From: a virus | Direction: 5' to 3' (one strand) | IMG/VR virus record: IMGVR_UViG_3300017971_000203 | Length of the DNA stretch: 64,000 nucleotides | In this document: positions 1-64,000 of the stretch, piece after piece | How positions within the stretch are numbered: the stretch's first letter is position 1 | Layout of the letters: each line of letters starts with the position of its first letter | Notes under the pieces: generated by a model | What the model was told of the DNA's origin: nothing | The model's input: only the letters and a program-made list of their open reading frames with translations | Databases searched by the model: none | Program-made: the position numbers and the translations under genes

Positions 1-439
1 CGTTGCGGCCCTCTCGAAGGGCTCCCAGGGTGCGATCGATGTGCAGACGGTAGGAACGCTGCTTCCCGGGCCTCGGGATGTACATGTCCTTCACGGGGAA
101 CCAATCGACGCCGATCCCGTAGTGCGGGGCGATGTCGAAGAGGTTCACGCAGTTGCAACGCTCGTATTCGAAGTCCTCCATCAGGGACACGACGCGCTGC
201 ACCTTGTGGACGTCTCGGAGGACCCGGAGGTCTTCGTCGAGGTCCCGGTGCCAGAGCCCGGTCCAGCCGTCGTACTGCTTACCGGGCACGATACCGGCGC
301 CGATACGTCCGGGTGTGTCGAGCGCTTCCCTCGATACCCAGTCGGCACGGAAGGGGTGCGACTTCGAGGTCTTCGGGGTGCGCTTCGCGGCTCGGGCGCC
401 GCGTCGAAATGCGTCAACGTAATCGTCGGGGTTGAACAT
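1..439 (-). CDS. CDKN3-like dual-specificity/protein-tyrosine phosphatase family protein (partial, runs off window)
   Basis: Translated by hand from ATG at 439: ...GIVPGKQYDGWTGLWHRDLDEDLRVLRDVHKVQRVVSLMEDFEYERC...WFPVKDMYIP...; PGK..W.RDL..DL / VVSLME pattern of CDKN3-like phosphatases. The catalytic HCxxGxxR would lie beyond the window edge. Confidence 0.7.
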   Translation of the reverse strand, partial: MFNPDDYVDAFRRGARAAKRTPKTSKSHPFRADWVSREALDTPGRIGAGIVPGKQYDGWTGLWHRDLDEDLRVLRDVHKVQRVVSLMEDFEYERCNCVNLFDIAPHYGIGVDWFPVKDMYIPRPGKQRSYRLHIDRTLGALREGRN

Positions 440-454
440 GGTGAGCCTCCGTTC

Positions 455-682
455 TCAGGAGGCGTTGAGCTCCGCCGCGAGGGCTTCGTACCTGGCGGCG
501 TCGAGCTCGGACGCCTCTGCTTCGATGTTGTTGGGGGTGCCTGAGCCACTGCGGATAGCTGTCGCAGGCTCCGTTCCGACACGCACCCTGTCCAGGTGCC
601 GGGCGAAGAAGAGCTTGGTTGCGCCCTGGTCGATGAAGGGCTGGGCAAGTCGTTTGAGAACTTCCGCGGTGACTGGGATCAT
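455..682 (-). CDS. hypothetical protein
   Basis: ORF with GGAG RBS, packed in minus-strand operon. Confidence 0.6.
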   Translation of the reverse strand: MIPVTAEVLKRLAQPFIDQGATKLFFARHLDRVRVGTEPATAIRSGSGTPNNIEAEASELDAARYEALAAELNAS

Positions 683-691
683 GGTCGTCTC

Positions 692-964
692 CTACGCCTG
701 TCCGACCGTCTTCAGGACCAGAACAGGCTTGTCAGTGCCTGCATCCATCACGTGCGCTTCACGTGCTTCGGCCTGCAGAGCCAAGATGAAATCGTCGAAG
801 AGCACTTGGGGGTACACGCCCGAAGCGATAGCAGCGCGGGCCGCCAGCCTCATGTAGGTCCGGCACAGCCGGTACGTGTGTTCGGGGTCCACCGGGACTT
901 CTTTCTCTACCAGAGCGGTTGAGACGGCTTCGTCGATGATGGGCTGCATTTCACGGCGTTTCAT
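692..964 (-). CDS. hypothetical protein
   Basis: ORF preceded by CCAACGGAGGGG leader. Confidence 0.7.
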   Translation of the reverse strand: MKRREMQPIIDEAVSTALVEKEVPVDPEHTYRLCRTYMRLAARAAIASGVYPQVLFDDFILALQAEAREAHVMDAGTDKPVLVLKTVGQA

Positions 965-1033
965 GGTTCTCCCCTCCGTTGGTTCCTATCAGGTCAGGTG
1001 CGGGTTGTCAAGCGAGGCCGAAGCCCCGGAGCG

Positions 1034-1924
1034 TCAGGCAGCTTCAGCGTCCTGTTCGAGGTGGCTGCAGGGGATCCACTTCCCGTTCCAGGGAAGGAGT
1101 CCCTCTTGGCACTCCTCTTTGGTGGTGCAGTGTGCGCAGTGTGCGCAGAGCGCTTCGTCTACAGCGAGCTCTTCCAGGAAGGTAGCGGTGATGCCGGCGG
1201 CGATGTTCGAAGCACCGGTGCTGGTCGTGGTCTTGGGGGTGTCTTCGGTCTCGGCGTTGAAGGTGTCCACGATGCCCGTGGCAACGCTCGAGGCCGCTTC
1301 TTCGTGGGAGGGCTCGGGAGTAGGCGCGGTGTCCGTCGCAAGGTCCAGAGCGTCGTTCTCGGGACCTTCGGCGTTCCACTCAGCTTCCATTTCCGCCATG
1401 GCTTCGTGTAGGGCGCCCGGGTCCTTGGTTTCTTCGGCTTCCGCCTGGGCCTTCGCCTCGGCCTTGAGCTGCTTGTCGAGAGCCTTCCAGGAAGCGCCGC
1501 CACAGTGGGGGCCCATGCCGAGGTGCACGCTCACAGGGTGCGTGAGGTCTTTGTTGCAGTGGCTGCAGGTACCTTCCAGGAGGTACTCGAGCCCACTCTT
1601 CGTGCCCTTGTCGGTGTTGTTCAGGAGGGCCGCCATCTTCAAGAGGCTTCCGTCCTTCTTCGCCTGGGAAGTCCAGACGCGAACCTTGCCGTCTTTCACC
1701 CAGCCGAAGCGGCGCCAGTGCGTCCAGTTTTCACGGTCGGGGCCGATGAGAAGGGAAACGACGCGCTCGCCCTTCAAGTAGTCAGGAGCGCTGGAATTCT
1801 TCTTCACCACCGCGATCTTGAAGGTCCGGTGCTGACCTGACTTGGTGTTGTTGATGGTGATGTAGCCGTTGTGAGTGGCGAGAAGAGCGGTCGTGAAAGC
1901 GATATGGTTGATGGCGGCGTTCAT
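1034..1924 (-). CDS. DUF6011-like Zn-binding phage protein
   Basis: CSHCNKDLTHPVSVHLGMGPHC motif; strong leader hairpin and promoter upstream. Confidence 0.7.
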   Translation of the reverse strand: MNAAINHIAFTTALLATHNGYITINNTKSGQHRTFKIAVVKKNSSAPDYLKGERVVSLLIGPDRENWTHWRRFGWVKDGKVRVWTSQAKKDGSLLKMAALLNNTDKGTKSGLEYLLEGTCSHCNKDLTHPVSVHLGMGPHCGGASWKALDKQLKAEAKAQAEAEETKDPGALHEAMAEMEAEWNAEGPENDALDLATDTAPTPEPSHEEAASSVATGIVDTFNAETEDTPKTTTSTGASNIAAGITATFLEELAVDEALCAHCAHCTTKEECQEGLLPWNGKWIPCSHLEQDAEAA

Positions 1925-1968
1925 CGTGTTCCCCTCCGTTGGAACGTTCGTCGTGTCAGCTGTCCCTC

Positions 1969-1996
1969 AGTATAGCCCCCTCGACGTGAGTGTCAA
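1969..1996 (-). promoter_or_regulatory. class A sigma70-like promoter TTGACA-N16-TATACT
   Basis: Near-identical copies at 2662-2689, 5940-5967 and 21437-21464; three copies share an upstream GATCTTTTTTCATT tract. Confidence 0.8.
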
Positions 1997-2141
1997 CCGG
2001 TAAATGAAAAAAGATCGAAGAAAGATCGACTCGACCCGGGGAGCCCATCCAGGTGGGACGTTTTGGAAAAGTGCCGAGGGGCTTCGGGTGGGCATATCAG
2101 GCGGGCCGCACAACGGCGGGAAGCTCCCCGGGTCGGTCTGA

Positions 2142-2603
2142 CTACAGAGAGTAGACAGGCTGATACTGTGCCTCTTCTACTTCTTCTGTGTCCAGGGTGA
2201 ACTTCTTCGTTCCGGTCTTCACCGTCACGTTAGAGAAGTCGTCCTCGAGAGACCACTCCTGCTCATCGACGCTCAGATCGGCGTCGACCTCGACCTCGAC
2301 CTCGACCTCGACCTGGCCGGACACCTCATCGACACCGACGGCCTCTTCCCAGGCGTCGCGGTCGATGATCGCAATCCACTTGTAGCGGCCTTTGATGAGT
2401 GTGGCGTCGCCGGAAACTCCGATCATAGAGAGGTATGTTTCCAGGATCTGGCGGTCGAAGCGGTGGTACAGCTTCACCACGATGAAGTCCTCGGGGGACT
2501 TGCGGTGGGGGCGGTAGTGGATGCCCTTGATCCCTTCGATGAAAGAGATCACGGCGTTCTGGGTGTTGATGTCGGCGATGGCGTTGGTGGTGATGTCGTT
2601 CAT
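2142..2603 (-). CDS. hypothetical protein (VE-repeat acidic tail)
   Basis: ORF with leader hairpin and promoter; (GACCTC)n repeat near 2286-2312. Confidence 0.7.
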   Translation of the reverse strand: MNDITTNAIADINTQNAVISFIEGIKGIHYRPHRKSPEDFIVVKLYHRFDRQILETYLSMIGVSGDATLIKGRYKWIAIIDRDAWEEAVGVDEVSGQVEVEVEVEVDADLSVDEQEWSLEDDFSNVTVKTGTKKFTLDTEEVEEAQYQPVYSL

Positions 2604-2661
2604 AGTTCTCCCCTCCGTTGGAGCGGGGCCTGAAGCGGCCTCCGTCGTGAAGACAACCCGG

Positions 2662-2689
2662 AGTATACTCCCCCTGACGCGAGTGTCAA
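2662..2689 (-). promoter_or_regulatory. class A promoter
   Basis: TTGACA-ctcgcgtcagggggag-TATACT. Confidence 0.8.
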
Positions 2690-2703
2690 GAGGGGAATAC
2701 GAA

Positions 2704-3738
2704 TTATTTCACTTTGTACTTCCGGGCCCCTGGATCGTCTCCTTCTCCTCGAAGGAAGGGCTGTAACCAGGTACGCCTTCTGGGGCGCTCAGAGAGCGGT
2801 ACAGAGCGAGGACCGTAGGGCACGTCTCTCCAGTGGCCCCGAACCCAGTGGCGCTTCACGGCGCTCCTGGGGCCTTTTTCGGGGCTGTTCGAAGGCTCTC
2901 GGTCGATGGACGCTCCTACCACAGTTACGATGGACGGTACGGGTAGATGATCGAGCCGTTCGAGCAGGGAGAGCCGCACTCGTTCGTTCTTCGCCTTCTG
3001 GAGCTTCTTTTCGATGCGGGCTCGTTGCCGGGTCCGGGTCCGGTCGACGCGCTTCGAGGTCTCCGCTCCCGCGCTCGAGAGGTACTGAGCCAGGTTGAAG
3101 ACCACACGGACCACACCGGCGGAAGTCTGAAGTGTCTCCCGCTCGACTTCGGGATCGTCCATCCCGGTCACTTCCACCAGGTGCTTTTTCGTGTCGGTCA
3201 GCAGCTGCTGTAGGTAGTGCTCGAGGTCTTCGAAGTCCGCCACAGCGTTCTTCATGTCGATACGCCACCAGCGGATCGCATCGTCACCATGGTCCGTGCC
3301 GTGAGGGCGGCCCCAACAGGCGAAAAGGATACGACCATCTTCTTCAACCGACACGTAGACACCGTCGATCCGGTGCCAGCCGCTGCTCCCTCCCCAAAGC
3401 TTCCAGGGGCAATCCCGGAGCGCCAAGTAGAAGGCGTCGTAGGGCAGACGGAGGTCCTCGAAGTCGATGCCCCGAAGGGACGTCGCCGAGAGCATCTCCT
3501 GGAGGCGAGGACCAATCTCGAAGGCCTGACGCCCATGGTGGATGTAGCGCATCACACTCACGGCCAAGGCCTGGGTGGCGAAGCTGGAAGGGAGCAGACC
3601 ACCAACGGTTGGGAACAGCTTTACTACGGTGTCCAGGTACGTTTCTGGGGAGAGCTCCTGCGCAGCCGACTCGAGGAGTAGGCCAATCGAGGGCAGGTTC
3701 TTGTGGACGAACTCGAGGTGTAGCGTGGCTTTCTTCAT
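2704..3738 (-). CDS. conserved phage hypothetical protein (RHWVRGHWR motif)
   Basis: Start MKKATLH after CCAACGGAGGGG; C-terminal KRHWVRGHWR...WLQPFLRG motif common in large-phage proteins. Confidence 0.7.
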   Translation of the reverse strand: MKKATLHLEFVHKNLPSIGLLLESAAQELSPETYLDTVVKLFPTVGGLLPSSFATQALAVSVMRYIHHGRQAFEIGPRLQEMLSATSLRGIDFEDLRLPYDAFYLALRDCPWKLWGGSSGWHRIDGVYVSVEEDGRILFACWGRPHGTDHGDDAIRWWRIDMKNAVADFEDLEHYLQQLLTDTKKHLVEVTGMDDPEVERETLQTSAGVVRVVFNLAQYLSSAGAETSKRVDRTRTRQRARIEKKLQKAKNERVRLSLLERLDHLPVPSIVTVVGASIDREPSNSPEKGPRSAVKRHWVRGHWRDVPYGPRSVPLSERPRRRTWLQPFLRGEGDDPGARKYKVK

Positions 3739-3766
3739 GTCCCCCTCCGTTGGGTGTGTCGACGTT

Positions 3767-4873
3767 CTACAGGGTAGACTCCGCCGGTTCCTCGCTGCTG
3801 ACAGCTCGAGGGGCACAAACGTGTTCGGCCAGATAGAAAAGGTGCTGCGGGTGGTACTTCGTGGCGAAGACCTCTCCCCGAACGGGCTTGCAGGTCTCCA
3901 CAGCTTCGGCCCAGCGCTCGGGGATGTCGTTCAAACCGAAGTAGGCGCCGAGCAAAGCTCCAGCGATAGCGCCGTTCGTGTCGGAATCTCCTCCGCGATT
4001 CACCGTGTCGAGGAGCCCGTCTTCAAAGCTCTCCGCGTGCAGCAGCTGGTAGAAGGCCAACCGGAAGCTCGTTCGCACGAAGCCGTTCGGACGCTCGATC
4101 TTCGGATCGTCGTCCCGGGCAGCCGTCAAGTCGTCCTGGAGGTCATAGAAGCAGCGCACGATCTCGGGGTCCTTGGGATAGATCGTCGGGTCGACGTTCT
4201 CTCGGCGGTACTTGGCGAATTCGCCGAGCTCCACCACCGCCCTTCGCAGACCATTCCAGGCGGCCCTCCACATCTCTTGGCGAGTGCCGCCCTTGACGCC
4301 GCACGCGATGGCGGAGTTGAAAGCCGCACACGCCATCGTGCAGTACGGATGTGCGTGTGTGATAGCACTCTCCTGGAGAGAGGCGAGTCGGACCAGCGCT
4401 TCGTCTTCTTCATCGGCGTAGAAGACGCCGAGGGGGCTGGTACGCATCAGGGAGCCGTTTCCGGCCGCGCTGCGCCCGCTTTTGTGCCACCCGAGGTAAC
4501 CGCCCATGCGCGGGTCCTTGGTCTCCTGGTAGCCGCGGATGCCCCCGATGGTGGTCCCTCCGATGTCGAAGGTGTGTTCGCGCCACTCGACGTAGCGATC
4601 CGCGATGTCTTTGGCGTCGAAGCCGTCGTGCTCGACCAGGGAGGCCGCGATACAACACGCCAGGTGTGTATCGTCTGTGACTTGACCGGCTGCCAAACGG
4701 AAGGGCCCCTCCCCGATGATCTCCGTGTGCGGTCCTTTCATCCTTTCGGGCCACTTCGGAGCGTTCGAGACGTGGGAGAACTCAAGTGTTGTACCGAGGG
4801 CGTCGCCCGTGGCCTGGCCCATCATGGCGCCCATGGCCTTGTCAGCGATGATGTTGCTTTTCTGGTAGTCCAT
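3767..4873 (-). CDS. ADP-ribosylglycohydrolase (DraG/ARH family)
   Basis: GAMMGQATGDALG, GQVTDDT, GNGSLMR, SAITH, GGDSDTNGAIAGALLGA motifs. Confidence 0.95.
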   Translation of the reverse strand: MDYQKSNIIADKAMGAMMGQATGDALGTTLEFSHVSNAPKWPERMKGPHTEIIGEGPFRLAAGQVTDDTHLACCIAASLVEHDGFDAKDIADRYVEWREHTFDIGGTTIGGIRGYQETKDPRMGGYLGWHKSGRSAAGNGSLMRTSPLGVFYADEEDEALVRLASLQESAITHAHPYCTMACAAFNSAIACGVKGGTRQEMWRAAWNGLRRAVVELGEFAKYRRENVDPTIYPKDPEIVRCFYDLQDDLTAARDDDPKIERPNGFVRTSFRLAFYQLLHAESFEDGLLDTVNRGGDSDTNGAIAGALLGAYFGLNDIPERWAEAVETCKPVRGEVFATKYHPQHLFYLAEHVCAPRAVSSEEPAESTL

Positions 4874-4884
4874 GGTTTGTCTTC

Positions 4885-5172
4885 TCAGTCCCACCCGCGG
4901 GCGGCGTATTCGGCGTCGATGAGCTGATTCAGGGCGAGCTCCAGGAGCTCTTCTTCCAGGTCTTCTCGGTTTGTGTCGAGCGCGCAGAGGGCTTCGTCCA
5001 GGGAGACCTTGACTGTCTCCCCTTCGTGGTAGAGCTCCACCTTGTCGAGCTGCACTTCGGGCGGGTCGCCCGGGTAACAGTTCTCCGGGGGTCCCGAGAG
5101 CTTGGGCGGACAACCGGGGTCGAAGTCGACGGTGAAGAGAAAGTCTTCGATCTCGAGTTCAAGGCTGGTCAT
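4885..5172 (-). CDS. hypothetical protein
   Basis: MTSLELEIEDF...LSGPPENCYPGDPPE. Confidence 0.65.
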   Translation of the reverse strand: MTSLELEIEDFLFTVDFDPGCPPKLSGPPENCYPGDPPEVQLDKVELYHEGETVKVSLDEALCALDTNREDLEEELLELALNQLIDAEYAARGWD

Positions 5173-5183
5173 CGGAAAGCTCC

Positions 5184-5465
5184 TCAGCAGTAGCACGTGT
5201 CGGCGGGGTTGAGGGGTTGCTCGGTGAACTCGAGCCCGAAGGGCGCACCCGAGAACTCGGTGGCCTTCCCCTCGGGCCCCATGATGTCGAACCACTCGGG
5301 CGGGTCCTGGCGGAGCTCGCGAACGATCTTGATGAGACGGGCGTTTAGGAGCACAGGCTGCGTAACCGCATGGTGTGTGATCACGAAGTTGTGAAGGATC
5401 AGGTAGACTACGCGGACCGAAGCTCCGCTGAGAGGCTCGATGTGGATGGTGATTTCGCGGTCCAT
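5184..5465 (-). CDS. hypothetical protein
   Basis: Start after CCAATGGAGGGG hairpin leader. Confidence 0.65.
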   Translation of the reverse strand: MDREITIHIEPLSGASVRVVYLILHNFVITHHAVTQPVLLNARLIKIVRELRQDPPEWFDIMGPEGKATEFSGAPFGLEFTEQPLNPADTCYC

Positions 5466-5519
5466 GTTGTTCCCCTCCATTGGAACAGGCTGTGAATAAG
5501 AACGTGAGCTCAATCTTGA

Positions 5520-5717
5520 CTACTCATCTTCGATGATGCGAAGGTTCTCGACCGGCTCACTCCATCGAAGCGCATTTCCGTTCCACAGCGTGCCTTCGAC
5601 GTCGACGACTGTGCCACCAGCGATGCGGCGAGGGCGTCGCAGGATTGTCACGATGCCGCAATGGATCGCGAGGAACTTCGAGCCGGGCTGGATCTGAGTG
5701 CATTTTGGGCGTGCCAT
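5520..5717 (-). CDS. hypothetical protein
   Basis: Start after CCAACGGAGGGG hairpin leader. Confidence 0.65.
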   Translation of the reverse strand: MARPKCTQIQPGSKFLAIHCGIVTILRRPRRIAGGTVVDVEGTLWNGNALRWSEPVENLRIIEDE

Positions 5718-5748
5718 GTTCCCCTCCGTTGGAACAGGGTGTTGTGAT

Positions 5749-5931
5749 TGCTCAGGGCGGGACTCGAACCCGACATCCAGAGGACGCCTCCAGAGAGAGA
5801 GCCGCAACCTTCTCCCTCGACGGCACCGGCTTCAGCCTTCAGGACCGACGTTTGATTGGTCCTGGGGGAATCGAACCCCCCGCTCGATGGCGTCGACTCT
5901 TTCGGTCGGCGTCTGCCTGTGCCCCCCGAGC
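5749..5931 (-). ncRNA. putative double-headed tRNA-like RNA (two T-arms, two acceptor-like stems)
   Basis: Directly downstream of promoter 5940-5967; T-arms GGGGG-TTCGATT-CCCCC and CGGG-TTCGAGT-CCCG; stems GCTCGGGG/CCCTGAGC and AGGACC/GGTCCT. Confidence 0.55.
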
Positions 5932-5939
5932 TGTCTCCG

Positions 5940-5967
5940 AGTATAGTCCCGCTGACGCTAGTGTCAA
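5940..5967 (-). promoter_or_regulatory. class A promoter
   Basis: TTGACA-ctagcgtcagcgggac-TATACT. Confidence 0.8.
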
Positions 5968-6204
5968 GGGGAAATGAAAAAAGATCGGTCTTTCTTCAAA
6001 CACGGTCGGAGAGGCGCACTTCTTCCAGGGCTCGGCCTGCCAGAATGCCGGGGTTATTGACGGAGCCGGTGTAGAACTTCGCCAGCAGGCGTTCGCCTTC
6101 GGCCTGGAGCTCCACGAGTTCCCAGCACTGTTCCTCTTCGCACTTTCGGAGGTAGACGCGGTCACCGCGTACCCTGGAGGTCCGTTTGGGCCAGCGTGCG
6201 GCCA

Positions 6205-7065
6205 TCACAACCCCGAATCGGTGAGAGCCTCCACGTCTTCCGGGGGATCGTAACCGGCCAGGACGATGAGCTCGTTCACAGGGCCTCGTTTGTTCCCCTT
6301 CGAATTGATGCTCCTGCGCGCTTGTACGCGCACACGCGGAAAGCGTCGGTACAAGCCATGACAGAAAGGCGTGTCCGAGTTCGACACCATGACTTGCACC
6401 CCGTTCTCCACCAGTTCTTCCACAGCAGCAGCGAGGGCTCTTTGGTGGTCTTCCCCGAAGCCCTCCTTGGTGAAGGACGTGAAGCTCGAGGTGGGATTCA
6501 AGGGCACGTAGGGCGGGTCCAGGTACACGAAGTCTCCAGGGTTCGTCTTCATCAGAAGACCCATGTAGTGGTCCGAGACGATCTCCACATCCTGCAGGAC
6601 TACAGAAGCTTCCCGCAAGAGTTCTTCCCGAACGATCTTCGGGCTCTTGTACTTCCCGTAGGGCACATTGAAGCCGCCCTTCCTGTTCACGCGCCAGAGT
6701 CCATTGAAGCAGGTCCGGTTCAGGAAGAGCATCCGGGCAGCTCGGTGCACCGTGTTGTCCCGGTCGGCGTTGAACAGCTCCCGAATGTCGTAGTAGGTCT
6801 GTTTCGGGTCCATCCAGTAGAGGGCGTCCAGCTGCTTCAGGGCTTCAATCAGGTTGTCCGGGCGATCCCGGATCTCCCGGTAGACATTGACCAGTGCGTG
6901 GTTCAGGTCCCCAATCTTGGCGGGCTTCGGCTCGAGGTCGAAGAACAACGCGCCGCCCCCGACCATGGGCTCGACATAGGTCTTCCATGAGGGCGGCTTC
7001 AGTCGGAGGAGCTCCGGGAGCAGCTGGCGCTTGCCGCCGGGCCACTTCATCACGGGGGTTGCCAT
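6205..7065 (-). CDS. dam: DNA adenine methyltransferase (Dam / D12 class)
   Basis: KWPGGKRQL, YVEPMVGGGALFF, FLNRTCFNGLWRVN..GGFNVPYG, DFVYLDPPY. Confidence 0.95.
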   Translation of the reverse strand: MATPVMKWPGGKRQLLPELLRLKPPSWKTYVEPMVGGGALFFDLEPKPAKIGDLNHALVNVYREIRDRPDNLIEALKQLDALYWMDPKQTYYDIRELFNADRDNTVHRAARMLFLNRTCFNGLWRVNRKGGFNVPYGKYKSPKIVREELLREASVVLQDVEIVSDHYMGLLMKTNPGDFVYLDPPYVPLNPTSSFTSFTKEGFGEDHQRALAAAVEELVENGVQVMVSNSDTPFCHGLYRRFPRVRVQARRSINSKGNKRGPVNELIVLAGYDPPEDVEALTDSGL

Positions 7066-7583
7066 CAGACTCTCCTTGCTCGAGGTCGGGGGGCTTTCGG
7101 TCCGAGGTAGACTCTTCCGTCGTCCAGGACCACCAGATCCTTGTCAGAGGCCTTCTGCATCACTTCCCCGGCTTCTCCCGGGGCAAACGACTGGGAAAGC
7201 TCGATGGCTTTACTCGTCTTCAAGCCGTCGAGACCAGCCACGATCACAGTCAGGGCCATCACTCTGCGGTCGTCGAAGCAGTGCCCGCCCCACTCCATCC
7301 ACGGGATAGAGTCGAGCACTTTTCTCCAGCTGTGGCAGAGTGCATACGTGGCCGCAACGTACCAGCTCAAGTTCCCTGCCCCCATAGCGGCGTGTCGCAT
7401 GCGGAGTGCCTGGAGGTAGTGCCTCGATATGAAGAGTGCCTCCGGGGTGAAGCGTACCAAGACCCGCTTCATGAAGCTGCTTTCGACCTGGATGTCGCCG
7501 GCTTCCATGCCGAGCTGCAACTGCTCCAGGTCCCACATGAGATGCCCAAACCAGTCGAGCGTTTCGAGCTCGATCTCATCCAT
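7065..7583 (-). CDS. hypothetical protein
   Basis: MDEIELE..., overlapping stop/start with dam. Confidence 0.6.
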   Translation of the reverse strand: MDEIELETLDWFGHLMWDLEQLQLGMEAGDIQVESSFMKRVLVRFTPEALFISRHYLQALRMRHAAMGAGNLSWYVAATYALCHSWRKVLDSIPWMEWGGHCFDDRRVMALTVIVAGLDGLKTSKAIELSQSFAPGEAGEVMQKASDKDLVVLDDGRVYLGPKAPRPRARRV

Positions 7584-8378
7584 TGGAGTTCCCTTTGAAG
7601 AGGCCCGCGTGTGGAGCGCATTGGGTGCAGTGCCAGCCCACCGTGTACTTCCCGTACCGCATCGGCACCATGTCCCCATGGCAGAGGTTGCAGGTGGGAG
7701 CAACGAGCTCGATCTTGGCGGAGACCGGAGGTGCCTCGATGACCTGGGGTGCTTCGACCAAGATGTAGCCCTGGTTGCACTGCGGACAGCCAGGAACGGT
7801 CCGGTCTTGGTAGGACCCGTGTTTGTCGCAGAAGCCCATCACGAAGACCTCCAGCCCGTGGAGAAGTGACGAGGCATCTTGTTCCGCTCCCGACTCATGG
7901 CGGACTCGAGGTCCCGGAACAAAGCAATGACCTGGAGCTGTGTTTCCTGGTCAGCTTCGTCCATCAGCTGTTCCACCTTCGGGTAGCGCCGCCCTGTGAG
8001 TCTCTGCATGGTTCCGGCTATCTGAGCGCCTTCTCGTGATTTCATAACCACCTCCGTGTGAAAGGCGGGAGCAGGCTATCAGGTCGGGGCGAAATGGTCA
8101 AGAACGGAACCTTTCGTAGGCGCTGGGCTTACTTCCTTCGGATCGGTGCAGGAGGAAGCAGGTCTTCGAAAGAGGCGGTTCTTTGCCGTCTTCGTAGAGT
8201 TCCCAGGCGTCGTGATTGACGCTGCTTCGGATCACGTAGACTTTCCCGCAGAGGTTCCAGGCGGCCCTCAGAGCGGTGTCTTTGCAGCAGTGGGAAGAAC
8301 AGGCAATCCAGCTGCCGTAGTTGACAGACGTGGGCCGCTTCTCCTGGATGATGCAGTACCAGCGGTTGTGTCGTGGCA

Positions 8379-9041
8379 TCAGCTGTGCGATGCGTAGAGG
8401 GCCCTGGTAGCCTCGAACTCGTTCTTCCATTCCCATTCGTCCTGCACCCACTGGCGGAACTGGGAACCGTCGAGTTTGATCTCGGTCTCTTGGGCCATTT
8501 CGAGCATCTCGATCAGTTGTGTGTAGTCCCGCTCGTGGTTTACCGGGGGTCTCATACCGAAGGTCATCCAGTGCTGCCGAGGTCCGTCCATCTTCTCGGC
8601 GGCGATTTTCCGGGCCCGCTTGCGGAGCTCGATGACGCAGAGGTTCTGGAAGCCGGCCGCCGATTCTTCGTAGTCGGCCACGTGGGCGGCGCGGTTCGTG
8701 CGGAGCTTCGCGAGCAGTTCGCCGACGCTGACAGTGATGCTGAAGTGTCCGATGTGTCGCATGTCGTCTCCTGATGCTGTGATGGTGTAGGGAAGCATTC
8801 TCTCGATGTGAGGGAAGGTCACCTTGGTGAAGGTCATGAGGGGTTCGTCGTCGAACAGATCCAGAGCGTCTCCGGTCATAGGCTGCACGCTGCAGATCTG
8901 CTCGGAGAAGGTCTGCCGGTGCTCTTCTTCCGGGTGTTGAAATTCTTCGTAGCTCATGGGTTCGAAGTTGATGGCGCAGTCGTCGCAGTCGTCGAGTTCG
9001 CAGTCGTCGCAGGGGTCGTAGAGGTCTTCGGAATCGTGCAT
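8379..9041 (-). CDS. hypothetical protein (may be two genes; internal start at 8762)
   Basis: ORF track; RBS-preceded MRHIGHF at 8762. Confidence 0.55.
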   Translation of the reverse strand: MHDSEDLYDPCDDCELDDCDDCAINFEPMSYEEFQHPEEEHRQTFSEQICSVQPMTGDALDLFDDEPLMTFTKVTFPHIERMLPYTITASGDDMRHIGHFSITVSVGELLAKLRTNRAAHVADYEESAAGFQNLCVIELRKRARKIAAEKMDGPRQHWMTFGMRPPVNHERDYTQLIEMLEMAQETEIKLDGSQFRQWVQDEWEWKNEFEATRALYASHS

Positions 9042-10558
9042 TCGCAAGCTCCTGTGCCGTTGCATTCGTCACAGTCTACGAAGACCCGCTCTTCATAGAC
9101 GCCTGTGCCGAAACAGTCATCGCAAGGCATTTCTCCTGTGCCCTCGCATTCGTAGCACTCTTCGACCCCAGGCTCTATGAAGGCGGTACCCAAACAAGTG
9201 TCGCATGCTGTGGCGCCTGTGCTGTCGCAGGCCGTGCAGGGGGACTCGATGATCTCGTCGCTGTGCACCCTCTTGTGTCCGTCGCATTCGTGGCAGCGGC
9301 GGTCGTCGTTGCAAACGAAGCACCAGGGCAGGTTCGGCATCGGGGGATGCTTTCCGATGGACACGATCCCGGCCTCTTCGTCCAGCTTGAAGATGCCCGC
9401 CACGATGTCGCGATCATCCACGTCGGCCGTTTCCCTCTCGGTGACGAAGTCGGAGAGAGGCAGCGAGCCGCCTGCACGGTGGAGGCGTATGAGAGCTCGG
9501 CCGATGTTCCAGCGCAGATCGTTGGACACGTACCGGGGGGCGAGCCTCGTGCGCGGGGCCAGGTCGTCCGGATCCACAAAGGTCGGAGTGGTCTGTACAG
9601 ACACGTAGGGAACCCAGACGAAGCCCGCCTCGAGAAAGCTCCGTCCACGTCGGGGCTCGTGCCCCTGGTTGCGCAGGTAGGTGTCCTGGTTCTGCAGGAG
9701 CAGCGCAGTGATACGTCGAGAGCGCTCGTCTGTGACGCCTTCCAGGAGTGGCGCGAAGCGCTCCATGGCCGCGCGTACACGTACCTCTTGCTCGGCGGCT
9801 ATGTGTAAATCCGCGAGGATGTCGGCGTCGATCTCTTCGGCCATCCGTGCCGACATGGCTTCGACAAGATCACGTTCGCCTTCGAAGAGTTCCTCGTCGG
9901 TGGCGGGATCCAGTCCGACATTTTGGAGGTCTGCTTCGTTCCTGATGAGCTGCGTCTGCGCCTCCGGTCCCCGCTCTGTGGGACCGACCACCGTGAAGTC
10001 CGGTCGCAGTCGAAGGGTTCCTGTGACGCCTCCGTCGCCATCGTCCAGAAGTTCTGTGAGGGAGGCGCGACTACTCACACCGTAGCGCGCCTGAAGGAGT
10101 TCTCGGACGTTTTCTTCGACTTGCTCGCGGTCCATCCCCTGGAGAGCTCGGAATTCCTCCGGCATCTCGATGTGCCACACAGCTACGAGACGTCGTTCCC
10201 GGTGAGATCGGACTTCGCTCCCGAGGAGGTGTCCGGCAGTCAGATCGCTGGTGAGCTTCAGCAAGACGTCCATCACGAGGCCGAACCAGCCGAAGTACTT
10301 CGCGGCTCCGTAGGTCCATCGGAGGACTTTCTCGTCTGGGACCTGGGACATGAGCTTCGCCAGAGACCGGCCTCTTTCGGCGTTGTCGGTCTGGACGCAG
10401 CGCTGCAGGTCCGCCAGGAAGTGCACCCAAATCTTGGGGCCGCCACCGAAGGGCACGAGCTGCTGACGGAGGCTCGCGTGGACCAGGGCCTCCCCGGCTC
10501 GAGAATCTCCCGCCTGGGCGATCCGGGTCAGCCGTTCGAAGTTCGCATCGAGACTCAC
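8954..10558 (-). CDS. mosaic protein: N-terminal helical tag, T4 gp23-like major-capsid fragments, C-terminal DnaJ-like CxxCxGxG Zn finger
   Basis: AEEIDADILADL, FAPLLEGV...TALLLQNQ and SFLEAGFVWVPYVSVQTTPTFVDPDDLAPR..RY resemble gp23 segments; repeated CxxCxGTG. Confidence 0.6.
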   Translation of the reverse strand: MSLDANFERLTRIAQAGDSRAGEALVHASLRQQLVPFGGGPKIWVHFLADLQRCVQTDNAERGRSLAKLMSQVPDEKVLRWTYGAAKYFGWFGLVMDVLLKLTSDLTAGHLLGSEVRSHRERRLVAVWHIEMPEEFRALQGMDREQVEENVRELLQARYGVSSRASLTELLDDGDGGVTGTLRLRPDFTVVGPTERGPEAQTQLIRNEADLQNVGLDPATDEELFEGERDLVEAMSARMAEEIDADILADLHIAAEQEVRVRAAMERFAPLLEGVTDERSRRITALLLQNQDTYLRNQGHEPRRGRSFLEAGFVWVPYVSVQTTPTFVDPDDLAPRTRLAPRYVSNDLRWNIGRALIRLHRAGGSLPLSDFVTERETADVDDRDIVAGIFKLDEEAGIVSIGKHPPMPNLPWCFVCNDDRRCHECDGHKRVHSDEIIESPCTACDSTGATACDTCLGTAFIEPGVEECYECEGTGEMPCDDCFGTGVYEERVFVDCDECNGTGACECTIPKTSTTPATTANSTTATTAPSTSNP

Positions 10559-10923
10559 GTGTCTTCTCCGTAGATCGGGAGGACCATCTGACTGTGCATC
10601 CAGGTCTGGAAGGCTTCCATGGCGAAGTTGGCGTCGTGAGGAAACATGAACTCCAGGGTCACTGTGGTGTTCTGGGGCATCATCCGCGCGTAGGGGTCCA
10701 GGTCGTATCTCGGGTAGTCCACCCTGGTGTTGGTGATCCTGGCACCGTCCAGGGGGTGCGGCTGGAACTTGGTTTCTGTGCGCACTTCGGTCTGGACGAA
10801 GCCGCCGCGCTTGAGGGCGTGCTCGAGCTCCTCGGCGAGCGCCTTGTCGAGGGCGCCGAGGCGGCCGATGAAGTCTCTGAACTCAGGCTTCGCGGTGTTT
10901 CCCGTCAGACCTTTGTCGCGCAT
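10555..10923 (-). CDS. hypothetical protein
   Basis: MRDKGL... in operon. Confidence 0.6.
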   Translation of the reverse strand: MRDKGLTGNTAKPEFRDFIGRLGALDKALAEELEHALKRGGFVQTEVRTETKFQPHPLDGARITNTRVDYPRYDLDPYARMMPQNTTVTLEFMFPHDANFAMEAFQTWMHSQMVLPIYGEDT

Positions 10924-11187
10924 TGCCACGCCATTGCTCCGGGAGGGTGTAGACAGAGCGGCAGTCGTTGTGCGGCACCGTGTAGGTTTTCCCCACGTCA
11001 AAGGGGCACTGGCGTTTGCTCTTCTTCCCCCTCTTGGGCGGAGCCCCGTGCTCTGCAGTGTTTGTGCAGAGCACGGTGAAGGACCCGGTCCCGACACAGA
11101 GGACGTGACCGAGCCCGGTTTTCTTCCACTGCTCCCAGGGAGCCCCCGGGAGACGGAAGCTGACGAGGTCGCCCTTGATGAGGTCTG

Positions 11188-12687
11188 TCATACCTTGTCC
11201 GTCTTGATGGCTTCCGCCATCGTACCCCAGCCCCTGGAAGCCATGGACACGAAGTTCAGGACCTGGAGACTCCACCCGTAGATGAAGTAAGCCGGATCGT
11301 TGGGCTCGAGGAGCCCCGTGCGATACGGGGAGACGTCCACGATGAAGACGTTGATCTTCTTGTTGACCATCCGACGATACCGGTTCAGCACGTCGATGAA
11401 AGGCGAACCCTGGTTCTGCTGCTCGTCCGTGATGAGGATCAGGTTGTCCGCCTCGAACTTCTCCTGGAGCATCCACTGGGCGATGAGGTCCGTGCGCGTA
11501 GACCCGCTCGAGCGAATGGTCCGGGCCTGGGACAGGACACTGTCCCGCATCGAGACCTTCGCTTCGTGAAGGCAGTGGTTGAAAAGGAAGAAGCGCCCGT
11601 TGTAGTTGGTCTTCTTCATCAGAGAGATGGCGAAGATCCCGCCGATGAGAAGGAACCGGCCCTGCATGGATCCGGAGATGTCCAGGCAGACCACGGTACG
11701 CCCCGGGATCTCCGGGAGGTTCCCGAAAGAGAGCTCCAGCGCGTCCCGCAGAGAGTCCTGGGCCCACGGCGAAGACACGTGGTCGATGGCATCCAGAAAG
11801 CGGAACGGGAGGATCTTCGACTTCCCGATCACCTCGGGGTCGTTGAACTTCCGCTGCACCATTTCCCGGTGGTTATCCAGCACACCGTGGCGCTCCAGGG
11901 TCGCGAGGTTCCTCAGCAGCGCGAAGATCGGCATCTGCGGAGCGATGGCGTCCCAGACCTCTGTGTCCTTGCCGGCGAAGGTGCTGGCCACTTCGTGAGG
12001 CAACCGACCCTCGGTGATGAGCCGGACCTTCTCCTTGGCATCCGTGGCCTTCTTCAGCGCTTCGAAGGCGGCGATCTGGGGGAGCTCTTCCAGGTTGGTC
12101 TCACGGCCCATCATGTAGTCGGCCAGGTCGCTCCGCATCCTCTTCGGGTGCAGGATGATCATCAGGTCCCGGATGGACCACTCCCCGACCTTGCTGGCGC
12201 CGTACTTGATCGCCCAGTACTCACCCAGCTTCTGGGCCAGCCACCTACCGGCGGTGCGCTTGACGCACTTGCCGCTCTTGTTCCAGCCCAGAGAGCACAG
12301 AATAGTGATGAAGTCCCGGAGGTCGTTCGGGGTGCGGACCACCTGACCGAAGGCACGCTTGAAGCGGTCCTTGTCGGTCATAAACAACTTCGCCAGCCCG
12401 AACACAGGCTGCGTGCGCATGAAGCCCTTGTTGCGTCCGTACCCGAGAGCCTTGGTGGCGAACTCGGGGTCCTCGGCCATCATTCGGTCGTGGATCGTGT
12501 GGCTCTCTTTCAGGAGGTCCTTGGACGACACGTAGAACGTGTTTCCAAGGGTGTTGGTCAAGAGAGTCTGCAGGTACTGCTCTTCGAGCGGGCGTTCCCA
12601 CGCCGGGTACCGGGCCGGGTCGCGGGTTGTGATCGGTGCCAGTCGACTACGCTGCCTCGGATTGAACAGGGCGTTCACGCGGCTCAT
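11188..12687 (-). CDS. Ro60/Rsr TROVE-domain RNA-binding protein with C-terminal vWA domain
   Basis: LTNTLGNTFY, QMPIFALLRNLATL, SKILPFRF, MIDAS motif VCLDISGSM, LILITDEQ; own promoter at 12781-12809. Confidence 0.93.
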   Translation of the reverse strand: MSRVNALFNPRQRSRLAPITTRDPARYPAWERPLEEQYLQTLLTNTLGNTFYVSSKDLLKESHTIHDRMMAEDPEFATKALGYGRNKGFMRTQPVFGLAKLFMTDKDRFKRAFGQVVRTPNDLRDFITILCSLGWNKSGKCVKRTAGRWLAQKLGEYWAIKYGASKVGEWSIRDLMIILHPKRMRSDLADYMMGRETNLEELPQIAAFEALKKATDAKEKVRLITEGRLPHEVASTFAGKDTEVWDAIAPQMPIFALLRNLATLERHGVLDNHREMVQRKFNDPEVIGKSKILPFRFLDAIDHVSSPWAQDSLRDALELSFGNLPEIPGRTVVCLDISGSMQGRFLLIGGIFAISLMKKTNYNGRFFLFNHCLHEAKVSMRDSVLSQARTIRSSGSTRTDLIAQWMLQEKFEADNLILITDEQQNQGSPFIDVLNRYRRMVNKKINVFIVDVSPYRTGLLEPNDPAYFIYGWSLQVLNFVSMASRGWGTMAEAIKTDKV

Positions 12688-12780
12688 ATGTGCCTCCTTC
12701 GAGGGTAAGCCCCGAACTCGGGTTATCAGGATCCCGTCCGTCTCAGACGCCCACAGCGTCCACGGGATAATTGCTGTGAC

Positions 12781-12809
12781 ACGCTATCGTGTCACTATCG
12801 GATTGTCAA
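12781..12809 (-). promoter_or_regulatory. class B promoter TTGACAATC-N14-TANNNT
   Basis: Same architecture at 17235-17263, 24904-24932, 26423-26451, 28306-28334, 37673-37701 and 51045-51073. Confidence 0.75.
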
Positions 12810-13091
12810 GGACGCTGGGCTTCCACCAGCTCCGCCGTGTTTACGACTTGGTGGGACGCCGAAATAGTTGGAAGAACGCCCCGAGTCGCGATGCACGGTG
12901 CCTCGTTCTGCCTCATCGACCGGCCACCTCCGATTCAGGCTCTTCCTCGTGGACTCCTGCAAACGTCCGAACCATTTGCAGGGCCACGGAAGGCCGAAGG
13001 GTAAACTGCTGTCCACACGGGCACGTGTACGTGTTGTGTGTCAGCAGGTAGTCCAGGGTGTTGGGGAGCTTTCTACCACAGAAGCACTTAG

Positions 13092-13568
13092 TCATCCCAA
13101 CCTCGTCACGGGTTCTTCTTCCGTCTCTTCGTCGTACTCCGGGGGAGCTTCGTCGCCGTGGTAGCCGGTCAGCTGGCACGCCAGAACACGCCCCTCTTCG
13201 AGGAGCTTCTTTGCAGTCTCCAGGCGGAAGGTGCGTAGAGCGAAAGCGATGTCCATGTTGCGCCTGGCGGCTTCTTTCACGAGAGCTCCGCTCCGGGAGA
13301 GAGCGATGTGGAAGGGTTCCCCCAGGAACTTGTGCATGTCTATGTCGTGCTTCTTTCCGAACTCGAACTCGTCGCCGCCAGAGCCGAAGCACGGGTCTGT
13401 GGAGCCGTAGTCGCAGATGATACGAGGGGGATAGGGGAGGATGTCAGGGTCCGTCCACTCGAAGAACTGGATCCCGGTTAAGTCGCAGCGTTTGTACTCC
13501 GCTGCCCGTATTGTGTGTGGTTCTCCGGTCTCGGGATTGAAGCGCTTTTTCGTGAACCAGACCCTCAT
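13092..13568 (-). CDS. hypothetical protein
   Basis: MRVWFTKK... overlapping upstream stop. Confidence 0.6.
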   Translation of the reverse strand: MRVWFTKKRFNPETGEPHTIRAAEYKRCDLTGIQFFEWTDPDILPYPPRIICDYGSTDPCFGSGGDEFEFGKKHDIDMHKFLGEPFHIALSRSGALVKEAARRNMDIAFALRTFRLETAKKLLEEGRVLACQLTGYHGDEAPPEYDEETEEEPVTRLG

Positions 13569-13804
13569 GCGGACTTCTCCAGTTTTCGCACTTGCAGACC
13601 GACGTTGTCTCCCGGGATGGGAGGGTCGATGAGCTTCAGGAAGCGCTCGACTCCACGGACCTCGTAGAGCTCTCCGCGGAACTCGAAGCGGGTCCCGACC
13701 TCGGTGAAGCGGTGCTTCGGATCGAAGACCTGGAAGACGAGTCCACGGCCAGGGATGACCATGATCTCCTTCACGTCTGTTTCGTTGAGAAGAATCACAT
13801 CCAT
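13565..13804 (-). CDS. stand-alone EF-Tu domain II-like beta-barrel protein
   Basis: IMVIPGRGLV and GVERFLKLIDPPIPGDNVGLQVR align by eye with EF-Tu VFSISGRGTV and [29 protein letters not shown] RBS. Confidence 0.7.
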   Translation of the reverse strand: MDVILLNETDVKEIMVIPGRGLVFQVFDPKHRFTEVGTRFEFRGELYEVRGVERFLKLIDPPIPGDNVGLQVRKLEKSA

Positions 13805-13954
13805 AGCCGTCTCCTTGTGATGCGAAAGGTGGCGGCACTTGCCTTTGCAGCCCTAAATTCCGGCGCCTGCGCCCCTCATTCCCCGGGCCGGCCCTCTACT
13901 CAGTGTCTGCAAATCACTCCCACGGCGTAACGCCGCAGATCACGCTGCCGCCAG

Positions 13955-14028
13955 AAGGGCCGGAGGGACTTGAACCCCCACCCCCGAGGGTAGAAACCTC
14001 GTGCTCTGTCCTATTGAGCTACGACCCC
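13955..14028 (-). tRNA. tRNA-Arg(TCT)
   Basis: Cloverleaf GGGGTCG/CGGCCCT, D-arm GCTC..GAGC, anticodon arm CGAGG-TTTCTAC-CCTCG, T-loop TTCAAGT. Confidence 0.88.
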
Positions 14029-14462
14029 TGGATGCGGGGCTTCCACCCGCTACGTCGTGTCCTGACGACTTGGAATGCTCGAGCTGCAGCCGTGCCTCGG
14101 AATGAGGCGGGGAGCCAAACAGTCTCGAAATCGACCGCTCCCTCGGCATATCATGCGGGGGCCTATCTGTAGAACCCTCCCCCTTTCAACTTGGCTCTCC
14201 TTCCCAGGCTGGCCGGACAGGCGCGCTTTCACCACTCTGGCTACTTTGCGCCAACGAGCTCTGACAGCTCGTCTCCGGGTATGGGCAACTTTCCCCGGTG
14301 TCCAGCGCGAACACAGGTCGGATCCACACCCGCCACGCCTTACTGTGGTTCTTTCCATCTGCGTGACCGTCCCCGTCCAATCGCTGCCCGGGGGCTGGTT
14401 GCCCGGTCCAGAGTCCCCGGGAAGAGGTGTGCTTTTTTCATGCGGGCCGACCTCGAAAAAGA

Positions 14463-14534
14463 TGGACTGGCGTGGAATCGAACCACGGCTCCCTGGGCTT
14501 CAACCAAGCGCTCTACCGACTGAGCTACCAGTCC
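14463..14534 (-). tRNA. tRNA-Phe(GAA)
   Basis: GGACTGG/CCAGTCC acceptor, CTTGG-TTGAAGC-CCAGG anticodon arm, T-loop TTCGATT. Confidence 0.88.
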
Positions 14535-14864
14535 GCTCCCTGCTGCCTTCCAGCACGCCCTACTTCCGCAGCCAACGGATTCGGGAACGCCCCAGAAGAA
14601 CAGCCCCCAGCTTGATGCCTCCGGGGCTTGAGGCGGGGAATGGATCCCGATGGAGGGGGTTTCCCGGCCCCCTCCGTGCCCAACCCGATACATCAACCTT
14701 CCAGGCTCAGTGCACATCCCCTGGTAGGCGCTGGGCTTCCCTGTATCTTCCACGGCTCCCGAGCTGCCTGTGGTTTCAGCACAGGCCCGAGACTTCAGAC
14801 GTCGAGTGCTGTCGACTCCTGGACCCCGTCAGGGATCAGCACGTCCCTGGGGAGTACCGTGAAA

Positions 14865-14934
14865 TTGCGGAGGCGGGAGTTGAACCCACAAGATCCAGGT
14901 TATGAGCCTGGGCGCCGACCGTCGACTCTCCGCA
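14865..14934 (-). tRNA. tRNA-Met/Ile(CAT), shortened D-arm
   Basis: TGCGGAG/CTCCGCA, CCAGG-CTCATAA-CCTGG, T-loop TTCAACT; D-arm atypical. Confidence 0.75.
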
Positions 14935-15064
14935 GAACGGGAGGACCATTCCTCCCGTGTGTTTTTGCTCCAAACGTCACCCCGCGAAGCAGTGCGGGAC
15001 TGGAAAATTCCAGACTCCGACTCTACGATCAGGGATCCCCTCCAGAACTGACCGCAGGACCGAA

Positions 15065-15136
15065 CAACGGACCTGGGAGTCGAACCCAGTACCTCCGGCT
15101 GCAATCACCGGCGCGCAACCCTTACACCTGTCCGCT
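15065..15136 (-). tRNA. atypical tRNA (loop GATTGCA; nominal TTG/Gln)
   Basis: AGCGGAC/GTCCGTT acceptor, CCGGT/GCCGG anticodon stem, CTGGG-TTCGACT-CCCAG; lacks U33 and purine 37. Confidence 0.6.
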
Positions 15137-15307
15137 ATACGGGGGAATGACGGTCCCCCATGAACCGCTCCGCGAGAGTGCGCAGGAGTACACATGGCAT
15201 ACCCTTTTCGAACGGAGGTGAACCACCGAAGAGGTGAAACGCCTCCCTGCAGTCTGCCACCACAGGGAGGTCGTTTCAAGAGCGGCACCCTACCTCACGC
15301 TCTCCCA

Positions 15308-15674
15308 TGGAGATGGCGGGAGTTGAACCCGCGTCCGCAATGCTTCGGAATCGTGCTTCTACGTGCGTATCCTGTGTACGCTACCCCTCGAGACGCCCAC
15401 AGGCAGGCTCCTCTTCGGGAGGTCCAGCTCTGATTGTCGGAGACCAGCTCGCCCTGAACCAAGGCTCTCTGGCGTCGTATCCTGCTGATTGACGTCAGCA
15501 GCTCGAGCCGCAGGAGCTCTCGAGGCCGACGCGCTCACGCAGCTTGTGCGTAGGCGAATTGCTCAACATCGTCGTTGGCAGTTGTCGTTGTCTTCGCAGT
15601 TTGTCGAGGTCACGAAGACCACCCCCGGCACGCAACACGTCCCTCCATCACCACGTCGAAACCGTGTCATCCCC
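15308..15674 (-). ncRNA. ssrA: tmRNA, tag (A)ANDDVEQFAYAQAA*
   Basis: 5' GGGGATGACACGGTTTCGAC, 3' GACGCGGGTTCAACTCCCGCCATCTCCA, G3:U70; tag ORF 15579..15535. Confidence 0.95.
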
Positions 15675-15820
15675 AAAGCCCCGTGCGGGGATTGCACCCG
15701 CGCTTTGTCCGTTGGGACACGCAGACGGGGTAGGCTGCGCCAACTGCAGGTCCGAAGACCTTCGACCGGGACAAATGCCTGAAAACCCGGTCCCGCGGGC
15801 CAGCACCGCGGTTGTATGAT

Positions 15821-15977
15821 TTTGCTCGAAGATGATTGCCGGAAGGTGTGCAAAGCACATTCTATGTCTGATGCTCTGACCAACTGAGCTACCACTCCAT
15901 CTGTGGAGTGGGCAGGATTCGAACCCGCGACCGCCAGATTAACCGAAGTAACCCTCACGAGCTGCGCTCCGAGCAAA
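15821..15977 (-). ncRNA. YrlA-type Y RNA (Y7) with permuted tRNA-like domain
   Basis: Terminal stem TTTGCTCG/CGAGCAAA; T-arm GGTTCGAATCC precedes D-arm TAGCTCAGTTGGTCAGAGC; shared CGGAGCG..AGGGTTACTTCG..ACCTT..TCATCTTCG scaffold. Confidence 0.85.
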
Positions 15978-15983
15978 GAGGTT

Positions 15984-16058
15984 CCTCCCGAAGATGAGAA
16001 GCGGCAAGGTACGTTTCGTGTGCATCGTCGAAGTAACCCTGCCAGGCGCTCCGGGAAG
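15984..16058 (-). ncRNA. minimal Y-RNA-like RNA (Y6)
   Basis: Same scaffold with a short apical loop. Confidence 0.7.
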
Positions 16059-16062
16059 AGAG

Positions 16063-16145
16063 GGGACGCCCAGGGTGCGAGCCTGGTCTGTAGGGCGGAT
16101 CCGAAGACATATGCCCTGCCGTCCTACTACGGGCGGCCACGTCCC
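16063..16145 (-). ncRNA. degenerate tRNA-like cloverleaf
   Basis: GGGACGT/GCGTCCC closing stem with three internal hairpins including CCAGG-CTCGCAC-CCTGG. Confidence 0.45.
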
Positions 16146-16152
16146 AAGAGCA

Positions 16153-16226
16153 TCTCACGAGGATGAAGGCTGCCAAGGGCTGGGTTCGTTGAAAGCGAAG
16201 TACCCCTGGCAAAACGCCCCGTGAGA
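16153..16226 (-). ncRNA. minimal Y-RNA-like RNA (Y5)
   Basis: TCTCACGGGGCG..AGGGGTACTTCG..CCCTT..TCATCCTCGTGAGA. Confidence 0.7.
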
Positions 16227-16233
16227 AAAGGTA

Positions 16234-16350
16234 TCACTCGAAGATAATAGCGGAAAGGCTTTGCCCCTCCATCCGGGGCTGGCCGGCATAAGGGCGCCGG
16301 CCTTTGGGGTCGAACCAAACGAAGTAGCCCTGTCCTGTCGCTCCGAGTGA
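16234..16350 (-). ncRNA. Y-RNA-like RNA (Y4) with T-arm
   Basis: TCACTCGGAGCG..AGGGCTACTTCG..GGTTCGACCCC..TATCTTCGAGTGA. Confidence 0.72.
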
Positions 16351-16358
16351 AAAAGGGT

Positions 16359-16474
16359 CCCCGTGAAGATGATGGTAGGGAAAGTCAACGACTGCCTCCG
16401 AGGCTGCGCTGGAGTCGAACCAGCTTGGTCGTGGTTGTAAACCACGAAGTAACTCTCTCTGGCGCTCCACGAGG
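16359..16474 (-). ncRNA. Y-RNA-like RNA (Y3) with T-arm
   Basis: CCTCGTGGAGCG..AGAGTTACTTCG..GGTTCGACTCC..TCATCTTCACGGGG. Confidence 0.72.
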
Positions 16475-16482
16475 AGAAGAAC

Positions 16483-16611
16483 CGGTCGAAGATGAAAGTT
16501 GCCAAGGTGTCTGTACAAGGCGTTCCTCCGGTCGTTGCCGATCCGGTAATCCCATTGGGAGCCCCCCGAAGGGGTGGTGGAACGAAGAACCCCTGACGGC
16601 CGCTCCGACCG
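16483..16611 (-). ncRNA. Y-RNA-like RNA (Y2)
   Basis: CGGTCGGAGCG..AGGGGTTCTTCG..ACACCTT..TCATCTTCGACCG. Confidence 0.7.
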
Positions 16612-16613
16612 AA

Positions 16614-16758
16614 TAGACCCGTTGGGATTCGAACCCAACTCCCTTCCACGATGCTCCTACCCGGCACTTCCGTCCGGCCTCAGAGCACACTCACTGTTGC
16701 CCCTGTGAGCTGCTTCAGGGTTCCGGCCTGGGGAGGGGCACCCCATTCCGCAGGTCTA
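16614..16758 (-). ncRNA. tRNA-like RNA with enlarged body
   Basis: Closing stem TAGACCT/GGGTCTA and T-arm GTTGGG-TTCGAAT-CCCAAC; about 100 nt non-tRNA interior. Confidence 0.5.
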
Positions 16759-17054
16759 TGGAAGACATCGGAGTCGAACCGATCACCTCCCCTAAAGGAT
16801 CCAAGAACCGGGACGGCATCGAAGCCGACAACGCAATGCGTTCCACCTGGCGCGGTTCTGTTCAGGGCAGAAATTCAAGAGCCTCCTTGTACGTCGAAGC
16901 CATAGTGACTCCGGCTTTCTGATTGTTTTTTGGCGCAGTCCTTCGCATTGTGAAGACCGCCTTGCAGTGCGCTAGGTCTTCTGGTATCAGACAATCCACT
17001 TCGAAGGAAGGAAAACCAGCTCAGCAGGCGCTCTCCCAGCTGAGCTAGTCCCCC
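16759..17054 (-). ncRNA. tRNA-Ala-like shell with about 225-nt insertion at the anticodon
   Basis: 5' GGGGGACTAGCTCAGCTGGGAGAGCGCCTGCT, 3' GGAGGTGATCGGTTCGACTCCGATGTCTTCCA; G3:U70. Confidence 0.7.
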
Positions 17055-17059
17055 AAGGT

Positions 17060-17198
17060 TGTCCGAGGATAAAAATTGGGAAGGTACTATACGGCGCTCT
17101 TCCCCTGAGCTATCCCCTTCACAACGGAAGGGGAGCAGGATTCGAACCTGCGACCTCCGGCTCCGAAGGCGAAGTAACCCTCTCCGCCGCCCCGGACA
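17060..17198 (-). ncRNA. YrlA-type Y RNA (Y1) with permuted tRNA-like domain
   Basis: TGTCCGGGG/CCTCGGACA terminal stem; T-arm GCAGGTTCGAATCCTGC, then hairpin, then D-arm TAGCTCAGGGGAAGAGC. Confidence 0.85.
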
Positions 17199-17234
17199 TG
17201 ACATCAGCGCCGAAGCACCAACATCGTGACACCG

Positions 17235-17263
17235 AAGCTAACAGGGTCGGTTTGGATTGTCAA
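17235..17263 (-). promoter_or_regulatory. class B promoter driving the ncRNA island
   Basis: TTGACA-atccaaaccgaccctgt-TAGCTT about 35 nt upstream of Y1. Confidence 0.75.
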
Positions 17264-17407
17264 GGGGCTTTCTGAAAAAAGTGCACTGGATCGAGAAAGG
17301 GGCCCCGGGCAGCATTGGTGGGACCCCTTCCTCTTCACTCCGAGGAGACGGCTTACGGAGTGAGTTCTTCTAGGTGTACCGTTGGGGCGCTGTTCCCGTC
17401 AAGAACA

Positions 17408-18238
17408 TCACTCTTCCAGAGGGGCCGAAGATTCGATCAGAGCAGCAATGTTGCCGCCGATGTCCTCGAAGCGCGGAGAGGGTTGCGGCTCTCGAGGAGT
17501 CGAGGCCATGCTGCCGTTCACCTCGGGGTCTTCGAAGCGTGGGTGCCCCGGGGCTTCGGACGGGGGCAGAGGCATCCCGAAAGGATCGCAGTCCAGGGTC
17601 TCCCACCTGGTGGGTTTGTCCGTCAGGTCGCCCGGGGTCGGTCCGGTCAGGGGTGCGGGGCCGCTGCTCGAGCTCTGGGGCGGCACCCCGAATCTGGAGG
17701 GAGCGCGCGGGCTCGCTGTGTCGGCCTGGCGGATCTGCTCGATGAGCTCGCGGTCTGTCCGGGGTGCTCGAGGTCGAGGCGGCTCGGGCGGAGGTGTGGG
17801 AGTTCGAGGTGCCGAACGCCTCCTCGGAGGTCGGTTGTCCATGCTCTCCGGGAGCACCCGCTGCCGGGTCAGTGCCTGATCCCACGCGGAGGTCTGTCGG
17901 AGTGCTTGGATCGTCCGATCCTTTGCAGCGACTTCCCGGCGGAGGTGTCGGTTCTCCTGGATGAGCTCCCCCCGGCTCATGTTGTCGTAGCGGGAAGTCT
18001 CCCGGAGCCCCCTCAGAGCCCTCTGGAAGCGCGCTCCCGCGCGTGGGCGCGTGGACGTGTGCGCGGGCGCTTGCGCTTGTGCTCGCGCTCGTGTGGTCTC
18101 CTGGAGCCCCAGGAGGCGTTGCACAGCCATGTCGTCCGCCTGGGCAGGCGTGCTAGCCCGGAGCGGGGAGTCCATTCCGAGGATGCGGTCGACGGCCTTT
18201 TGTTCCTGGAGCAATGTCAGCGGCGGCAAGAACGACAT
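17408..18238 (-). CDS. hypothetical Pro/Arg-rich protein
   Basis: AAGGAGG RBS; ORF track. Confidence 0.6.
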   Translation of the reverse strand: MSFLPPLTLLQEQKAVDRILGMDSPLRASTPAQADDMAVQRLLGLQETTRARAQAQAPAHTSTRPRAGARFQRALRGLRETSRYDNMSRGELIQENRHLRREVAAKDRTIQALRQTSAWDQALTRQRVLPESMDNRPPRRRSAPRTPTPPPEPPRPRAPRTDRELIEQIRQADTASPRAPSRFGVPPQSSSSGPAPLTGPTPGDLTDKPTRWETLDCDPFGMPLPPSEAPGHPRFEDPEVNGSMASTPREPQPSPRFEDIGGNIAALIESSAPLEE

Positions 18239-18847
18239 GGGGGAACCCTCCTTGTGAGAAGGTTCCCCCTCGGCGGTCGCTCTGTCAAGTCCAGGTCAGA
18301 GCTCACCCGTCTTCAGCCCGCTCCGATTACCGTTGCGAAGCCCCCTTTCCTGGGCTTCAAGACCAGTGTGTAGTCCGGTCTGTTAGCCCTTGGGGGCGCT
18401 TTCTTAGCCACGAATCCACCCCCTACAGGCTTCGGTTCCGGATCTTCTGGGCGATCCCCTGGAGGATCTCTTCGTTCCGGCCTTCCCATGCTTCGGGCAC
18501 AAGCTCGACCTCTTCGGGACCTCCGCAATCACGAAAGACCTGAATGAAGGCCGCCGTATGGTCTTGGCGGAGAGGTGCCTTCAGAGAGGCCTGATGAAGT
18601 GCGAGCAGCACCTGGGCTCGAGTCCCCAGACGCTGTGTCCGACAGAGCTCCCGAACGTGGGCCCTGTACACCCACGGGGCCATGTCCAGGAACTCCGAAG
18701 GTTGAGCCAGACGGAATGTCTCCGAAGACTTTTCCCCCGTGAGCCCAGCTTCTTTGATCTCTTCCTCGCAGATCAGCATGAAGTCGAACATCCGGGCGAT
18801 ACGCCCCCCTCCCGGGAACTGCTTGATGAGTGTATCCATGTTCACGA

Positions 18848-19372
18848 TTAGTTCTCCAGCGTATAGAGGGATTCGAAAAGGTGTTCGTCGGCGAACACTT
18901 CCGCCAGGTTCTCCGGATCTCCTGCCCAGCCTTCCAGGAAGGTCCTTGTCATCTCTTCTGCAGGGAAGTCGAGCCGGAGTTTCGCCTTCTTGCACAAATG
19001 CGGGATCTCTACTCGAATGCTCCAGTATTCTTCGTCAGGTAGTTGAAAGATCTCTGTACGAAAAGCCTCGCACCACGCCTCTTCGAGGTCGTAGCGAACG
19101 TCCACGGCCCGGCTCCTGAGCTGCGCCTCCGTATCGCTGTGGTAGACCCAGTTGTTCGCCCACACCCCCCGGTGGTCCTGGTCGAAGCCCGGGTCCCCGG
19201 AGTGGTAGTGCACGTTACCGTCCACGAGCTGGACGCGGAACTCTGTGTCGGGCTCGTTGCCGTCTTCATCCAGGGTAGGCTCTGGGTGAGCGCTCCGCAG
19301 TGTCTCTTGCGTGTACTTCAGGGCCTTGGCAATGGCCTCCACGCTCGGGATGATACTTGTCGGGAAGTCCAT
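18848..19372 (-). CDS. hypothetical protein
   Basis: AGGAG RBS; ORF track. Confidence 0.65.
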   Translation of the reverse strand: MDFPTSIIPSVEAIAKALKYTQETLRSAHPEPTLDEDGNEPDTEFRVQLVDGNVHYHSGDPGFDQDHRGVWANNWVYHSDTEAQLRSRAVDVRYDLEEAWCEAFRTEIFQLPDEEYWSIRVEIPHLCKKAKLRLDFPAEEMTRTFLEGWAGDPENLAEVFADEHLFESLYTLEN

Positions 19373-19635
19373 GTTCGTCTCCTACATCCAGATGCACTCG
19401 TAGCCACTCCAGGTCAGGAAGTAGCACGGTTGTCCGTTGATGGTGCCCTTGTGATAGCCGACATGCCAGTCATCCTCGAGCTTCAGGTCCTTGTCGTATC
19501 CGTGGAGCTCCGCCCACTCGTCGAGGCCTTCCACGGCGCCCCTGAGCTCCTCCGGGGGCACGTCTTCGGAGGAGTGTCGGAGCTCGCAGATCTCGAGGTA
19601 GTTGAAGCACACGCACTTGCCGCGGTAGGTCATCA

Positions 19636-20190
19636 TCAGAACGTCACCGCCTTCTTCCCCTTCTTCTTCGGGGGCATGGCATGGGGGTGCTTGATACCGA
19701 ACGCCGAGCGAACGATGCTCGCGATGGCCTCGTTGACCGAGCTCGCCTTGGAGCGGGCCTGGAAGACCGCCAGGACTTCCTGCCGGTCCTTCGCCGCACC
19801 GGCATCGACGAGGGTCTTGATGGCCGCCGTGAAGCTCCCAGCCGCCTTCACGCGAGCTCTGTAGAGGTGCTTGCAGGCGGTCTTGTGCTTCCCCGCCGGA
19901 CACGTGCAGGACACGGCGTCGTCGTGCTCGAGGCTCACGACCACGGTGTAGGTGGTGTCGGAAGAGTCCGACTTGACTTCGACCATCACCTCCGGGGCCA
20001 TCTTCGGGGCTTTCCACCCGAAGGCCCACTGGCCATCGGCCATCGGAAAGCAGCCGTAAGCGAAGCCGGTCTCGGCCATGAGGTCGCTTTGTTTCGTGTC
20101 GAACCCAGGGTGGTAGACTTTCTGCCCGTCCTTGGCGACACCGAGCACGAAAGTGGAAGTGACGAGAGCTTTGACGGGATGAGTGTTCAT
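19636..20190 (-). CDS. SWIM zinc-finger protein
   Basis: SCTCPAGKHKTACKH (CxC..CxH). Confidence 0.8.
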   Translation of the reverse strand: MNTHPVKALVTSTFVLGVAKDGQKVYHPGFDTKQSDLMAETGFAYGCFPMADGQWAFGWKAPKMAPEVMVEVKSDSSDTTYTVVVSLEHDDAVSCTCPAGKHKTACKHLYRARVKAAGSFTAAIKTLVDAGAAKDRQEVLAVFQARSKASSVNEAIASIVRSAFGIKHPHAMPPKKKGKKAVTF

Positions 20191-20782
20191 GACTATTCCG
20201 TTTCTTTGATGGCGTTATCGAGAGCGCGGCCTACAAGGGCTTTCCCGTGTTCAAGACCGAACCAGCGTTCATGGAAGTTCTGGACTAGGTCTTCCCGAAT
20301 GGTACGCAGCTGTCGGAGTCTTTCCTTGCGGGCCTCCTCGAGAGCTTCCGACCGGGAAGGCAGAGGGCCGAGATCGTCTGTCGGTTGCAAGCTCCTGCTC
20401 GAGTGCCAGCACCGTTGCCCTTCTTCGTTTTCCACAAGGGTGTCACACATGCCGGAACTGAGGGGCTTCCACTGGATCACGGTTCCGCGATCCCCCCAAG
20501 CCGTTCTTATTCGTCGTCCTTTCATGACTACCCCAGAAGTCCAAGTGCCTTTTCGGCCTTGTCTGTGAGAAGGGTGGAGAGAGCTTCAAGGCTCTGAGCG
20601 TTCTCGATGTTGCCGGCCAGACGATCGGCTACCGCGTGGCCCCTGTGTCGGGCTGCGGACGACAGAAAGGAGAGGGCGTCGGCCAGCTGTTCACAGTCGT
20701 CCACGGAGCCGGTCGCGGCGCAGTCGTCCATGTGGGCGACCAAGCGTTCGATCAGGGCGCGTCTCTCTTCCTTGGTCATCGA

Positions 20783-21133
20783 TCACACTCCTTGGCAGCG
20801 GGGACAGCAGGGCCATTCACCGGGCCACGGGGCCTCGTAGCGCACCCACTCGTTGCAGTATCCGCACACGTCTTTGTGGCCCTCCTCACGGTTTAGGGCG
20901 GCCCGGATCTCCTCTCCCAGGGGAGTGAGCTCGAAGCGGTAGTTCTCCTCGACCATCAGGCCGCGCCGGATCAGCGCCTGGAGTGTGCTACCGCGGGTCC
21001 AGTCGCCGTCTCCGACGCCCTTCACGCGGGGGAAGGCCTGGAGCATGCGATCGGACAGGTCGAACTTCTTCGCGATGGCGCGCACCATCCAGTGCGTGGT
21101 GTCGAGCGTGGTGGTCGGTACGGGTGTAGCCAT
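20783..21133 (-). CDS. hypothetical protein (wHTH-like plus Zn ribbon)
   Basis: TLQALIRRGLM...LTPLG; CxxC..CxxC; leader hairpin. Confidence 0.6.
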   Translation of the reverse strand: MATPVPTTTLDTTHWMVRAIAKKFDLSDRMLQAFPRVKGVGDGDWTRGSTLQALIRRGLMVEENYRFELTPLGEEIRAALNREEGHKDVCGYCNEWVRYEAPWPGEWPCCPRCQGV

Positions 21134-21436
21134 GAGATCCCCCTCCGTTGGGATGTGGTGGTCAGGCGTTGCGGCCGGCGTCGGTCAGCAGGTAGTAGGT
21201 AGTCCAGTGGTGGCGCGTGTTACCATCGCGCAAGTATTCGACCCTGTAGTCGGTGTCGAGCCACAAGAGGAGACCCCGTCTACACAGCGCCTTGAGGGTG
21301 CCCGCGTGGAAAGCGTCGGTGCTGATGCGACCCGCGCGGCGCCTTTTGGCGAGCTCGAGGGCCTTCTTCATGTTTGGACTGAGCACTTTCACTGTGTCCC
21401 CCTCCGTTGGAACGTTCAGCAGGTCAACTGAGGCTA

Positions 21437-21464
21437 AGTATACGCCCCTCGACGCTAGTGTCAA
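21437..21464 (-). promoter_or_regulatory. class A promoter
   Basis: TTGACA-ctagcgtcgaggggcg-TATACT. Confidence 0.8.
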
Positions 21465-21493
21465 CAGGCGAATGAAAAAAGATCGATCTTTTT

Positions 21494-22588
21494 TCAGAGA
21501 CCCTTTTCAACCCATGACGGGACGGTGCCGTCGACGCGCATAATGGGTGGCGGCGTGGAAATGCCGCCCACGGGGATGTGCGTCGGAGCCGGTCCCTGGA
21601 ACTCTTCCATACTGATGAGACGCTCCCACCGGTTGGGATGGTCGTAGAGCTTGCGGTGGAAGTAGAGGTTCTCCATGACCACGTTCTCATTTTTCGACAT
21701 GGTCATATCCATGGAGCGCTGGACCAGGGTGCGCATCCCGGAGCCGCCTCGAGAGTTCGTGCACCGGATGAGCCCGGCCAGGGTGGTGCCCTTCTTCCAG
21801 CCCATACGCTTCATCATGGCCAGACCGTCTGGGGTGTAGCTCTCCAACCAGGCCTCGATGCAGATCTGGATCACCTGGGGGTGCAGACCGATTTCCCACC
21901 AGCCGGAGAGCAGCCAGTCGTACTTCTTCTGGTGAGGGCGCTTGCCACGCTTCACCCGGATCTGTTTCCGGATCCACTTCTCCGAAGCCATCTTCGCACC
22001 GACCCGGTCACCCCAGGCGTGTGCGGCCAGCTTCGGCAGACGCAAGGCGAGCACAGCCAAGACGTCCGGCGCGGTGTCTGCCCACCAGTGCGCGAAGCCG
22101 ATGGAGAGCTCGTCCAAGGAGATCCAGCTGTCGGGAGCTCTCGAGAAGACCAGCTGGTGGTTCTTCTTCCGTGCCCCGGAGACGAGCTTCAGGAGCCCGT
22201 CCTCGAAGGTCGTGTCTGCCAGAATGAACTCCCAGGTGGGGCAGGGCTTCAGGTACTCCCAGGGGCAGTGATCGTAGCCCCAGCGGACGGTGACCTTTGG
22301 CAGTGGGTGCAGCACCGGGTGGGGACTGTCGCCGGCGGGAACATCCAGGACCTCGGCGGGCTCGGGGAACATGGTCCGCCAGGTCTTCGGCCCCATTTTC
22401 CCGTCGATCTTCAGCCCCTTGGCTTCTTGCCAGGCCGCCAGTGCTCGGACGGTCTTCGAGCCCCAGAGCCCGTCGGTCTTGGTTCCGACTTCGTTTTGGA
22501 TCCGCCGGGTTTTCTTCTTCGAGTAACCCCTCTTCAAGTTGTAACGGATAGCGGCGTCCACTTGCGCCTTGTTCAGCTCTACCATCAC
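21494..22588 (-). CDS. peptidoglycan-binding domain protein (putative cell-wall hydrolase)
   Basis: DGLWGSKTVRALAAWQEAKGLKIDGKMGPKTW (PG_binding_1); LSIGFAHW lysozyme-like segment. Confidence 0.75.
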   Translation of the reverse strand: MMVELNKAQVDAAIRYNLKRGYSKKKTRRIQNEVGTKTDGLWGSKTVRALAAWQEAKGLKIDGKMGPKTWRTMFPEPAEVLDVPAGDSPHPVLHPLPKVTVRWGYDHCPWEYLKPCPTWEFILADTTFEDGLLKLVSGARKKNHQLVFSRAPDSWISLDELSIGFAHWWADTAPDVLAVLALRLPKLAAHAWGDRVGAKMASEKWIRKQIRVKRGKRPHQKKYDWLLSGWWEIGLHPQVIQICIEAWLESYTPDGLAMMKRMGWKKGTTLAGLIRCTNSRGGSGMRTLVQRSMDMTMSKNENVVMENLYFHRKLYDHPNRWERLISMEEFQGPAPTHIPVGGISTPPPIMRVDGTVPSWVEKGL

Positions 22589-23325
22589 ACGATCCTCTTG
22601 TAGATGTCTGCGAACTCCCGCTTCGGAACGTGTGCTCGGATGAGCTCTGCCACGCGCAGGATCTCCTCGGCGCGGGCGCTTTTCGAGGGTCTGTCTTCGT
22701 CCCAGGGAACACGCAGGACAAACGTACCAAAGTGCTGGAGCACCTCGGTCATACGCATGATAGCGTTGTGAATGCGGGCGAGGTAGTCGAGGTCGATCTC
22801 GAGCTCACAGGAACGGGTCTTCTGGGCCCCCATCCGGCGTTGAATACGCTGCAGGGACACCTCTGGGGAGATCACGAGGTGCACACAGACATTCGGGTAG
22901 CTCACAAAAGCTGTCATGAGCTCGTAGAGCTCCTTGTAGGACTCGTATTCACGGTCGGGCAAGTAGTCCAGTTGATTCTGCACCTCCGCGAAGGCCACGT
23001 CTCCGTAGAAGCTCCGGTCCAGGATGGCATCCCCCCGCTTGGACTTCACGTGGTAGATGGCATTCAGGTGCATCAACATACGCTGGGTGAGAAGGTGAAA
23101 CTGCATGATAGCGGCCCAGCGCGCTTGTGCAGTGTAGTAGTCCTGCAAATATGGGTTGCCTCCGTTGGCTTCGTCGGGTTCGGTCAGGTAGAGGGACTGG
23201 GGCATGGGACCTTTGTAGGTACCCGGGACAGGCAGTCGCTCGAGGGCGTCGGCTAGTTCAGCGCTGAATTCAGTCTTCCCCACACCGGGGATGCCCTCGA
23301 TGATGACGTGCTTGAAGGTCAACAT
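22585..23325 (-). CDS. deoxynucleoside kinase
   Basis: IIEGIPGVGKT, NPYLQDYY, MQFHLL..R, ILDRSFYGD..FA, RIQRR..CE..IDLDYL. Confidence 0.92.
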   Translation of the reverse strand: MLTFKHVIIEGIPGVGKTEFSAELADALERLPVPGTYKGPMPQSLYLTEPDEANGGNPYLQDYYTAQARWAAIMQFHLLTQRMLMHLNAIYHVKSKRGDAILDRSFYGDVAFAEVQNQLDYLPDREYESYKELYELMTAFVSYPNVCVHLVISPEVSLQRIQRRMGAQKTRSCELEIDLDYLARIHNAIMRMTEVLQHFGTFVLRVPWDEDRPSKSARAEEILRVAELIRAHVPKREFADIYKRIV

Positions 23326-23327
23326 CT

Positions 23328-24131
23328 CTACTCCTGTGGTGGTTCGAGGTAGGGATCAGGGACGAGCAGAACCGAGGCAGACAGTCTACTCCATGAGCCC
23401 TGGATCGCCAGCAAACACATCTCCGGGGAGTACCAGACTTCCCCGTACTTCTCGACCACGGAGTCAATGGCCTCGAAAGGCAGATAACGTCTGCATCTCC
23501 GCGGCCCCTGGAGCTCTTCTATGAGAGCCCCCTGAGTCGTGGCTTCTGGGTCTCGTGCCCCTTCTCGGCACCAGATGCGTTCGTTCAGACGGATCTCTGT
23601 TGAGACCAGGTAGTGGGCTCTGGAGTCCGACCACCGGGCATCCAGGATGGTCGCTAGCAGAAGCACCTCGAGTTGGTGCTGAACGGTCTCCTGACGGGAG
23701 AGAAATAGAAGGGTCCGCTTCACCCCGGCTTCGAGCTCGGGGAGCTCTTCCCCAATCTTATAGGCGGGCGTATCGGAGAGCCCCGTCCCGTCGAAGAATC
23801 TGAGCGGCTCGGTGAACGTGAAGCGGCTCTCGAGGGAATCGAGGAAGGGTTCTGTCCAGGAGAGCTGCGGCTTCCGTTCTTTCTTCTGCGGGGTTGCTAG
23901 GAGGGGGCGCAGGTCGGTCTCGGTCAGCTCGAACCACTCCCCTCTCGTGCGCTTGTGAGCGAAGTGCTTGTGGAGCTGCTTCTCGAGGTTCTTTCCTCCG
24001 GGGAGGACCCCCAGGAGAGTCAGCTTCCGTGGATTGGCCGTCTGGAGAGCACGAAGACGCTGCTCGACATCCGTGGACGTACCGATCTTGGTGCCCAAGC
24101 CATCAGAGATGAAATAGACAAACTCAGCCAT
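23328..24131 (-). CDS. GIY-YIG (T5orf172/MUG113-like) domain protein
   Basis: FVYFI..KIGTS.DVEQRLRALQTANP..LEKQLHKHF..RGEWF. Confidence 0.88.
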   Translation of the reverse strand: MAEFVYFISDGLGTKIGTSTDVEQRLRALQTANPRKLTLLGVLPGGKNLEKQLHKHFAHKRTRGEWFELTETDLRPLLATPQKKERKPQLSWTEPFLDSLESRFTFTEPLRFFDGTGLSDTPAYKIGEELPELEAGVKRTLLFLSRQETVQHQLEVLLLATILDARWSDSRAHYLVSTEIRLNERIWCREGARDPEATTQGALIEELQGPRRCRRYLPFEAIDSVVEKYGEVWYSPEMCLLAIQGSWSRLSASVLLVPDPYLEPPQE

Positions 24132-24146
24132 GTCGGACCCCCTCGG

Positions 24147-24413
24147 TCAGGAGGTCTTCACTTCCATGGTCTTGCCGGGTCCGACAGGGACTTTCATAGT
24201 CTTTGTCAGAGGCGCCGGCTCGAGCAGACGTTTGAAGACGAAGGAGCGATCCTGGGTGGAGTGTCCACCCTTCACGACAGTCTGAACTGGGCGGCTCATT
24301 TCAACCACTTCCCAGCCCTCGGAGCCGAGCTCGTTCAGTAGAGACGTGAACTGTTCGTCAAGGTGGGCTACAGGAACGCGAAAAGTCTTCACCAGATACT
24401 CGAAGCGTTGCAT
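24147..24413 (-). CDS. DUF4177-like protein
   Basis: FEYLV...LNELGSEGWEVV...FVFKR. Confidence 0.75.
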   Translation of the reverse strand: MQRFEYLVKTFRVPVAHLDEQFTSLLNELGSEGWEVVEMSRPVQTVVKGGHSTQDRSFVFKRLLEPAPLTKTMKVPVGPGKTMEVKTS

Positions 24414-24850
24414 CAGGTCCTCGCGGACGCGAACCGAAACTTGTTTCGATCCACTTCCTCACGGTTGATCAGCACCGACCGGGGCGCTGCGAAGCGCAAG
24501 CGCACTGCTTCGGACGTGCGATCGATCGACAGTATGCCGATCTTGATCACCATCACCCCGGAACAGGCCGCGTAGCGCAGGATGTGGTCCTCGTCTTCGA
24601 ACGCTGTGATAGTGAAGGTCTTCCGGCTCAAAGGGCGGACCGCTCCGTCGTCTTCCTCTTCTGACAAGACAGGGTCCATGAGCCGGGGCGTCGTAAACCG
24701 AAGCTGTGCGACGCCCTTGTGTCGATTCGACCGGACCAACTCCACCGTGATGATGTCGTGCTCCCAACTGCAAGTAGGGATCCGAAGGATCACCTTCTCA
24801 CTGGGATACCGTTCGATACTGAGCGCGGGCATTCGTTTGCGTTCTCTCAC
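24413..24850 (-). CDS. tandem (two-domain) CsrA/RsmA-like RNA-binding protein
   Basis: Domain 1 LSIERYPSEKVIL..ITVELV..AQLRFTTPR; domain 2 IKIGILSI..AVRLRFAAPRSVLINREEV (compare CsrA VRIGVNAPKEVSVHREEI). Confidence 0.75.
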   Translation of the reverse strand: MRERKRMPALSIERYPSEKVILRIPTCSWEHDIITVELVRSNRHKGVAQLRFTTPRLMDPVLSEEEDDGAVRPLSRKTFTITAFEDEDHILRYAACSGVMVIKIGILSIDRTSEAVRLRFAAPRSVLINREEVDRNKFRFASART

Positions 24851-25212
24851 TTTCCCCTCCTTTGGAAATCAGGCGATGACCGCGCCAAAGCGCAGTCCCT
24901 TCGACGCTATCAAGACGTCTACGGATTGTCAACCACTTTCGTGGAGTCTCGGTTCTCCCACGGCTTCGCGGTTGGCGTCCGTTCTCAAGTAATCGTTTCC
25001 GAGGTGTCGGGCAAACTCCCGGGCTCTTCCCGATCCAGGTTCCGCTTTGTCTAGTTCGAGAGCGGCCCAGACCCTCATGGGATGCGGGAGATCGCCGTTT
25101 TCTTTACAGCGTTCTCTATAGGAGCTGTACCAGGCCCGGATTTTTTTGCTCTTGTCTCGTTTCTTTCTCGGACGGTTGCGTGGTCTTCTCTTCCTGTTAC
25201 ATCTGTCCTTCT

Positions 25213-25854
25213 TCATGCTGTCTCCCGAACGGTGACTCTTCGATTGCAGGCATCCCGGACGATGCGCACAAGGTTCCAGTCGTGCGGAGTCCCCACCAAC
25301 GAATGAAAGAGCAGGGCCCGCACGTCTTCTCGAAGAAGACGCCCGGCCGCTACTTCTTCCTGGATCCGGTTTCCAATGTCGAATGCGAGGTCTTCCACCT
25401 CTTCCGAAGAGAGGCGTTGCCTATTCCGAGACGCCCGTAGGAGCGCCCTGGAGAGCTCCGAGGTCATCTGTCCCAGATACCGCATGTAGTCCAGGTCGAC
25501 ATCTTCGTAATCCCTGCCCCCTATGTAGAGCTCGGTGGCGCCGCTCACGTTCTGAGCTTCCATGTCTGGAAGCACTGTTTCCCCCATGACCTGGTCGTAG
25601 ATTTCTTGGGCGAATTCAAGGTCGCCCTGGATGAGCGTTGCCCTGTAGAGATAGTCTGGCAGGGCCCTGTCTCCCTTCGCGGTCGCTTCCTCCAACATGA
25701 CGCGATAGAGGGGCTTCACTCCTTCCCAGCCCCAGGCCTCGATGGCGTCGGTGTTGTGTCGCAGAAGTTCTTTCTGAGCCCACTCTCTGGCATAGTGGTC
25801 CCCTTCGCAAAGGGCCCGCCGGAGGCGCCCAAGTCGGGCTTTGTCGTCCAACAT
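25213..25854 (-). CDS. hypothetical protein with shared N-terminal helical tag
   Basis: RLGRLRRALCEGDHYARE... Confidence 0.6.
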   Translation of the reverse strand: MLDDKARLGRLRRALCEGDHYAREWAQKELLRHNTDAIEAWGWEGVKPLYRVMLEEATAKGDRALPDYLYRATLIQGDLEFAQEIYDQVMGETVLPDMEAQNVSGATELYIGGRDYEDVDLDYMRYLGQMTSELSRALLRASRNRQRLSSEEVEDLAFDIGNRIQEEVAAGRLLREDVRALLFHSLVGTPHDWNLVRIVRDACNRRVTVRETA

Positions 25855-26447
25855 CACAGCTTCCTTTCGTCCACGAGGCCACACGCAACCATGAGCTCTA
25901 CTGGGATCTCGTTGTCAACCCGGTGCTCCTGTGCCGGTGCGTCTTTGGTCTCGGAGGGCTTCGGTCGTGGGGGTGGTACGAACTGGTCGACGAGTTGCTC
26001 CCTGGGGATGATGTCAAACCAGTAGTACCCCTTCCGGTCCCTGATGCGCCCGGTCCACTGGGTGCCGTAGGGGTCCTCGATTGTCCAGACCCCCTTGCGG
26101 GACCACCGCTTCGCAATGTGGATGGCCTGAAACTCATGGATCCAGATGTCTCCAGGAATGAGCTCCGTGTACGTGATGCGCTCCGTGTAGAGCATCGGGA
26201 GCAGCTCCTCGATGCGCATACTCATCAGATCACCTCGTAGAGCAGGAACAGCAAAGCCAAAATCACTGCCGCCCCAAGAATACTCAGTACGATGTCCTTC
26301 AGCATGACAACCCCCGAAAGAGGTCTCCCAGGGATACGCCAACGACACAGAAGGTCGGTACGGAGGGCGAGGTGGAAGCACAAACTCTCCGTATGGATGC
26401 GCTCCCTGGGAGACCTGTCCTGACCTTATACGGTTATGTGCGGATTG

Positions 26448-27209
26448 TCAAGCACCTTCTGGCGGGTTGTTGTGGGTGTGATCGCGCTCCTCGTCTCTCA
26501 GAGCGAACCAGCAGTCCATGATGTAGGCGCCTTCGGTCTCATCGTCGAAGACCCCCTGTGGAAACGTGTCCGGGCACCGGTCCACCTCTTTGGTTGAGTA
26601 CTCCAGGAAGTCCCGTGTCCTCGGGTCGTGAGGGAGATCCTTCACGAAACGTTCGTTGTGGCCCCAACCCTCTCGAGCGGCGCGATCGAGCCTCGCCCGG
26701 TCCCCGGTGCGGGGCACAGAGGGCGCTCCAGCGGTCAAGCAGCGCTCGACCTCTTCGCCTTTATCGTTGAGCAGGCGGTACGCGCGCGTGCGCGGGAGGA
26801 GGCTCCTGAGCCCGTCGTAGTAGCCCTGTGCGTAGGACTTCCGGCCGGCGGCGCCCACGATGTCCATCCACTTCTGAGCGCCTGGCAACCATGCTTGCAC
26901 TTGCCACATACCTGTCATGGTTTCGAACTCCTCTAGGAGCACATCCCGTCTTGCGAGAGCGGGCAGGACGAGCTCTTCTACGGCAGATTGGAAGGCGCCT
27001 CGCAGACCGTCAGCGCGACTGTAAACGTCTTGGCACAACGAAGCCGGATCCCCAAAGTCGAGGACCGCTCGCCACTGATCAGACGGCTCTCCCCAGAGAG
27101 GGTGCATGGAGAGGATGAACCGGAGATCCCCCGCTCTCCCGTGGCGCATGTAGTCGCACTCGAAGTCTTTCCAGGACGAAAACCACACCAGCTTCTTCGG
27201 TCTTGCCAT
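26448..27209 (-). CDS. hypothetical protein
   Basis: ORF track, in operon. Confidence 0.6.
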   Translation of the reverse strand: MARPKKLVWFSSWKDFECDYMRHGRAGDLRFILSMHPLWGEPSDQWRAVLDFGDPASLCQDVYSRADGLRGAFQSAVEELVLPALARRDVLLEEFETMTGMWQVQAWLPGAQKWMDIVGAAGRKSYAQGYYDGLRSLLPRTRAYRLLNDKGEEVERCLTAGAPSVPRTGDRARLDRAAREGWGHNERFVKDLPHDPRTRDFLEYSTKEVDRCPDTFPQGVFDDETEGAYIMDCWFALRDEERDHTHNNPPEGA

Positions 27210-27735
27210 GCACGCGCCTGATCAGTGGACGGTTCCACCGGAATCGTCCTTGGCAAACAAAGAAACGGCCTCGGTCAGCTGCTGGGCGTCCAGGAAAACA
27301 CGCAGGAGCGCCTTGTACTGTTCTTCCGGTATGAGGTTCTTCAGCTCCGACTCGACACTGGTGGACAGGGTCCGAAGCGCGATGGCGCTGCCTACGAGCA
27401 CGATCGGCCACGGGATTCCTCTCTTCAAAAGCTGTTCGACAAACTCCTGATGGCACGCTGTGAAGGCTTTCATAACGGCCTGCATTTCGTGCTTCTCTTC
27501 CGGTGTCATGAGCCCCCTCAGTCGAAGACCGGTTCGATCTCGTCCGGCTTTGCAAAGACCCGGCTCAGGTGAGGTCCCTGGGTGAGAACCACCCAGGGAG
27601 TGCCCTCCCGGTTCGGGCTGGCATACCGAGCATGGAGGACTTTCCACACGCGCCCCTGGTACTTCACATGGAGAAGCGGCAACCCGTGCTGTTCGGGATT
27701 GTCCACGATCTCTATGGTCTTCGGCTTCTCGTCTT

Positions 27736-28266
27736 CTACCATGGGTACGGCTCCAGGACTTCGGCGTCTTCGTAGTTCTCGTGCCTCTTTTCGATCTCCC
27801 GCTCCTGCTCCTGGGCTTTCTCGAGACACTTTCTCGAGCAGACAGCGTCGCGTCCGGTCCACTGGCTATTGTGCCAGAGCGGCCACTCGTTCTCACAGGC
27901 ATCGATGTGCTTGCGGCAGACCGTGCAGGAGCCCACGACGTTGGGCACGAAGTCCTTGCACAAGAAGGCGAGGGCGCGATTGTATGCGGACTCATTGTCC
28001 CAGGATTTCACCATCCCTTCAACGAACATCATGAGCTCTTCGAACTCATCCGAAGCGTCGTCGTCACGGTCGAGGTCACAGTAGCAGTGGTAGGGCACTG
28101 CAGGGGACCACGGGTCTTCCTGGTAGCCGCCGTCGTGCGCCGCATGAACGCACTGCTTACAAGAGCGGCAGTCACCCTTGCGCCGGAGCTTCTTCTGGAG
28201 CTCCTCGAGCGCGACACCGTCCCCGAGAAGAACGAGTTTGCGAAGTCTATCATGGTCCTGCTGCAT
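27736..28266 (-). CDS. Cys-rich hypothetical protein with shared N-terminal tag
   Basis: RLRKLVLLGDGVALEELQKKLRRKG; leader motif; promoter 28306-28334. Confidence 0.65.
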   Translation of the reverse strand: MQQDHDRLRKLVLLGDGVALEELQKKLRRKGDCRSCKQCVHAAHDGGYQEDPWSPAVPYHCYCDLDRDDDASDEFEELMMFVEGMVKSWDNESAYNRALAFLCKDFVPNVVGSCTVCRKHIDACENEWPLWHNSQWTGRDAVCSRKCLEKAQEQEREIEKRHENYEDAEVLEPYPW

Positions 28267-28969
28267 CGCCCCCTCCGTTGGTGGCAGCCTCTGGGAACTG
28301 TTCGTACCTTATCAGGACACCGAAGGATTGTCAAGAACCCTTTCGAAAGAGGCCTTCTCTCAGCTCACCCAGGATCTCGGCGGCCTGGGAGTAGAGGTCG
28401 TCGGTGGGGGTCTTGTCGGAGTGGAGCTGTGCCGGCTCGGACTCGGTGCCCCAGCGCTCCAACCCCTGGGTCTCCCGGACGTCTTCGATGAGTTGTTGGA
28501 TTCGGCTCATGGTCTCTCCCTTCAACGTGGGCTACTTCAGAACATGCTCTCTCCACCCTACCGGAGGGGCCTGCGGCGCGTCCAGTCTCCCCAATCTTTA
28601 GCGCGCGCATGTGCGCCCGGCGTGCGGGCGTGAGGGTCGAACGATCGTTTTACGATCGTTCGGCTTCGGACTGGAAGCCGCCTTCCGCCTCCCAGTTCCG
28701 AGCTTCTTGTTTGGCCTCCGTAGCCCGAGCTCTCTCTTCGGCTTTGCGCACCCATACGACCAGCTCTCGGACAGAGTCCCGGGTCAGTTCTTCGAGGACC
28801 AGCTGGGCGAAGCCGCCATCTTCGTAGGGACCGGCCACGAAGACGGCTTCGCACCCGTCACGTTCGACCCTGATGACCGCCTTCTCTTCTCCGAACTGCA
28901 TCTGGCGGAAGATGGTGAGTGCGTAGAACGTCTCATCAGGTATGAAGAGAGCGGTTCCCTCTCCGATAA

Positions 28970-29491
28970 TCACGGTTCGTTCGGCTGTGTCTGGCATGTT
29001 CCATCTCCTTGTAGCATTTGAATGGCCTTTCGGACGTGCTTGTCCTCGAGCCCTTTTTCCAGGCTGGTCTGTACAAGGCCCCTGCCCACAGGCCTCATGT
29101 CGCTGCCATCGTCGAGGATGACGAAGTGCGTCACCTCGGGGTGCAGCTCCAGCCACTCTCTGATTTCGTCGCCCCTTTGGCGGCTGACCATGGTGGGGTC
29201 GTTCCCGGTGCGTCCGATGATTTCCCCGGTGACACCGATCCCCTTGAGAATACCCTTGAGCGCTTCGTGCTCGTGGAAGAGCCGCCAGGCACTGGAGATG
29301 ACGATCTTTGCTCCGGTGGTGTTCGTGATCCGGTTCAACAGAGGAACGTGACGCACATCCAGCTCCCGTTCGGGGTGGTCGTTGAAGGTCTCCCAAAAGT
29401 CGTCCCGCTGGTTCGGATACTCCCGCTCGAGGCGCCGCCACATCTGCATGCTGTTGAGCACCCCGTCGATGTCCAGGAAGAGCACTTTCAC
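28970..29491 (-). CDS. HAD-family phosphatase (Swiss-Army-Knife RNA-repair-like HAD)
   Basis: KVLFLDIDGVLN, KIVISSAWR, RGDEIREWL, FVILDD. Confidence 0.88.
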   Translation of the reverse strand: MKVLFLDIDGVLNSMQMWRRLEREYPNQRDDFWETFNDHPERELDVRHVPLLNRITNTTGAKIVISSAWRLFHEHEALKGILKGIGVTGEIIGRTGNDPTMVSRQRGDEIREWLELHPEVTHFVILDDGSDMRPVGRGLVQTSLEKGLEDKHVRKAIQMLQGDGTCQTQPNEP

Positions 29492-30082
29492 TTTTTCCTC
29501 CGTTTGCGCTTCCGGCGGCGAGCCGCCCGGGACGGGAACTTCAGCTGGAAGATCACGCACGCGCCCGCGCGGGTGAGACCGCACTGGTAGGTCTCTTTGA
29601 AGAACCACCCTTTCCTGCGGTCGCTCACGTCTTTTCCTGCTCCCGGATGGCCTTGATGGTGCTCTCGATGTGCTCTTCGATCAGGCGGTCGTAGACCAGT
29701 CGGGCAGTGTCCCCGACAGCGCTCCAGGAGCACGTGGGACAGTAGAGAGTGTAGTTGTCGTGAGGTTGGCTCTCTTCCATGACTCCCTTGCACCTGGGAC
29801 AACGCCGGAGCAGGAAGTCCCGCTCGTAGGCGCAGTCCACGAAGCCCTTGTTGGCCAGGACCGACACGATGCTGAGGTGCAGCTTCTTGACGAGCCCGTT
29901 GGGGACGGATTCCTCGAAGAGAAAGGTCTCCCCGGCGTTGACCACATGGAGCACGATGTCCTTGGCCTCTTCCAGGTCGGAGGCCCGTACTTCAATGCGG
30001 AAGACCCCGCCCCTGGGAATGAACACCGCGCTGTTGTAATCCGTGCGGATCACGGTGTAGGGCTCTTTCTCGGCTGTCATCT

Positions 30083-30391
30083 TCATGGTTCACCTCCTCT
30101 CGATTCCGAGAGGTTGGGCGGCTTCGTAGCCGTCACGTGTGTTCCGCATTTCCAGCAGTACTGGAAGTCTCGAGGGCTGCCGTTGCTCAACCACGCGAAC
30201 TCCAGCACCACGCCGCAGTCCGGGCAGGGCTTTCCTGACACCCCCGAACTGTACTGGTAGCGCAAACGCTCCGCGCCGTCCTTCAGGGCCCTCCTGACTG
30301 TGGAGCTCCGGCTCGCCCCCATGGCCGCTGCGAGGGCGTCCAGGGCGTCCAGGAACTCGTCCTCGACCACGATGTGGATGCGCTTGCTCAT
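30083..30391 (-). CDS. ribbon-helix-helix (CopG-like) plus Zn-ribbon protein
   Basis: RIHIVVEDEFLDALDALAAAMGASRSSTVRRAL; CPDC..CWKC. Confidence 0.75.
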   Translation of the reverse strand: MSKRIHIVVEDEFLDALDALAAAMGASRSSTVRRALKDGAERLRYQYSSGVSGKPCPDCGVVLEFAWLSNGSPRDFQYCWKCGTHVTATKPPNLSESRGGEP

Positions 30392-30707
30392 GGTTCCTCC
30401 TTCTCTACCCAGGGCGTCCAGATGTGCGGCGGCAGCCGGTGTGCGAGCTCGTAAGGCTTCTGCATCGTCAGGATGATCAGACGCCCGGAGAGGTGGTGGA
30501 GATAGACCGCCAGGCGGCGCAAGAAGAACTTCGTACCGGCCCGCAAGAGGCCTCTCGTGACGATGTACTTGAGCGGACGACACACGTACTTGGGGGGCAC
30601 TCCGTTCAAGATGAGCACTTTCGGCCGCTTCCCCATGCGCCTCTCCATGCACTTGGCACACGCACAGGGGGCGTCTCTCGAGCGCTCCGTGTGGACGTAC
30701 TCGATTT

Positions 30708-31082
30708 TCATGGCTTCGTGTCCTTGCAGTCGGGGTTGACGGCGTCGAACTTGATCACCTGACCCCCTGGATAGGTAAGCGTGACCTCCATGGACGGAGC
30801 GGGCCCGACCGGGTACCCGTCCAGCGTGACATACGTGACGTAGAGTCGGTTCTCCTCCGTCTGCGCTGCCAGGACGCAATAGCGGGCGTTGTACGGCTTA
30901 ACGTGGATGTAGGCGTCGCCAAGGTCCACAGCCATACCGTCCGCTTCGACCACCGAGATGGTCGCGTGTCCTGATTGCTTCTCCCGGTTGTTGCGCTTCC
31001 GCACACGATCGAGCTCCCACTGGGCAGAAAAGTCGCCGCCTTCGGCCAGCTTCCGCAGTCGTGCGAAGTCGTTGAACTTCAT
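30708..31082 (-). CDS. hypothetical protein with shared N-terminal tag
   Basis: FARLRKLAEGGDFSAQWELDRVRKR. Confidence 0.65.
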   Translation of the reverse strand: MKFNDFARLRKLAEGGDFSAQWELDRVRKRNNREKQSGHATISVVEADGMAVDLGDAYIHVKPYNARYCVLAAQTEENRLYVTYVTLDGYPVGPAPSMEVTLTYPGGQVIKFDAVNPDCKDTKP

Positions 31083-31594
31083 GTTTCAAGCTCTCGAAGT
31101 CGGAGGGGGTTGGTTTCGACTCTCTTCATGCCTTCCAGGAGCAGGTCCCGGAGCGCGTCGTACATCTCACTGTCCCGTTCCTGGAGCGCGTGCAGACAAC
31201 GCTTGCAGGGAGGTCTCTGGCCCTCCTTGGGCTCCCTCCCGGTACCCTTCCACCACGGCCAGCTCATGTCTGCGGGGACGAAGTGAATCCACTCCCCGTT
31301 GATGGGATCTCTCCTACACATCGTGAGGTGCTTTCCGCCGATATCGCACAGGTGTCGGGAGTGGTTGGATCGTCCGATCCACTTCAACTTCAGGCCCCGT
31401 TCCCAGGTCGCGTAGTGCACGAGGACCTCCCGGATTGCCATGGCCGAAGTGGCCAGGTCAGTCATCGCTCGGTCCAGGGAAGCCAGGGCGACCTCGTTCA
31501 CCTGGCCCCTGCGCACGAGCGTGATCAACCTGTAGGCCGCTTCCACATCCCCTTGCTTGGCCAATTCGAGCAGTCTCTCGTGCTCTCTCTTCAT
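31079..31594 (-). CDS. hypothetical protein with shared N-terminal tag
   Basis: HERLLELAKQGDVEAAYRLITLVRRG. Confidence 0.65.
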   Translation of the reverse strand: MKREHERLLELAKQGDVEAAYRLITLVRRGQVNEVALASLDRAMTDLATSAMAIREVLVHYATWERGLKLKWIGRSNHSRHLCDIGGKHLTMCRRDPINGEWIHFVPADMSWPWWKGTGREPKEGQRPPCKRCLHALQERDSEMYDALRDLLLEGMKRVETNPLRLRELET

Positions 31595-32439
31595 CGGATC
31601 CTCGTTTCCAGAAGCCGGATGAGCTCCCGGGCAGCCTGGGGCCGAAGCATCAACTGCAAACGAGCGCCCTTCATGTTGACCCGTCTCGCCTCCACCTCGA
31701 TCTCAAAGCGCCCCAGGAACGTCTTGATGCGGTCTCCGTCGTTCTTCAGCGATGCGTCGCAGGGGCGGTACACCACCTGCTTCTTCGTCTCGGGCTCGTA
31801 GTAATAGTGCTGGTAGCTATACGTCCCGTCGCGTCTTCGGACCTTCACGCGGACGGGGTCCCGCAGAAAACCGCAGAAGTAGCAGCGGTCTCTACCCTCG
31901 AGAGCCTTGGACTCCCAGGAATGGTGGATCTTGTCAGCCATTGAACGATGCCTTGAGCCGCGCCACGGTCCGCCTCATGAGAGTGCACTCATCACAATGT
32001 CCGTGGATGGGTACGAAGCCTCTCTCCCTCCTCAGTGCGCAAGCTGAACACAAGAGCTCCGAGTCTGGAGACCTCGGGGGAGGCGCTGGAGGGCGGGGTC
32101 GTTCCTGTTCCGGGTCTGGGAAGAGGTACTCACGGAGGTTCGCGCCGTAGGGGCTGCTGTACAGGAGCTGACGGAGCTCACTGCGAGGAACCCCGAGCGC
32201 TTCCAGCTCTTATATACGCTGCGGATTTCCGAAGAGGGCTTCTTCGGCCCGGGCCATGCGGTCCTGGAGCCTCTCATGGCGCATCTTGAGATCCGCCAGC
32301 TCGTAAACCACCTCCGTTATCCAGTTGGGATGAAGCACGCCGCCGCGCCTCAGCTCGGCCTTGAGTTCTTTCTGGAGGGTCTGGTCGGAGATCCTCTTGA
32401 AGAGCGCCTCGAGCCGCTGGATGTGCTGTACGCCCTCGT

Positions 32440-33012
32440 TCACGATCCCTCCTCCATGTCGGCTTTCGTGACCCCTTCGAAGGGGTCGTACAGCTTGGTT
32501 CCCACCGCCTGGATGCCGCACCGGAACACCACGCCCCAGCCGCTTGTCGTCATCGGTGTCCACACCCAGCAGTAGGGCGCGAACACGATGATTCGGACGG
32601 TCGTATCTTTGCCGGTCGCCGTCGCTGCCACGCCGATGTGACGACTCTGTGTCCCGATGGACAGGTTGTTGAGCCGGGTCTTGTCTTCCGTTCGTCCGTG
32701 CAGCCTGTAGGACTGAGCCTCCAGGGAGTAGGCCGAAGGGAGCCCGGGGACTTCTGGTGACAGTATGTGGAAATAGGACTCCGGGAGAATTGCCTCGTAG
32801 TCGCTCTGGTACCACACCTCGTCACAGCTCGCCGGAACCACCACGCGGTCTATGGGGAATCGCATGGGGATCACCAGCACGTTGTCCGTGAAGTACAGAG
32901 ACCGAACGAGGTAGTAGACGTCGCAGTCGGGAACAGGCTCCACCCCGTGCAGGCGCATGGCCGCGTGTGTCGCGAGGACCTGCTTTTCGAGAGCTTCGTG
33001 GTCGACGCTCAT
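32440..33012 (-). CDS. hypothetical protein
   Basis: ORF track, in operon. Confidence 0.6.
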   Translation of the reverse strand: MSVDHEALEKQVLATHAAMRLHGVEPVPDCDVYYLVRSLYFTDNVLVIPMRFPIDRVVVPASCDEVWYQSDYEAILPESYFHILSPEVPGLPSAYSLEAQSYRLHGRTEDKTRLNNLSIGTQSRHIGVAATATGKDTTVRIIVFAPYCWVWTPMTTSGWGVVFRCGIQAVGTKLYDPFEGVTKADMEEGS

Positions 33013-33016
33013 CGGG

Positions 33017-34336
33017 TTACACCTTCGTGAAAAGCCACTTGCGGGCGGCTTCTGCGATGCCCTTGGCGACTTGCTTCCACTCCAGTCCGGCCACTTCGAG
33101 CTCGGCTTCGCTCTCCTTGATGACGTCGGCGTTGAAGGCCTTCAGGAAAAGCCCGGTGCCGCGCTTCGTTGGAGCCTCGTCACCGAACACCTCCCCCAGG
33201 ATCTGCTCGCACCGGGCCTCGGTCACGAACATCTCGACGAAGCCTTCGATGCTCTCGGCCACCTCCGGTGCGATCTGGACCGGGGCCTTCTGCTGCACCA
33301 CAGAGTGCTTCTCACCCTTCGTCTTGAACATCAGCTCATGCGCCGGAAGGTACCACGGGAGTGGGTCACCGTTCCCACAGGACACTGGATACCAAACCAA
33401 CCCCTCGCCGACGCCCGAAATGCCGAACGTCTCCTTGACCCAGGTGTCCTCGGCCTCGACGCGCCTCACACAGCCCGCCATGAAACGAGCGTTCTTCTCC
33501 AGGGACTCGCTACTTCCGAAGTCAATCTCCACATAGGAGCTGTACCAGGGCAAGATGAACACGTCCGGGTGAGGCTGGGAACAGAGCGTTTCGATCACGC
33601 CCGGCTCCGTCACCATCTCCGCCTCGTGGTCGAAGCCAACCTGGACGCCGAAGACCACGAAGATCTTCCGGTCGAGCTTCGAAACTGCCATACCCCGCTG
33701 CACACCGGGGCCGCACCACTCTCCGAAGAACGTGAGAGGCTTCGGAGCACCGAGATACTGCTCCCAGTAGTCCCGGTTCTTTTCCACCCAGGCCCGGAAG
33801 CCCTTGTTGTCCTTCACCTCGGGCGTGAGGATACACTTACGGCTCTGCGCCGTAATCCGGCCACCGGCGATCTGAATCGCAGCGTTCGTCCCATGGAGCT
33901 TCACCTTGGCGCAGTAGGACACAACAGGAGGCTTGTACTCCGCACCGACGTGCTCCGCGATCCCCTGAAGGTTCCGAAGCACGTTGTGCAAGAGCTCGAT
34001 CGCTGGCCACTTCACGTGTCGAGGCTTCGTCTTCGGGGAGTAGTCGTCGTGACAGAAGAATTCCGTCAGGTCCGCTCCCTCCTCGTGGTCGGCCTTGTTC
34101 AGGATCATCCCGTAGGACGCCAGACCTCTGAACTTCGCTTTCTTCACCTCGGTACCGTCCCGCAGGATAGCACCCGGGAGCGCCACCGCGACGAGCTCCC
34201 CCTCCTCGTAGATGTGGTCCGAGTTCGCCACCACCTGGACCAACTTCGAATCACCCACAGCGAGGTCGTACACCCAGAGCGTGTCCGCGTTCGGGTGCTT
34301 CTTCCGGGTCTCTACTCGCATCGCTTTCACTGGCAT
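33017..34336 (-). CDS. Rnl2-type RNA ligase with N-terminal tRNA-binding OB-fold
   Basis: KHPNADTL..QVV..VAVALPGAIL..KFRGLASYGM (tRNA-binding domain); KLHGTNA, FFGEWCGPGVQ, GEGLVW, FKTKGEKH ligase motifs. Confidence 0.9.
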   Translation of the reverse strand: MPVKAMRVETRKKHPNADTLWVYDLAVGDSKLVQVVANSDHIYEEGELVAVALPGAILRDGTEVKKAKFRGLASYGMILNKADHEEGADLTEFFCHDDYSPKTKPRHVKWPAIELLHNVLRNLQGIAEHVGAEYKPPVVSYCAKVKLHGTNAAIQIAGGRITAQSRKCILTPEVKDNKGFRAWVEKNRDYWEQYLGAPKPLTFFGEWCGPGVQRGMAVSKLDRKIFVVFGVQVGFDHEAEMVTEPGVIETLCSQPHPDVFILPWYSSYVEIDFGSSESLEKNARFMAGCVRRVEAEDTWVKETFGISGVGEGLVWYPVSCGNGDPLPWYLPAHELMFKTKGEKHSVVQQKAPVQIAPEVAESIEGFVEMFVTEARCEQILGEVFGDEAPTKRGTGLFLKAFNADVIKESEAELEVAGLEWKQVAKGIAEAARKWLFTKV

Positions 34337-34925
34337 TGTCCATCTCCTTCTTGTTGGGGACACCCCCACCAACGCCCCGTGCTGCCCGGTGTACCCTAGT
34401 CTTCGGACCCGTCTTTCGGAGCGTACTTCTGAGCCAGCCGAGCCAGCTCCTCCCGTTCTTTCTGCTCCTTTGCCTCGGCCTGCTGCTTCTTGAGCTCCTC
34501 GAGCGAGGTTTTCCGAAGCGCCCTCACATCGAAGGTCCAGATCGCTCGGGCCTCGATGAGCTGCGCAACTTCGATGATGCTCTCATTCCGCGTCCAGCGG
34601 TCCCTATGTGCGCCGAGGAGAGACCATTCCGAGAAGTTGTAGTGCTCGAGCACGTAGGCCTCGGCCTCTTCCATGGTGTCCATCGGGAGCACTTCGAGGC
34701 ATTCGTTGCAGCCCCAGGGCGCGTGCTTGCACCCCTGGTCGCCCTTGATCCGGAGCAGAAACCGGTGCTCTGGCGGCTCGGGCTCAGGCGACTCGGACTC
34801 TTCTTCTTCTTTGGCCCGCATCTCTATCTGACCGATCCACTTCAGGATGCGCTTCAACCAGGTTCTGTCCTGGGTGCCCCAGTGGCCGAACTCCAGCTCT
34901 TCTTCGATCCGCTCCTCGAGCTCTT

Positions 34926-35429
34926 TCAGGTGTCGCACACCGCCTCCCTGGCCGCCCAACGGCGGTCCCGCTCTTCCTCCCACTCTTTCTCTTCGGCCTC
35001 CCACCGATCGCGCATCTCGGCAATCCGGGGGAACTTCTCCCGGAAGTACTCCTTTTCCTCCTCTTCCTCGTCCACGAACTGCACGTGTTCCATCAGGGTC
35101 GCGATGTCGTTCTCCTGCTGGAGGGTCTCCTTCACCCCCATGAACTCGGCCGGCACACCCAAGCCCGCGAGCAGACGTTCCCGGGCCAGGTCCAGGTCGA
35201 TCGGGAGCAGGTCTGCCGGTGTGACCGTCGTCGGAGGCGTCGTCAGAACGGTTTGAATGGAGAAGGCCGGATCTGGCGGACGCATGGGGGCTGTGTGGAC
35301 GTGCGTCTGGAACAGGACAGCCAGCCTCTGAACGGCGGCCTTCGTTTCCAGGATCAGCCCCTTCATCTCGCGAACAAAGTCCGGCTCGGTTCGGATGCTG
35401 CCGCGCTGCCGGATCACACTCCTACTCAT
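34926..35429 (-). CDS. hypothetical protein with portal-like motif
   Basis: RERLLAGLGVPAEFMG. Confidence 0.5.
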   Translation of the reverse strand: MSRSVIRQRGSIRTEPDFVREMKGLILETKAAVQRLAVLFQTHVHTAPMRPPDPAFSIQTVLTTPPTTVTPADLLPIDLDLARERLLAGLGVPAEFMGVKETLQQENDIATLMEHVQFVDEEEEEKEYFREKFPRIAEMRDRWEAEEKEWEEERDRRWAAREAVCDT

Positions 35430-35956
35430 GGCCGAGCATCCTTGGAAGCCTGCACTGAGCTCCACACGAACTCCGCCTTGGCCCGGTTACATCCTAGCCT
35501 CTGCATGCACACAGCGACGCTTTTTTCGCGGTCGTCCCCGATCATGTCGAGGAGCTCCCTCCGGGACAGTCCGAACTCCGCCATACCTTCCTGAATGGAC
35601 GCCTCACGATCCTCCAGTTGGGCGACCACTTTCTTCATGTGCTCGTCGACGGGGTTCGAAACGCGGGGCACCTCGAGCTCCTGGACGAGCTCCGAGAGCC
35701 ACTCATCGTCAGGCAAAGTGTCCCGATAGCCGGCGACGATCTCTTCGGTGCTGTAACCCGGAGGAACGGCGCACCAGAGCGCCACTTTGGCCCGACTGAC
35801 ATCCCTATCGGTCTCGAGCCGCCAGACCTCTCCGGTCCACTCGGCGTAGCACAGGGCGTAGTTCGTGATCACCAGGGATTCGTTCATCTTCACGTAGGCC
35901 AACAGGCGAAACCCCGCCAGGGGCCGGTCCTTGAAGGTCTTCCAGTTCAGCTGCAT
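35426..35956 (-). CDS. hypothetical protein
   Basis: ORF track, AGGAG RBS. Confidence 0.6.
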   Translation of the reverse strand: MQLNWKTFKDRPLAGFRLLAYVKMNESLVITNYALCYAEWTGEVWRLETDRDVSRAKVALWCAVPPGYSTEEIVAGYRDTLPDDEWLSELVQELEVPRVSNPVDEHMKKVVAQLEDREASIQEGMAEFGLSRRELLDMIGDDREKSVAVCMQRLGCNRAKAEFVWSSVQASKDARP

Positions 35957-36540
35957 TCTTCTGTCTCCTTTTCTTTCAGAGCCCTCTGAAGGGTGCCCCT
36001 CGGGATGCCTAGGAGCTTGCTCACTTTCCGTTGGGAGTAGCCCTTGCCAAAGAGCTCTTCCACGGCTTCTAGGTCGGTCTCTACCCTGGGACGCCCGACG
36101 TGTGTCCCGTTGGCCTTAGCGTGCTGCATACCGGCCTTGACCCGCTCCCTGATGGTGTCGCGTTCGAACTCGGCGAAGGCGGCCACGATGGTGAAGAACA
36201 TCTTTCCGGCGGCACTGGTCGTGTCGATGGTCTCCCGGAGGGACACGAAGTCGACGCTGTGCTCCTGGAAGGTCTCCAAGGCGGTCACGAGCTGCCGTGT
36301 GCTCCGGGCGAAGCGGTCGAACTTCCACACAAGGACTACGTCCAGCTTCCCGGTGATCGCATCCTTCATGAGCTTGTCGAGCGCCTTCCTGGAGGCCTTC
36401 GCACCGGAGACACCTTCGTCGACGTACTCCCTGTGCTTCCAGCCGTTGAGCTCCACGTACTTGCGGAGCTCCTCAAGCTGCATCTCGACGCTCTGATCCT
36501 TCGTGGACACCCTGGCGTAGATCCCGGCCCGCTTTTTCAT
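35947..36540 (-). CDS. small serine recombinase (resolvase/invertase family)
   Basis: YARVST.DQ, DEGVSG, VWKFDRFARS, IDTTSAAGKMFF..AEFER..IRER..AG, C-terminal HTH. Confidence 0.95.
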   Translation of the reverse strand: MKKRAGIYARVSTKDQSVEMQLEELRKYVELNGWKHREYVDEGVSGAKASRKALDKLMKDAITGKLDVVLVWKFDRFARSTRQLVTALETFQEHSVDFVSLRETIDTTSAAGKMFFTIVAAFAEFERDTIRERVKAGMQHAKANGTHVGRPRVETDLEAVEELFGKGYSQRKVSKLLGIPRGTLQRALKEKETEECS

Positions 36541-38000
36541 GACGACCCCTCAGCTCTCTTGAGCAGCCGTGGCATCAACACCCAGCGCATCTGGGAGTCG
36601 GGGGCGACCACCTCTTCGTCGCGCCCCTTCGGGTGCTCGGCGATCATCTTGTCCAGGAAAGCCACCGCTTCACACTCCTCTTTGTGAGGAGAAAAGGCAG
36701 CGCAGAAGTCTCTGTACTCGCCCAGGGTCCCGGGACAGGGGTTGCCTTCTTCGTCTTTTCTCATCGTGTCCTCCGTTACACGTCCGACGCTTGGCGCGTC
36801 CGTTGATAGTCGGTCTCACGCTCTTCGACGTACTCGCCCCGGTGTTTCCGCCCCACGCGGTTGATCGTCCACCAGGGCGACCAGGGCTCGGAGCGCTTGT
36901 TGCGAAAGCGCACCTTGGCGTTCTTCTTCAGCTTGTCTGCCGGCAGGTACGTGGTCGTCCACCACGTCTCTTCGGTCTCGGGGTCGTCCCGGTACAGCGA
37001 ACACTGGCAGTAGTACTCATGGCGTGGCATCGGTCTCTTCCTTGCGCTCCCGGTACCAGACGAAGCCGCACTTGTCGTCGCATTCGGCCACACAGAGGGT
37101 CTCCAGGCGGTAGTGCATCGCAGGAGCGCAACCGCACTTCGGGCACAAGTCGCCACGGACACCCAGGACATCTTCGCTTCGGCCCCCGAGTTCCGGTGGT
37201 AGCCTGATGTAGTCAGGGGTGCCGATGAGCAGGGCGCAGGAGCCGTCCAGGTCTTCACGCATGGGGAGCTGTCCCGGGAACTTGTCCAACCAGAGTGTGC
37301 TCATGGCTTCCTCCCGTAGAAGAGGCGCGTGAGCACCTCCCATTCCGTTCGTTCACGGAGCTTCTTGATAGCGCGCGCGGGCGCGCCCAGGTACGTGTAT
37401 TCGAGGAGCGCCACGAGGGCCGCCTGGCTATTCTCTCTCAAGTACTGCCAGGTCTGGAGCCACGGGGGCTCGGCCTTGTTCTCTTCTTCGAGCTGCACCC
37501 GAAGGTCGAGAAGCGCCTGGATCCGGTGCGCGCTCGGCGAACCCACTTCCAGGAAGCCGTTCTCGAGCTCTTCCCGGACCTTCTCGTCGATTCGTCGCAG
37601 TGTTTCATGGCGGTGCATGGGTGTCCCCCTCCGTTGGAACTGCACACATCGTGTGTCGATGTGACACCACACACCGTAATAGGTCGCTATTCGATTGTCA
37701 AGCGGAAAAGAGGAAAAAGATCAGACGGAGTAGACGGGGGTGTCCGAGAGGACCATGGCGTCGAAGATGGCGAGCCCGATCGGGAGCTTTCTTCGGCGGC
37801 ACTTCGGACACTCGAGGCTACCTCCATCGGAGTCGACCATGTGCTCCCGGCACTTTCGGTCGGGACAGTCCGAGGGCAGCAGGGTGGACTGGTTCTCCAG
37901 GACGGTACTGTGGTTCAAGTCTGCTCGAGGCATGGCGCCCTCCTTCGGGTCCTCTCCCCAATCTTTTGTATACCCGGAAACGAACGCTTCCGGGCCACTC

Positions 38001-39206
38001 TCACCAGCTTCCATCGCGAACGGTCTCTGTGTCGACCACCTTCGGGGTGCCGCAACTGACGACCTCCTCGACCGGGGCGCTCGAATCGTCCTGTTGACCC
38101 TCTAAGCCCTTGTCCTTGTCCATCTCGGAGATGGTCTTCACCTTGCCCAGCGTCTCGGAGGCCTCCACGTCACCAAGGTCCTTGTCGTAGAGGTCGAACC
38201 AGGGGATCCCGGCCGCGAAGTACTCGTCCTTGCCGATGGGGCTCGGGGGCGGCGCTTCGCCGGTGATCTGCTGGTACATCTCCGCGTTCACCAGGTGGAC
38301 GAACACGCGCTGCTTGCAGTCCTGGTCCCAGACATGGACACCGTGGGGGTCGGGATAGACCTGCTGACGCATCGAGCCGCCCGCACCCATCCCCATCAGA
38401 GCCGCCTTCGGGGCGTTCTCCTGGAAGCTCCTCTTCGCGTGTCTCCGAATCACCGTGGGCTTGATGGCGTGCCTCATGAAGCCCTTGGCAACGCCTTCAG
38501 GGGCTCCCGCAGGCGCAGTGCTGCACAGGACCGCGCTCTCGAGGGTGTGCCCGCCGCTGGTCTTCACTTCCCCGGAGTAGCTCTCGAAGCCGTCGTCGCC
38601 GTCCCAGCCGAGGCTCTGCCCGGAGGCTCCGCCAGCAGTCGCAAAGCCGCCCTTCGCGACACCGCGGGAGCGCGTGCCTCTGCGCTTCTTGGGCTTCGGG
38701 AAGTGCTCTCGCTTGCCCGGGTAGACGGCCAGCTGCAGGCCGCCGTGCTTCTCCTCACCCGTGACCTGACCTTCCACGGTATAGCCCATGCCCAGGGGCA
38801 TCGCCACGAACTGGCTGACCTTGCCCTCTTCGGACTTGATGCCGTCGATCCACTTCTGGGGCGGAGCCACGAGGTAGTCCTGCTTGTCCTCGCTGAGACC
38901 GTCCTTCCAGGGCTCACCCGTGATGGCGTCGATCTTCCCGACGCCAACCTTCACGGCGCAGGGCGCGTGCGTGCGCAGTCCGAACTGGATCCACATCGCT
39001 TCGCGCTGGTGGAGCGGCAGGAACACGCCGCCCTTCTCCACCCAGCTGGGCGGCACCTTGTCCTTGTAGTCGTCGATGCGCTTGAGAGGGAAGCGTCCGA
39101 CCGAGCGTGGCAGGGGGTAGGTCTTTCCGTCCTCCGGGAGCCGGAAGGTTCTGTGGAAGACCACGATCAGGTTCTCTGTGTGCAGTTCATTGCCGATGAC
39201 TTTCAT
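38001..39206 (-). CDS. conserved hypothetical protein
   Basis: FHRTFRLPEDGKTYPLP..GRFPL..GGVFLPLHQREAMW..QFVAMPLGMGYTVEGQVTG; start overlaps the end of cassette 14. Confidence 0.8.
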   Translation of the reverse strand: MKVIGNELHTENLIVVFHRTFRLPEDGKTYPLPRSVGRFPLKRIDDYKDKVPPSWVEKGGVFLPLHQREAMWIQFGLRTHAPCAVKVGVGKIDAITGEPWKDGLSEDKQDYLVAPPQKWIDGIKSEEGKVSQFVAMPLGMGYTVEGQVTGEEKHGGLQLAVYPGKREHFPKPKKRRGTRSRGVAKGGFATAGGASGQSLGWDGDDGFESYSGEVKTSGGHTLESAVLCSTAPAGAPEGVAKGFMRHAIKPTVIRRHAKRSFQENAPKAALMGMGAGGSMRQQVYPDPHGVHVWDQDCKQRVFVHLVNAEMYQQITGEAPPPSPIGKDEYFAAGIPWFDLYDKDLGDVEASETLGKVKTISEMDKDKGLEGQQDDSSAPVEEVVSCGTPKVVDTETVRDGSW

Positions 39207-41640
39207 GTCGTCTCCTCGTAGTGGCGGGGCCTCCGCCCCTGCAAACTCGAAAGCTCAAGCGGGTTACGAAGTCGTCTGTGGCCGCAAAGGAAGAGCGGTG
39301 CCCCGAGTGGAACTGGATATCGAGACCGCCGCGAAAGGTGCTGCCCATGACGATTCTGTGTGTGTCGTCCCAGTAGTGGACCCGGATGACATCTTCAGGA
39401 TCCGGGGCCTCAGTGAACTCGAGAGCCGAGAAGCCCTGAGACAGCTCTCTCCAGCGGAACGTGCCCACATCACCCCCGTGCGATCCGGAAGCCGACATCG
39501 CTGCCTGCTCCGATCTGGTGTTCGTCGAGGCGTCCATCGTGCTCGAGGAAGTCTCGGTCGTGGGTGCGCACGTAGATGACATTGTTGTAGCAGAAGCCTT
39601 TGAGGAGGGACTTGTAGGAGGCGGTCCGGGGCCTCGGTCCGTTCCCGAGGGGCCAGGGGTTCGGGATCTCAGGCCAAAAGTGGCGGCGATCACCCGTAGC
39701 AGATCCGGAAGCCGACGATGTCGTGAGGACTCCCTGGGTAGAAGTTCTCGTCGTGGTAGTAGTTGGTCCGCTTGTGGAGAGTGCCGTCGCTTCTGTTCCG
39801 GTCCCACCAGGACCCGCCCCGGAGACTCCAAAAGGGCGGGGCTCACCCCCAGCAGATCCGGAAGCCCGTGAAGAAGATGCCACGTGGTCGGAGGCTCCCG
39901 TTCCGTCGTCCGAGATGGATCCGGAGAGCGTTCGTGAAGCGGGAGTAGCACTCGCCTCTTCGAACGCGGCGCCGAAAGGGCGCTTACCCTCTGCAAACCC
40001 GGAATCCGATGATGTAGAGCTTTCCTGTGATTCTCCATACCGTGCTGCATCTGCCGAGGGGTTGGAAGTCCTCTGAGAACCACGAGTTCCCTCGGCACCT
40101 GCTAAAGGGCCCCTACCCCCAGCAGATCCGGAAACCTTTGCCCCAGGAGTTGTCGGCGAAAGGTTCGGAGTCACGCTTCGCGACGCTGGCGACACCTCTG
40201 AAGAGGCTGCTGGCGAAGCCTCGCCCGGTCTTGGCGACAGGGAAGACGAAGTGTCGAAAGGGCGCTCAAGTACCTCCGTCGGATCGGACGATCCGGAATC
40301 CGAGCAGCTTGTCGGACATGGTTGTGAGCCCGGTTCCCCGGGCGTTGAGACGGAGGGAGACCGCGGAGCCGCCCCCTCGACAGATCGGGATCCAGACAAA
40401 GGGCGGCGCTCACCCCCAGCAGATCCGGAAGCCGGCGCTGGTCCAGTCCCCGAACTCACGCCCCTGTCTTCGGCGGGATGCGGAAGGCTGGAGTCGCATC
40501 CAGGACCCCGCTCGGACGACCCGAAAGGGACAGCGTCCTCCTCATCCTCGGCAGATCCGGAATCCGCGCCGCTGGTGGGCCCAGCTTCGTCGTGGGGAGA
40601 AGCACTTCCCAGACAGTCGCACGCGCGCGTAGACGGCGTCGAAACACCCTCCCCGGGGCTTGCCATACGGCTCCCGCCAGGGCTCCCCGGAAAAGGGTGA
40701 TCACCCCCAACAGATCCGGAAGCCGATATGATGGGCCCGGGTCCACATGGTGCGGGGGGTCTTTCTCCCGGGTCGCAAATTGTGGGGAGGGTACGGGTGT
40801 GCTGCATCGAGCCATGCGCCCCCTCGGAGGAAGCGGTCCCGAGGAAAGGGTCAGGAGTGTCCTCCTCGACAGATCCGGAAGCCCCAGCGGCCGGCTGCTC
40901 CTCTTCCGTATCCTCTGATGGAGAGCCGTCCGAGAGCGGGGGTAAAGAACTCGATGAGGTAGATCCCCCGCTCCCCGAGTCGAAAGGGCGATCAACCTCG
41001 GGCGATTCGAAAACCCTTACCAAATGAGGAGGAGGCGAAGGGCTCGGATGACCGCTTCGCGAGGCTGGCGACGCCCCTGTAGTAGACGCTGGCGAAGCCC
41101 CGCCCGACCTTGGCGAAGGGGCTCGGTCCTCGAGCGACCCGGTCGGCCTCTGTGGTCTCTCCCCAGGGACGAAAGGGCGGCGATTACCCCTGGGATCGGA
41201 CGATCCGGAAGCCGAGGAGCGTCCCCTTGTACTCGGGGTAGCTCCCAGGGCCTCGGTGGGCGATCCGGGCTCCGTGACCAGAGGAGAGTTCCCTGAACAA
41301 GCGTCCGCCTCGGAAGTTGGCACTTCGAAAGGGCGCCGTCTACCCCCGGCAGATCCTGAACCCTGGTCGAACGGTGTAGAAGACGTAGGTCTCGAGCTCG
41401 ATGTACCAGGACTTGAAGCCCTCGGGGTGTTGGTTCCCGAGCCACTCGCGGCGGGACAATCGGAGGGGTGGGTCGGGGTAGAAAGCGCCGCGGAGAGTGA
41501 GGGATCGCCGTGCCCAAAAGGGAGCTCAACCTCGGCAGAGCCGACGCCCTCGGGGTCCGGCTCGGGCGTCTGGGACGAGGCTGAGTCTGGAGAGGGGCAG
41601 GGGCCAGTCGAGAGAGGAAGTCGTTCGATCTCGAAATTGA
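39187..41640 (-). repeat. array of about 15 alternative C-terminal cassettes, 12 headed by CCCTTTN -1 slippery heptamers
   Basis: Heptamers at 41516-22, 41327-33, 41171-77, 40982-88, 40844-50, 40691-97, 40523-29, 40397-403, 40256-62, 40103-09, 39974-80 and 39830-36; each -1 frame ends GFR(I/V)xxG-like then stop. Confidence 0.92.
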
Positions 41641-42505
41641 CCTCCGCGGGCTCTCCGCGCTGGTGCCGTTTCTTCGACGTCACCTGCCTCATGGGAGGGT
41701 CCGGCTTCTGCTCCGCCATAGTGATGTCGGGCTTCGCGTGCTTCATGTGTTCGGCGTATTCGTCCCAGCACCACTCCCAGACGTTCCCCAGGCAGTCGTA
41801 GAGGCCCCACCTGTTCGGAGCCAGCTGCCGAACCGCATGAGTCCGACCATCTGAGTTCTGGTCAAACCAGGCGATCTCTTCCAGAGACGCCTCGCGCCAC
41901 TCGACTTCGCCACCACACCGGTCGCACACCCCAATCTCGTACCGCGCACCGTCGCTGCCCGCCCTGGCGGCGTACTCCCACTCCACCTCGGACGGGATCC
42001 GGAAGCCCGGGCCCTCCTTCCACAGGTAGCCCTGCTGGCGGTCCCCGATGTACGCGGGCGGTAAACCGCAGCGCTCCGAGAGCGCGTTGCAATACTCGAT
42101 GGCGTCGTACCAGCTCACGCACTCCACCGGGCGCTCGAGAGGATTGTCGCCCTGCTGGAAGTGGCTGGGGTTCTTCCCCATCACCGCTGCGTACTCGGAC
42201 TGCGTGACCGGCGCAGAAGCCATCCAGTACGTGTTCTCGATCGTCACCTCGATCTGATGCTCGTTCCGCCACCGACCATCTTCGTCCGGCGGACTGCCCA
42301 ACACGTCCGTACCGGCAGGGATCTCCACCAGCTCCGGGATCACAACGCCCTCCAGACGTGCGAGGTCAAGGCGCGCGAGCACGTCCCCTCCCCGGCTGCG
42401 AAGCCGCAGGAACTCCCGGAGAGCCGCCTCGTCATTGTCCACCGCCAGCTTCCCCAAGCGCTCGAGCTGCCGCACGTTGGTCGTTGATTCTCTCGTTGTC
42501 TCCAC
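39470..42505 (-). CDS. FGE-sulfatase (SUMF1/C-type lectin fold) protein with frameshift-selectable C-termini
   Basis: GTG start after CCAACGGAGGGG; PVTQSEY, NPSHF, PVECVSWYDA..YCN.LS, FRIPSEVEWEYAARAG, PNRWGLYDCLGNVWEWCWD; RGGSW..GFR ending absent until the cassettes. Confidence 0.92.
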   Translation of the reverse strand: METTRESTTNVRQLERLGKLAVDNDEAALREFLRLRSRGGDVLARLDLARLEGVVIPELVEIPAGTDVLGSPPDEDGRWRNEHQIEVTIENTYWMASAPVTQSEYAAVMGKNPSHFQQGDNPLERPVECVSWYDAIEYCNALSERCGLPPAYIGDRQQGYLWKEGPGFRIPSEVEWEYAARAGSDGARYEIGVCDRCGGEVEWREASLEEIAWFDQNSDGRTHAVRQLAPNRWGLYDCLGNVWEWCWDEYAEHMKHAKPDITMAEQKPDPPMRQVTSKKRHQRGEPAEVNFEIERLPLSTGPCPSPDSASSQTPEPDPEGVGSAEVELPFGHGDPSLSAALSTPTHPSDCPAASGSGTNTPRASSPGTSSSRPTSSTPFDQGSGSAGGRRRPFEVPTSEADACSGNSPLVTEPGSPTEALGATPSTRGRSSASGSSDPRGNRRPFVPGERPQRPTGSLEDRAPSPRSGGASPASTTGASPASRSGHPSPSPPPHLVRVFESPEVDRPFDSGSGGSTSSSSLPPLSDGSPSEDTEEEQPAAGASGSVEEDTPDPFLGTASSEGAHGSMQHTRTLPTICDPGERPPAPCGPGPIISASGSVGGDHPFPGSPGGSRMASPGEGVSTPSTRACDCLGSASPHDEAGPTSGADSGSAEDEEDAVPFGSSERGPGCDSSLPHPAEDRGVSSGTGPAPASGSAGGERRPLSGSRSVEGAAPRSPSVSTPGEPGSQPCPTSCSDSGSSDPTEVLERPFDTSSSLSPRPGEASPAASSEVSPASRSVTPNLSPTTPGAKVSGSAGGRGPLAGAEGTRGSQRTSNPSADAARYGESQESSTSSDSGFAEGKRPFGAAFEEASATPASRTLSGSISDDGTGASDHVASSSRASGSAGGEPRPFGVSGAGPGGTGTEATALSTSGPTTTTTRTSTQGVLTTSSASGSATGDRRHFWPEIPNPWPLGNGPRPRTASYKSLLKGFCYNNVIYVRTHDRDFLEHDGRLDEHQIGAGSDVGFRIARG

Positions 42506-42522
42506 CGTCCCCTCCGTTGGTC

Positions 42523-42822
42523 TCAGTTCTGAAGCCGCTGTCGCTGGCCCTTGAACCACAAGCCCGAGTCCTGCTCCTTTTGGTTGTCGTAGCTCTCCAC
42601 GTCCCAGTCGGCGTGGTAGAACGTGACCCGCACGAGGTTCTGCTCCTGGTGATCCAGGTTGAGCGGAAGGTCGCGCCACGAGATGCGGCACCCATACGGG
42701 TCCTTCGCCAGACGCTCATTGATAGCCACGATCACCGGACCCAGGTCCCGCTCCTTGTTCTTCTTCCACTGCTCACGCGCACTCACTGGCGTGATTGGCT
42801 CGACTTTCTGGTTGCTGCCCAT
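42523..42822 (-). CDS. hypothetical protein
   Basis: AAGGAG RBS. Confidence 0.65.
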   Translation of the reverse strand: MGSNQKVEPITPVSAREQWKKNKERDLGPVIVAINERLAKDPYGCRISWRDLPLNLDHQEQNLVRVTFYHADWDVESYDNQKEQDSGLWFKGQRQRLQN

Positions 42823-42837
42823 CGGTCTACGTCTCCT

Positions 42838-43062
42838 TCACCAATCCCCGTCATGTACTTCGAGGTCCTGCTTCGAAGCCTCGATCGCCCTCACAATCAC
42901 CTCCTCTCGGATCTCCAGGAGCTCTGATGCCAGCGCGTGCAAGACCAGCTCCGTGATCGCCTTGCTCCTGCTGATCCCGCCCCGATGCCGGCAGTACGAA
43001 TCCACCCGCTCCAGCATCGCCGTCAGGGTGTACAAGCACACCCGAGCTGTGTCACGCCCCAC
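42838..43062 (-). CDS. ribbon-helix-helix protein
   Basis: RVCLYTLTAMLERVDSYC..GISRSKAITELV. Confidence 0.6.
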   Translation of the reverse strand: MGRDTARVCLYTLTAMLERVDSYCRHRGGISRSKAITELVLHALASELLEIREEVIVRAIEASKQDLEVHDGDW

Positions 43063-43469
43063 GTCATACCTCCCGTCACCCTGATGTCACACCAGAGTAG
43101 GACAACAGTCACATAACTATATCGGTCGTTCCCCGGTTGTCAAGGCCTATGTGTCGGGGAGCTCGTCTTCTCGGTAGAAACGCCACGTAGGCATCCCGTC
43201 CGGGTCGAGCGCATTCATTACAAGATAGGCCAACGCCGTCGCACGGCTGACCTTCTGAACCCCATGCACCACGCAGAGATACTTCGCCAGAAGATCCAGG
43301 CGATCAAGGACCTCCGGCAGCAAGCGAAAAGAGGTCGGCTTCGTATTGCTCATCAGCAAGACTCCTGTTAGGGTGAGTGAGCTACATCGGTGTAGTACAT
43401 ACAAAAACGTACCCGATCCGAAGCGGGAAGGGAAGGGGTATCACCGAAAGAAGGGGAGCTTGTAGGAAG

Positions 43470-45368
43470 ATGGCGACACAACGGCGGAAACTGTTCCCGG
43501 CCCTGATTGTCGATCTGACCCCCATCGAACTGGCTGCGAAGGGCCTGGTTTCGACGCATACGTTCGGCCAGCAGTTCGAGTTGCAACCAACCACTCTCAC
43601 CGCATCCGCGGGCGCGAACTATTTCCCCGCGGTTCGGACCACAGCCAAGTGCAGGGACAAGCGCTACGCCTACCCCAGGGATATGCGTTGCTACCTGGCC
43701 AGCCACAAGTTCCACACGAAAGAGGGGGAGGAACCTGTGGAACTGCCCCAGGCGCTCTTCAATGACCCCTACGACCCCCCGGGAGGGTTCAAGACCCGCC
43801 TGGACTGGAACCCGAGCTCCTGGCGCGTAGGCGACCCGTTCCCGAAATTCGACTCGGGACCTGACCTGGAAGGCTGCGAAGAACTCGAGGGGGACGAGCT
43901 CCTGAAGAAGGCGGTGGAACTTCTGGACTTCGGCTACTTCCTGAAGGCCACCGGCAAGCTCCTTGGACGGTCTCCCACAGTGCTGCGCGAACTCCTGATA
44001 GACGCCGGCGAATGGCCCCGGAAAGACCTCGGAGGCCAGAAGACTCGTAAACGGGGCGTCGTCGAAGAACCAGAGCCGGAAGAGCCGGAGCCCGAAGCAG
44101 CTGCCGAAGAGCCGCAACCGGAGCCAGAGCCGGAGCCGGAAGAGCCAGAAGCCGAGGTCGTGGATGAAGACGAAGACCTCGGAGAAGACTTCAGAGACCT
44201 AGGAGAGCCCGAGTTCAGCCCCGAAGGCATCCTGACCCTCTATTTCGAGAATCACCCCTTCCAGCTGACCGATAGCAATACACACCCCTTCGTCATCAAA
44301 GATGCTTGTGATTACCTGGAGATCCAGAACGCCCGCCAGGCTGCCGATCGGCTAGACAAGGATGATGTATGTTCAACATATATCATCGACTCGCTGGGCA
44401 GACCTCAGAAAACGCTCACCTGCAACTTCCCCGGCTACCTGGATCTCGTGATGGGGGCTCGGTCTTCGGACCGTGCACGCCCCTTCCAGCGGTGGGTAAC
44501 ACACACCGTTCTGCCCACTCTTGCCAAACTGGGGACGTACACTCTGGGACAAGAACAGGCCGCTCATGGCTCGCCGCTGCCGGGGGACCTCGAGCGCCTC
44601 TTCATGCAGCAGGCAGAGATCAACGTCCAACAATCCCGGATCAACGCCCAGCACGCCGAGACCATCTCCACCCTGGAAGAGCTGGTCGGGAAAATGATGG
44701 GGGGCATCGACGACTTCGTGAAGAGTGCTTCGAAGCGCTTCGAAGAGGTCGAAGAACGAACGGACCAAGCTGAAGAGCGTATTTCCAACCTGGAAGAAAC
44801 CCTGAAGAACGCCCTGGAAGACCCGTTCCTCGGAAACGACGCTGCGAACCAGGACAGGCACATCTTGAACGCGATCGCCAAGGCCAGGGGCATGGCCATC
44901 TTCTTCGGCACCAGCGACGGTGCCCGGATCGAAAGACAACTCCGAATTTGTCCCGAGGGCTCTCCCGAACACGACAAGCTGAAGTCCGAGAAGTGGAAAA
45001 AAGCCAGACCCCACATCAAAGGTGTATACACGGCCTTCTACCGCTACCTGCTCCGCCATTCCCGGAACCCTGTCATCGACGTGTGCGCCCGCAAACGCAG
45101 AGATGTGGAGCTCGTCAAGAAAGCCAACGGCGCCAAGGCCGCCAAACGGTTCGAAGGGATCGCTCGTCTGATCGACTACATCAGAGTCGAAGAGATGCCG
45201 GAAGCGTTGACCCTCCTGGTTCGCTCCTGTCTGGAAGAAGGGTTCTATCCCGTGCTGTTCCACGAACAACCCCGCATCCGGGAACTGATACGGGATATCC
45301 GGTACAAGAAAGAAAACAAACCGCGTGGTTCCAACGGAACGCCGCCGGAACCGCCCCCGAGCCCCTGA
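43470..45368 (+). CDS. BRO-N domain (antirepressor-like) protein with coiled coil
   Basis: PFVIKDACDYLEIQNARQAADRLDKDD..DSLGRPQ..ARPFQRWVTHTVLPTLAKLGTY. Confidence 0.85.
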   Translation: MATQRRKLFPALIVDLTPIELAAKGLVSTHTFGQQFELQPTTLTASAGANYFPAVRTTAKCRDKRYAYPRDMRCYLASHKFHTKEGEEPVELPQALFNDPYDPPGGFKTRLDWNPSSWRVGDPFPKFDSGPDLEGCEELEGDELLKKAVELLDFGYFLKATGKLLGRSPTVLRELLIDAGEWPRKDLGGQKTRKRGVVEEPEPEEPEPEAAAEEPQPEPEPEPEEPEAEVVDEDEDLGEDFRDLGEPEFSPEGILTLYFENHPFQLTDSNTHPFVIKDACDYLEIQNARQAADRLDKDDVCSTYIIDSLGRPQKTLTCNFPGYLDLVMGARSSDRARPFQRWVTHTVLPTLAKLGTYTLGQEQAAHGSPLPGDLERLFMQQAEINVQQSRINAQHAETISTLEELVGKMMGGIDDFVKSASKRFEEVEERTDQAEERISNLEETLKNALEDPFLGNDAANQDRHILNAIAKARGMAIFFGTSDGARIERQLRICPEGSPEHDKLKSEKWKKARPHIKGVYTAFYRYLLRHSRNPVIDVCARKRRDVELVKKANGAKAAKRFEGIARLIDYIRVEEMPEALTLLVRSCLEEGFYPVLFHEQPRIRELIRDIRYKKENKPRGSNGTPPEPPPSP

Positions 45369-46061
45369 TCAACGGTCCTCCTTCCACAGGGTCTTGCCTG
45401 CCCCGGAACAGTACGAGTCCCAGGACAGGGCCGGTGCCTCGATCGGCTTCGGAAGGGGCGCCGTGAGCTCGGTCTTCTCCTTGTCGACCCCGTACTCTTC
45501 CAGGCAGCGTTTCTCGACTTCCTTCACGAAGTCCACCACCCAGTAGATCGACTTGCCGGTCAGATCCACGAGGAATTCGAACAGTATCCGGCATCGGGCC
45601 ACAGGGTTGGGATCGAGCTCCAGGCCCCACTCCGCCCCCAATCTGAGCCCCTTCTGCGTGATCGCCACGAAGCGCTCGTCGCAGACGAACACATCGGCGC
45701 CCCAGCAGATCTCGATCCCGAGACGGATGGACTCCATGGAAGCAAACACGAAGTGGGAGAGATCTCCCAGCTCGGTCGCCTGATAGGGGTCCAAGGTCTC
45801 TTCGCCATCTGCCTCCTGGAACACCCGCTCCAGGAAAGAGCCCTCGCAAGGCACAGAGAGATCCCCGCCCGTCCCCTCCCCCGGGAAGAACTCGCACGAA
45901 CGCATCGTGGAGGCCCACACGTTCGCCGTCTCGCCCTCCCCCATGGGCACCTGTATCAAAGGGACCTCGTTCGGGAGGTGCCCGAAAGAGATCCAGCGGA
46001 CGGGGAGCTCGAACTTGTTGCGCGCCCAGACCTTCTTCCGTCGTCGCTTTATCCGGCCCAT
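45369..46061 (-). CDS. hypothetical protein
   Basis: MGRIKRRR... Confidence 0.6.
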   Translation of the reverse strand: MGRIKRRRKKVWARNKFELPVRWISFGHLPNEVPLIQVPMGEGETANVWASTMRSCEFFPGEGTGGDLSVPCEGSFLERVFQEADGEETLDPYQATELGDLSHFVFASMESIRLGIEICWGADVFVCDERFVAITQKGLRLGAEWGLELDPNPVARCRILFEFLVDLTGKSIYWVVDFVKEVEKRCLEEYGVDKEKTELTAPLPKPIEAPALSWDSYCSGAGKTLWKEDR

Positions 46062-46350
46062 CAGTCGTCGTACTCCCCGCGCATCAGGGACTTGACCCGC
46101 GAATTCTGGGCGGCGCCTACGACCCCGTGCAAAGCACCCCAGCACAGGAAGTGGACGAACAGCGACGCAAGGAGCCCGATCACCGGGAACTCGTATTCGA
46201 CGTTGGCGTCGCTCACCAGGTCGACCAGGACCGCACCGGCCAGCCACACGAAGAAGAACACAACGACCGCGCCCGAGAGGTAGTAGAGCCCCTTCACCAG
46301 CAGCGCGATCGGCAGCACGGCCAGCCAGAACCACTGTCGTAGCTTCTTCA
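46061..46350 (-). CDS. small membrane protein
   Basis: MKKLRQWFWLAVLPIALL..., hydrophobic helices. Confidence 0.6.
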
Positions 46351-47556
46351 TGGCGCCTCCCACACTCCGAGCTCTTCCAGACGGGCTCGGCTGCAGACTT
46401 CTCCCCTGCGAGCCAGGTCCAACACCATCACACCAGGCTCGACTAGCATGCACCACCCCGGGGAAGGTTCGTAGTCGAACCAGAACTCCCGAATGCTCTC
46501 CGGCGACGCCCCGCAGAGAAGCGTCTGGAGCTCCCTGGCCGTGCAAGAAATCACATAGGCCTGATCGCCATTGATGCGATCAAGGTTCGACGACAAATAC
46601 AGGAAGCGATGCTTCAGACCGGGCGCGTCTTGTGTCCCGTCGTATGGAGGGGGTGGATCGGACGATCCGGACCCGTCGTCCCCGCGTTCGTGTGCTTGTT
46701 CCACCACTCGAGCAGCTTGTCCTGGTTCGCCAACAGCTCCCGGCGCTGCTCCTTGGTCAGGCTGGCCAGCAGCTGCCCCTCCTCGCTCTCTAGGAGCCGC
46801 ATCAGAGACTTCCTCGAGCCCTTCTTCGGTCGAACCATCGTGTCTATCACTGCGTCCAGGTCCCTCTGAGACGGCGGCTTGTACCTTCCCGTCATCCCCA
46901 TCAGCAGAGACTGGTACCACGTCTTTCCTGAAAAGAGCTCCGAAGCCTTGTTCGAGCCGCGCGTCGTACTCTTCTTTCCCGAGAACTCGTTGCATCGTCG
47001 CTTCGTACTCATCGCGTTCACGAACCCCCTGGTCGATCTCGTAAATCCGGGTTTCCTGGTTCCCGATCAAGTGCCGCAAGTGGCCCGCAAGACCATCGCT
47101 TCCGGCCTCTTCCGCAAATCGACGTGTTTCCTGGAGTTGCGACAAGACCTTCTGCTCGAGAACCTTCTGTTTTAGAAGGTTCTCCTTCAAGGCGTCTTTG
47201 CCGTAGTCTACGATACCCTTCAAGAAAGCCGTCAGGGTCACTACCTGCCCTGTGTGGGGCTTTCTGATAGACGTCGACACCGTGAGCCCGTCTACAGGGG
47301 TCCTCAAGAACCCCACGACGTCTGTTCCATCGGGGCGCAGCGACTGAGGGGCTCGCGGAAGGAGCTCCCGGTTGACCCTCTTCACGAGGTCGTTGATGAA
47401 ACGGAGCTTCTTTCGGGCTCGGTCCTGGCAGCCCATCGCATATCGACAGGCGTCGTTGAGTGTCTCTTGCAGTTCGGTGTCGGCGTCTTCGAGCTCGTAC
47501 CGAATCTCACCGGCCAGCTCGCGCAGCTCCCGGTCGTGCTTCCGTCCTGCGTTCAT
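46348..47556 (-). CDS. hypothetical coiled-coil protein with dual-coded internal segment
   Basis: GGAGG RBS; +1 frame ORF 47021..46614 overlaps it. Confidence 0.55.
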   Translation of the reverse strand: MNAGRKHDRELRELAGEIRYELEDADTELQETLNDACRYAMGCQDRARKKLRFINDLVKRVNRELLPRAPQSLRPDGTDVVGFLRTPVDGLTVSTSIRKPHTGQVVTLTAFLKGIVDYGKDALKENLLKQKVLEQKVLSQLQETRRFAEEAGSDGLAGHLRHLIGNQETRIYEIDQGVRERDEYEATMQRVLGKEEYDARLEQGFGALFRKDVVPVSADGDDGKVQAAVSEGPGRSDRHDGSTEEGLEEVSDAAPRERGGAAAGQPDQGAAPGAVGEPGQAARVVEQAHERGDDGSGSSDPPPPYDGTQDAPGLKHRFLYLSSNLDRINGDQAYVISCTARELQTLLCGASPESIREFWFDYEPSPGWCMLVEPGVMVLDLARRGEVCSRARLEELGVWEAP

Positions 47557-48890
47557 GTCACCTCCGCGATCTCTCGTATTTCCCGCAAGAGAGCTTCGAC
47601 GTCCCACGGCTCCTCATAGGCCGCTTCGACGAGGTCCTTGATCCGCCGAACCTTCAGGTTCAGCTCCGTCTTGAGGGGCTTGGTCGGAGGAGCCTCTTGT
47701 GGTTCCTCCTCTGCATCAACCGCCGCCTTCCAGACACGATCGAAGAGGTCTCTGAGGGGCTTGACGTTGGGCTGACGAATGTCCAGAGTGACACGGAAGC
47801 TGTCACTGTTGAGAAACACGAACTCCTCGGTGCCCTCCCTCAGAGACTCTGGCACCAACGGCAGAACCTCCTCGTTGACTCTCCTGATAATGCGGTTGAT
47901 AGGGGAGAAGATCTCCTCCCAGACCTTGTCCTGCGCTTCGCGTGCGATGTCGGTGCAATGGTTGACTTCTAGCTGGATCTCGTAAAGAAGGTCGTCAAAG
48001 TCATCTACGAAACCGCCGATGAGCTCGGCCGCCCTCGAGAGTTGGCTCTTCTGCTGGGCGGTCACAATGACAACCTGCTCCTTCATCGCCTTCGCGCGAG
48101 CGATCGCGTGCTCCTGGGAGTAGAGCGCCCAGCGGTTCAGGTCTTCGCTGGCATGGGGGTGGTCCGCCTCACAGCGGGGACCGATCAGATGCGTCCTCGG
48201 GTCGATCTGAACGTACCAGCCGAGCTCCCGGCACTCGGCGATCCCGGGGAAGAGCCCCGTCCACCGGGTCAGCTCCGGATCGTGCCCCTCGCAGTCGCAG
48301 ATCATCCGTTGCAGCATGCACTCCGAGCAGAACTCGATGTCGCAACCGTCGAAGTGCTGCTCCCCGGGAGCCACCCCGCAATCGGGACAGTTCCTCATCC
48401 CCTCCGTCGACATGAACGTCGCGAAGTCGTCGCCCTCCTGCTTGATCAGCGCCTCCCGGCAGCCCCCGCAGAGAGACATCGAGCCCTTGCGACCGTCTTC
48501 TCCGGGCTCCTTCTCCGTTGCGATGACGATGGGGGGATGCTCGCACCGCACCCGATACCCGTCGCGGGGGTTGCCGATCTTCCCGCCCATGGTGAAAGGA
48601 CCGTTCCCGGGCACGTCCGCCTGGCAGCGCTCCAGGTCCACCGGTTCCAGCTTGTTCGTCATTTCTGCTCCCTCCTCCGCGAGCTTGCTCCAACGCCTCT
48701 CTCCCGCCCACTCGTCCTTGGCGCCTGGCCATCGAGTGCCACAAGCAGGGCAGTAGTTGCAGGTGTATTCAGCATTCGGAGCAATAAGGATCAGCTCCCC
48801 GTCGCCTCCCTCGAACTGTGCTCGAGCAATCGCTACGTCGGGACAGCGATCGGGGTGTATATCGCAGTGGTACTCCAACTGCTGCTTCAT
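47553..48890 (-). CDS. multi-module Cys-rich hypothetical protein
   Basis: CPDCGVAPGEQHFDGCDIEFC..C and other Cys modules. Confidence 0.6.
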   Translation of the reverse strand: MKQQLEYHCDIHPDRCPDVAIARAQFEGGDGELILIAPNAEYTCNYCPACGTRWPGAKDEWAGERRWSKLAEEGAEMTNKLEPVDLERCQADVPGNGPFTMGGKIGNPRDGYRVRCEHPPIVIATEKEPGEDGRKGSMSLCGGCREALIKQEGDDFATFMSTEGMRNCPDCGVAPGEQHFDGCDIEFCSECMLQRMICDCEGHDPELTRWTGLFPGIAECRELGWYVQIDPRTHLIGPRCEADHPHASEDLNRWALYSQEHAIARAKAMKEQVVIVTAQQKSQLSRAAELIGGFVDDFDDLLYEIQLEVNHCTDIAREAQDKVWEEIFSPINRIIRRVNEEVLPLVPESLREGTEEFVFLNSDSFRVTLDIRQPNVKPLRDLFDRVWKAAVDAEEEPQEAPPTKPLKTELNLKVRRIKDLVEAAYEEPWDVEALLREIREIAEVT

Positions 48891-50191
48891 GAACTCACAG
48901 CAATAAGCCCTTCCAGTCCAGGACCGCGCGCTGGCGGACCAGCATCAACGTCCCCGGGGTCTTCGTCTCCCGAACGTCCAGGCGGAAGTTGTTCCAACGC
49001 TGCGCCCTCTGAATGGGGGTCAGCCGCTGGCGCCACTCCTCGTACAGGTCCCGGATCTCCGCCCGGGTGGCCGACACCTGGACCTTCTGTCCGTGCTCCA
49101 TCACAGCCGCCATCAAGCCGATCTTTTTCTCTTCCGTCATCGTCTGTCCACTCCGTTGGTTCGTTGTCTGCCACGCCCTCTCGCGGACCCTCTTGAGCAG
49201 GGCGGGGTCCGCCGGATTCTCCCCAGCATCGAGTGCCTTCTCCAGCTCCTCCATGTACACAGCGCCGTCTGCGCCCTCTTCGAGGTGCGTCAGAACCGTT
49301 CCCAGGAATCCTTCTGCTGTTTGCAGAAACTCGGTTGAAAACTTAGTCATCGTCTTTTTCTGGTAGTGCCATACCCTCGATGGCTGCGATGATCTCGGTG
49401 AACCCGAAGCCCAGGCTGTAGCCCCGGTTCGGCTTGTTCGCGATGATGTTCTGATCCTGGAGCGCGCCCTGCTTCAGTCCGGGGATACGGAGATATGGTA
49501 GCCCCTTCGGGTTACGACGCTCCTCTAGGAGCGCCTCCAGCACCCCCGGCGTGTAGCGCACCCAGTCCAGGACTTCGTCCCACGTGTATTTCCCTGTGGC
49601 GTGACGACCGTCGCACCACAGACACCCGTGACAACAAAAGCGCGTAACAAGGGACCCCTCAAGGATCCCGCGGCGCCGTAGCTGCACCACCAGCGCCTCC
49701 AGGTCCTCCCGGGACCCGACCGAGTGGGCCATCTTGAGCAGCTCGGACACACTCTTCATCCGTCGTCCTCGTCGAAGAGACCCGCAGCGATCACCTGCTC
49801 CAGGCCCCGCTGTGCACACTCCTCTTCCAGGCAGTCCACACGCTCCTGCAGAGCGTCCCGGGCGAGCTCGTAGAGCGTCAGAGCTTCGTCCAGTGTCACC
49901 GGAGCGCTGTCTATCGCCTCCTCGAGCCGACGCACGTGCCGCGCGATGTTCCTCCCGTAGTAGTCCTGCATCACTCCCTCAGAAAGCTCCGACGCCGACG
50001 CCGCTGCACCCGCAGCTCGAAGGCCTCGGAAAGAAGGTCTATGCGGGTCTTCGGAAAGCCGTGAATCATCGCCCACAGCTCCCCCTCGTGCTCCACAGCA
50101 ACATAGGCGAAGAGCTCCCCGCGGCGCTCCCACCGGACAAGGACCTCCTCACCAGGTTGAACCTGCATATGGTCGACGCGCTTGCTCATGG

Positions 50192-50845
50192 TCAGTTTTT
50201 CTTGGTCTTCCCGCTGCCGGCCAAAGCTTCGACCAGACGAGCCGCCCCCCGTTGAGCCTCTTCTTCGGAGACAGGATCCGCCGCTTCGGTGAACCGATGC
50301 TTGCGCTCCCACTGATCGAAAGCCAGGTCGTCGCGCTTCCCGGCCCTCTTCAAATAGAGAGCCGCCCAGCGCTGCCCCCTTCCGGTCATCTGGTCCACCA
50401 GGTGGACCAGAGAGCGAACAACGCCGTCTGGACCCTCCCCCATGTCAGCGCCGAGCTCTTCTCCCAACTGCTGTCCCAGGGGGGTCAGGGGCATGAACTC
50501 GTCGTCCACCACCGCGGCATCGAGAGTGGGGTCTCGAGGGTCGAACTCCCCCTCCGTAAGGCGATTCAACAGAGCCCGGTTCATCGCTCCGACGAGGACC
50601 CGCTCCACATGCCCGAGAAGAGGCAGGGGGTGCTTGCGATAGGAACGCCCCTCCAGAATGCGGGCGACCAACCCCCTGGGCTCGGCCTCCAGGGTCGCTG
50701 TGAGAATCGCCGCCTGGCGACCGTCCGACACAGACACATGGTGAAGCGGGGTGTACCCTTCTGCACCCTCGTCTGCACGAGGCAGGTCCTGCCAGGAAAC
50801 AGGAAAGTCCCGAGCCTTCATGCGGGGTCTGCGTTTACGAGCCAT
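50192..50845 (-). CDS. hypothetical protein
   Basis: MARKRRP..., downstream of promoter 51045-51073. Confidence 0.55.
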   Translation of the reverse strand: MARKRRPRMKARDFPVSWQDLPRADEGAEGYTPLHHVSVSDGRQAAILTATLEAEPRGLVARILEGRSYRKHPLPLLGHVERVLVGAMNRALLNRLTEGEFDPRDPTLDAAVVDDEFMPLTPLGQQLGEELGADMGEGPDGVVRSLVHLVDQMTGRGQRWAALYLKRAGKRDDLAFDQWERKHRFTEAADPVSEEEAQRGAARLVEALAGSGKTKKN

Positions 50846-51322
50846 TCCTCTCTCCTGTGGTCGACGCGCTTGCTCCTCAGAGCCCAGCGTTCGTGTGCTC
50901 TTCCGACACGCGGCTGCTGTGTGCTTCCGGGGAAGGCGGAACCCAAGGGCTTCGAAGGGACTGACAATTCGGCGGTGCTCCGGGCACGTTCTCCCGCGTG
51001 GCATAGATCCGTCTCCTATGGTGATGGCCCCCTCGCTGACAGGTACCCTAATAGGTCAGTAGGGGATTGTCAAGGATAGGATGCGCATAATCCATCGAAA
51101 ATATGCACCGGTGTAGCCCGGCGTGCTTTTTTCCAGGGACTCCAGAGGTCGCAAGTCCAGGAGGGGCGCGGTGTAGCGGATCGGGAGAGGCGAAAAGCAG
51201 ACCCTCTCAGACGCTCTTCTTTTCGGTTTGACGGGTCCGGGCACGTTTTGCGCGGAATCAGAGGGGCAGGGTATAGTCACTCTCTGCGGTGACTGTGACT
51301 CGAGTGTGAGTCGGGAGGGGGA

Positions 51323-51871
51323 ATGGACTACCAGAAGGCGAACGAGGTCCTGGGGGACATGAGAGAGTGGCTGCAGGAGGCCCGTGATATGGAAAGGCTC
51401 AAGCGCTTGGCTGCTATGGGAGACACCCAGGCGAAAAGAGAGCTCGAGAAGGCCCGAGAGCGCGGACGCGCCGAGGTCTTCGCCGATCTGCTCGAAGCAG
51501 AGATGAAGAAGTTCAAGGCGAGCGGCTTCTCCGTGGACATCGTCCAGGGCTACAGGGGGAAAAAGAGGGCCGCTTCCACCAGTGCCTGGGTGTCCATCAT
51601 CCCCAGAATCGGACGGGTGGACGTCGACTACTACCCGCAGAAGAACGAGCTCCGACTGCTCCGCTGGGGCGCCACCATACCAAATTCCTTCCCGAAGAGC
51701 GTCTGGACAAAGGCGGGGTGGACCGTAAACAACCCCTACGGAAGCTCCAGACCAGCCGGACCTATCTACGCCGACGGATCCATCCGCATCTCGGGCATCC
51801 AGACCAAACGAGCCGCCGTCAAAGCCGCCAGGAAGAACCTCGAGAAGCTCGCAAAGGCCGTCGGAACCTGA
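51323..51871 (+). CDS. hypothetical protein with shared helical tag
   Basis: GGAGGGGG RBS; MERLKRLAAMGDTQAKRELEKARERG. Confidence 0.75.
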   Translation: MDYQKANEVLGDMREWLQEARDMERLKRLAAMGDTQAKRELEKARERGRAEVFADLLEAEMKKFKASGFSVDIVQGYRGKKRAASTSAWVSIIPRIGRVDVDYYPQKNELRLLRWGATIPNSFPKSVWTKAGWTVNNPYGSSRPAGPIYADGSIRISGIQTKRAAVKAARKNLEKLAKAVGT

Positions 51872-51892
51872 CCCAAATCTTTCAGGATCGGC

Positions 51893-52654
51893 TCAGACCT
51901 CGCGCTGGTGAAGGTGCGGCTCCAGCATCCGGTAGATCGTCGCCATGGCCTTCCTCCGGTTGGAGCTCGACAAGAACCGACTCTTATCCTTCCACGTGTC
52001 GCTGCTCTTCAAGGCCTTGTCGAATCGCTTCCGCGGAGTCTTCAGCATCTTCCTGAAGAGCCGACCTCGGAGCAGCGCCGTCGAGGTGATGTCGTCCACC
52101 ACCTGGGCAATGAACGCAGCGTACTCCGAAGGCTGGTTCAGATAGCGCTTCAGCTCCGCCGGTGTCTGCTCACCAGGGTCGTGGTAGGTCTTCGCCAGCG
52201 CCGCCCCTGGGTCCACCACGTGCACTAGCTCGTGCACGAACGTCGACCGGATGAGCTTCGTCAGGTTGTGAGCTCCCACAGCGTTGAAGTCCGCCAAGGC
52301 CTCCTCGGCCGTCTTCCTCGCGTTCAGATACAACACCACACGCTTCGGCGTCTTCCCGCGCCGATACGCCCCGCCGATGAACACTTCGTCAGCAGGACCA
52401 CGCTGCGTCTCCAACGTCAAGAGCACATGCTCCACGTCCTGCGTGAACGGGTTCGTGATGCGCACCCCCTTCTGCCAACCACCACGCTTGATCTGTGAAC
52501 CCAGCGTCTCCGAAGGCGACAACAAACCCAGAGAGCTCCGTATCCACTCCACTGCCGTCGTCGTCACCTTGTCCAGCTCCTCCTTGTCCAACGAAATCGG
52601 ACGAGCCTCCAGAAGCGCACGGCCCTGCTCGATCAACACCTTCAATGACGGCAT
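51893..52654 (-). CDS. HExxH metalloprotease-like protein, possible virion protein
   Basis: FVHELVHVVD..YLNQPSEYAAF; N-terminus MPSLKVLIEQGRALLE. Confidence 0.65.
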   Translation of the reverse strand: MPSLKVLIEQGRALLEARPISLDKEELDKVTTTAVEWIRSSLGLLSPSETLGSQIKRGGWQKGVRITNPFTQDVEHVLLTLETQRGPADEVFIGGAYRRGKTPKRVVLYLNARKTAEEALADFNAVGAHNLTKLIRSTFVHELVHVVDPGAALAKTYHDPGEQTPAELKRYLNQPSEYAAFIAQVVDDITSTALLRGRLFRKMLKTPRKRFDKALKSSDTWKDKSRFLSSSNRRKAMATIYRMLEPHLHQREV

Positions 52655-52675
52655 CACTACCTCCTGCGGACAGCT

Positions 52676-53023
52676 TCAGGGAATGGCGTTCCAAGGCAGC
52701 TCCTCGGGTCCGCGGAAGAGCTTCTTCGGTGGTTGGTTCCTGACCTTGTAGCGCGCGAAGGTCTTCTCGGTGCCCCCCGTCAGGTGGCCCGCAACAGCGA
52801 CCAGCCAGGACCAGGCCCGAGGTCCCCCATCGACACCCGCTGCAGAACCCCCCATGTCCGACACGTAGATGTTGGGCTTGCTCTTGAAGGCCTCACGGAC
52901 TTCGGACACTCGAAGACCGCTGACCTTCGTCTTCCCCTTGTAGACGTCTTTCGAGTAGCGGAAGTCCACCCTGGCGACTTCTTGGCCCTCATTGTCGTAG
53001 AACAGGATGCTCGCTGTAGGCAT
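52676..53023 (-). CDS. hypothetical protein
   Basis: ORF track. Confidence 0.6.
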   Translation of the reverse strand: MPTASILFYDNEGQEVARVDFRYSKDVYKGKTKVSGLRVSEVREAFKSKPNIYVSDMGGSAAGVDGGPRAWSWLVAVAGHLTGGTEKTFARYKVRNQPPKKLFRGPEELPWNAIP

Positions 53024-53025
53024 GA

Positions 53026-55104
53026 CTACTCCCTGAATCCGAACTTACCCCGGAAGATGGCGATCATGAGCGCGAAGAGCTCGGGGTCCTTCTCGTGCAG
53101 CTCCCGCGCGTGCTCCTTGTCCTGGAAGTGCTGGAGCCCCATAGAGATCACCTCGGACACACGATGCTCCTTGTAGATCTTCCCAATGTAGCTGCTCGAA
53201 AAGTCGTCCGGGACACTGATCTCACCGCTCCTGAAGCCTACGCACTTCTCGTGGTCCATCAGAGTTACCGTAGGCTGCCCTTTGGTTCGCTTCTCCAGGA
53301 AGTACGCTGTGGCGTCCCCCAGGCACCCGTTGCTGTATTCGAGGTAGTGCCCCAGCTCGTGCATCATCACCCGGGTAGCCGCTTCTTCGGATCCCCAGTT
53401 GTTGATGTCGATGTTGGGGTCGGCGGTGTGAGCCGTGGCGCAATGCCCTCGGCCCCTCTTTCCCTGGATCCGTACAGTGGCCTCCACGGCTTCCGGGGAT
53501 ACCTTCGAAACCACCCGACGTTTCGCATACGCTGGACCCCAAGCACCTTGCGGAACGAACTTCGACACGAGGTCCAGCCCTGTACGAGCTCCGCTCAGAC
53601 GCTCCCCATGCAAAGAAGAATCGAACTCGACCTTGTGTGGCAGTTTCGACTTCCCCCTGGCCACCAACTGGTCATACAGATGATCCACCGCTTCGCCGGC
53701 GCCCTTCTTCGTGACCAGGCGCTGGATGGACTTCTCCGTCTCGGCCATCTGCTGGTGATAGGCATCGGGCTTCAGACGCTTCTTGTACGTCGCTTCCTCC
53801 TCCCAGTCACGGGCACGCCGCGCACGGCTTGCTTCACCCGCTTCGGCAGCATTCCGCATTGCATCGCCGTCCTCGATGTACCTCTGGATCTGCTTGAAGT
53901 CCGGGGGACCATCGTCGTCCCAGCCCCACGGAGGCTTGAACATATCGATGAGCTTCTTCTGGATACCCCGAAGAACCGCGTCGCTCTGGTTGCTGTAGAC
54001 CGCATACTCGGTGAACTCGTCGTCGCTCATGAACTGGCTCATGCGCTCCGAGAGTGCACGACGCACCTCGGGCCGATGAGTGACCTGGAACCAGTTGTAG
54101 GCCGCCCCCTTCGAGTCCTTGGCCTTCTCTTTCTTCATGGACTTGATCAAGCCGTCGAACTTGTCCTTGAGAACGCGATCAATCCAGTTGCGACCAAAGA
54201 GCCCTACGACAGCCTGACCTACGGGAAGAGAACGCGGATCATTGACGATCTTCCGAAGAGCCTCGAAGCCACCAGCCTCCTTCATGACCTTGTGCAAGCG
54301 ACGAATGTTCGTTCTCTTGTCCGACTTGTGGTAGCCGCCCTGGCTGAAGTTGTAGTTGTGGACGTCCACGTAGGGCTCGAGCAGCTTGAACAGACGATCC
54401 GACGCCGTCGTCATCGGGGTGTTGTCCACCAGACGAGTGGTCTTGCCCTGCCCGTGCTCCAGGAAGAAGTCCATCGCCTTCTCCCAGCCCCCGCCGAAAA
54501 AGGTGCGCATCTTCGACCGGGCCTTGTCGCTGGACATGATGAGAGCCCGGGTAGCGTCCGCCTCCGCCTTCGTCTTCGATGACGCCGTGAGGGCCTTGCG
54601 CAGATCATGCGATCCGTAGGCGTTGTGGAACCTCTCGAGCTCAGCACCCTTCCCGACGACGGAACGCCAGTGCTTACCAAAGTGCTCCGAAACAGCCCTC
54701 AAGATCTCGGGGTCTCCCTCGATGCTCTTGATCATCTCCTCGGAGCCCCGGCGCTTGCGCCAGTTGTCCTCCGGCTCCGCATACCAACGGAGCTTCTGTA
54801 TCATCTCCGTAGCGGACTCCGCATCCGTCCCCTCGAAGCGAAACAGACGCCTGGCTACCTCGGCGTTCTTCGGCTCCTTGCCCTGGAGAGCCTTCGGAAC
54901 ACCCAGCATCGTGCCGTCCGGCTTGATGAGAACACGCCGGTTGAACTTCCAAACCCAACGACCATCCTTCACCTCCGCGTCGTCCTTGTCGAACTTCGTG
55001 TAGTACGTGTCGTAGTCACCCTTCGGGTCACGACCCGTCACCTTGTTCACCCACTCCGAACGAAGACGGCGACCCTCTCGAACCAAGCGCTTCAACGACG
55101 GCAT
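53026..55104 (-). CDS. large protein with C-terminal HExxH domain, possible virion protein
   Basis: VMMHELGHYLE..YIGKIY..SEVISMGLQ; N-terminus MPSLKRLVREGRRLRSE. Confidence 0.7.
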   Translation of the reverse strand: MPSLKRLVREGRRLRSEWVNKVTGRDPKGDYDTYYTKFDKDDAEVKDGRWVWKFNRRVLIKPDGTMLGVPKALQGKEPKNAEVARRLFRFEGTDAESATEMIQKLRWYAEPEDNWRKRRGSEEMIKSIEGDPEILRAVSEHFGKHWRSVVGKGAELERFHNAYGSHDLRKALTASSKTKAEADATRALIMSSDKARSKMRTFFGGGWEKAMDFFLEHGQGKTTRLVDNTPMTTASDRLFKLLEPYVDVHNYNFSQGGYHKSDKRTNIRRLHKVMKEAGGFEALRKIVNDPRSLPVGQAVVGLFGRNWIDRVLKDKFDGLIKSMKKEKAKDSKGAAYNWFQVTHRPEVRRALSERMSQFMSDDEFTEYAVYSNQSDAVLRGIQKKLIDMFKPPWGWDDDGPPDFKQIQRYIEDGDAMRNAAEAGEASRARRARDWEEEATYKKRLKPDAYHQQMAETEKSIQRLVTKKGAGEAVDHLYDQLVARGKSKLPHKVEFDSSLHGERLSGARTGLDLVSKFVPQGAWGPAYAKRRVVSKVSPEAVEATVRIQGKRGRGHCATAHTADPNIDINNWGSEEAATRVMMHELGHYLEYSNGCLGDATAYFLEKRTKGQPTVTLMDHEKCVGFRSGEISVPDDFSSSYIGKIYKEHRVSEVISMGLQHFQDKEHARELHEKDPELFALMIAIFRGKFGFRE

Positions 55105-55987
55105 CACAACCTCCACGTGGTCGACAGTGAAGAGCATAGTCCAAGGCAAAGACCGTGTCAGCAACAGAAGGCCCTCAACGGCTTGAACAGGAGTACCCCT
55201 TCTGTACGTACACAACTGTCCCGGCGGGTGGGAGTGGGGTGAACCCACGGGAGAACCCCTGCGATAGACTCGATATAAGTCAGTCGGATTGTCAAGGTTC
55301 CAGATCCTGGATCTCATTCTGTCGGGAGCAGAGCTCGGGGAGGGAGGAACCACGACAGGTTCCCTGCTCCATATAGGTCAGTCGGATTGTCAAGGTCCGA
55401 GATCACTGATCAAATTTCGGAGGGTGCGGGGCCGAGAATAGGAGAGGAAAGCTTCACGAAGCGGAGAGATCTGGCAGGAGGCCCCCTACCCTAATCTTGA
55501 GGGTCGGGAAAGTGTTGCACTGCGCGGACTTGCGGGACCGCGGGAAGTTGGCGTAGTTCGCCATTTTGCGGCGGCCGGAAAGTGGCGAATACCAACAGTT
55601 TCCGCGGGCTTAGGTCGCAACAGTTCAACCGTGTTCACAACTGCAGGACCGTGCCAGGGAGCTGGACTAAGATCGTGCCAGGTTCGGTGTGTGGAGAGAG
55701 AAAAGTGCATGCGTTGGGGGTGGCCCAAAAGGGTGCCCCTCGGCGGGTCTCGGATCCGACGCCATAGCTCAAGGCTGCCTGGCCCACAAGGCCGGCCCAG
55801 AAGTGGCCCACAAGGTAATGGTTCTGGGCCGTCTGTATGTAGGTCCGGCTCGCACCCAGCTTGGTCACTGCTTGGTCGCTCCCCCATAGGAGCCCGTACC
55901 CCCAATCTTGGGGATGCTGGTCTAGTTGCTCCTCGGACCCGGTTCGGTTACTGTCGTTCCATACTACTGTAACCCAGGGGGCGAATC

Positions 55988-56269
55988 GTGGAGTGGTGGG
56001 AGCGGGAACAGGCGAAATTGGCGCGTCGGAAGCAGGACACACAGTCTACCCAGGGATCCCGGTCCCGGCGGGTGCACAGCTTCCCCGTGGCAGACACAAA
56101 GACCAGGGCCAAGCTATTCGCCTTTTGTTACGGGGACATAGCGGCCTGGTGCGGCATCACAGAGGAGTCTATCCGCAGGGCCGTCTCCAAAGGCAGGCTC
56201 GATCCCATGGACTTCGACAGCCTGATGAACTACCGCCAGGGACTTCGCAAGGTTACAATAAAGCCCTAA
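55988..56269 (+). CDS. small HTH-like protein
   Basis: YGDIAAWCGITEESIRRAVSKGRLD. Confidence 0.55.
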   Translation: MEWWEREQAKLARRKQDTQSTQGSRSRRVHSFPVADTKTRAKLFAFCYGDIAAWCGITEESIRRAVSKGRLDPMDFDSLMNYRQGLRKVTIKP

Positions 56270-56285
56270 AGGGGGGTCTGTAACC

Positions 56286-56879
56286 CTAGAGGTCCTCGGG
56301 GTTGGGCAGCATGACGGCCTTGGTCTTGCCCCCTGCCTTCCACTGGACCTTCTTCCGCTTGGCTGCACGGCGGCGCTCTGACTCGGCCTTACGCAGCTCC
56401 CTCTCCTCGGGCGTGACCGGCCATCTCCGCTGGTAGTCCGGGCTTCTCACGCGCCGTAGCCAGGCGTAGCAGATGCTTTCCAGGTCCCCCATGTCGAGCT
56501 CGCCTTCCTTACACAGGGTGCGGACTTCCACGTTCGTGACAGCCAGGAGCTCCGCCACCATGGCGATGCCATACCCCCACAGCTTCCGGGCCCCCACATT
56601 CGGCCCTGCTGGGAGGTCGATTTCGTTGACATGGACCTTCGCCCGGACCTTCCGAAAATTTTCCAACGAAAAAATGTGTCCCGAATCTCGGGCTTTCCCA
56701 CCCTTCTGCACTACATTCCCACCCTTCTGCACTACATTCTCACCCTTCTGCACTACATCACCGACCCCTTGCACTACACCCCCACCCTGTCCGGTCTCTT
56801 CCTGAGACACCTGTTTTGACCCTTCCAGGTGGTCTGTCTCCCTGGTCTCATCCCCTTCCACGGTGCGCCTTTCGTCCAT
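56286..56879 (-). CDS. HTH-like protein with NVVQKGG repeats
   Basis: GYGIAMVAELLAVTNVEVRTLCKEGELD; 21-bp tandem repeat. Confidence 0.6.
   Translation of the reverse strand: MDERRTVEGDETRETDHLEGSKQVSQEETGQGGGVVQGVGDVVQKGENVVQKGGNVVQKGGKARDSGHIFSLENFRKVRAKVHVNEIDLPAGPNVGARKLWGYGIAMVAELLAVTNVEVRTLCKEGELDMGDLESICYAWLRRVRSPDYQRRWPVTPEERELRKAESERRRAAKRKKVQWKAGGKTKAVMLPNPEDL
56700..56780. repeat. 21-bp tandem repeat (about 4 copies)
   Basis: CCCTTCTGCACTACATTCCCA-like units. Confidence 0.85.
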
Positions 56880-56929
56880 CTGGCTGCTTTGTATCTTCTT
56901 TTCCGGGGGTGCTTCTTTCCGGTCTACCC

Positions 56930-57451
56930 CTACTCAGTTGCTTCTTTTGCTCGGTTTTGATCTGTCCGATCCTGTTTTGCCTTGGTGCGGCCGGGGTCGA
57001 ATTTTCGGTCCCAGGTCTCGAGCCGGGTGTTGAAGCTGCCTCTGTCCTTCTTCCCGACCACGAGGACGACTTCTTCACAGGTGTCTGCGAGCGCGTCCGA
57101 TTTGACGTACATTTCGACTATCCCCTCTACGGGGTCCATGTTGCCGGGCTTGATTTCGAGGTCGTCCAGTGTGGGGTGGTTGAGGGGCTCGAAGTATCCG
57201 CCTTGGACGACGCTTCTGATGAGGTCGGCCAGGACCTCCCCTGTGCACCTCAGAAGCTGTCCCTCTGGTTTGTGTTTGTCGCGCGCGGCCTGTCGGGCCT
57301 GTTCGACCTTGTCCATGAGGCCCAGGGCGTGGATGACATCGAGGACGTGCTTGAGGTTCTGTATGGCGAGCTCTTGTGCGGTGGACGCGGGGTCTTTGAC
57401 CCGTTCGAATTCGGCAACGATCTCGTCGGGTGTCAGCATGGCTGTGTTCAT
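56930..57451 (-). CDS. hypothetical protein
   Basis: AAGGAG RBS. Confidence 0.65.
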   Translation of the reverse strand: MNTAMLTPDEIVAEFERVKDPASTAQELAIQNLKHVLDVIHALGLMDKVEQARQAARDKHKPEGQLLRCTGEVLADLIRSVVQGGYFEPLNHPTLDDLEIKPGNMDPVEGIVEMYVKSDALADTCEEVVLVVGKKDRGSFNTRLETWDRKFDPGRTKAKQDRTDQNRAKEATE

Positions 57452-60080
57452 CTCCTTGGGGCTACACCTGATCGACCTTGTCCGGCCGGTGCTCGTAGTG
57501 GCGTTTCAGGATGCGGTCCAGGCGCTCCTCACTGTAGGCCATGGACGTTCTCAGGGCGTCATTCAGCAGTGTGATCAGCTGGGGGTCGCCTTGTATGTGT
57601 GCGGTCTTGAACTTGATGGCGCCTTGTTCAGCGTTCGCGATGTCGGGGCGGTGGATGTAGATCTTGTCGCAGCGGTCGTTGAGCTCCACCCAGTGTGTGA
57701 GCCCGTCGACCTGTGGCAGCCATTCTTTGAACTCAGCGGGGTTCCAGGATCCGCAGTATCGGCACACCCTGTCGTCTCCTCGTTCTCTCCATCCGTGTGT
57801 CAAGCCTCCTTGCCATGTGGGGCACAGGGGGCATCTGGATTTGTCTTCTACGGGTGCGGTGCTCATGGGCGCTTCTCCAGCCAGACCTCGATCTGGTCAC
57901 TGGTCTTGATGGGCGTGTCGATGGTGACGAGGCCTCGGGCTCTCTTGAAGGGTGTCAGGGTGCCGTTGATGGCGAGGTGTTGTGTGCGGTCCCAGAGCAT
58001 GCTGCCGTTGCCGAAGGGCTCTCCTGGGGGCACGGGGCGGCTCATCCAGAACGTCACTCTCAGCATACCGGCTGACTTGTCCCAGTCCAGGTGGGCGGTG
58101 CTCATGGTGCGTCCTCGCAGACGGTAGAAGGTTCTTCCCAGGGCCACAGGATGGCTTCGCAGGCGCATTCGTTTGCGATGTTGTGCTCGATGCAAACCAC
58201 GTAGGGGTCGAGTGCTTCGAGGTCGGCCCTTGGGATGAGCAGGAAGCTGAGTACGATGGTGAGCTCTATCATGGTGCTTTCTTCCAGCAGGTCCATATCC
58301 CCTTGGCGGCGATGCGTAGCACGAGGCGGTCTCTTTCTTCGGGGTCTTCCACGTTCAGGGCATGGGGTCCGAAGGTGAGCGGCTTGTCGGGGACTTCGGC
58401 GAAGCCTTCTTCTTCCACGAGGGCTTGCACTTTCTTCTCTGGTCCGAAGACGAGTACCTGGTAGCTCATGGTGCGGCCTTTCAGTCAAGGGGTAGCCCGA
58501 GCTCTGCTCTGATGCGTTCGGCTTTGGTGAGGGCGTCGTCGTAGCGGTCTCCGAAGAGACACGAGGGGCAGCAAGCGTATCGAGCTCTGTCGAACATGTC
58601 CTTGGCGGCCTCTTCGTGTCTGACCAGGGCGCGGACTTTTCGGCGGACCTCGAGAGGCGGCATTCCGGGGCGGCCTTTGCGGCGGGCCTTCTCAGAGAGG
58701 GCGGCTTTGGCCTGCTCTTCCAGTCGCTGAGCGCGGCGCTGCCTGTCGAAGGCCCTGCGTACTTGGTGGAAGAGCTCTGTAAGGGCGCTCATGGGGCTAT
58801 CTCTTCAGTTGGCGCTCGGCTTTTCGGTAGAGCCGATGTAGCGCTTCGACCTTGTCTTCATCCATGAATTCTGGGTACAGGGCGACTTGAAGGACGGCGT
58901 GAAGACCGTCTCCGAGCTCCGTCCTGACGGCCTGGATGGCGTGGTAGTGCTCCCAATCGCCTTCGCCGAGGACAACGTTGTCGACGCCTTTGATCATCTT
59001 GATAGCGTCCATGACGACCTGGGCGTCATCGTCTTCGCGCTTGGGCTCGGTCAGGTACACTGTGAGGGTTCGTACTCGTTCTGTCATGGGTGTTTCCCTG
59101 CTATCCACTCGTTGAAGGCGGCTTCTATGGGGTCGGGTTCGGGTGGCGGGGCGTCCATGTAGGGGTCGCGGATCAGGGGCGGCTCTGGGAAGCCCTGGCA
59201 GACCGGGCAGGGCACAGTGCCTTCGAAGCAGCCGTATGGGCATGTCTCTTCGTCGTGTGTGTCCTGGCAGGTCTCGAGCTCGGGGCACGTCACCCAGGAG
59301 CTGCGCTCACATGGGCAGACCGGGTCGGCGTTGGCGTCGAACTCCTTGAGGAGCTCCATGCGCTCCAGCTCTTCCAGCAGACAGAGCTGTCTTCCCCAGT
59401 CCATGTCTGCGGCGGTGCATATGAAGATCTGCACGGGGCTCATGTCTCTTCCACCTTCAGGTACGTGCTCGTGGATGTCGTTGGGCTTGGTCTGCAGGAC
59501 CGAGAAGGTCGTCGGACGAACGATGTCGTGTGTGACCTTTTCCGTGGGTGCGTCCATCAGCAGGATCCGAAAGCGAAGGTGATGAAGCCGTTCGGGTTCT
59601 CGGGGTACTCGTTGGGCTGGCCCGGGAAGAAGCCGAGTTTCAAGAGCTCCAGGCAGTCCTCTTTGGACACCTTGTCGGGGTGGATATTGACGTACAGGAC
59701 GTCGTGTTCGCAGTGGCAGGGGTAGGTGGGGTTGCCGTACTTGCGGAACAGCTGGAAGGCCTTGATCAGGGTGTCGAGGTCGACGTTCTCGGGGCAGTCG
59801 TTCTCGATGTCCTCGATCTCTTCGGGGGTGAGTTCTTCGGGGTAGTATCTGGGCTCTGCCATGGTCGTCTCCTATGATTCGAGGTCCTTGGGTTCGAGGT
59901 AGAGCACCCTGAGCTTGCCCTTGTGGCGATAGGCCACCGGGGTCACAGGGATGGCGTTGCGAAGGGCGTGTCTCTTCTGGGCCTTCTCCCGCTCGGCTCG
60001 GCCGTCTTCCCATCGAAAGAACAGAACGGCGAGGGCCGTGATCAGGGCGCCTACCACGAAGCCCAGGATGGCTGCGGTGC

Positions 60081-60665
60081 TCATGATGGAATCAGCCTCT
60101 TCAGGTGTACCCACGCACCGTTACTGATCCGCTTCATCCCTTGGGGCTCGGGACTTAGCGCACTGTGTTTGGTGGTGATGATCCGGGCCGGATACTCGTT
60201 TCCGGTTCTCGAGACAATGCGTCTCTCAAGGTACGGAAACAGGTCGATGCCGGGCCAGCGGTCGATGTTGTCGAAGACAGCGTGCACGAAGTTCTTACCG
60301 ACCAGGGACGCCGGTTCGGTGTCGTTATCGGCGGCCACGATTTCGATGTCTCTGGACGAATACCGATTGATGTAGGGCGCGATCCACTGCCCGTAGCCTT
60401 CCATGTGAGAAGTCAGGCCTCCACGGTCGTTGGTAATGAAGGCCAGGGCCAGTTGGTTCTTCTCACTGAGCCCGAAGGGCATTTCCTCCATACGGGCCAG
60501 GGTCATAACAGCATCCAGGGTCAGCAGCAGTGCCAGCATGGTCTTCCCGCTAGACAGCTCTCCGTGGATGGTGATGTTGTTCACTCCTGGCAGACGGCAA
60601 AGTTCGAAGGCCTCCCGAATGGGAGGGGGCACCTCTATGGGCACCAGATCAGCAGCAGTCTTCAT
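60081..60665 (-). CDS. truncated terminase-large-subunit-like P-loop domain
   Basis: Walker A IHGELSSGKT; FGL..LALAF; SLVGKNFVHAVFDNID (Walker-B-like, DN instead of DE); no nuclease domain. Confidence 0.5.
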   Translation of the reverse strand: MKTAADLVPIEVPPPIREAFELCRLPGVNNITIHGELSSGKTMLALLLTLDAVMTLARMEEMPFGLSEKNQLALAFITNDRGGLTSHMEGYGQWIAPYINRYSSRDIEIVAADNDTEPASLVGKNFVHAVFDNIDRWPGIDLFPYLERRIVSRTGNEYPARIITTKHSALSPEPQGMKRISNGAWVHLKRLIPS

Positions 60666-62329
60666 GTTCCATCTCCACACATCTCCATGCGCAGGTACGC
60701 GCAGGCGTCTTGTTGTTCTTTCTGGGTCTCGAAGCAGTCGATGACGTACATCTTGTCGCTCTCTGAGGTCTGGTAGTAGTAGTAGGGCGCCGAGACCAGA
60801 CAGAACGAGCCGTCCACGTACTCCAGGAAGACGCCTACAGTGCAGCGGTCCTTGTCCTTGTCCACGATGTCCTGGGTGTCGTAGCAGCCCGTCAGAGCGG
60901 CTGTGAGGGCCAGGACCGCCAGGATGATCACGAATGCCCGGGTCATGGCTTGTCGTCTCCCTTGGCCTTCTCTGCCTTCTCCTTCGCCATGCACTCGGGG
61001 CACAGCAGCCGCCACTTGCCCCCCGGGTACTTGAAGCCCTCTCCTTTCCGCTTGCACGTGTTGCAGGTGTCGACGTAGGCGCTCAGCGGAGGCGCCGGGT
61101 TCGAGGCCTCGTTCATGTAGTCTTCCCAGCCCATCTTCGTCTCCTCTCAGCAGTCGGTGTCTTCGCACTTGGGGTTGCCGCAGCGTCGGTCTTCCACGGG
61201 TTGGATCGTCCGATCCTCATAGACCTTCCCGCAGACGTAACACTCGAAGAGGGCTTTTCCGGCGACGTCAATCTCGGCTTGTGCGCAGGCGTCCCGCTCG
61301 GCAGCGAAACCCCTGTGAAGGGTGCAGCCTTCGCAGTAGGTCTTCTCCGTGTCCGCGATCCCATCCCGGCTCCAACCTTTCGGGTTGTAACTGGTGAATG
61401 CTCGATTCATCTGCCGTGAGTAGAACCAGCTGACCGTCTCGACGGTCTTCTTTGTACCGCAGCGGTCGCACTCGAACAGGAACGGTTTCAGCTCTCCGTA
61501 GCTCATCAGGGAGTCCCTCCCAGAACGACGTTCCGAAGAACAGCCTCGGCTACGGGGTCCCCTGGGCATTCGGGGTGCGGGTGGAGCTGCACCTTCCCGG
61601 TCCCGTACACGATCAGGTTCGCCTCGGGGTACTCACCACGAACCCTGAGCACGAGCTTGTTCAGGGTCTCCACAGCCAGGGACAAGCTCCGCTGTGGGGT
61701 CATCTGGTCCGTAGACCCGGGCTCCTTCGAGAGCTCCTTTGCAGGGGTCTTCTCCTTCAGGAAGAAGTGGGAACCCAGGGCGCCACAGGGAGCCTCGACG
61801 TCCCAGCCCCTGGTCATGCAGAGGTAGAACAGGTCGTCCATCAGGGCCGGGGTCATGCTCTGGAAGAGCTCCTCTTTCAAGTCGACCCGGACAGGCTTCT
61901 TGAGGTCGGCCTGAGCGAGCAGTTTGTTGATGTGCCAGATAGCAGCCCTCACCAGGTTGGCCGGGTCTTTTCTCTGCTTGGTGGCGGCTTCGTGCGGGGT
62001 CATGAGGCGATTGTCTTTGGATGCCATAGGCTTCTTTCCTGATCCTTTGCAGAGGCAACAAACGAAGTTCTTCCGATGAGGGTCTCTGCCAGAGCCGTTG
62101 CAGCGCGGGCACCTGTTGCAGGTGCAGGCAGAGCCGCTCCAGGCGAGGCACTCGTAGCACCAGGTCTCCGCACACATCGGACAGAGGTGAATGCGGTCGA
62201 GGGGGCCAGACCAGCCTTCCGGCGGCTCCGGGAACTGATAGCCGCCTTTCACGGCTTTCGTATGTCCGCAGCGGTCGCAGTGGAACACGTACTGTGTGTG
62301 ACTATGAAGGCTCATATCCTTCGGGCTCC

Positions 62330-63172
62330 TCAGTAGTCGCTCCCAGGGAAGCCGTCGCCGGCCCCGTGCATCTTGTCGGGATCCAGACAAGGCTCGGGCT
62401 TGCGCCGCGGGTGCAGGAGGCTACGAAGCGCTTCCGGCATCTCTCCGGCCTCGACGTCGTTGTCAGAGGCTTCCAGGTGTCGGGCCCAGGCCCACTGCGA
62501 AATCTCCACCTGCGCCTCCTCGGACAGGGCCGCCAGATCTCTGTCGCTGGGGAGCGGCGGGTCGAGCACCAGGGAAAGCAGGTCGACGAGCGCGGCGATC
62601 GGCATGGGCTCAGCCGGGTCGACGCTCTCTCCTGGGGGCTCCTCGCCGTGGCACTGGGGGCACCAGAGCGTGTGGTTGAAGTGCCCGTCGTCCCGCTCCT
62701 CGGACGCGATGCTGAACAGGGTGCCGCACTTCCCGCACACGAGCGACGACCGGTAGATGATGAGGCACTGGTTGAGTTTCTCGTTGAACTCCCGCCACCA
62801 GTTCTCCGTGTTCGGCTCCTCCTCGATACCGATGCTCCTGGCCACGTGCTCGAGGTGTTCCTGCACGAAGGACCATGCGACCTCGGAAAAGGGCCCTGCA
62901 GCGCGGTACAAGGACCGGGCGGCCTCTCGGACGTCTTCCTCGGTGAGGGCGTCGTCCAGGTAGTAGCGGGCGCTTTCGCACCAGTCGAACCACTCGAAGT
63001 CGCCGTTGTCGTCGAACTCGAACTGGGCGATGGAACCGATCTCGGACACCGGGGTGTCTTCTCTGGCGTAGACGTCCCACTGCCCGTCTCGGCTCAGCTC
63101 GGCTTCGAGGAAGAAGCCTTTCACGCGGGCGTGGGCTGATCCTGTCACCGTCCATTCCGTTGGCTCTGTCAT
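62330..63172 (-). CDS. hypothetical protein (Zn ribbon)
   Basis: ORF track, RBS; CGKC..CPQC. Confidence 0.6.
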   Translation of the reverse strand: MTEPTEWTVTGSAHARVKGFFLEAELSRDGQWDVYAREDTPVSEIGSIAQFEFDDNGDFEWFDWCESARYYLDDALTEEDVREAARSLYRAAGPFSEVAWSFVQEHLEHVARSIGIEEEPNTENWWREFNEKLNQCLIIYRSSLVCGKCGTLFSIASEERDDGHFNHTLWCPQCHGEEPPGESVDPAEPMPIAALVDLLSLVLDPPLPSDRDLAALSEEAQVEISQWAWARHLEASDNDVEAGEMPEALRSLLHPRRKPEPCLDPDKMHGAGDGFPGSDY

Positions 63173-63227
63173 TCTCCGTCTCCTTGTTTGTCGGCCCGGG
63201 CTGCCTGGAATACCCCAATCTTGAGGA

Positions 63228-63854
63228 TCATGTCGTCAGCTCGATGGTGACGCGGGACCTGAGCGGGTTGCCGATCTCCACCGCGATGACGTCGGTGCGC
63301 TTCTGGTTGTCCTGGTAGAGCTCCAGCGTGCGGTTCATCCACTCCGACTTCTCGTCCGGGGCGAAGTAGTAGATGTGGCGGCCGAGGTCCTCCACGGAGG
63401 AAGTCTCCCCGTAGTGCGTCTCACTGTGGCTGCCCTTGGTCAGGATGATGATCAGGTAGCCCTCGCCAGGGACGTCCTCCAGGGACTGCACGTGCAGGCG
63501 CGTGAGCTCCGGTTTGTCGTACCGGGCGCCGCTGTTCACGGTGTCCTTGCCCGTCACCAGGCGCCTCTTGCGCTCCTCCACGGTCTCCCTTCTGTCCGTG
63601 GAGCGGAAGCGGCTCTCTGTAGCGGCTACGCGCTCTTTGAAGCGGTCGACGTGCCTCTGTCCTGGGGACCTTTCGTGACGACGTTCCGTGGTCTCCCTCC
63701 GATCATCGCCCCCCATTGTGCCGGACGCCCTCTCCCCCAGCTTCTTTCGCTTGTCCTTCGGGGGACGTGGCTCGGGTGTGGTGCCCTCTTGGTAGTGGTG
63801 GCTCATGTCCGTCTCCTTGATCTCTCGAGGTCTGTAGTTGAGCTGCGGCTTCAC
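63228..63854 (-). CDS. hypothetical protein
   Basis: ORF track. Confidence 0.55.
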   Translation of the reverse strand: MKPQLNYRPREIKETDMSHHYQEGTTPEPRPPKDKRKKLGERASGTMGGDDRRETTERRHERSPGQRHVDRFKERVAATESRFRSTDRRETVEERKRRLVTGKDTVNSGARYDKPELTRLHVQSLEDVPGEGYLIIILTKGSHSETHYGETSSVEDLGRHIYYFAPDEKSEWMNRTLELYQDNQKRTDVIAVEIGNPLRSRVTIELTT

Positions 63855-64000
63855 TGCCCGCGCCGCCTCGCCAAGGCCTCCTTGAACATCCGAGACCGGA
63901 TGCCCGGGGGCGTCTTCTTGTCCATCTGGATGTAGGTCTCACAGACGCAGCAGTCGGCCCGCAGACGGGGCTCCCAGGTCTCCCCGCCGTAGTGCACGGC

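Follow-up and report, generated by a model that had tools for sequence, protein, structure and literature searches.

The window analyzed here, a stretch of 64,000 nt, comes from an uncultured large phage. It contains a short motif in front of many genes as well as a CsrA-like gene, which raises the question of whether the two belong to one translational control circuit. A preliminary description had reported twelve minus-strand leaders with this motif and had proposed them as candidate targets of a tandem CsrA encoded by the phage.

A repeated 12-mer in minus-strand leaders

CCAANGGAGGGG was found in 12 copies in the window versus 0.13 expected, a count reached in none of 100 shuffles, and all 12 of the coordinates reported previously were borne out. 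The genome-wide scan called for at that time detected 17 copies in the whole virus record (128,887 bp, estimated 69% complete), 17 of 17 on the minus strand. As had been described, only N varied within the window, with C at 10 of 12 sites, T at 5472, and A at 24854. The motif holds a perfect GGAGG at canonical spacing to the start codon (ATG, GTG, or TTG; 5-11 nt from motif to start, mostly 5 or 8), and the information content outside the 12-mer was approximately zero. A sigma70-like promoter preceded about half of the motif copies; the motif position was fixed relative to the start codon, and the distance to the promoter varied from 29 to 68 nt. The 17 proteins encoded downstream were mostly ORFans and had no similarity to one another, indicating that the motif repeats are not gene duplicates.

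The motif could also be explained as part of a strong cis-acting RBS, in which the hairpin keeps the Shine-Dalgarno (SD) sequence single-stranded in its loop within a promoter-leader-RBS cassette, and no dedicated protein is involved. The CsrA-like protein would then act on host mRNAs or other RNAs, in line with the host-directed role proposed for the canonical CsrA homologues of phages and plasmids (PMC11879866, PMC9928087). The GGAGG with its spacing fits this explanation, as do the targets, which are variable-region ORFans, and five class-B cassettes composed of a conserved AAAAGATCGATCTTTTTT palindrome, a promoter, and a leader ending in the motif. These cassettes resemble the PeSL cassettes of T4-type phages, sharing with them a stem-loop, an early sigma70-type promoter, and variable-region ORFans (PMC2839356, PMC4122927). 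PeSL features were found in the class-B elements only, as five pattern matches with the palindrome, a T-run, and TTGACAC..TATACT. However, what defines a PeSL is a terminator-like stem-loop together with a promoter, not an RBS. Of the 17 motif copies, 12 lie off class-B elements without any common flanking sequence, and the PeSL feature does not explain the 12-mer there. A conserved flank that could drive recombination was absent at most sites. In addition, 12 invariant bases far exceed the needs of an SD, and CCAAC and the trailing GG add no standard anti-SD pairing, as judged from the conserved 16S 3' end. Other genes of the phage are served by a second RBS type, AGGAGACGR, which suggests that the 12-mer is the mark of a particular class of genes and not a product of general RBS optimization. 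We consider a purely cis-acting RBS rather unlikely.

Hairpins around the motif

The preliminary description had placed the motif in hairpins with covarying stems at most sites, and this was the case. At least four contiguous pairs surrounded the AANGGAGG loop at 8 of the 12 window sites, all on the minus strand. The stem was GTTCC/GGAAC at 1931..1942 (296-aa DUF6011 gene downstream, class-B promoter 54 nt upstream), CTCC/GGAG at 2610..2621 (153-aa ORFan, class-B promoter upstream), ATCCC/GGGAT at 21140..21151 (116-aa ORFan), and GTTCC/GGGAC at both 21399..21410 (76-aa ORFan, class-B promoter upstream) and 37626..37637 (105-aa ORFan, class-A promoter upstream). TGTTCC/GGAACA was found at the T variant, 5472..5483, in front of a 93-aa ORFan, and at 5721..5732, in front of a 65-aa ORF with its ATG at 5717. 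The A variant, CCAAAGGAGGGG, at 24854..24865 had the stem TTTCC/GGAAA and lies 5 nt upstream of the GTG start of the CsrA-like gene, which confirms the site claimed there and makes it a candidate autoregulatory operator. The weak sites were 3742..3753 (344-aa gene), with three pairs, and 971..982 (90-aa ORFan, class-A promoter only 29 nt upstream), 28270..28281 (176-aa ORFan, class-A promoter 53 nt upstream), and 42509..42520, with the invariant CC/GG pairs only. The last of these precedes a gene with a GTG start and an FGE-sulfatase domain (Pfam, E 2.4e-37), in agreement with the FGE cassette gene named earlier. Two further minus-strand sites have a AACGGAGG loop. One, at 36764..36783, falls outside the strict 12-mer and has another stem, CGTGT/ACACG, upstream of a 75-aa gene; the other, at 440..459 upstream of a 204-aa gene, is flanked by TGAG/CTCA, and its minimum-energy fold pairs the SD with an upstream CCUCC instead of forming this stem.

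Across all 17 sites, five had the CC/GG pairs only and a sixth had 3 bp, and the hairpin presenting the loop was the minimum-energy fold at 10 of 17 (ViennaRNA). Pairs 3-5 were complementary in 37 of 51 cases versus 26.9 expected (permutation p<5e-5; 17 sites), and in 22 of 36 versus 14.7 when the 12 distinct arm combinations were used (p=6.5e-4). A structure count over 20 sites gave 82% paired cells versus 58% in shuffles, with a covariation score of 0.57 versus 0.15 that was matched by 0 of 500 shuffles; since 3 of these 20 sites had been chosen for having stems, the permutation test on pairs 3-5 is the unbiased one. The flanks of the 12-mer are thus unconserved yet complementary above chance and show compensatory changes, which indicates that AANGGAGG lies in a hairpin loop.

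Known CsrA sites present A(N)GGA in a hairpin loop that overlaps the SD and is closed by a short stem (<=5 bp; PMC7652899). The likeness to such a target, asserted in the preliminary description, held in that a stem of 2-6 bp encloses a predicted loop containing ACGGA, AUGGA, or AAGGA together with the SD. It was weaker in loop size, which is 8 nt in the phage motif (6 nt should the A and G at its edges pair) versus the usual 5-6 nt of high-affinity CsrA sites, and the affinity of RsmE drops with added loop bases (PMC7652899).

The tandem CsrA-like protein and its relative in a second phage

The CsrA-like gene (24413..24850, minus strand, 145 aa, GTG start) is the first gene of an operon headed by a sigma70-like class-A promoter at 24904..24932 (TTGACAATCC, 10 nt, TGATAGCGT; minus strand). 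Its stop overlaps the start of a minus-strand DUF4177 gene (24147..24413, 88 aa). The two halves of the protein, approximately residues 7-66 and 76-134, matched each other at E 1e-5 with 29% identity. The preliminary description had called for the PF02599 HMM and a structure prediction on this gene. CsrA was the sole family matched in Pfam and NCBIfam, over profile positions 18-48 and under the curated cut-offs throughout. Pfam CsrA scored 20.5 bits for the whole protein (E 4.8e-4, cut-off 27) and 22.6 bits for half 2 (E 1e-4). Three NCBIfam CsrA models matched at E 9.4e-6 to 7e-3 (whole protein 2e-5, half 2 9.4e-6), in one common register and far under the cut-offs for same-function orthologues. 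A CsrA subunit has five beta-strands and a short helix, and the two subunits of the dimer interleave; AF2 models of the phage protein contained 5+5 strands (pLDDT 66-68, pTM 0.62-0.65), and model 1 had a helix after the second unit.

A search of 1.84 billion representative proteins found no homologue besides P0003, which is encoded on a related fragment, phage B. P0003 is 33% identical, matches CsrA as its sole family, and has the same two-unit layout. Instead of a homodimer of ~60-aa subunits, the protein is a single 145-aa chain of two units, and as P0003 shares this layout, it represents a derived architecture and not a canonical CsrA family member. The half-half homology and the models support the view that the gene arose by divergent internal duplication of a CsrA-like unit.

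In the CsrA dimer, the RNA-binding surface is formed by beta1 beside beta5 from opposing subunits (PMC7652899). In a profile-profile comparison (hhalign), the second halves aligned to CsrA with a probability of 79.8% (E 1.4e-5); VRLRFAAPRSVLINREEV was aligned to CsrA VRIGVNAPKEVSVHREEI, and R130 falls at the position of R44. For the first halves, LSIERYPSEKVILR was aligned to CsrA residues 2-15, with I12 and R14 of half 1 at L4 and R6. Residues corresponding to L4 of beta1 and R44 of beta5 were found on one composite surface only; the other has A83 and E64 at these positions and is acidic, without the key arginines. The two homologues have two conserved blocks in common, ALSIER in beta1 of half 1 and LRF..INREE in beta4-beta5 of half 2. 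In P0003, ALSIER, LRF.A.R.V.INREE.D, and the acidic DED patch are all retained, and the segment with the R44/E45/E46 equivalents is invariant between the two. These conserved blocks correspond to a single RNA-binding surface in CsrA dimers. By this alignment, one beta1/beta5 surface of the ancestral dimer, beta1 of half 1 with beta5 of half 2, appears to survive. The tandem CsrA proposed earlier is supported by the duplication, the CsrA-only matches, and the 5+5 strands of the models, but the idea of a pseudo-dimer has to be refined, as RNA-binding residues are kept on one of the two surfaces only, the one conserved in P0003.

It is very improbable that the protein is an unrelated small beta-sandwich with a chance resemblance to CsrA over ~30 residues. 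The CsrA scores are sub-threshold, and ESM Atlas feature scores of 0.80-0.83 lie in a range that shuffled proteins also reach. PDB fold searches over solved single chains returned generic beta-sandwiches and not CsrA, an outcome expected for an intertwined dimer, yet no positive evidence for the fold. However, three independent CsrA models are the sole matches and agree in register, P0003 independently matches CsrA only, and the matched segment is the critical R44/E45/E46 motif. In addition, the nearest ESM Atlas cluster is a viral CsrA cluster (TM 0.81 over 92 residues). The Atlas and BFVD, a library of predicted viral structures, gave clusters of ~88-133 aa, and three Atlas clusters had CsrA matches in 12-91% of members.

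What is new here is the phage B fragment itself, in which the homologue and its neighbors stand in the same gene order and the motif occurs twice in 14.3 kb. The DUF4177 partner is conserved at 59% identity, as are the -35 and -10 blocks of the operon promoter. One of the motif copies heads the orthologous operon with the same rare A variant; it precedes an unannotated ATG ~700 nt upstream of the CsrA-like gene, which has an ordinary GGAG RBS. At the position syntenic to 21399..21410, phage B has the same hairpin with a different promoter and a different gene, as the shuffling of cis-acting RBS cassettes would yield. A more distant relative with the same G+C content (G001; 64% MCP identity, 91.5 kb) lacks the motif, the CsrA-like protein, and any over-represented extended RBS. 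The absence of such an RBS there argues against the cis-acting explanation; the accessory region of G001 is wholly unrelated, so the joint absence of protein and motif says little. The co-conservation of protein and motif, observed in two phages, strengthens the case for a regulon.

A candidate repressor circuit and known systems

We estimate a probability of about 50% that the protein is a CsrA-derived translational repressor that works through a single surface, acts on these operators, and regulates its own synthesis. The 12-mer would be an operator of the A(N)GGA type with an SD inside it, and a hairpin stem of 4-6 bp would usually present it in the loop. The protein may bind this loop in competition with the 30S subunit, and as it accumulates it would shut off translation of the motif-bearing gene class and repress its own operon via the A-variant site. 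Many target genes are first behind a sigma70-like, presumably early, promoter. We infer that the protein binds the motif, that it represses rather than activates, that its targets are early, and that the motif-bearing genes would constitute a regulon. Against a repressor stand the sub-threshold CsrA scores, the 8-nt loop, the sites with CC/GG pairs only, the ordinary RBS of the CsrA-like gene in phage B, the limitation of the co-occurrence to two phages, and the fact that any strong SD contains GGA.

Alternatively, another trans factor could read the hairpins. This could be host CsrA, sensed or titrated by early phage leaders, some other protein of the phage, or a phage RNA able to base-pair with the loop. 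The site agrees with the general consensus for CsrA (PMC7652899), at least 17 putative high-affinity sites could form a sponge if early, and one minus-strand CCTCCGTT, complementary to the loop, is present in a non-coding RNA cluster at 15211-15218. However, one 8-mer complement is the chance expectation in 129 kb, and a search of the record, estimated to be 69% complete, for the T4 RegB endoribonuclease (PF10715) gave nothing at E<=1. Co-conservation with the phage's own CsrA-like gene also favors a cis-encoded protein, and we regard another reader as improbable.

With the phage's own protein as the repressor, we tentatively propose a virus-autonomous post-transcriptional circuit in which a fused asymmetric CsrA and a dedicated 12-nt operator hairpin may control ~10% of the genes and the protein's own operon. 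It looks like a self-contained viral switch for turning off translation, as a candidate. If true, this may be the first readable member of a broader, so far unrecognized class of tandem CsrA-like phage proteins.

Compared with CsrA/RsmA/RsmE (PF02599), the phage protein is similar in beta3-beta5 and the helix start, in the R44/E45/E46 equivalents, in five predicted strands per unit, and in a beta1 resembling MLILTR. Its candidate targets likewise display ACGGA in the loop of short hairpins that cover the SD, and one site is in its own leader; CsrA autoregulates its own translation (PMC7652899). In contrast, the phage protein is one chain of two diverged units, whereas CsrA is a homodimeric translational repressor with 61-aa subunits, and with only one RNA-binding surface kept it cannot bridge two sites. 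Its candidate regulon consists of the phage's own genes, and neither a sponge RNA nor a FliW homologue was identified in the phage.

Canonical CsrA homologues were found in 88 phage records. Such homologues on mobile elements, for instance the 123-aa proteins of Pseudomonas F116/Hollowayvirus, the CsrA-like regulators of Vibrio phages, and plasmid RsmQ, are also mobile-borne CsrA-type regulators, and knockdown of one phage csrA homologue gave smaller plaques (PMC11879866). Unlike the tandem protein, they are single-domain and presumably dimeric, and the examples compared had 57-68% identity to E. coli CsrA. Those of phages, plasmids, and ICEs are thought to target host mRNAs, and no such homologue is reported to have a matching operator repeated across the genome that encodes it. 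A full-text literature search yielded no account of a natural CsrA that is tandem or single-chain.

T4 RegA represses the translation of many early mRNAs and is itself autoregulated. The gp43 and gp32 translational operators of T4 are also comparable; that of gp43 is a short hairpin with an 8-nt loop adjoining the SD, as in the phage motif. The phage protein resembles RegA in its proposed binding to RBS regions, both in a set of early messages and in the message that encodes it. The two have no sequence or fold kinship, Pfam matching CsrA only, and the phage operator is a sharply defined 12-mer, in contrast to the AU-rich and poorly defined sites of RegA. We propose that the phage protein may be RegA-like in function but built on the CsrA fold.

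The virus record and its repeated 12-mer

The virus record from IMG/VR is linear, 128,887 bp long and 69% complete by CheckV estimate; the window corresponds to its positions 50,785-114,784. The G+C content is 61%, and the minus strand carries about 160 of the roughly 177 genes. Phage-like hallmark genes were found for the major head protein, portal, head protease, DNA polymerase, UvsX-like recombinase and helicases. No close relative was present among 50,697 deposited phage genomes, and a search of genome_contigs gave no host assignment. The window also contains an RNA ligase with a tRNA-binding domain, an ADP-ribosylglycohydrolase and a Ro60 gene (TROVE + vWA). The Ro60 gene adjoins three tRNAs, a tmRNA that scored 159 bits, and two YrlA-like matches that are weak, at 36.5 bits vs a gathering score of 69 (11188-12687, 13954-15674, 15863-15941 and 17089-17159).

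The preliminary description listed twelve copies of the motif CCAANGGAGGGG in the window. We counted the same twelve, against 0.13 expected, and the genome-wide scan that it had proposed found 17 copies in the record, all 17 on the minus strand. Each copy precedes an ATG, GTG or TTG start codon by 5-11 nt, most often by 5 or 8, and outside the 12-mer the information content falls at once to background. No two of the 17 proteins encoded downstream resemble each other at E<0.01. The repeat therefore did not arise from gene duplication, and paralogy of the motif genes was ruled out as its source. One of these genes is CsrA-like, one has an FGE-sulfatase domain, a third has a sub-threshold DUF6011 match and a PHROG of unknown function, and a fourth has only a PHROG of unknown function; the family search gave no match for the remaining 13 of the 17. 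The FGE-sulfatase domain (E 2.4e-37) is N-terminal in a 1011-codon open frame at 39470-42505 (-). In this frame G+C by codon position is near-equal throughout (0.65/0.64/0.65), and the other genes here differ from it.

The AANGGAGG loop is bordered by invariant CC and GG. Covarying stems had been proposed around it, and GTTCC/GGAAC, CTCC/GGAG, ATCCC/GGGAT and TTTCC/GGAAA were all found, together with GTTCC/GGGAC. Pairs 3-5 were complementary in 37 of 51 cells, vs 26.9 expected from permutation of the arms among sites (p<5e-5); with the 12 distinct arm combinations only, the count was 22 of 36 vs 14.7 (p=6.5e-4). Two more start-proximal AACGGAGG loops have closing stems wholly different from those of the 12-mer sites, namely CGTGT/ACACG at 36764-36783 and TGAG/CTCA at 440-459. 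Over 20 sites, 82% of cells were paired vs 58% in shuffles; this count includes three sites picked for having stems, so the arm-permutation test is the unbiased one. The same 20 sites showed compensatory changes at all five pairs, and slid registers scored much lower. The predicted minimum-energy fold was a loop-presenting hairpin at 10 of 17 sites. Of the 17, five have the two CC/GG pairs alone and one more has 3 bp.

In minus-strand RNA, CCTCCGTT at 15211-15218 is perfectly complementary to the AACGGAGG loop and resembles the 16S anti-SD. It is located in non-coding sequence, and the tmRNA gene lies about 90 nt upstream of it. An RNA complementary to the loop was rejected as a candidate, as the complement occurs only this once, which equals chance expectation.

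Promoters and two classes of ribosome-binding site

The record contains 30 minus-strand TTGACA hexamers, most of which fall in two sigma70-like promoter classes. Class A is TTGACAATCC..TGATAGCGT on the minus strand. Class B is TTGACACTnGCGTCAGGGGnnTATACT, with -35 boxes at 1996, 2689, 5967 and 21464 (-) and also outside the window. Upstream of most class-B promoters there is a AAAAGATCGATCTTTTTT palindrome, which is conserved, and a T-run; the copy at 2689 is an exception. The motif follows 11 of these promoters at +29 to +68 nt. Since this distance is variable, it is the start codon, rather than the promoter, that sets the position of the motif. The motif labels many promoter-proximal genes in the variable region.

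A second over-represented ribosome-binding site (RBS), AGGAGACGR or (T/A)AGGAGACG(G/A), was found at about 15 genes, largely tightly coupled internal ones. It frequently overlaps the stop codon of the preceding gene, and in the window it occurs on the minus strand before the starts at 682, 19372, 39206, 51004 and 59862, among others. It is also present in phage B, a second, related phage. Together with the motif, it gives this phage two distinct RBS classes.

These data bear on the main rival explanation, in which the hairpin might be a cis-acting structured RBS of shuffling promoter-leader cassettes and the protein acts elsewhere. The class-B composite of stem-loop and promoter does resemble the PeSL cassettes of T4-type phages (PMC2839356, PMC4122927). 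However, the 12 bases are invariant despite unconserved flanks, and two distinct RBS classes occur in a single genome; both argue against a structured RBS acting in cis.

The CsrA-like protein, its homologue and the motif in relatives

The 145-aa product of 24413-24850 (-) was searched against Pfam. CsrA (PF02599) was the only match, yet it scored 20.5 bits against a cut-off of 27 (E 4.8e-4), with residues 102-134 aligned to profile positions 18-48. Three NCBIfam CsrA models matched the same segment, the best at E 9.4e-6 with half 2 alone. With a small CsrA profile built from nine sequences (E. coli and eight phage examples), VRLRFAAPRSVLINREEV was aligned to the beta4-beta5-helix segment, and R130 therefore falls at the position of the essential R44. 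The proposal of two fused CsrA-like units was supported, as half 1 (~7-66) matched half 2 (~76-134) at E 1e-5 with 29% identity over 59 residues. The AlphaFold2 model agreed with it, being all-beta with 5+5 strands (pLDDT 66 and pTM 0.62 when predicted from one sequence; pLDDT 68 and pTM 0.65 once the homologue was included).

For the ESM Atlas's own model of the protein, the nearest entry was a 98-aa viral cluster (TM 0.81 over 92 residues), 91% of whose members carry PF02599. Sequence-feature neighbours there were viral protein clusters of 97-133 aa, some with CsrA matches, and BFVD matches were unnamed phage proteins of 88-118 aa (probability 1.0, TM 0.55-0.70). In fold searches with Foldseek (PDB) and VIA-align (48,161 chains), the matches were generic beta-sandwiches, and CsrA was not among them. 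This is expected and uninformative for single-chain searches, because the PDB fold is formed by two intertwined chains and each chain is half of the dimer. A phmmer search of 1.84 billion representative proteins gave only the protein's own cluster and P0002, which was rejected as a spurious match to a low-complexity repeat protein. Word-indexed searches gave P0001 and the phage B homologue, P0003, and nothing else. Nothing was found by tblastn against 50,697 phage records or by the viral_contigs scan.

The phage B contig, Ga0180437_10006079 (16.3 kb), was found by a metagenome scan for the 18-nt hairpin, and the same sample holds a contig with an 86%-identical major head protein. Phage B has homologues in the same order for Ro60 (75%), a peptidoglycan-binding-domain gene (66%), T5orf172 (51%), DUF4177 (59%) and P0003. 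P0003 has 135 aa and 31-33% identity to the CsrA-like protein, and CsrA was again the sole Pfam match (E 0.02). The second halves of the two sequences matched CsrA by hhalign with 79.8% probability (E 1.4e-5). Residues invariant between the two proteins gather in three blocks: ALSIER, which hhalign places at CsrA residues 2-6 (beta1); LRF.A.R.V.INREE.D, which spans beta4 and beta5 as well as the beginning of the helix and contains R44/E45/E46; and an acidic patch, DED, where half 2 begins. It has been reported that each RNA-binding surface of CsrA is formed by beta1 from one subunit and beta5 from the other, with L4 and R44 being critical (PMC7652899). The conserved blocks therefore constitute exactly one such surface. 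The single-chain pseudo-dimer of the preliminary description is narrowed accordingly: this surface alone keeps the RNA-binding residues, and on the other one the equivalent positions are A83 and E64, in acidic surroundings.

In both phages, the DUF4177 gene (24147-24413 (-) and, in phage B, L106:4285-4503) overlaps the CsrA-like gene at the latter's stop. Its conservation is well above that of the regulator (59% vs 33%), and its product may be a partner or antagonist of the regulator.

The 14.3-kb phage B locus contains two motif copies, each behind a class-A promoter. Copy 1, GTTCCAACGGAGGGGAAC-ATG, lies ahead of an 82-aa ORFan and is syntenic with window site 21399; the promoter class and gene are not the same. 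Copy 2, CCAAAGGAGGGG, heads the operon holding the CsrA-like gene and shares the rare A variant with the CsrA leader of the window. Alignment of these two leaders is confined to the two promoter boxes (-35 and -10) and GCCTGA..CCAAAGGAGGGG. A DUF1281_C gene separates copy 2 of phage B from the CsrA-like gene, whose RBS is an ordinary GGAG. At L106:3176-3260 (L098 ~13000-13090), the motif and ATG start an unannotated frame that overlaps DUF1281_C out of frame, and DUF1281_C has its own AAGGAGG RBS 60 nt downstream. This operon-head motif with its ATG could be a uORF, a displaced-start remnant or a stand-alone operator.

A more distant relative, G001, has 64% head-protein identity, a length of 91.5 kb and equal G+C, with synteny limited to the structural and replication block. 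It has neither the motif nor the CsrA-like gene, nor any extended RBS that is over-represented. The five relatives reached via the major capsid protein (G001-G005) had no motif, no such protein and no PF02599 match; this absence says little, because their accessory regions are unrelated to those of this phage. As for a cis-acting structured RBS, the lack of the motif in a related phage counts against it. So does the co-conservation of the motif with the regulator, which evolves fast and is strongly conserved only where it forms the predicted RNA-binding surface. In viral_contigs, the 18-mer had zero matches, and the 14-mer had 52, all single and at chance level. The 18-mer is also present in two metagenome contigs that look bacterial, one of them 753 kb long (L104:319-336, L105:2845-2862), within a longer common context, GGGGATTCACC..CCACCGT-18mer, which may be a conserved non-coding RNA unconnected to the phage.

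A candidate regulator and known systems

CsrA is among the main post-transcriptional regulators of bacteria. Canonical CsrA genes are common among phages, and we found 88 phage records with one. The role of phage CsrA in infection was described as untested before a 2025 knock-down screen (PMC11879866). No description of a tandem, single-chain or duplicated natural CsrA was found in the full-text literature. The annotated CsrA proteins of Pseudomonas Hollowayvirus-type phages (L005, L007, L008) have 123 aa, with a canonical 55-aa domain and, C-terminal to it, about 65 further residues that are conserved and rich in beta structure.

The data match a phage-encoded single-surface CsrA derivative with an A(N)GGA operator over the Shine-Dalgarno sequence (SD). 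Such a derivative would bind the operator displayed over the SD, block translation initiation when bound, and control its own operon as well. We infer all three of binding, sign of regulation and timing. One genome holds both the regulator and an unusually sharp candidate operator set, so the pair is directly testable, with about 20 natural operator variants, two protein variants (33% identity) and a clear prediction of the RNA-binding surface as material. If this reading is true, the pair could find use as an orthogonal system of translational repressor and operator, and a compact one.

Neither a RegB homologue nor the T4-type late promoter TATAAATA was found in the record. In function, the arrangement would resemble RegA, shutting off a class of genes driven by sigma70-like promoters. 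R44A heterodimers of CsrA are engineered and have been used for dissecting site bridging; a natural single-surface CsrA, if true, would be their counterpart.

Follow-up and report, generated by a model that had tools for sequence, protein, structure and literature searches.

A gene in the viral record IMGVR_UViG_3300017971_000203, analysed here through a window of 64,000 nucleotides, encodes a lectin-fold N-terminal part (N-part) that is followed in the -1 frame by 12 tandem stop-terminated cassettes of 39-61 aa. The best explanation of this arrangement, and in our judgement a likely one, is serial SD-stimulated -1 programmed ribosomal frameshifting on one mRNA, which would probably yield about 13 proteins with different binding tails. 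Somewhat less firmly, we regard the array as a translation-level repertoire generator, in which 12-20 serial sites would give a fixed protein set with a shared lectin-fold scaffold and differing ligand-binding modules. Serial -1 frameshifting had been put forward in a preliminary description of the locus, and all of its sequence-level predictions tested here were borne out, namely those concerning heptamer phase, SD-like tracts and the codon choice behind them, a stop-free 0 frame, spacer lengths, purifying selection on the -1 frame, cassette docking, relatives, and the lack of a reverse transcriptase and of intron-like RNA families. The cassette coordinates of that description proved correct to within a codon. 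The features of the locus are as follows.

43116..43143, minus strand: sigma-70-like promoter (TTGACA-16-TATAGT, 11/12 matches), preceding two small ORFs and the array gene
39470..42691, minus strand: 0-frame ORF, 1073 aa from the GTG at 42691 (gene callers choose the GTG at 42559, giving 1029 aa)
41723..42337, minus strand: FGE-sulfatase / C-type-lectin-fold N-part, matching PF03781 profile positions 3-204 of 255 (E 2.6e-37, 129 bits)
41526..41678, minus strand: C0 (RRARGG...GRRLCRG-stop), -1 frame, without a slippery heptamer; weak profile match (E 0.0035)
41340..41522, minus strand: site 1 (CCCTTTT) and cassette C1, 60 aa, stop TAG
41184..41333, minus strand: site 2 (CCCTTTC) and cassette C2, 49 aa, stop TAA; HMM gain +17 bits
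40992..41177, minus strand: site 3 (CCCTTTC) and cassette C3, 61 aa; paralogue of C9
40851..40988, minus strand: site 4 (CCCTTTC) and cassette C4, 45 aa
40701..40850, minus strand: site 5 (CCCTTTC) and cassette C5, 49 aa; best FGE C-terminus match, HMM gain +22.8 bits
40542..40697, minus strand: site 6 (CCCTTTT) and cassette C6, 51 aa
40410..40529, minus strand: site 7 (CCCTTTC) and cassette C7, 39 aa; motif RVVRAGSW...GFRICWG
40266..40403, minus strand: site 8 (CCCTTTG) and cassette C8, 45 aa; HMM gain +18.5 bits
40113..40262, minus strand: site 9 (CCCTTTC) and cassette C9, 49 aa; paralogue of C3
39984..40109, minus strand: site 10 (CCCTTTA) and cassette C10, 41 aa
39843..39980, minus strand: site 11 (CCCTTTC) and cassette C11, 45 aa
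39690..39836, minus strand: site 12 (CCCTTTT) and cassette C12, 48 aa
39470..39685, minus strand: C13, the terminal unit, frame 0; retains only the GFRIARG-stop end of the framework
39187..39498, minus strand: 103-aa ORF ending in C14 (LSFRVCRGG...), third frame; ATG at 39498 with GGAG 9 nt upstream

The 0-frame ORF runs from a short helical N-terminus through the FGE/CLec N-part and a linker of about 750 codons, which spans every cassette and consists to 83% of S/P/G/T/A/E/D/R, to a terminal GFRIARG-stop. The N-part corresponds to the N-terminal four fifths of the domain, with WEWCWDEY as its last motif, and a whole-genome search returned the same PF03781 match for it. Among solved structures, the DGR variable protein TvpA (2Y3C; E 5.6e-27) is nearest to it, far ahead of true FGEs. 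The RVxRGGSW...GFR segment is missing from frame 0 beside the N-part and is present in the -1 frame cassettes; judged by its sequence, the N-part by itself is an incomplete fold. In catalytic FGE (SUMF1), a conserved catalytic cysteine pair lies in the C-terminal part. This pair is not conserved across 30 cassettes, in which only P1, F2, R9 and R45 are invariant; this and the match to TvpA indicate that the array protein is a binding scaffold and not an FGE enzyme. No terminator-like site was found within the array, and the genes of this phage use SD-type ribosome-binding sites.

All 12 cassettes begin with PF and end in GFR(I/V)x(R/W/Y)G-stop, with a short extension past the GFR block in C2, C4 and C8. 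The PF / RG / GFRxxR framework is conserved and the core between is hypervariable, C3 and C9 being the only similar pair among the window cassettes (72% identity over 139 nt). As claimed earlier, the cassettes lack start codons of their own: neither ATG, GTG nor TTG occurs in the first 10 codons of any of the 12. Tandem Repeats Finder detected nothing in the array, because the units are too diverged. Stop-codon reassignment was considered and rejected, as TGA, TAG and TAA each terminate cassettes.

The search for related phages carrying FGE genes with phased CCCTTT arrays, which the preliminary description had recommended, led to the metagenome contig L006. In this diverged relative the N-part is 68% identical and the cassette cores are unrelated, all 19 of its 19 heptamers have the slippery phase, and past the domain no stop interrupts the 0 frame for 1,100 codons. 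Across about 30 cassettes of the two lineages, framework, stops, heptamers and phase are all kept, with unrelated cores. L006 carries an endonuclease gene between the N-part and the first cassette, and no endonuclease was found at the corresponding place in the window. Synteny was unusable, because the array genes of L006 and of the window are flanked by genes without homology to each other. Another diverged relative, the protein P0004 (compared as protein), conserves the PF punctuation. The array design is missing from 26 ordinary FGE genes that share the WEWCWDEY motif; scans of viral contigs for relatives or junction patterns gave no further arrays, and a scan of reference prokaryote genomes gave ordinary FGE genes only. 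Among 1.84 billion representative proteins, only the window's own protein and P0004 belonged to the family, in a list swamped by multi-domain FGE proteins, and a search for shorter relatives of the array protein found none. A PHROG search with any frame of the window and L006 arrays gave no match.

The twelve C CCU UUN heptamers noticed earlier are indeed in the correct phase, and beyond what chance would give: all 12 CCCTTT of the array gene (minus-strand positions 41522, 41333, 41177, 40988, 40850, 40697, 40529, 40403, 40262, 40109, 39980 and 39836) lie in X_XXY_YYZ phase. Over its 129 kb the genome has CCCTTT just 51 times, counting both strands, or about 0.2 per kb per strand, so that the array is enriched approximately 35-fold. 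TTT accounts for 15% and CCC for 32% of the genome's Phe and Pro codons, respectively, and under this usage 12 of 12 CCC-TTT has a probability of about 1.6e-16; therefore, the conservation is at the nucleotide level and Pro-Phe residues are insufficient to explain it. A C3T3 run is too short for transcriptional slippage or phase variation, and both were rejected on this ground. In E. coli, C_CC.U_UU.Y (C/U) is among the high-efficiency -1 motifs (PMC4066793).

Under the published criterion of a position 6-17 nt upstream of the heptamer, an SD-like tract is present at 12/12 window sites, where it lies 7-17 nt ahead of the heptamer, and at 14/19 L006 sites, compared with background values of 33% and 26% of positions, and anti-SD pairing is at its maximum for 8-mers starting at -16 to -11. 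The tracts are maintained by codon choice, through rare AGR codons and GGG codons; in L006, AGR makes up 19 of the 27 Arg codons in cassette tails versus 13 of 142 elsewhere (P = 6e-11). Such 5' SD stimulators are found in dnaX and in about 56% of the IS elements that use frameshifting (PMC5009743). The tracts end 6-16 nt ahead of the CCC codon, mostly 6-9 nt, which overlaps the start-codon spacing of the phage. As they also overlap the cassette ends and lie at an ordinary ribosome-binding-site distance from the CCC codon, another role for them is possible. RNA structure downstream of the heptamers is marginally above the array average, and no strong conserved 3' structure was found after them.

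The 0 frame of the window array contains no stop over about 750 codons, whereas synonymous resampling of the cassettes' amino-acid sequences gave an expectation of 6.5 +/- 2.3 and a stop-free frame in only 1 of 2000 resamples; for the L006 array, the corresponding figures are 0 stops and 13.1 expected. The means by which the frame stays open is a cassette wobble position that is 47-49% C, and the resampling indicates that the 0 frame is kept open by selection. The third frame is likewise depleted in stops (4 vs 16 expected), for which the C-rich wobble positions may be the cause. In addition, the spacers from a cassette stop to the next heptamer measure 0, 3, 6 or 12 nt, every one a multiple of three. 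Of the codons that differ between C3 and C9, 13 are synonymous and 12 non-synonymous when read in the -1 frame; the corresponding counts are 5 and 22 for frame 0 and 1 and 23 for the third frame. These counts indicate purifying selection on this pair for the -1 frame alone.

According to the preliminary description, the -1 peptides supply the missing FGE C-terminus. C5 by itself matches PF03781 profile positions 214-253 (E 0.0015), where the N-part stops at 204; the other 11 of the 12 single cassettes had no FGE match in Pfam because they are too short. When cassettes were joined directly to the N-part, the FGE profile score rose by 2-23 bits, compared with 0-4 bits for shuffled cassettes. HMM support for the proposed completion is clear for 9 of the 12 window cassettes and weak for the remaining 3 and for most L006 cassettes. 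The structure prediction agrees with it in that C5 is predicted to dock onto the N-part, with a complex score of 0.88 against 0.21 for the best of 3 controls, at least 96% contact agreement between runs and a partner pLDDT of at least 83. Of 80 solved complexes, 58 attained this mark, as did 2 of the 110 mismatched pairs; these counts are rough because own alignments were used. The score of the N-part/C5 pair may have come about via likeness to solved FGE folds.

The earlier estimate of some 14-15 termini was generous: the 12 heptamer cassettes stand, but C0 lacks a heptamer, and the other two, C13 and C14, are degenerate. By their sequences, C0, C13 and C14 are clearly degenerate units, with weak matches to the cassette profile that in C13 and C14 cover the last 12 residues only, and neither these two nor the P0004 tail gave any gain with the FGE profile. 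C0 is probably inaccessible to shifted ribosomes. C13 enters frame 0 via one extra base, with CCACTTTT in place of CCCTTTT. As the default end of the protein, C13 fits the framework in these last residues alone, a point that counts against the frameshift model.

The alternatives to frameshifting can be weighed against these observations. It is unlikely, in our view, that the array is a DNA-level switch, in which deletion, gene conversion or a site-specific recombinase moves silent C-terminal cassettes to the end of the N-part. Such a system would resemble vls/pilS cassettes or a shufflon, perhaps operating via the small serine recombinase encoded 3 kb downstream (197 aa, resolvase/invertase type, 35947-36540, same strand); the conserved sequence of about 30 nt at every cassette junction could act as homology, and the endonuclease gene within the L006 locus also speaks for it. 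However, the cassettes are all direct, inverted repeats are weak and scattered (72-88% complementary) with none convincing, and recombination between junctions would keep the N-part out of frame with all cassettes. Moreover, a second, independent sample has the identical arrangement over 9,090 bp, and the genes called beside P0004 have no recorded resolvase Pfam match. DNA switching also leaves the open 0 frame, the multiple-of-three spacers, the slippery phase and the SD-like codon choice unexplained.

The conservation described above argues against a fossil array, a reading to which we give slightly less weight still and in which the cassettes are remnants of past 3'-end tandem duplications, the sites are functionless, and the 0-frame protein alone or none is made. 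The degeneracy of C0, C13 and C14 and the poor scores of several cassettes against the FGE profile would fit such a history. In a fossil, however, one would not expect framework, stops, heptamers and phase to be kept in two lineages with unrelated cores, nor purifying selection on the -1 frame in the C3/C9 pair, nor nucleotide-level selection on CCCTTT and the SD-like tails, and the N-part alone is, as far as can be judged, an incomplete fold.

It is improbable that the cassettes are translated singly, with the SD-like tract as ribosome-binding site or by termination-reinitiation, to complement the N-part in trans. The spacing of the tracts from the CCC codon, overlapping that of start codons, is what such peptides would need, a free cassette could dock according to the complex prediction, and the C14-bearing 103-aa ORF has its own ATG and GGAG; yet none of the start codons ATG, GTG or TTG lies near any cassette start, and separate peptides explain neither the open 0 frame nor the common frame of all units and spacers. 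RNA-level joining, by alternative-3'-site splicing (e.g., through a group I intron) or by long-range translational bypassing, is very improbable: the conserved CCCTTT could serve as a pairing or landing site and L006 has its endonuclease ORF between the N-part and the first cassette, but a search of Rfam, introns included, gave no match at E <= 1, the window lacks an endonuclease at that place, both mechanisms could do without an open 0 frame or phased heptamers, and we know of no bypassing over hundreds to thousands of nucleotides.

Under serial -1 frameshifting, ribosomes would read the N-part in frame 0 and continue into the stop-free Ser/Pro/Gly/Thr/Ala-rich stretch, and at each of the 12 C_CCU_UUN heptamers with its upstream SD-like tract a fraction would slip to -1. 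A slipped ribosome would decode a single cassette of 39-61 aa (PF...RGG...hypervariable core...GFRIxRG) and end at its stop; those that had not slipped would proceed to the next site, and those that never shifted would finish at 39470 with C13. Each product would consist of the common scaffold closed by a different C-terminal module, and the stretch encoded in frame 0 would protrude from a surface loop that is variable by nature. How efficiently each site works would determine, and perhaps tune, the isoform ratios, and the biological role may be to provide a repertoire of binding specificities. In the late products a single domain would have to accommodate disordered loops as long as about 620 aa, an unusual feature that counts against the frameshift model. 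The further claim that no reverse transcriptase takes part is consistent with the lack of a PF00078 match in the 128,887-bp record (about 69% complete).

A literature search found no published description of such a serial frameshift cassette array. If confirmed, this would be the first described serial use of programmed frameshifting to pick one of many interchangeable modules, and it would add a route to binding diversity beside DGR mutagenic retrohoming, shufflon inversion and silent-cassette conversion. It would represent a new class of protein-diversity system, apparently in several phage lineages, and a hard-wired counterpart of DGRs or mutually exclusive splicing that needs neither recombination nor reverse transcriptase. 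The array would act on the lectin-fold variable region also diversified by DGRs, which suggests that phages are under strong, recurrent pressure to vary this surface. With 12-19 SD-plus-heptamer sites in varied contexts on a single mRNA, the array is also a natural test bed for the determinants of frameshift efficiency. Gene callers report one long low-complexity protein here and miss all the cassettes; such arrays are thus invisible in current databases.

Several known systems share parts of this design. E. coli dnaX and IS3/IS911-type elements likewise combine X_XXY_YYZ with an SD-like tract 6-17 nt upstream to produce an altered C-terminus (PMC4066793, PMC5009743). However, they have one site per gene and two products, whereas the array has 12 serial sites (at least 19 in L006), modules that each end in their own stop, and a 0 frame kept open as a long linker. 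A -1 shift also generates the C-terminal variants of the lambda G/GT tail chaperone and the T7 10A/10B capsid protein, phage products that, like those proposed here, have a common N-terminus and different C-termini; these are two structural products in a fixed ratio, in contrast to about 13 interchangeable putative ligand-binding ends on a protein that does not look structural. A constant N-terminal part, several alternative C-terminal segments and a serine recombinase gene nearby are features that the array shares with shufflons and invertible tail-fibre segments (R64 Rci/PilV, Mu Gin, P1 Cin). Those systems need inverted sites and segments of either orientation, and each genome shows a single variant at a time, whereas the array units are all direct, out of frame and provided with slippery sites, and the recombinase is 3 kb away. 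The cassettes of Borrelia vls and Neisseria pilS, which are copied into a complete expression site by gene conversion, are likewise partial gene copies in tandem that lack promoters and have variable cores between conserved flanks; unlike them, the array has no resident in-frame cassette beside the N-part, and each of its cassettes has its own stop and entry signal. A parallel in the protein itself is found among DGR proteins such as TvpA (2Y3C), TaqVP (5VF4) and Mtd, which also join a conserved framework to a hypervariable core. Their variable regions, 40-45 aa at the extreme C-terminus (PMC6328139), match the 39-61-aa cassettes in position and roughly in size. No DGR template/variable repeat pair was found in the array, C3/C9 being the closest pair at only 72%. 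DGRs write their variants by mutagenic retrohoming, whereas those of the array are hard-wired in the genome and, as we propose, chosen at translation.

The array gene is encoded on the minus strand of an IMG/VR phage record of 128,887 bp (~69% complete, 61% G + C). Its coordinates are given here, together with two neighboring features.

42691 to 39470, minus strand: array ORF, 1073 aa from GTG, or 1029 aa from GTG 42559, the start set by gene callers
43116-43143, minus strand: near-consensus sigma-70-type promoter (TTGACA-16-TATAGT), followed by two small ORFs (74 and 99 aa) and then the array gene
43377-45368, plus strand: 663-aa protein with a central Bro-N/anti-repressor (Ant)-like domain, divergent to the array operon

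The Pfam profile PF03781 (FGE-sulfatase) matched the array ORF with an E value of 2.6e-37, at profile positions 3-204 of 255 only; the domain ends directly past WEWCWDEY, and its RVxRGGSW...GFR end is missing. By sequence, the nearest solved structure to this N-terminal part (N-part) is Treponema TvpA (2Y3C, E 5.6e-27), the variable protein of a diversity-generating retroelement (DGR), while true formylglycine-generating enzymes scored ~1e-9 against the N-part in the search of solved structures, well behind TvpA. Past the truncated domain, the reading frame of the N-part (frame 0) remains open for ~750 codons, of which 83% encode S/P/G/T/A/E/D/R and 12% hydrophobic residues. No virion or secretion features were recognisable in the array protein, and the neighbors of its gene are anti-repressor-like genes and small unknown genes. 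Terminator-like sites were absent within 37.5-43.5 kb (3.3 expected).

In the -1 frame, the array DNA reads as 12 tandem cassettes (C1 to C12) of 39-61 aa, each with a Pro-Phe start, an R-G(G) motif, a core variable in both length and sequence, and a terminal GFR(I/V)x(R/W/Y)G, slightly extended in some cassettes, before the TGA, TAG or TAA stop. No start codon was found in the first 10 codons of any cassette (n = 12), and no head-protein fragments were seen within the cassettes. Each cassette starts on a CCCTTTN heptamer, and all 12 CCCTTT occurrences in the array gene are in the single phase C_CCT_TTN, corresponding to X_XXY_YYZ of frame 0; only 51 occur genome-wide on both strands. The -1 reading of CCC TTT is also Pro-Phe; however, TTT represents 15% of Phe codons and CCC 32% of Pro codons in the genome, and its presence at 12/12 sites thus indicates conservation at the nucleotide rather than the residue level (~1.6e-16).

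Several observations bear on the -1 frame as coding sequence. It has the highest third-position G + C content of the frames, and C5 alone matches PF03781 (profile positions 214-253, E 0.0015). When the N-part was fused directly to each cassette and scored with an FGE profile built from 69 complete domains, gains of 2-23 bits were obtained, compared with 0-4 bits for shuffled cassettes and 0.4-5.5 bits for frame-0 peptides. The preliminary description held that every -1 peptide completes the FGE fold of the N-domain; this was clear for 9 of the 12 cassettes (at least 7.8 bits), but not for the other three. C3 and C9 (40983-41121 and 40104-40242) form a duplicated pair with 72% nucleotide identity, and no other recent duplication could be recognised among the units. 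Their synonymous/non-synonymous codon differences number 13/12 in the -1 frame, against 5/22 for frame 0 and 1/23 for the third frame. In addition, a complex prediction for the N-part and C5 scored 0.88 (best of three controls, 0.21), a mark that 58 of 80 solved complexes attained, as did 2 of 110 mismatched pairs (rough counts, with custom alignments used). Contact agreement among the runs was at least 96% and partner pLDDT at least 83, with the cassette GFRIC strand placed against VWEW of the N-part. As N-part and cassette together make up a well-known fold, likeness to solved FGE structures may underlie this score; the predicted docking shows a fit of the cassette to the missing part, not its joining to the N-part.

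Efficient -1 motifs in Escherichia coli include the H_HH.U_UU.Y heptamers, of which C_CC.U_UU.C and C_CC.U_UU.U are examples (PMC4066793). The heptamers end in C or T at 10/12 sites in the window and at 19/19 sites of L006, a metagenome contig with a related array. Shine-Dalgarno (SD)-like tracts, by the published criterion of 6-17 nt upstream of the heptamer, precede 12/12 window sites (versus 33% of array positions; P = 1.6e-6) and 14/19 L006 sites (versus 26% of array positions; P = 2.3e-5), and predicted anti-SD pairing peaks sharply at 8-mers starting from -16 to -11. The tract overlaps the last codons of the cassette. In L006, AGG/AGA makes up 19 of 27 Arg codons in the last four cassette residues but 13 of 142 at other cassette positions (P = 6e-11), and GGG encodes the final Gly in 8/10 cases in the window (versus 33% genome-wide). 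This codon choice indicates that the tract does not simply follow from the protein sequence. Stimulators of this type, 5' to the site, feature prominently in dnaX frameshifting, as they do in an estimated 56% of IS elements (PMC5009743), and the phage's own genes carry SD-type ribosome-binding sites. Downstream RNA structure was not convincing, the mean folding energy 3' of the heptamers being only ~2 kcal/mol beyond the array average.

The openness of frame 0 was assessed by fixing the cassette amino acids and redrawing synonymous codons from genome usage in 2000 resamples. Frame-0 stops were absent from both arrays, against 6.5 +/- 2.3 expected in the window (1/2000 resamples stop-free) and 13.1 +/- 3.1 in L006 (0/2000). 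C occupies 47-49% of cassette wobble positions, compared with 37% in the N-part; this places C mid-codon in frame 0, where no stop can then form and the codons read as Ser, Pro, Thr or Ala. Stops are likewise depleted in the third frame (4 versus 16 expected; open for 303 codons at 39187-40098 in the window), for which the C-rich wobble positions may be responsible. Between a cassette stop and the next heptamer, spacers of 0, 3 or 6 nt occur in both arrays, and in the window also of 12 nt. Their lengths were altered several times, always by whole codons, although the DNA there is non-coding in the -1 frame, a pattern that fits translation of another frame straight across the junctions.

A search for relatives with phased CCCTTT after an FGE N-part, as suggested in the preliminary description, was successful. 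The 10.9-kb contig L006 encodes an N-part 68% identical to that of the window, a frame 0 open for >1,100 codons past WEWCWDEY up to the contig end, 19/19 CCCTTT in phase, and ~20 -1-frame cassettes with the same framework, PF...RG...GFRLxR(G/R)-stop. Its flanking genes are not homologous to those of the window. The cassette cores are unrelated between the two arrays and, except for C3/C9, to their array neighbors. The cores diverge freely, whereas the framework and the signals are retained. A second relative is P0004, a 756-aa Logan-assembly protein whose N-part is 63% identical and ends at the same WEWCWDEY, followed at the protein level by a Ser-rich frame punctuated by ...DPF, ...HPF and ...RPF, with the first PF only 11 residues past WEWCWDEY. 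Phased heptamers were found in 0/26 other FGE genes with WEWCWDEY, all of which run on in frame to an ordinary terminus. The window locus itself recurs in an independent sample with 100% identity across 9,090 bp. Two further observations concern L006. The N-part and the first cassette are separated by a 191-aa endonuclease gene (2820-3392, minus strand; phrog_2340, E 5.5e-21, with HNH-like CxxC...HH motifs), which is read in the -1 frame, is nested in the open frame 0, and stops 3 nt ahead of the first heptamer. A cassette near minus-strand index 10660 (plus-strand ~243), HGPYFSIRG...GLRIVRC-stop, lacks CCCTTT but keeps the protein framework, and may be a recently silenced unit.

Degenerate units occur at both array ends. 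C0, situated past the N-part and ahead of site 1, retains RGG and G.R.CRG-stop without a heptamer. Past C12, the next unit starts with CCACTTTT where CCCTTTT would stand; the one extra base brings C13 into frame 0, so that unshifted ribosomes would end at GFRIARG-stop. C13 matches the cassette profile in its last 12 residues only and adds zero gain on the FGE profile. C14 is in the third frame, within a 103-aa ORF (39187-39498, minus strand) with an ATG and GGAG of its own; this ORF overlaps the end of the array gene and ends in a cassette-like LSFRVCRGG. A 105-aa ORF occupies the equivalent position on the contig of P0004.

Taken together, these sequence features are probably explained by serial SD-stimulated -1 frameshifting, in which each heptamer in series would select another hypervariable C-terminal module of the lectin fold, with predicted products containing loops as long as ~620 aa. 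Such a mechanism would account for the truncation of the domain, the phase of the heptamers and the SD-like tracts ahead of them, the position of each cassette stop shortly before the next site, the open frame 0, the whole-codon spacers, the selection in both frames and the in-frame last unit. Recombinational switching of cassettes might be suggested by a 197-aa small serine recombinase (35947-36540, minus strand; Resolvase domain E 3.3e-47 plus C-terminal HTH) encoded 3 kb downstream on the same strand; however, no usable or matching inverted repeats were found near the array, and this alternative is unlikely. A fossil array with no current function is quite unlikely, and independent translation of each cassette very unlikely. 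Splicing or translational bypassing, with no Rfam match, is highly improbable. Each of these alternatives fails to account for the open frame, the phase or the lack of start codons.

Serial frameshifting would provide diversity without a reverse transcriptase, as originally proposed, and none is present in the 128,887-bp record (~69% complete). In DGR variable proteins, a 40-45-aa variable region is located at the extreme C-terminus (PMC6328139), which is where the cassettes sit. A full-text literature search found no published description of such a serial frameshift array. Taken singly, the parts of the array are canonical signals of bacterial -1 frameshifting. What is not canonical is their arrangement, in which 12 to at least 19 sites stand in series, each with a different hypervariable lectin-fold module to select.

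Follow-up and report, generated by a model that had tools for sequence, protein, structure and literature searches.

A phage gene with twelve putative serial -1 frameshift exits into alternative ends of a C-type-lectin fold

A gene of a large uncultured phage (IMG/VR record IMGVR_UViG_3300017971_000203, 129 kb, of which a window of 64,000 nucleotides is considered here) combines one constant domain of the formylglycine-generating enzyme (FGE)/C-type-lectin type with twelve alternative C-terminal cassettes encoded in the -1 frame, each of them behind its own slippery heptamer and Shine-Dalgarno (SD)-like element. This array is probably read by serial, SD-stimulated -1 ribosomal frameshifting, which would produce about 13 proteins of 44-105 kDa differing in their binding ends. 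Serial frameshifting had been proposed in an initial annotation. It is supported here by selection on two frames, by the SD-like elements and by a second array; slippage, the number of products and ligand binding are its predictions.

Organization of the gene

Frame 0 contains no stop from 42691 down to the stop codon at 39472-39470, in agreement with the roughly 700 open codons initially described after the N-domain, and the likely start is GTG 42505, preceded by the SD GGAGGGG (dG -10.0). The features of the resulting ORF are collected in Table 1. The constant N-part is acidic (25 K/R versus 46 D/E). Its FGE/C-type-lectin domain lacks the last strand and is followed by a disordered linker. 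The profile suggested in the initial annotation, PF03781, is matched by this N-part with 129 bits (E 2e-37) over positions 3-204 of 255 only, and by cassette C5 at positions 214-253 (E 0.0015). In the PDB, the N-part is closest to TvpA (2Y3C), whether sequences (E 1.6e-26) or structures (Foldseek match of the model, E 5e-11) are compared. In the AF2 model, pLDDT is mostly 80-94 in the N-part, below 50 in the linker, indicating disorder, and 77-88 in the terminal GFR segment, a confidence that depends on an alignment placing GFR with its homologues. A complex prediction for the N-domain and C1 scored 0.02 and gives no verdict either way. The N-terminal module had no match above 0.82 in the protein atlas. 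In the catalytic formylglycine-generating enzyme, a Cys pair (CxxxxC) follows the RGGS motif; by inspection, this pair is absent from all cassettes.

Table 1. Features of the array and of the gene that contains it
Feature	Coordinates	Strand	Slip site and SD	Remarks
0-frame ORF, 1011 aa	39470..42505	(-)		N-terminal helical module, truncated FGE/CLec domain, ~700-aa linker, in-frame C13
Constant N-part	41750..42505	(-)		three-helix module (aa ~4-51) and FGE-type CLec domain
Spacer read in frame 0	41526..41749	(-)	no slip site; provides site 1 SD	-1 frame ('C0') ends RLCRG-stop
Site 1 and C1	41340..41522	(-)	CCCTTTT, SD spacer 7
Site 2 and C2	41184..41333	(-)	CCCTTTC, SD spacer 9
Site 3 and C3	40992..41177	(-)	CCCTTTC, SD spacer 9	paralog of C9 (71% aa)
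Site 4 and C4	40851..40988	(-)	CCCTTTC, SD spacer 7	strong 3' hairpin (z -3.5)
Site 5 and C5	40701..40850	(-)	CCCTTTC, GAGGAGG spacer 10
Site 6 and C6	40542..40697	(-)	CCCTTTT, SD spacer 6
Site 7 and C7	40410..40529	(-)	CCCTTTC, SD spacer 7	SD is GAGGAGG, overlapping the C6 stop and running past it
Site 8 and C8	40266..40403	(-)	CCCTTTG, SD spacer 9
Site 9 and C9	40113..40262	(-)	CCCTTTC, GGAGGT spacer 10
Site 10 and C10	39984..40109	(-)	CCCTTTA, SD spacer 6	3' hairpin (z -2.6)
Site 11 and C11	39843..39980	(-)	CCCTTTC, SD spacer 7	weakest SD
Site 12 and C12	39690..39836	(-)	CCCTTTT, SD spacer 9
Former site 13	39676..39683	(-)	CC-A-CTTTT, extra A at 39681	strong upstream SD (dG -13.3)
C13	39470..39679	(-)		in-frame end at present
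C14	39187..39468	(-)		FGE-tail-like, +1 frame; orphaned at present, probably once the in-frame end

The coordinates and stops of the twelve cassettes all held on re-examination, as did the C-CCT-TTN phase of their CCCTTT hexamers (12/12, starting at the upper coordinate given for sites 1-12 in Table 1), which conforms to the X XXY YYZ heptamer. This common phase is not independent evidence, because the units duplicate in multiples of three. The 129-kb record has 32 CCCTTT on its minus strand, and twelve of these fall inside the 1.83 kb of the array. Each -1 segment is a stop-terminated peptide of 39-61 aa ending in GFR[IV]xxG, with a few residues beyond in some. The view that these peptides supply an FGE C-terminus is supported by an HMM built from 313 ordinary tails of FGE domains, against which all 12 outscore at least 98 of 100 shuffles, the same regions in the 0 and +1 frames reaching at most 4 bits; several scores are weak (3-5 bits for C1 and C11). 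Of the RVxRGGSW...GFR pattern cited for FGE domains in the initial annotation, the GFR ending is present in every cassette and a clear RGG-like motif in only about half.

The limits of the array had to be revised. The degenerate C0 is not supported as a cassette, having no upstream slip site and being equalled against the same HMM by 19 of 100 shuffles. C13 and C14 are both present as described, and their in-frame and orphan states are apparently accounted for by the one-base insertion at 39681. In C13 itself, the next frame has no stop and resembles the linker in composition (S/P/T/D/E 0.58 versus 0.41 expected, P = 4e-4). The supposed total of about 15 C-termini becomes 13, namely 12 shifted and one full-length. 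No phage head-protein fragment was found in the cassettes by comparison with PHROGs or with the phage's own head proteins, nor in C1 and C3 by comparison with cultured phages. An artefact of one assembler is unlikely, since the sequence of 39187-42559 recurs without any difference in a Logan assembly (SRR6963591, L039), although the sample may be the same.

Selection on both reading frames

Across the cassettes, frame 0 contains no stop where 6.3 are expected. Given the cassette peptides and the codon usage of the phage, the probability of such an open frame is 5.5e-4; it is 0.09 when codon order is shuffled instead, and the signal therefore resides in codon choice, not in order. Leu and Val codons of the cassettes are CTC or GTC in 45 cases and CTG or GTG in 3, against 445:543 in the other phage genes (Fisher P = 3e-12). 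In the 0-frame product, Trp and Arg are avoided (W 0 versus 9, R 39 versus 78) and D, E, P and S are enriched (z 4.9-6.5). Conservation follows the -1 frame: GC3 changes frame inside the array only, and between the paralogs C3 and C9 the codon differences are 14 synonymous to 12 non-synonymous in the -1 frame and 5 to 23 in frame 0 (P = 0.01). At the level of the sequence, selection evidently acts on the -1 cassette peptides and on the 0-frame linker alike.

Shine-Dalgarno-like elements and 3' structure

SD-like elements are located 6-10 nt 5' of the slip sites, with a mean dG of -10.7 for the 12 sites against a median of -3.5 at 39 other CCCTTT (P = 5e-7). The enrichment persists against synonymous resampling (P = 0.006), and the signal peaks at -14 to -7. 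In dnaX and many IS elements, -1 shifting is promoted by an internal SD that lies 9-14 nt upstream (PMC5009743); six of the spacers reach 9-10 nt and the other six, of 6-7 nt, fall short of this range. Three SDs are weak (dG -6.3 to -7.5). The 12 sites show no general 3' stem-loop (mean z -0.5, below -2 at three sites only), and SD strength is not significantly correlated with hairpin strength. As for the heptamer, C CCU UUU does support -1 shifting in West Nile virus (PMC11797035), and the literature searched yielded no paper in which bacterial ribosomes slip on C CCU UUN.

A second array and searches for relatives

The search for relatives with phased CCCTTT arrays, recommended in the initial annotation, yielded a divergent second array of the same layout on a metagenome contig (L008). 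Its frame 0 is open over 513 codons (P = 4e-4), and six in-phase CCCTTT with an SD (P = 1e-4) are accompanied by one in-phase C CCC CCU variant; the contig stops short of its N-domain. A homology of C14 to the terminal piece of L008 was not significant (P = 0.26) and was dropped. The metagenome scan gave 13 chance matches besides L008 and the genome contig scan nine; scans of viral contigs for the layout gave no match or chance matches only. The sole close relative in protein searches (P0011) was examined at the protein level, where a test gave 4 hits, not above shuffles (maximum 5). A profile search with the linker junction matched the query alone. No paper describing the same layout was found, in a search that reached few subscription journals.

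Proposed mechanism

Translation would begin at GTG 42505 and produce the constant FGE/C-type-lectin domain, devoid of strand beta5 (the GFR motif) and of the variable loop preceding it. At each of the 12 sites, tRNA-Pro and tRNA-Phe/Leu would occupy C CCU UUN during pairing of the internal SD with the anti-SD of the 16S rRNA. A share of the ribosomes would shift by -1, translate one basic cassette and terminate. For unshifted ribosomes, these nucleotides would encode in frame 0 a disordered linker, acidic and rich in Ser and Pro, that leads to the next site, and ribosomes passing all 12 sites would finish at C13. In most cassettes, the G-stop ending would at the same time provide the SD for the site that follows. 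The linker is predicted to loop out as each cassette docks on the constant domain, and a single mRNA would give about 13 proteins of 388-1011 aa, each with another binding face. The array would expand by cassette duplication (C3/C9), and a one-base insertion in a site, as in site 13, could shorten it.

Alternative explanations

The cassettes could instead be a silent store on which DNA recombination draws, through gene conversion or deletion in the manner of vls, pilS or shufflons; the serine resolvase encoded 3 kb downstream (PF00239, 35947-36540) might be the enzyme that does so. A search covering direct repeats did find them at the cassette ends (a 36-nt family), and the C3/C9 duplication and site-13 insertion reveal a DNA that changes over time. 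Such a store is nevertheless quite unlikely: the N-domain has no CCCTTT in acceptor phase, a CCCTTT-to-CCCTTT deletion preserves the phase and still requires a -1 shift, and silent storage predicts neither an open hydrophilic frame 0 nor SDs. All GFR cassettes lie on one strand, so that they could not be fused by inversion. A tyrosine recombinase (PF00589) was not found in the record, which is 69% complete, and the second assembly is identical. The same ladder would also arise from edited mRNAs if RNA polymerase inserted one base at C3T3-4. Heteropolymeric sites of transcriptional slippage do exist, and this process predicts identical proteins and the same selection on both frames. It is very unlikely here, however, with runs of only 3-4 nt compared with about 9 A or T in bacterial slippage (PMC5009743), with all four letters occurring after CCCTTT, and with an SD enrichment at fixed spacing that argues for the ribosome.

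Functional importance could also be confined to the first site or the first few, or to the full-length product, the remainder being recently dead or a low-level relic. The degenerate or orphaned C0, site 13 and C14 are compatible with decay, as are the weak FGE-tail fit of several cassettes and the absence of a significant rise of SD strength along the array (rho -0.30, P = 0.35). A relic is highly improbable, given that all twelve heptamers are intact and have SDs, that both frames are free of premature stops, that selection between C3 and C9 is purifying and that the divergent L008 keeps the layout. Finally, an SD 6-10 nt upstream also fits the usual spacing of initiation, and the cassettes might be small separate genes completing the domain in trans, or be joined by read-through of the -1-frame stops. 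This is very improbable: as already observed in the initial annotation, no cassette starts with a start codon (between a stop and the CCCTTT after it there is never an ATG, GTG or TTG), a slippery heptamer would not be needed, and the stops are mixed (TGA, TAG, TAA), which leaves no single recoded stop.

Comparison with known systems

SD-stimulated -1 frameshifting is known in E. coli dnaX and in the IS3/IS911 family (PMC5009743), which share with the present gene an in-phase X XXY YYZ heptamer, an upstream internal SD and a shifted product that soon terminates. These systems have one site and two products, usually with A AAA AAG and a 3' structure, whereas here 12 serial C CCU UUN each have their own homologous cassette, spacers of 6-10 nt and no general 3' structure. 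Frameshifting also adds C-terminal extensions in phages: T3/T7 gene 10, Lactobacillus A2, the Ig-like tails of Listeria PSA/A118 and lambda G/GT (PMC5009743). A common N-part then gives more than one protein per gene, but by a single shift to an optional domain, while here the shifted piece would complete the fold and the dozen alternatives would be mutually exclusive.

Diversity-generating retroelements (DGRs) with FGE-type C-type-lectin targets (TvpA 2Y3C, Mtd; PMC5006420) offer the same fold, with the same varying C-terminal region ending at an invariant beta5 strand. The initial statement that no reverse transcriptase is involved agrees with the lack of a PF00078 match in the record (69% complete), and neither the window nor the remainder of the record was found to contain a near-identical template/variable repeat pair differing at adenines; the similarity of C3 to C9 is 72%, and their differences fall mostly on third codon positions. 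The cassettes vary in length and along their whole sequence, and no change of DNA would be needed: a small fixed repertoire would be made in parallel, where DGRs mutagenize between generations. Shufflons and silent cassettes (R64 pilV, tail-fibre inversion in phages Mu and P1, Borrelia vls) likewise combine one constant N-part with several stored C-termini. Their variants arise by DNA rearrangement and each genome expresses one of them, in contrast to these co-oriented cassettes in one open ORF behind translation signals. Choice among homologous modules is known from Dscam, where splicing selects mutually exclusive exons. Many recoding sites per gene occur in Euplotes and in protist and yeast mitochondria (10-12 shifts), and retroviruses may have two shifts (PMC5009743). 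Those systems restore one product or splice, while here each shift would be an exit selecting one module.

Significance

If the serial-frameshift model is correct, there is about an even chance that the proteins act in the cytoplasm as a set binding molecules of the host or of rival phages, and not as a tail-fibre tip, because the gene is surrounded by small non-structural genes and no signal peptide or membrane stretch was found in its product. To our knowledge, all known prokaryotic variation of binding proteins alters DNA (DGRs, shufflons, gene conversion), and the phage frameshifts described so far yield two products. The gene probably represents a new class, a purely translational diversity generator in which SD-driven -1 exits let each ribosome choose one of a dozen modules. 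In a lineage of large uncultured phages, a single gene would then equip each infected cell, without being altered itself, with an invariable set of binders of the C-type-lectin fold. Gene callers label such a gene as one long low-complexity protein, and its like therefore escapes notice in databases. The array offers a natural set of 12 C CCU UUN sites of varied SD strength and spacing for tests of frameshift rules, a 600-codon dual-coding region with both frames under selection, and a test of fold completion across a linker of 75-700 residues. If confirmed, some 13 parallel products from one gene would be the translational counterpart of mutually exclusive exons.

Putative slip sites, cassettes and ribosomal signals

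Downstream of its truncated FGE/C-type-lectin N-domain, the array gene carries 12 CCCTTT hexamers, every one in the C-CCT-TTN phase, which agrees with the twelve C CCU UUN heptamers in -1 phase of the initial annotation. They represent 12 of the 32 minus-strand CCCTTT of the record and fall within 1.83 kb. All twelve -1 segments close with GFR[IV]xxG and a stop. These segments had been proposed to supply the missing FGE C-terminus, and this is borne out by an HMM built on 313 tails of ordinary FGE proteins, scored against 100 shuffles: C1-C12, the peptides behind sites 1-12, each outscore at least 98 of the 100 (3-25 bits), C1 and C11 fitting weakly, and the cassette DNA read in the other two frames reaches at most 4 bits. 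Judged by sequence, the cassettes are FGE tails. With PF03781, C5 alone gives a match (positions 214-253). The proposed degenerate cassette C0 was dropped: it has no slip site and does not score better than shuffles.

In the stretch 4-20 nt before the sites, the mean anti-Shine-Dalgarno pairing energy is -10.7 kcal/mol; the array as a whole averages -5.0, and the record's 39 remaining CCCTTT have a median of -3.5 (P 5e-7 versus the sites). This Shine-Dalgarno (SD) enrichment remains significant with the encoded residues fixed (P 0.006). The SD is mostly provided by the G-stop end of the preceding cassette; at sites 5, 7 and 9, GGAGG lies within a peptide extension or extends past the stop. Spacers measure 9-10 nt at 6 of the 12 sites and 6-7 nt at the other 6, the range for -1 stimulation by an SD being 9-14 nt (PMC5009743). 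Strong downstream hairpins occur at three sites only. C CCU UUU is the shift site of West Nile virus (PMC11797035); no bacterial test of its slipping was found in the literature. A slip from CCU to CCC would presumably improve pairing with tRNA-Pro(GGG). The signal at the sites points to the ribosome.

Selection on two frames

When synonymous codons of the cassette peptides were resampled with phage codon usage (from 13 hand-picked genes), 6.3 stops were expected on average in the 0 frame and none is seen (P 5.5e-4). Among cassette codons, CTC plus GTC number 45 and CTG plus GTG number 3 (445:543 elsewhere). The 0-frame linker has no Trp (9 expected) and 39 Arg (78 expected), with Asp, Glu, Pro and Ser in excess; it is acidic, as is the N-domain, while a strongly basic composition (107 K/R, 33 D/E) marks the cassettes. 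The GC3 periodicity shifts to the -1 frame inside the array only. C3 and C9, which are paralogues, differ in the -1 frame at 14 codons synonymously and at 12 non-synonymously; in the 0 frame the figures are 5 and 23 (P 0.01). By these codon-level measures, both frames are under selection.

N-domain and fold

The GTG start has an SD of dG -10.0. PF03781 matches residues 57-261, covering only profile positions 3-204 of 255, and the nearest solved structure, both by sequence and by fold, is TvpA, a target of a diversity-generating retroelement (DGR). In the AF2 model of the full 0-frame product, residues 6-255 are confidently folded, pLDDT is below 50 for almost all of 256-1002, and the last two blocks reach 77 and 88, with a strand. 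This alignment-guided model is compatible with a terminal GFR segment that docks across the linker. FGE-type DGR targets have a C-terminal variable region ending in an invariant beta5 strand paired with beta1 (PMC5006420); the GFR motif probably corresponds to this strand. An N-terminal helical module (RLxxLAxxGDxxAxxEL), for which no family match was found, stands at the start of the FGE protein and of at least four unrelated proteins of this phage.

Site 13 and relatives

The in-frame C13 and orphan C14 noted initially can be explained by a single inserted base. Downstream of C12, a strong SD (-13.3) precedes CC-A-CTTTT, a slip site plus one extra A. C13 has a linker-like shadow frame as do C1-C12 (P 4e-4), which continues into C14; this type of frame is missing from C14 and the N-domain. 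Most likely, therefore, the shifted cassettes once numbered thirteen, with C13 as the last of them and C14 as the in-frame terminus; the inserted base then brought C13 into frame. Within C14, two A/T-CCT-TTN sites, possibly due to chance, share the phase of a 69-codon ORF with a start overlapping the stop of C13; slipping by -1 at these sites would lead into the C14 tail.

The suggested search for other phased arrays, made by scanning metagenomes for the DNA pattern, yielded contig L008 (Ga0180438_10018154), with six in-phase CCCTTT sites with SDs (P 1e-4) and, besides these, one site that reads C CCC CCU. Frame 0 of L008 stays open through 513 codons (5.8 stops expected, P 4e-4), the cassettes in its -1 frame end in G[FLI]R..G/R, and its array terminates in an in-frame tail. 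These cassettes are not close to those of the array gene, and the contig stops short of the N-domain. An extra in-phase CCCTTTT with SD, 42 nt past the previous site, gives one -1 peptide two entry points. A protein from Logan SRR29850983 (protein sequence only) is 62% identical in its N-part, followed by a Ser-rich frame with repeated PF.

Mechanism

The array is, with good confidence, best explained by serial SD-stimulated -1 frameshifting, which accounts at once for how the sites are phased, for their SDs, for a hydrophilic frame that stays open and for the conservation of the -1 peptides. Each site would be an exit into one cassette; with an illustrative 10% shift per site, 10% of ribosomes would yield C1, 3% C12 and 28% the full-length protein. 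DNA recombination among stored cassettes is improbable: there is no in-phase acceptor, the need to shift would remain, and selection on the linker is not predicted. Polymerase slippage is still harder to sustain, as it does not predict the SDs and the base runs are short; a relic array, equally doubtful, is at odds with twelve intact sites. Least credible is separate initiation or read-through, since the cassettes lack start codons, as noted at the outset, and the stops are not uniform.

Genomic setting

The IMG/VR virus record that contains the window (128,887 nt, 69% complete) encodes a T4-gp23-like major head protein, prohead protease, portal and terminase; no close cultured relative was found (best capsid match 35%). 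The array gene, the record's only FGE gene, has small non-structural genes around it and is at least some 65 kb away from the head genes; a Logan assembly is identical throughout the locus. The resolvase (PF00239 plus HTH) lies 3 kb downstream of the array; the Bro-N gene is upstream of the FGE operon on the opposite strand. The RNA ligase (phrog_548) has an extra N-terminal domain resembling a tRNA-binding OB fold. The tRNA cluster (Arg-TCT, Phe-GAA, Met-CAT) includes a tmRNA with tag ANDDVEQFAYAQAA and several degenerate tRNA-like units sharing GGAGCG...GGGTTACTTCG; the tRNA-Phe that the phage encodes could influence slipping at UUC/UUU. The dispersed intergenic repeats fall into two families, CCCCTCCGTTGGAA with AGTATA...GTGTCAA and ...GGATTGTCAA, and are probably minus-strand phage promoters with SD.

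Positions of features (window, unless stated otherwise)
Feature	Position	Strand
Open 0 frame, from GTG	42505-39470	-
Extra A, site 13	39681	-
A/T-CCT-TTN sites in C14	39338, 39290	-
69-codon ORF	39473-39264	-
Helical module	42353-42490, 31475-31594, 30955-31082	-
Helical module	51380-51490	+
Helical module	record, about 116,850	-
Helical module, weaker matches	near 10,500 and 28,250	
Extra CCCTTTT	L008, 7161	-
Small serine resolvase	35947-36540	-
Bro-N domain protein	43377-45368	+
RNA ligase	33017-34372	-
tRNA cluster	13954-17200	-
tmRNA	15308-15674	
tRNA-like units (repeat family D13)	16029-17195	
Dispersed repeats, both families	1909-2018, 2588-2704, 5450-5982, 21377-21486; 12781, 24904, 28306, 37673, 51045, 55269-55432	
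Tandem repeat (21 nt unit, about five copies)	56674-56778	

Comparison with known systems

Each single site would act as in dnaX or IS3 frameshifting. The surface varied would be that of a DGR target, yet the gene does not qualify as a DGR: no reverse transcriptase and no TR/VR pair were found in the record (69% complete). Nor does it classify as a shufflon: the record gave no tyrosine recombinase (PF00589), and all GFR cassettes lie on one strand. The elementary frameshift step is known; the serial-exit architecture appears new, no account of frameshift exits that are serial and exclude one another having been found in the literature. A cytoplasmic role of the array proteins during infection is favoured, since they carry neither a signal peptide nor a membrane stretch, have no tail context, and share their helical module with at least four other proteins of this phage.

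Follow-up and report, generated by a model that had tools for sequence, protein, structure and literature searches.

The locus examined here raises the question of how a single viral gene can carry a row of protein segments in a frame that it does not itself use, and what such segments would be for. On the minus strand of the window (a stretch of 64,000 nucleotides from the IMG/VR record IMGVR_UViG_3300017971_000203) a long open reading frame (ORF) runs through an array of cassettes that are laid out in the -1 frame, each with its own stop codon. We asked whether this hidden frame is used, how ribosomes might enter it, and which function its peptides might serve. The features on which the analysis rests are collected in Table 1.

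Table 1. Features of the cassette array locus, with positions in the window.
Feature	Position	Strand	Description
Long 0-frame ORF	39470..42691	minus	1073 codons from GTG at 42691
FGE-sulfatase / C-type-lectin-fold scaffold	41723..42337	minus	ORF residues 119-323; ends just past the WEWCWDEY motif
C0, degenerate orphan cassette	41526..41670	minus	-1 frame; R-A-R-G-G ... G-R-R-L-C-R-G-stop
Cassette array C1-C12	39690..41525	minus	-1 frame; 42-63 codons each
Twelve slippery heptamers CCCTTTN	39830..41522	minus	X XXY YYZ register of the 0 frame in 12/12
First C of each heptamer	41522, 41333, 41177, 40988, 40850, 40697, 40529, 40403, 40262, 40109, 39980, 39836	minus	
Cassette C3	40992..41183	minus	stop-to-stop segment, 63 codons + stop; paralogue of C9
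Cassette C9	40113..40265	minus	stop-to-stop segment, 50 codons + stop; paralogue of C3
Degenerate 13th site	39676..39683	minus	CC[A]CTTTT; one base more than the other junctions
Cassette C13, hard-wired in the 0 frame	39470..39675	minus	G-F-R-I-A-R-G, then the stop that closes the long ORF
C14, putative fossil terminal cassette	39187..39342	minus	S-T-F-R-G-G ... S-F-R-V-C-R-G-G, former linker frame; from sequence only

The ORF encodes, in this order, an N-terminal helical module, an FGE-sulfatase scaffold, a read-through of the array of about 650 residues rich in Ser, Gly and Pro, and the in-frame cassette C13; a comparison of starts with the relatives P0005 and P0001 suggests that the true start probably lies further in, near 42559 or at about 42475. 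The scaffold matches the Pfam family PF03781 (E=2.6e-37; 129 bits at a cut-off of 23.3) over profile positions 3-204 of 255, in agreement with the genome search, and is without the last ca. 50 residues of the FGE fold. All cassettes from C1 to C12 terminate in G-F-R-(I/V)-x-x-G, followed by a stop. At the thirteenth site the one extra base brings C13 into the 0 frame, so that no shift is needed to reach it, and the same base appears to have orphaned C14, which overlaps the start of the next gene (38001-39206). At the other end of the array, C0 has no slippery heptamer upstream; the sequence there reads PDITM where P0005 has PDVPF.

The twelve heptamers share one phase, the first C being at codon position 3 in every case, and end, in order, in T, C, C, C, C, T, C, G, C, A, C and T. 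On the array strand nine further copies of CCCTTTN occur in the remaining ca. 62 kb of the window. In E. coli, heptamers of the type H_HH.U_UU.Y rank with the most efficient -1 motifs, and a high level of shifting is seen with C_CC.U_UU.C (PMC4066793). Four other in-phase heptamers are present in the ORF, all of the G/C type, a kind called poor shifters. Upstream of each of the twelve sites lie the stop of the preceding cassette, at 0-12 nt, and a G-rich SD-like tract, at 4-9 nt, a spacing shorter than that of the dnaX stimulator, which is placed ca. 10 nt from its heptamer. Pairing of these upstream regions with an assumed anti-SD sequence has a mean of -9.1 kcal/mol over the 12 sites (range -6.3 to -12.3), against a background of -3.8 +/- 2.7. 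Downstream of the sites no consistent stem-loop or pseudoknot was found (the folding z-score is below -2 at three of the 12), and neither the Rfam scan nor the Tandem Repeats Finder scan found anything. The junctions are the best-conserved DNA of the array, with 36 nt at 97% identity between two of them, and all repeats are direct.

The cassette frame has the character of a coding frame. Its GC3 is 0.75, like that of this phage's real genes (0.78), and the ca. 600 codons of the twelve cassettes contain no internal stop, where about 15 would be expected were only the 0 frame coding. Six of the twelve are devoid of any ATG, GTG or TTG, and the other six have their first such codon at codon 14-35, so that the cassette frame is reachable solely by a change of frame. 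What it would encode can be read from its homology to the FGE tail. C5 alone matches PF03781 at positions 214-253 (E=1.5e-3). With a tail HMM that was built from 79 unrelated metagenome homologues and searched against 1447 six-frame pieces of the window, the best five matches among these pieces were C2 (1.6e-5), C5, C8, C12 and C7; several cassettes match weakly, C3 and C9 among them (E about 0.8). An invariant G-F-R and near-invariant R-G and R anchors are kept in all 13 cassettes. In the 0 frame the FGE tail is not contiguous with the scaffold, its copies being twelve in the -1 frame and one ca. 650 residues downstream; only a conceptual -1 shift makes the two contiguous. By this homology C1 to C12 are alternative C-terminal tails of the FGE/C-type-lectin fold. 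True formylglycine-generating enzymes carry a Cys pair in their C-terminal part and bind copper; here the closest solved structure is the non-enzymatic binding protein TvpA, which by analogy suggests a role in binding. When the cassette peptides were compared with the remaining phage genome in all six frames, only short matches appeared (E of at least 1e-3), and these give no sign of copying of other phage proteins by the tails.

The most direct information on selection comes from C3 and C9, which the original prediction had described as duplicates under purifying selection in the -1 frame. Their coordinates and peptides were confirmed, and blastn self-comparison aligns them over 118 nt at 75% identity; they are the sole pair of cassettes with homology in their bodies, and the youngest visible pair in the array. 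The compared stretches of 37 residues (41114-41004 in C3, 40235-40125 in C9) give a gap-free alignment of 37 codons in which 28 of 111 nt are changed, by 13 transitions and 15 transversions across all bases, which are distributed over codon positions 1, 2 and 3 of the cassette frame as 7, 8 and 13. In this frame 11 codon pairs are purely synonymous and nine nonsynonymous, and 28 of the 37 residues are identical; for the 0 frame the same count gives 5 synonymous and 19 nonsynonymous changes, and for the third frame 1 and 20. Ten synonymous third-position changes had been listed before; all ten were recovered, and TCA/TCC makes an eleventh. By the Nei-Gojobori method dN/dS is 0.37 in the cassette frame, whereas the 0 frame has 1.14 and the third 1.17. 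Within the cassette frame, a Fisher test that sets synonymous against nonsynonymous sites gives p=0.022. When 28 random substitutions were simulated 5000 times with the transition/transversion split kept, 19.3 +/- 2.0 of 36 residues were expected to be identical; the 27 of 36 observed in the cassette frame were matched by none of the 5000 simulations, and the other frames each have 17 of 36 (P=0.95).

The asymmetry between 0.37 and 1.14 bears out the purifying selection that was predicted for the -1 frame, the one frame in which selection can be seen. Jointly with the GC3 value, the absence of internal stops and the FGE tail homology, it also supports the further claim that the hidden frame is translated, and that the differences between C3 and C9 preserve the shifted-frame protein is good evidence for the use of this frame. 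The test is one of a single pair of 37 codons, and it speaks to selection on the frame rather than to the route by which ribosomes enter it, for which other evidence is used. The proposal that the array grows by duplication and divergence finds support where the end of C2, junction J3 and C3 are compared with the end of C8, junction J9 and C9: C2 end and J3 match C8 end and J9 over 54 nt at 81%, and thus the duplicated block was larger than one cassette.

The 0 frame, in turn, is kept open. The heptamers are spaced at 189, 156, 189, 138, 153, 168, 126, 141, 153, 129 and 144 nt, all eleven of which are multiples of 3; simple arithmetic puts the probability of such a series at about (1/3)^11. 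No 0-frame stop occurs across the whole array, as had been predicted for C3 and C9, where genome codon usage would lead one to expect 6.8 (P=4e-4); under a conservative permutation of codons within the array this absence is marginal (P=0.088), and stops are scarce in the third frame as well (4 versus 14.7). Terminator-like sites were not found within the array. The dual-coding constraint of the original prediction thus holds only in part: the -1 frame is selected and the 0 frame is free of stops, but the 0-frame sequence is unconserved (dN/dS ca. 1.1). It evolves freely and is kept merely stop-free and rich in Ser, Gly, Pro, Ala and Thr.

A similar arrangement is found in a locus from a different metagenome (L243), the scaffold of which is 44% identical to that of the window. 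Two CCCTTTC sites stand there in phase, at a distance of 159 nt and preceded by GGAGG and a stop; the -1-frame cassettes close with G-F-R-F-A-R-G-G and a stop codon, and one extra base (an extra C) at the last site hard-wires the final cassette. The first cassette of L243 adjoins the scaffold, and a conceptual -1 shift at the first heptamer yields one uninterrupted FGE domain (HMM positions 8-248 of 249), which scores 282 bits versus 247 bits for the 0-frame scaffold. Its cassettes C2 and C3 differ by 14 synonymous and 23 nonsynonymous changes in the cassette frame, versus 3/31 and 4/28 in the other frames; C1 and C2 are too diverged for an asymmetry (4 synonymous and 19 nonsynonymous versus 7/20). 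The grammar of sites and layout is conserved in this distant relative. P0005, which is available as a protein sequence only (62% identity), has a scaffold truncated in the same way and a long tail of low complexity in which P-F recurs periodically. A -1 frame back-inferred from this protein was set aside as non-discriminating, the background pass rate being 0.48-0.67. P0005 was also the sole extended match of a phmmer search of 1.84 billion representatives, and word-index searches found P0005 and P0266. No relative was confirmed by an IMG/VR scan with a single protein, closely spaced tails are absent from all of 160 metagenome and GTDB FGE loci (32-48% identity), and the array has no blastn match in 50,697 phage records. 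Among public sequencing runs none of RNA was listed with the locus, and two of DNA contained one identical consensus contig of 35.8 kb, in which no variants, indels or joints were seen.

Structure prediction with AF2 for the 0-frame protein of L243 gave a scaffold at pLDDT 90-97, a tether of ca. 100 residues at 31-37 and a final cassette docked at 82-95, a model which indicates that the scaffold-tether-tail layout can fold. Its best match in the PDB is the DGR variable protein TvpA (2Y3C; E=4.7e-19). For the 969-residue 0-frame product of the window the scaffold reached pLDDT 80-95, and the linker and C13 had values below 50, with C13 undocked; the tails of homologues are scattered in the underlying alignment, which makes this model uninformative. 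Disordered tethers of up to ca. 650 residues inside a domain are unusual, which counts against the mechanism proposed below. A classical DGR, complete with template repeat and reverse transcriptase, is found in the IMG/VR locus L163, and its variable region is the C-terminal stretch that corresponds to the cassettes; as a positive control this locus showed 21 of 32 mismatches at template adenines and a reverse transcriptase match at E=1.4e-20. The cassette is, by this correspondence, the very segment that nature diversifies in the FGE/C-type-lectin fold. In the 128.9-kb record of the window (69% complete by the CheckV estimate) the reverse transcriptase profile PF00078 has no match; nor is there a template/variable repeat pair or an adenine-specific mismatch pattern. 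A search of neighbouring genes gave no recombinase, and neither a recombinase nor a reverse transcriptase was seen beside the locus.

Taking these observations together, we consider it likely that serial programmed -1 frameshifting gives rise to ca. 13 isoforms with different binding tails. The constant scaffold of a ligand-binding protein of the FGE-sulfatase/C-type-lectin fold would stop about 50 residues short of the end of the fold, and ribosomes in the 0 frame would then meet twelve C CCT TTN sites in succession, at each of which some fraction would slip by -1, aided by the SD-like tract that is built from the last codons of the preceding cassette. A slipped ribosome would read one cassette, thereby adding the missing tail (R-G-G ... 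R ... G-F-R), and stop; those that never slip would arrive at the hard-wired thirteenth cassette. One mRNA would accordingly yield a ladder of ca. 13 isoforms, from 380 to 1003 residues with the provisional start at 42481, that have the scaffold in common and combine a growing, disordered Ser/Gly/Pro-rich tether with a distinct binding tail. The array would grow as units of cassette plus junction are duplicated, and after the duplication of C3 and C9 selection would have kept the -1-frame protein and merely kept the 0 frame open. That ribosomes shift here, the rates at which they do so, and different ligands for the different tails we infer. Somewhat more boldly, and with the balance of our judgement moderately in its favour, we picture the ribosome as the generator of diversity: twelve tuned sites of low efficiency would act as an 'alternative splicing by frameshift', furnishing each infected cell with a fixed set of ca. 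13 lectin-fold binders that differ in their specificity-determining tails. Such an array would be a translational counterpart of DGR mutagenesis, evolving through duplication of units, with single-base indels hard-coding one of the tails.

Part of this evidence would also be expected if the cassettes were a silent store, with only the C13-ending product being made and C1 to C12 serving as unexpressed donors that are copied into the terminal site by recombination or gene conversion, as for vlsE or pilE/pilS. The conserved junctions (36 nt at 97%) could then be recombination homology, the terminal cassette is indeed in frame, an open 0 frame would be needed here too, and purifying selection on donors is to be expected given periodic expression. 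We nevertheless hold this to be improbable, since it leaves unexplained why an efficient heptamer stands in exact X XXY YYZ phase at every junction, why each cassette has its own stop just ahead of the next heptamer, and why an SD-like tract precedes each site. In L243, moreover, the first cassette adjoins the scaffold and a -1 shift alone gives the canonical domain, no recombinase or reverse transcriptase was seen beside the locus, and the two available contigs, which are consensus contigs, contain no rearranged joints. The decayed or orphaned look of C0 and C14, and the weak matches of several cassettes to the tail HMM, would fit a history in which tandem duplicates of the 3' end drifted out of frame and are now decaying, so that only C13 matters and the C3/C9 asymmetry is a remnant. 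We hold this history to be very unlikely: twelve cassettes with ca. 600 codons have stayed open in the -1 frame, against ca. 15 stops expected, and every indel between units has been a multiple of 3; the changes between C3 and C9 after their duplication still avoided replacements in the -1 frame, and the layout persists in L243, at 44% scaffold identity, and in P0005.

Two further readings accept that the cassettes are expressed and differ as to how. The SD-like tract ahead of each cassette might serve reinitiation, in which case every cassette would be translated by itself as a mini-peptide and complete the scaffold in trans, in the manner of 'tip mini-genes'. This has scarcely any probability in our estimation: half of the twelve cassettes lack ATG, GTG and TTG altogether, the first such codon in the others lies past the R-G-G anchor, and where a start codon would normally be spaced from the SD-like tract stand the codons CCC TTT. 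Alternatively the frame might be changed in the nucleic acid and not by the ribosome, whether through slippage of RNA polymerase at CCCTTTT, to which the short runs of C and T in the heptamer might lend themselves, or through a programmed DNA deletion mediated by the direct repeats. Known sites of transcriptional slippage are, however, far longer than runs of 3-4 bases, deletions from junction to junction are multiples of 3 and cannot place a cassette in the 0 frame, and neither indels nor joints were seen in the contigs, all of which leaves this route with very little likelihood.

If frameshifting by the ribosome is the true reading, recoding would here have a new use, with a dozen shift sites as alternatives within one ORF and a different functional ending behind each, and the virus would hedge on its binding targets without any change in its DNA, which would be a new way of doing so. 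Programmed frameshifting is known as a means of making two proteins in a set ratio. For phage annotation it would follow that P0001, P0005 and P0266, each called one long protein with a 'low-complexity tail', have had their real products missed. For research on recoding the array offers a natural series of 12 related sites in varied contexts in which to ask what sets the efficiency of frameshifting, and the pair C3/C9 provides internal evidence of selection on a hidden frame after a datable duplication.

Our literature search found no report of frameshift-cassette arrays of this kind, and the nearest known systems each share a part of the layout. Programmed -1 frameshifting in dnaX, in the transposases of IS3/IS911 and in the lambda tail chaperone G/GT likewise relies on an X XXY YYZ heptamer that is in register with the 0 frame and yields a product with a new C-terminus, and dnaX has an SD-like stimulator upstream of its site, a part that the SD-like tracts of the array may also play. 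These cases have one site and two products, whereas the array has twelve consecutive alternative sites in one ORF plus a default thirteenth, and no conserved downstream structure was found in it. Where genes contain 2, 10 or 12 shifts, the shifts are obligatory corrections that lead to one product, with no choice among products. Genes with these numbers of shifts are mentioned in a review (PMC5009743). The DGR variable proteins, such as TvpA of Treponema denticola (2Y3C) and Mtd of Bordetella phage BPP-1, have in common with the array the FGE/C-type-lectin fold and the diversified segment, i.e. the C-terminal ca. 45 residues from R-G-G-S-W to G-F-R, exactly the variable region of L163; in DGRs, however, mutagenesis of DNA creates the diversity, while the array holds ca. 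13 hard-coded cassettes that would be chosen at translation. Borrelia vlsE/vls, Neisseria pilE/pilS and the shufflons (R64 pilV/Rci) also place an array of variable segments with conserved junction repeats beside a constant part. These systems work by rearranging DNA, for which they require a dedicated recombinase or a recombination pathway; no recombinase was seen near the array. Their cassettes need neither a common frame nor stops of their own, in contrast to the single register and the stop, SD-like tract and heptamer at each junction here. Similar in part are the IMG/VR phage loci L218, L227 and L231, which combine one scaffold with several tandem R-G-G ... G-F-R tails, placed in L227 and L231 N-terminal to a tail-less scaffold. 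Their tails are in the same frame without stops and are all present on every molecule, whereas in the array proposed here each molecule would carry one tail.

The -1-frame cassettes C3 and C9 lie where the original prediction had placed them, carry exactly the peptides quoted for them, and are duplicates that align without gaps over 37 codons, with 28 of 111 bases different. The ten synonymous -1-frame codon pairs that had been counted all stand, but the count was incomplete: TCA/TCC had been overlooked, and the total is 11. With 9 nonsynonymous pairs beside these 11, the Nei-Gojobori dN/dS of the cassette frame is 0.37, versus 1.14 in the frame of the long ORF (the 0 frame; 5 synonymous and 19 nonsynonymous pairs) and 1.17 in the third (+1) frame (1 and 20). 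When 28 random substitutions were simulated 5000 times with the observed transition/transversion split kept, 19.3 +/- 2.0 of 36 residues were expected to remain unchanged; the cassette frame retains 27, a value reached by 0/5000 simulations, versus 17 in each of the other two frames, a little under expectation. The frame asymmetry therefore is real and no counting artefact, and it supports the purifying selection proposed for the -1 frame. The GC3 of that frame over the array (0.75) is as in this phage's genes (0.78), and the frame holds 0 internal stops versus about 15 expected if the 0 frame alone were coding.

The 0 frame indeed runs stop-free through the array, with zero stops versus 6.8 expected from genome codon usage (P=4e-4); against the 1.95 expected from permutation of codons within the array, the deficit is marginal (P=0.088). 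Of the dual-coding constraint that had been postulated, one half holds: the 0 frame is maintained as an open, hydrophilic one (ca. 650 codons after the FGE domain, in which Ser, Gly, Pro, Ala, and Thr abound), without conservation of its sequence. Growth of the array by duplication, the remaining claim, is supported as well. In a self-comparison of the array, cassette bodies are homologous in one pair only, C3/C9 (118 nt, 75%), while the end of C2 with its junction resembles the end of C8 with its junction (54 nt, 81%; nine identical residues, L-L-G-F-R-I-V-R-S, with two synonymous differences). Thus the duplicated unit consists of the tail of the previous cassette, the junction, and the cassette.

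Features of the cassette array and its surroundings
Feature	Position	Strand	Remarks
Predicted sigma-70-type promoter	43143-43116	minus	strong, near-consensus; TTGACA, 16 nt spacer, TATAGT; 11/12 matches
Long ORF	39470-42691	minus	1073 codons; FGE-sulfatase domain at its start
Helical N-terminal module	42340-42480	minus	ca. 35-40 residues; precedes FGE domain
C0, degenerate orphan cassette	41526-41670	minus	-1 frame, upstream of C1; ends G-R-R-L-C-R-G, stop
C1-C12		minus	-1 frame; twelve stop-to-stop segments, 42-63 codons, each ending G-F-R-(I/V)-x-x-G then stop
C3	40992-41183	minus	
C9	40113-40265	minus	
Site 13	39676-39683	minus	CC(A)CTTTT, one extra base (in parentheses)
C14, fossil fourteenth module	39187-39342	minus	former linker frame, downstream of the stop of C13
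Next gene	38001-39206		401 aa; no Pfam or PHROG match

The Pfam match of the FGE-sulfatase domain in the long ORF is confined to profile positions 3-204 of 255, and Pfam places C5 at positions 214-253. The window yields 1447 six-frame pieces, and all were searched with a tail HMM built from the last ca. 44 residues of ordinary FGE domains (79 metagenome homologues): the best five all are cassettes (C2, 1.6e-5; C5, 4.9e-5; C8, 1.3e-3; C12, 1.8e-3; C7, 0.11), with the others spread over the following ranks. In a joint alignment G-F-R is kept in 13/13 cassettes, and the R-G and R anchors of the canonical tail in nearly all, including C3 and C9. The piece missing from the scaffold is therefore exactly the one that the cassettes supply in alternative versions.

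How would the cassette frame be reached? Independent initiation is excluded, since ATG, GTG, or TTG is absent from six of the 12 cassettes and in the other six first occurs deep inside. A CCCTTTN heptamer precedes all 12, placed so that its first C closes a 0-frame codon (the classical X XXY YYZ register), and has C (7), T (3), G (1), or A (1) as its last base; the remaining ca. 62 kb hold only 9 further copies on the same strand. C CCU UUU is the slippery site of West Nile virus. Heptamers of the type H_HH.U_UU.Y are among the most efficient -1 shifters in E. coli, C_CC.U_UU.C being singled out as high-level (Sharma et al. 2014, PMC4066793), and C CCU UUU appears in a preprint on -1 frameshifting in West Nile virus (10.1101/2024.10.16.618579). 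The stop of the previous cassette lies 0-12 nt 5' of each heptamer, and the final codons of that cassette form a G-rich tract whose pairing with a generic anti-Shine-Dalgarno sequence amounts to -6.3 to -12.3 versus a background of -3.8 +/- 2.7 kcal/mol. No consistent RNA structure was found downstream of the 12 heptamers, nor were terminator-like sites in the array. All 11 heptamer-to-heptamer distances (126 to 189 nt) are multiples of three; self-terminating cassettes need no common register, and this spacing is unexplained unless one continuous frame runs through them. At ca. 40417 and ca. 41188, two places close to junction heptamers, other contigs in both public runs match short stretches only; beyond these their sequence is unrelated (loose ends of 255 nt), and they may represent additional arrays in this community whose junction elements are similar.

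In 160 ordinary FGE loci of metagenomes and GTDB genomes, at 32-48% identity, the tail is single and contiguous. Three proteins have the N-terminal module and the truncated scaffold in common: the window's own (P0001), P0005 (62% identity), and P0266 (44% identity); the module, present in all three array-bearing proteins, was modelled as three helices in P0266. In its protein sequence, P0005 shows P-F or P-L every 40-62 residues along a long low-complexity tail, and an in-frame tail-like segment at its end. In the P0266 locus (L243), CCCTTTC occurs at 5675 and at 5834 (159 nt apart), both copies being in shift register and the only in-phase heptamers in that part of the gene; GGAGG plus TGA precedes the second and the third site. 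Its two -1-frame cassettes end G-F-R-F-A-R-G-G then stop, and at the third site one extra C fixes the last cassette in the 0 frame. Directly behind the scaffold lies the first site, and the conceptual -1 product from it forms a single FGE domain without interruption (282 bits over positions 8-248 of the 249 in the HMM, versus 247 bits for the scaffold by itself); scores for the remaining two cassettes are 35.6 and 18.4 bits. This locus is decisive: the grammar of the array thus persists across deep divergence, and in another metagenome.

Serial programmed -1 frameshifting, yielding about 13 isoforms, is in our view the probable mechanism. Its main rival, a reservoir of silent cassettes for recombination, appears improbable, as it leaves the heptamers, their phase, the stops, and the first site of L243 unexplained. 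A literature search found no paper describing such an array.

With its extra base, site 13 of the window's array brings C13 into frame 0, and the ORF terminates there with G-F-R-I-A-R-G; C14 overlaps the start of the next gene. Upstream of C0 there is no heptamer, and its G-F-R-I motif has decayed to G-R-R-L; the preceding site reads P-D-I-T-M, versus P-D-V-P-F at the corresponding place in P0005. C0 may be a natural example of cassette decay after loss of its access site.

The FGE gene and two small genes lie 3' of the predicted promoter, possibly as a single operon; one of the two small genes has weak similarity to a transcriptional repressor (phrog_4738, E=8e-5). Genes in the neighbourhood include a Bro-N/anti-repressor-like and a small repressor-like protein.

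In the AF2 model of the L243 0-frame protein, a confident scaffold (pLDDT 90-97) and a ca. 100-residue read-through tether (31-37) are followed by a docked final cassette (82-95), a docking that the alignment of contiguous homologues favours; a scaffold-tether-tail layout is therefore compatible with the fold. For the window's own 0-frame product, with a poor input alignment, the scaffold is confident and C13 undocked. The best PDB match of the L243 model is TvpA, a diversity-generating retroelement (DGR) variable protein of Treponema denticola (2Y3C, E=4.7e-19), followed by PvdO, CarF, and true formylglycine-generating enzymes.

In an IMG/VR contig (L163, 2233-2697, and L242, G001:C1:3459-4100), a homologue with the FGE fold, 43% identical to the scaffold of the window, has a C-terminal segment R-G-G-S-W ... 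G-F-R-V and, 300 nt downstream, a second, Asn-rich template copy of it; 21/32 mismatches fall at adenines of the template, and a reverse transcriptase (E=1.4e-20) adjoins the repeat pair. By these sequence features L163 is a classical DGR, and its variable region corresponds to the segment replaced by the window's cassettes. The cassettes, unlike this pair, lack the adenine-biased pattern, and no reverse transcriptase was found in the 128.9-kb IMG/VR record of which the window is part. In another IMG/VR phage contig (L218, 5001-5995; GC 0.67; no reverse transcriptase in its 31.7-kb record) three tandem tail modules follow an FGE scaffold in the same frame without stops between. Two related IMG/VR phages carry, in one ORF each, four (L227, 4365-5558; no reverse transcriptase in a record rated 100% complete) and three (L231, 4515-5558) in-frame tail modules N-terminal to a tail-less FGE scaffold that stops directly after its WEWC motif, which resembles a circular permutation of a multi-tail layout with varying copy number. 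Together with the window's array and the DGR, these phages therefore indicate that 'one scaffold, several tails' is a recurrent arrangement with several genetic implementations.
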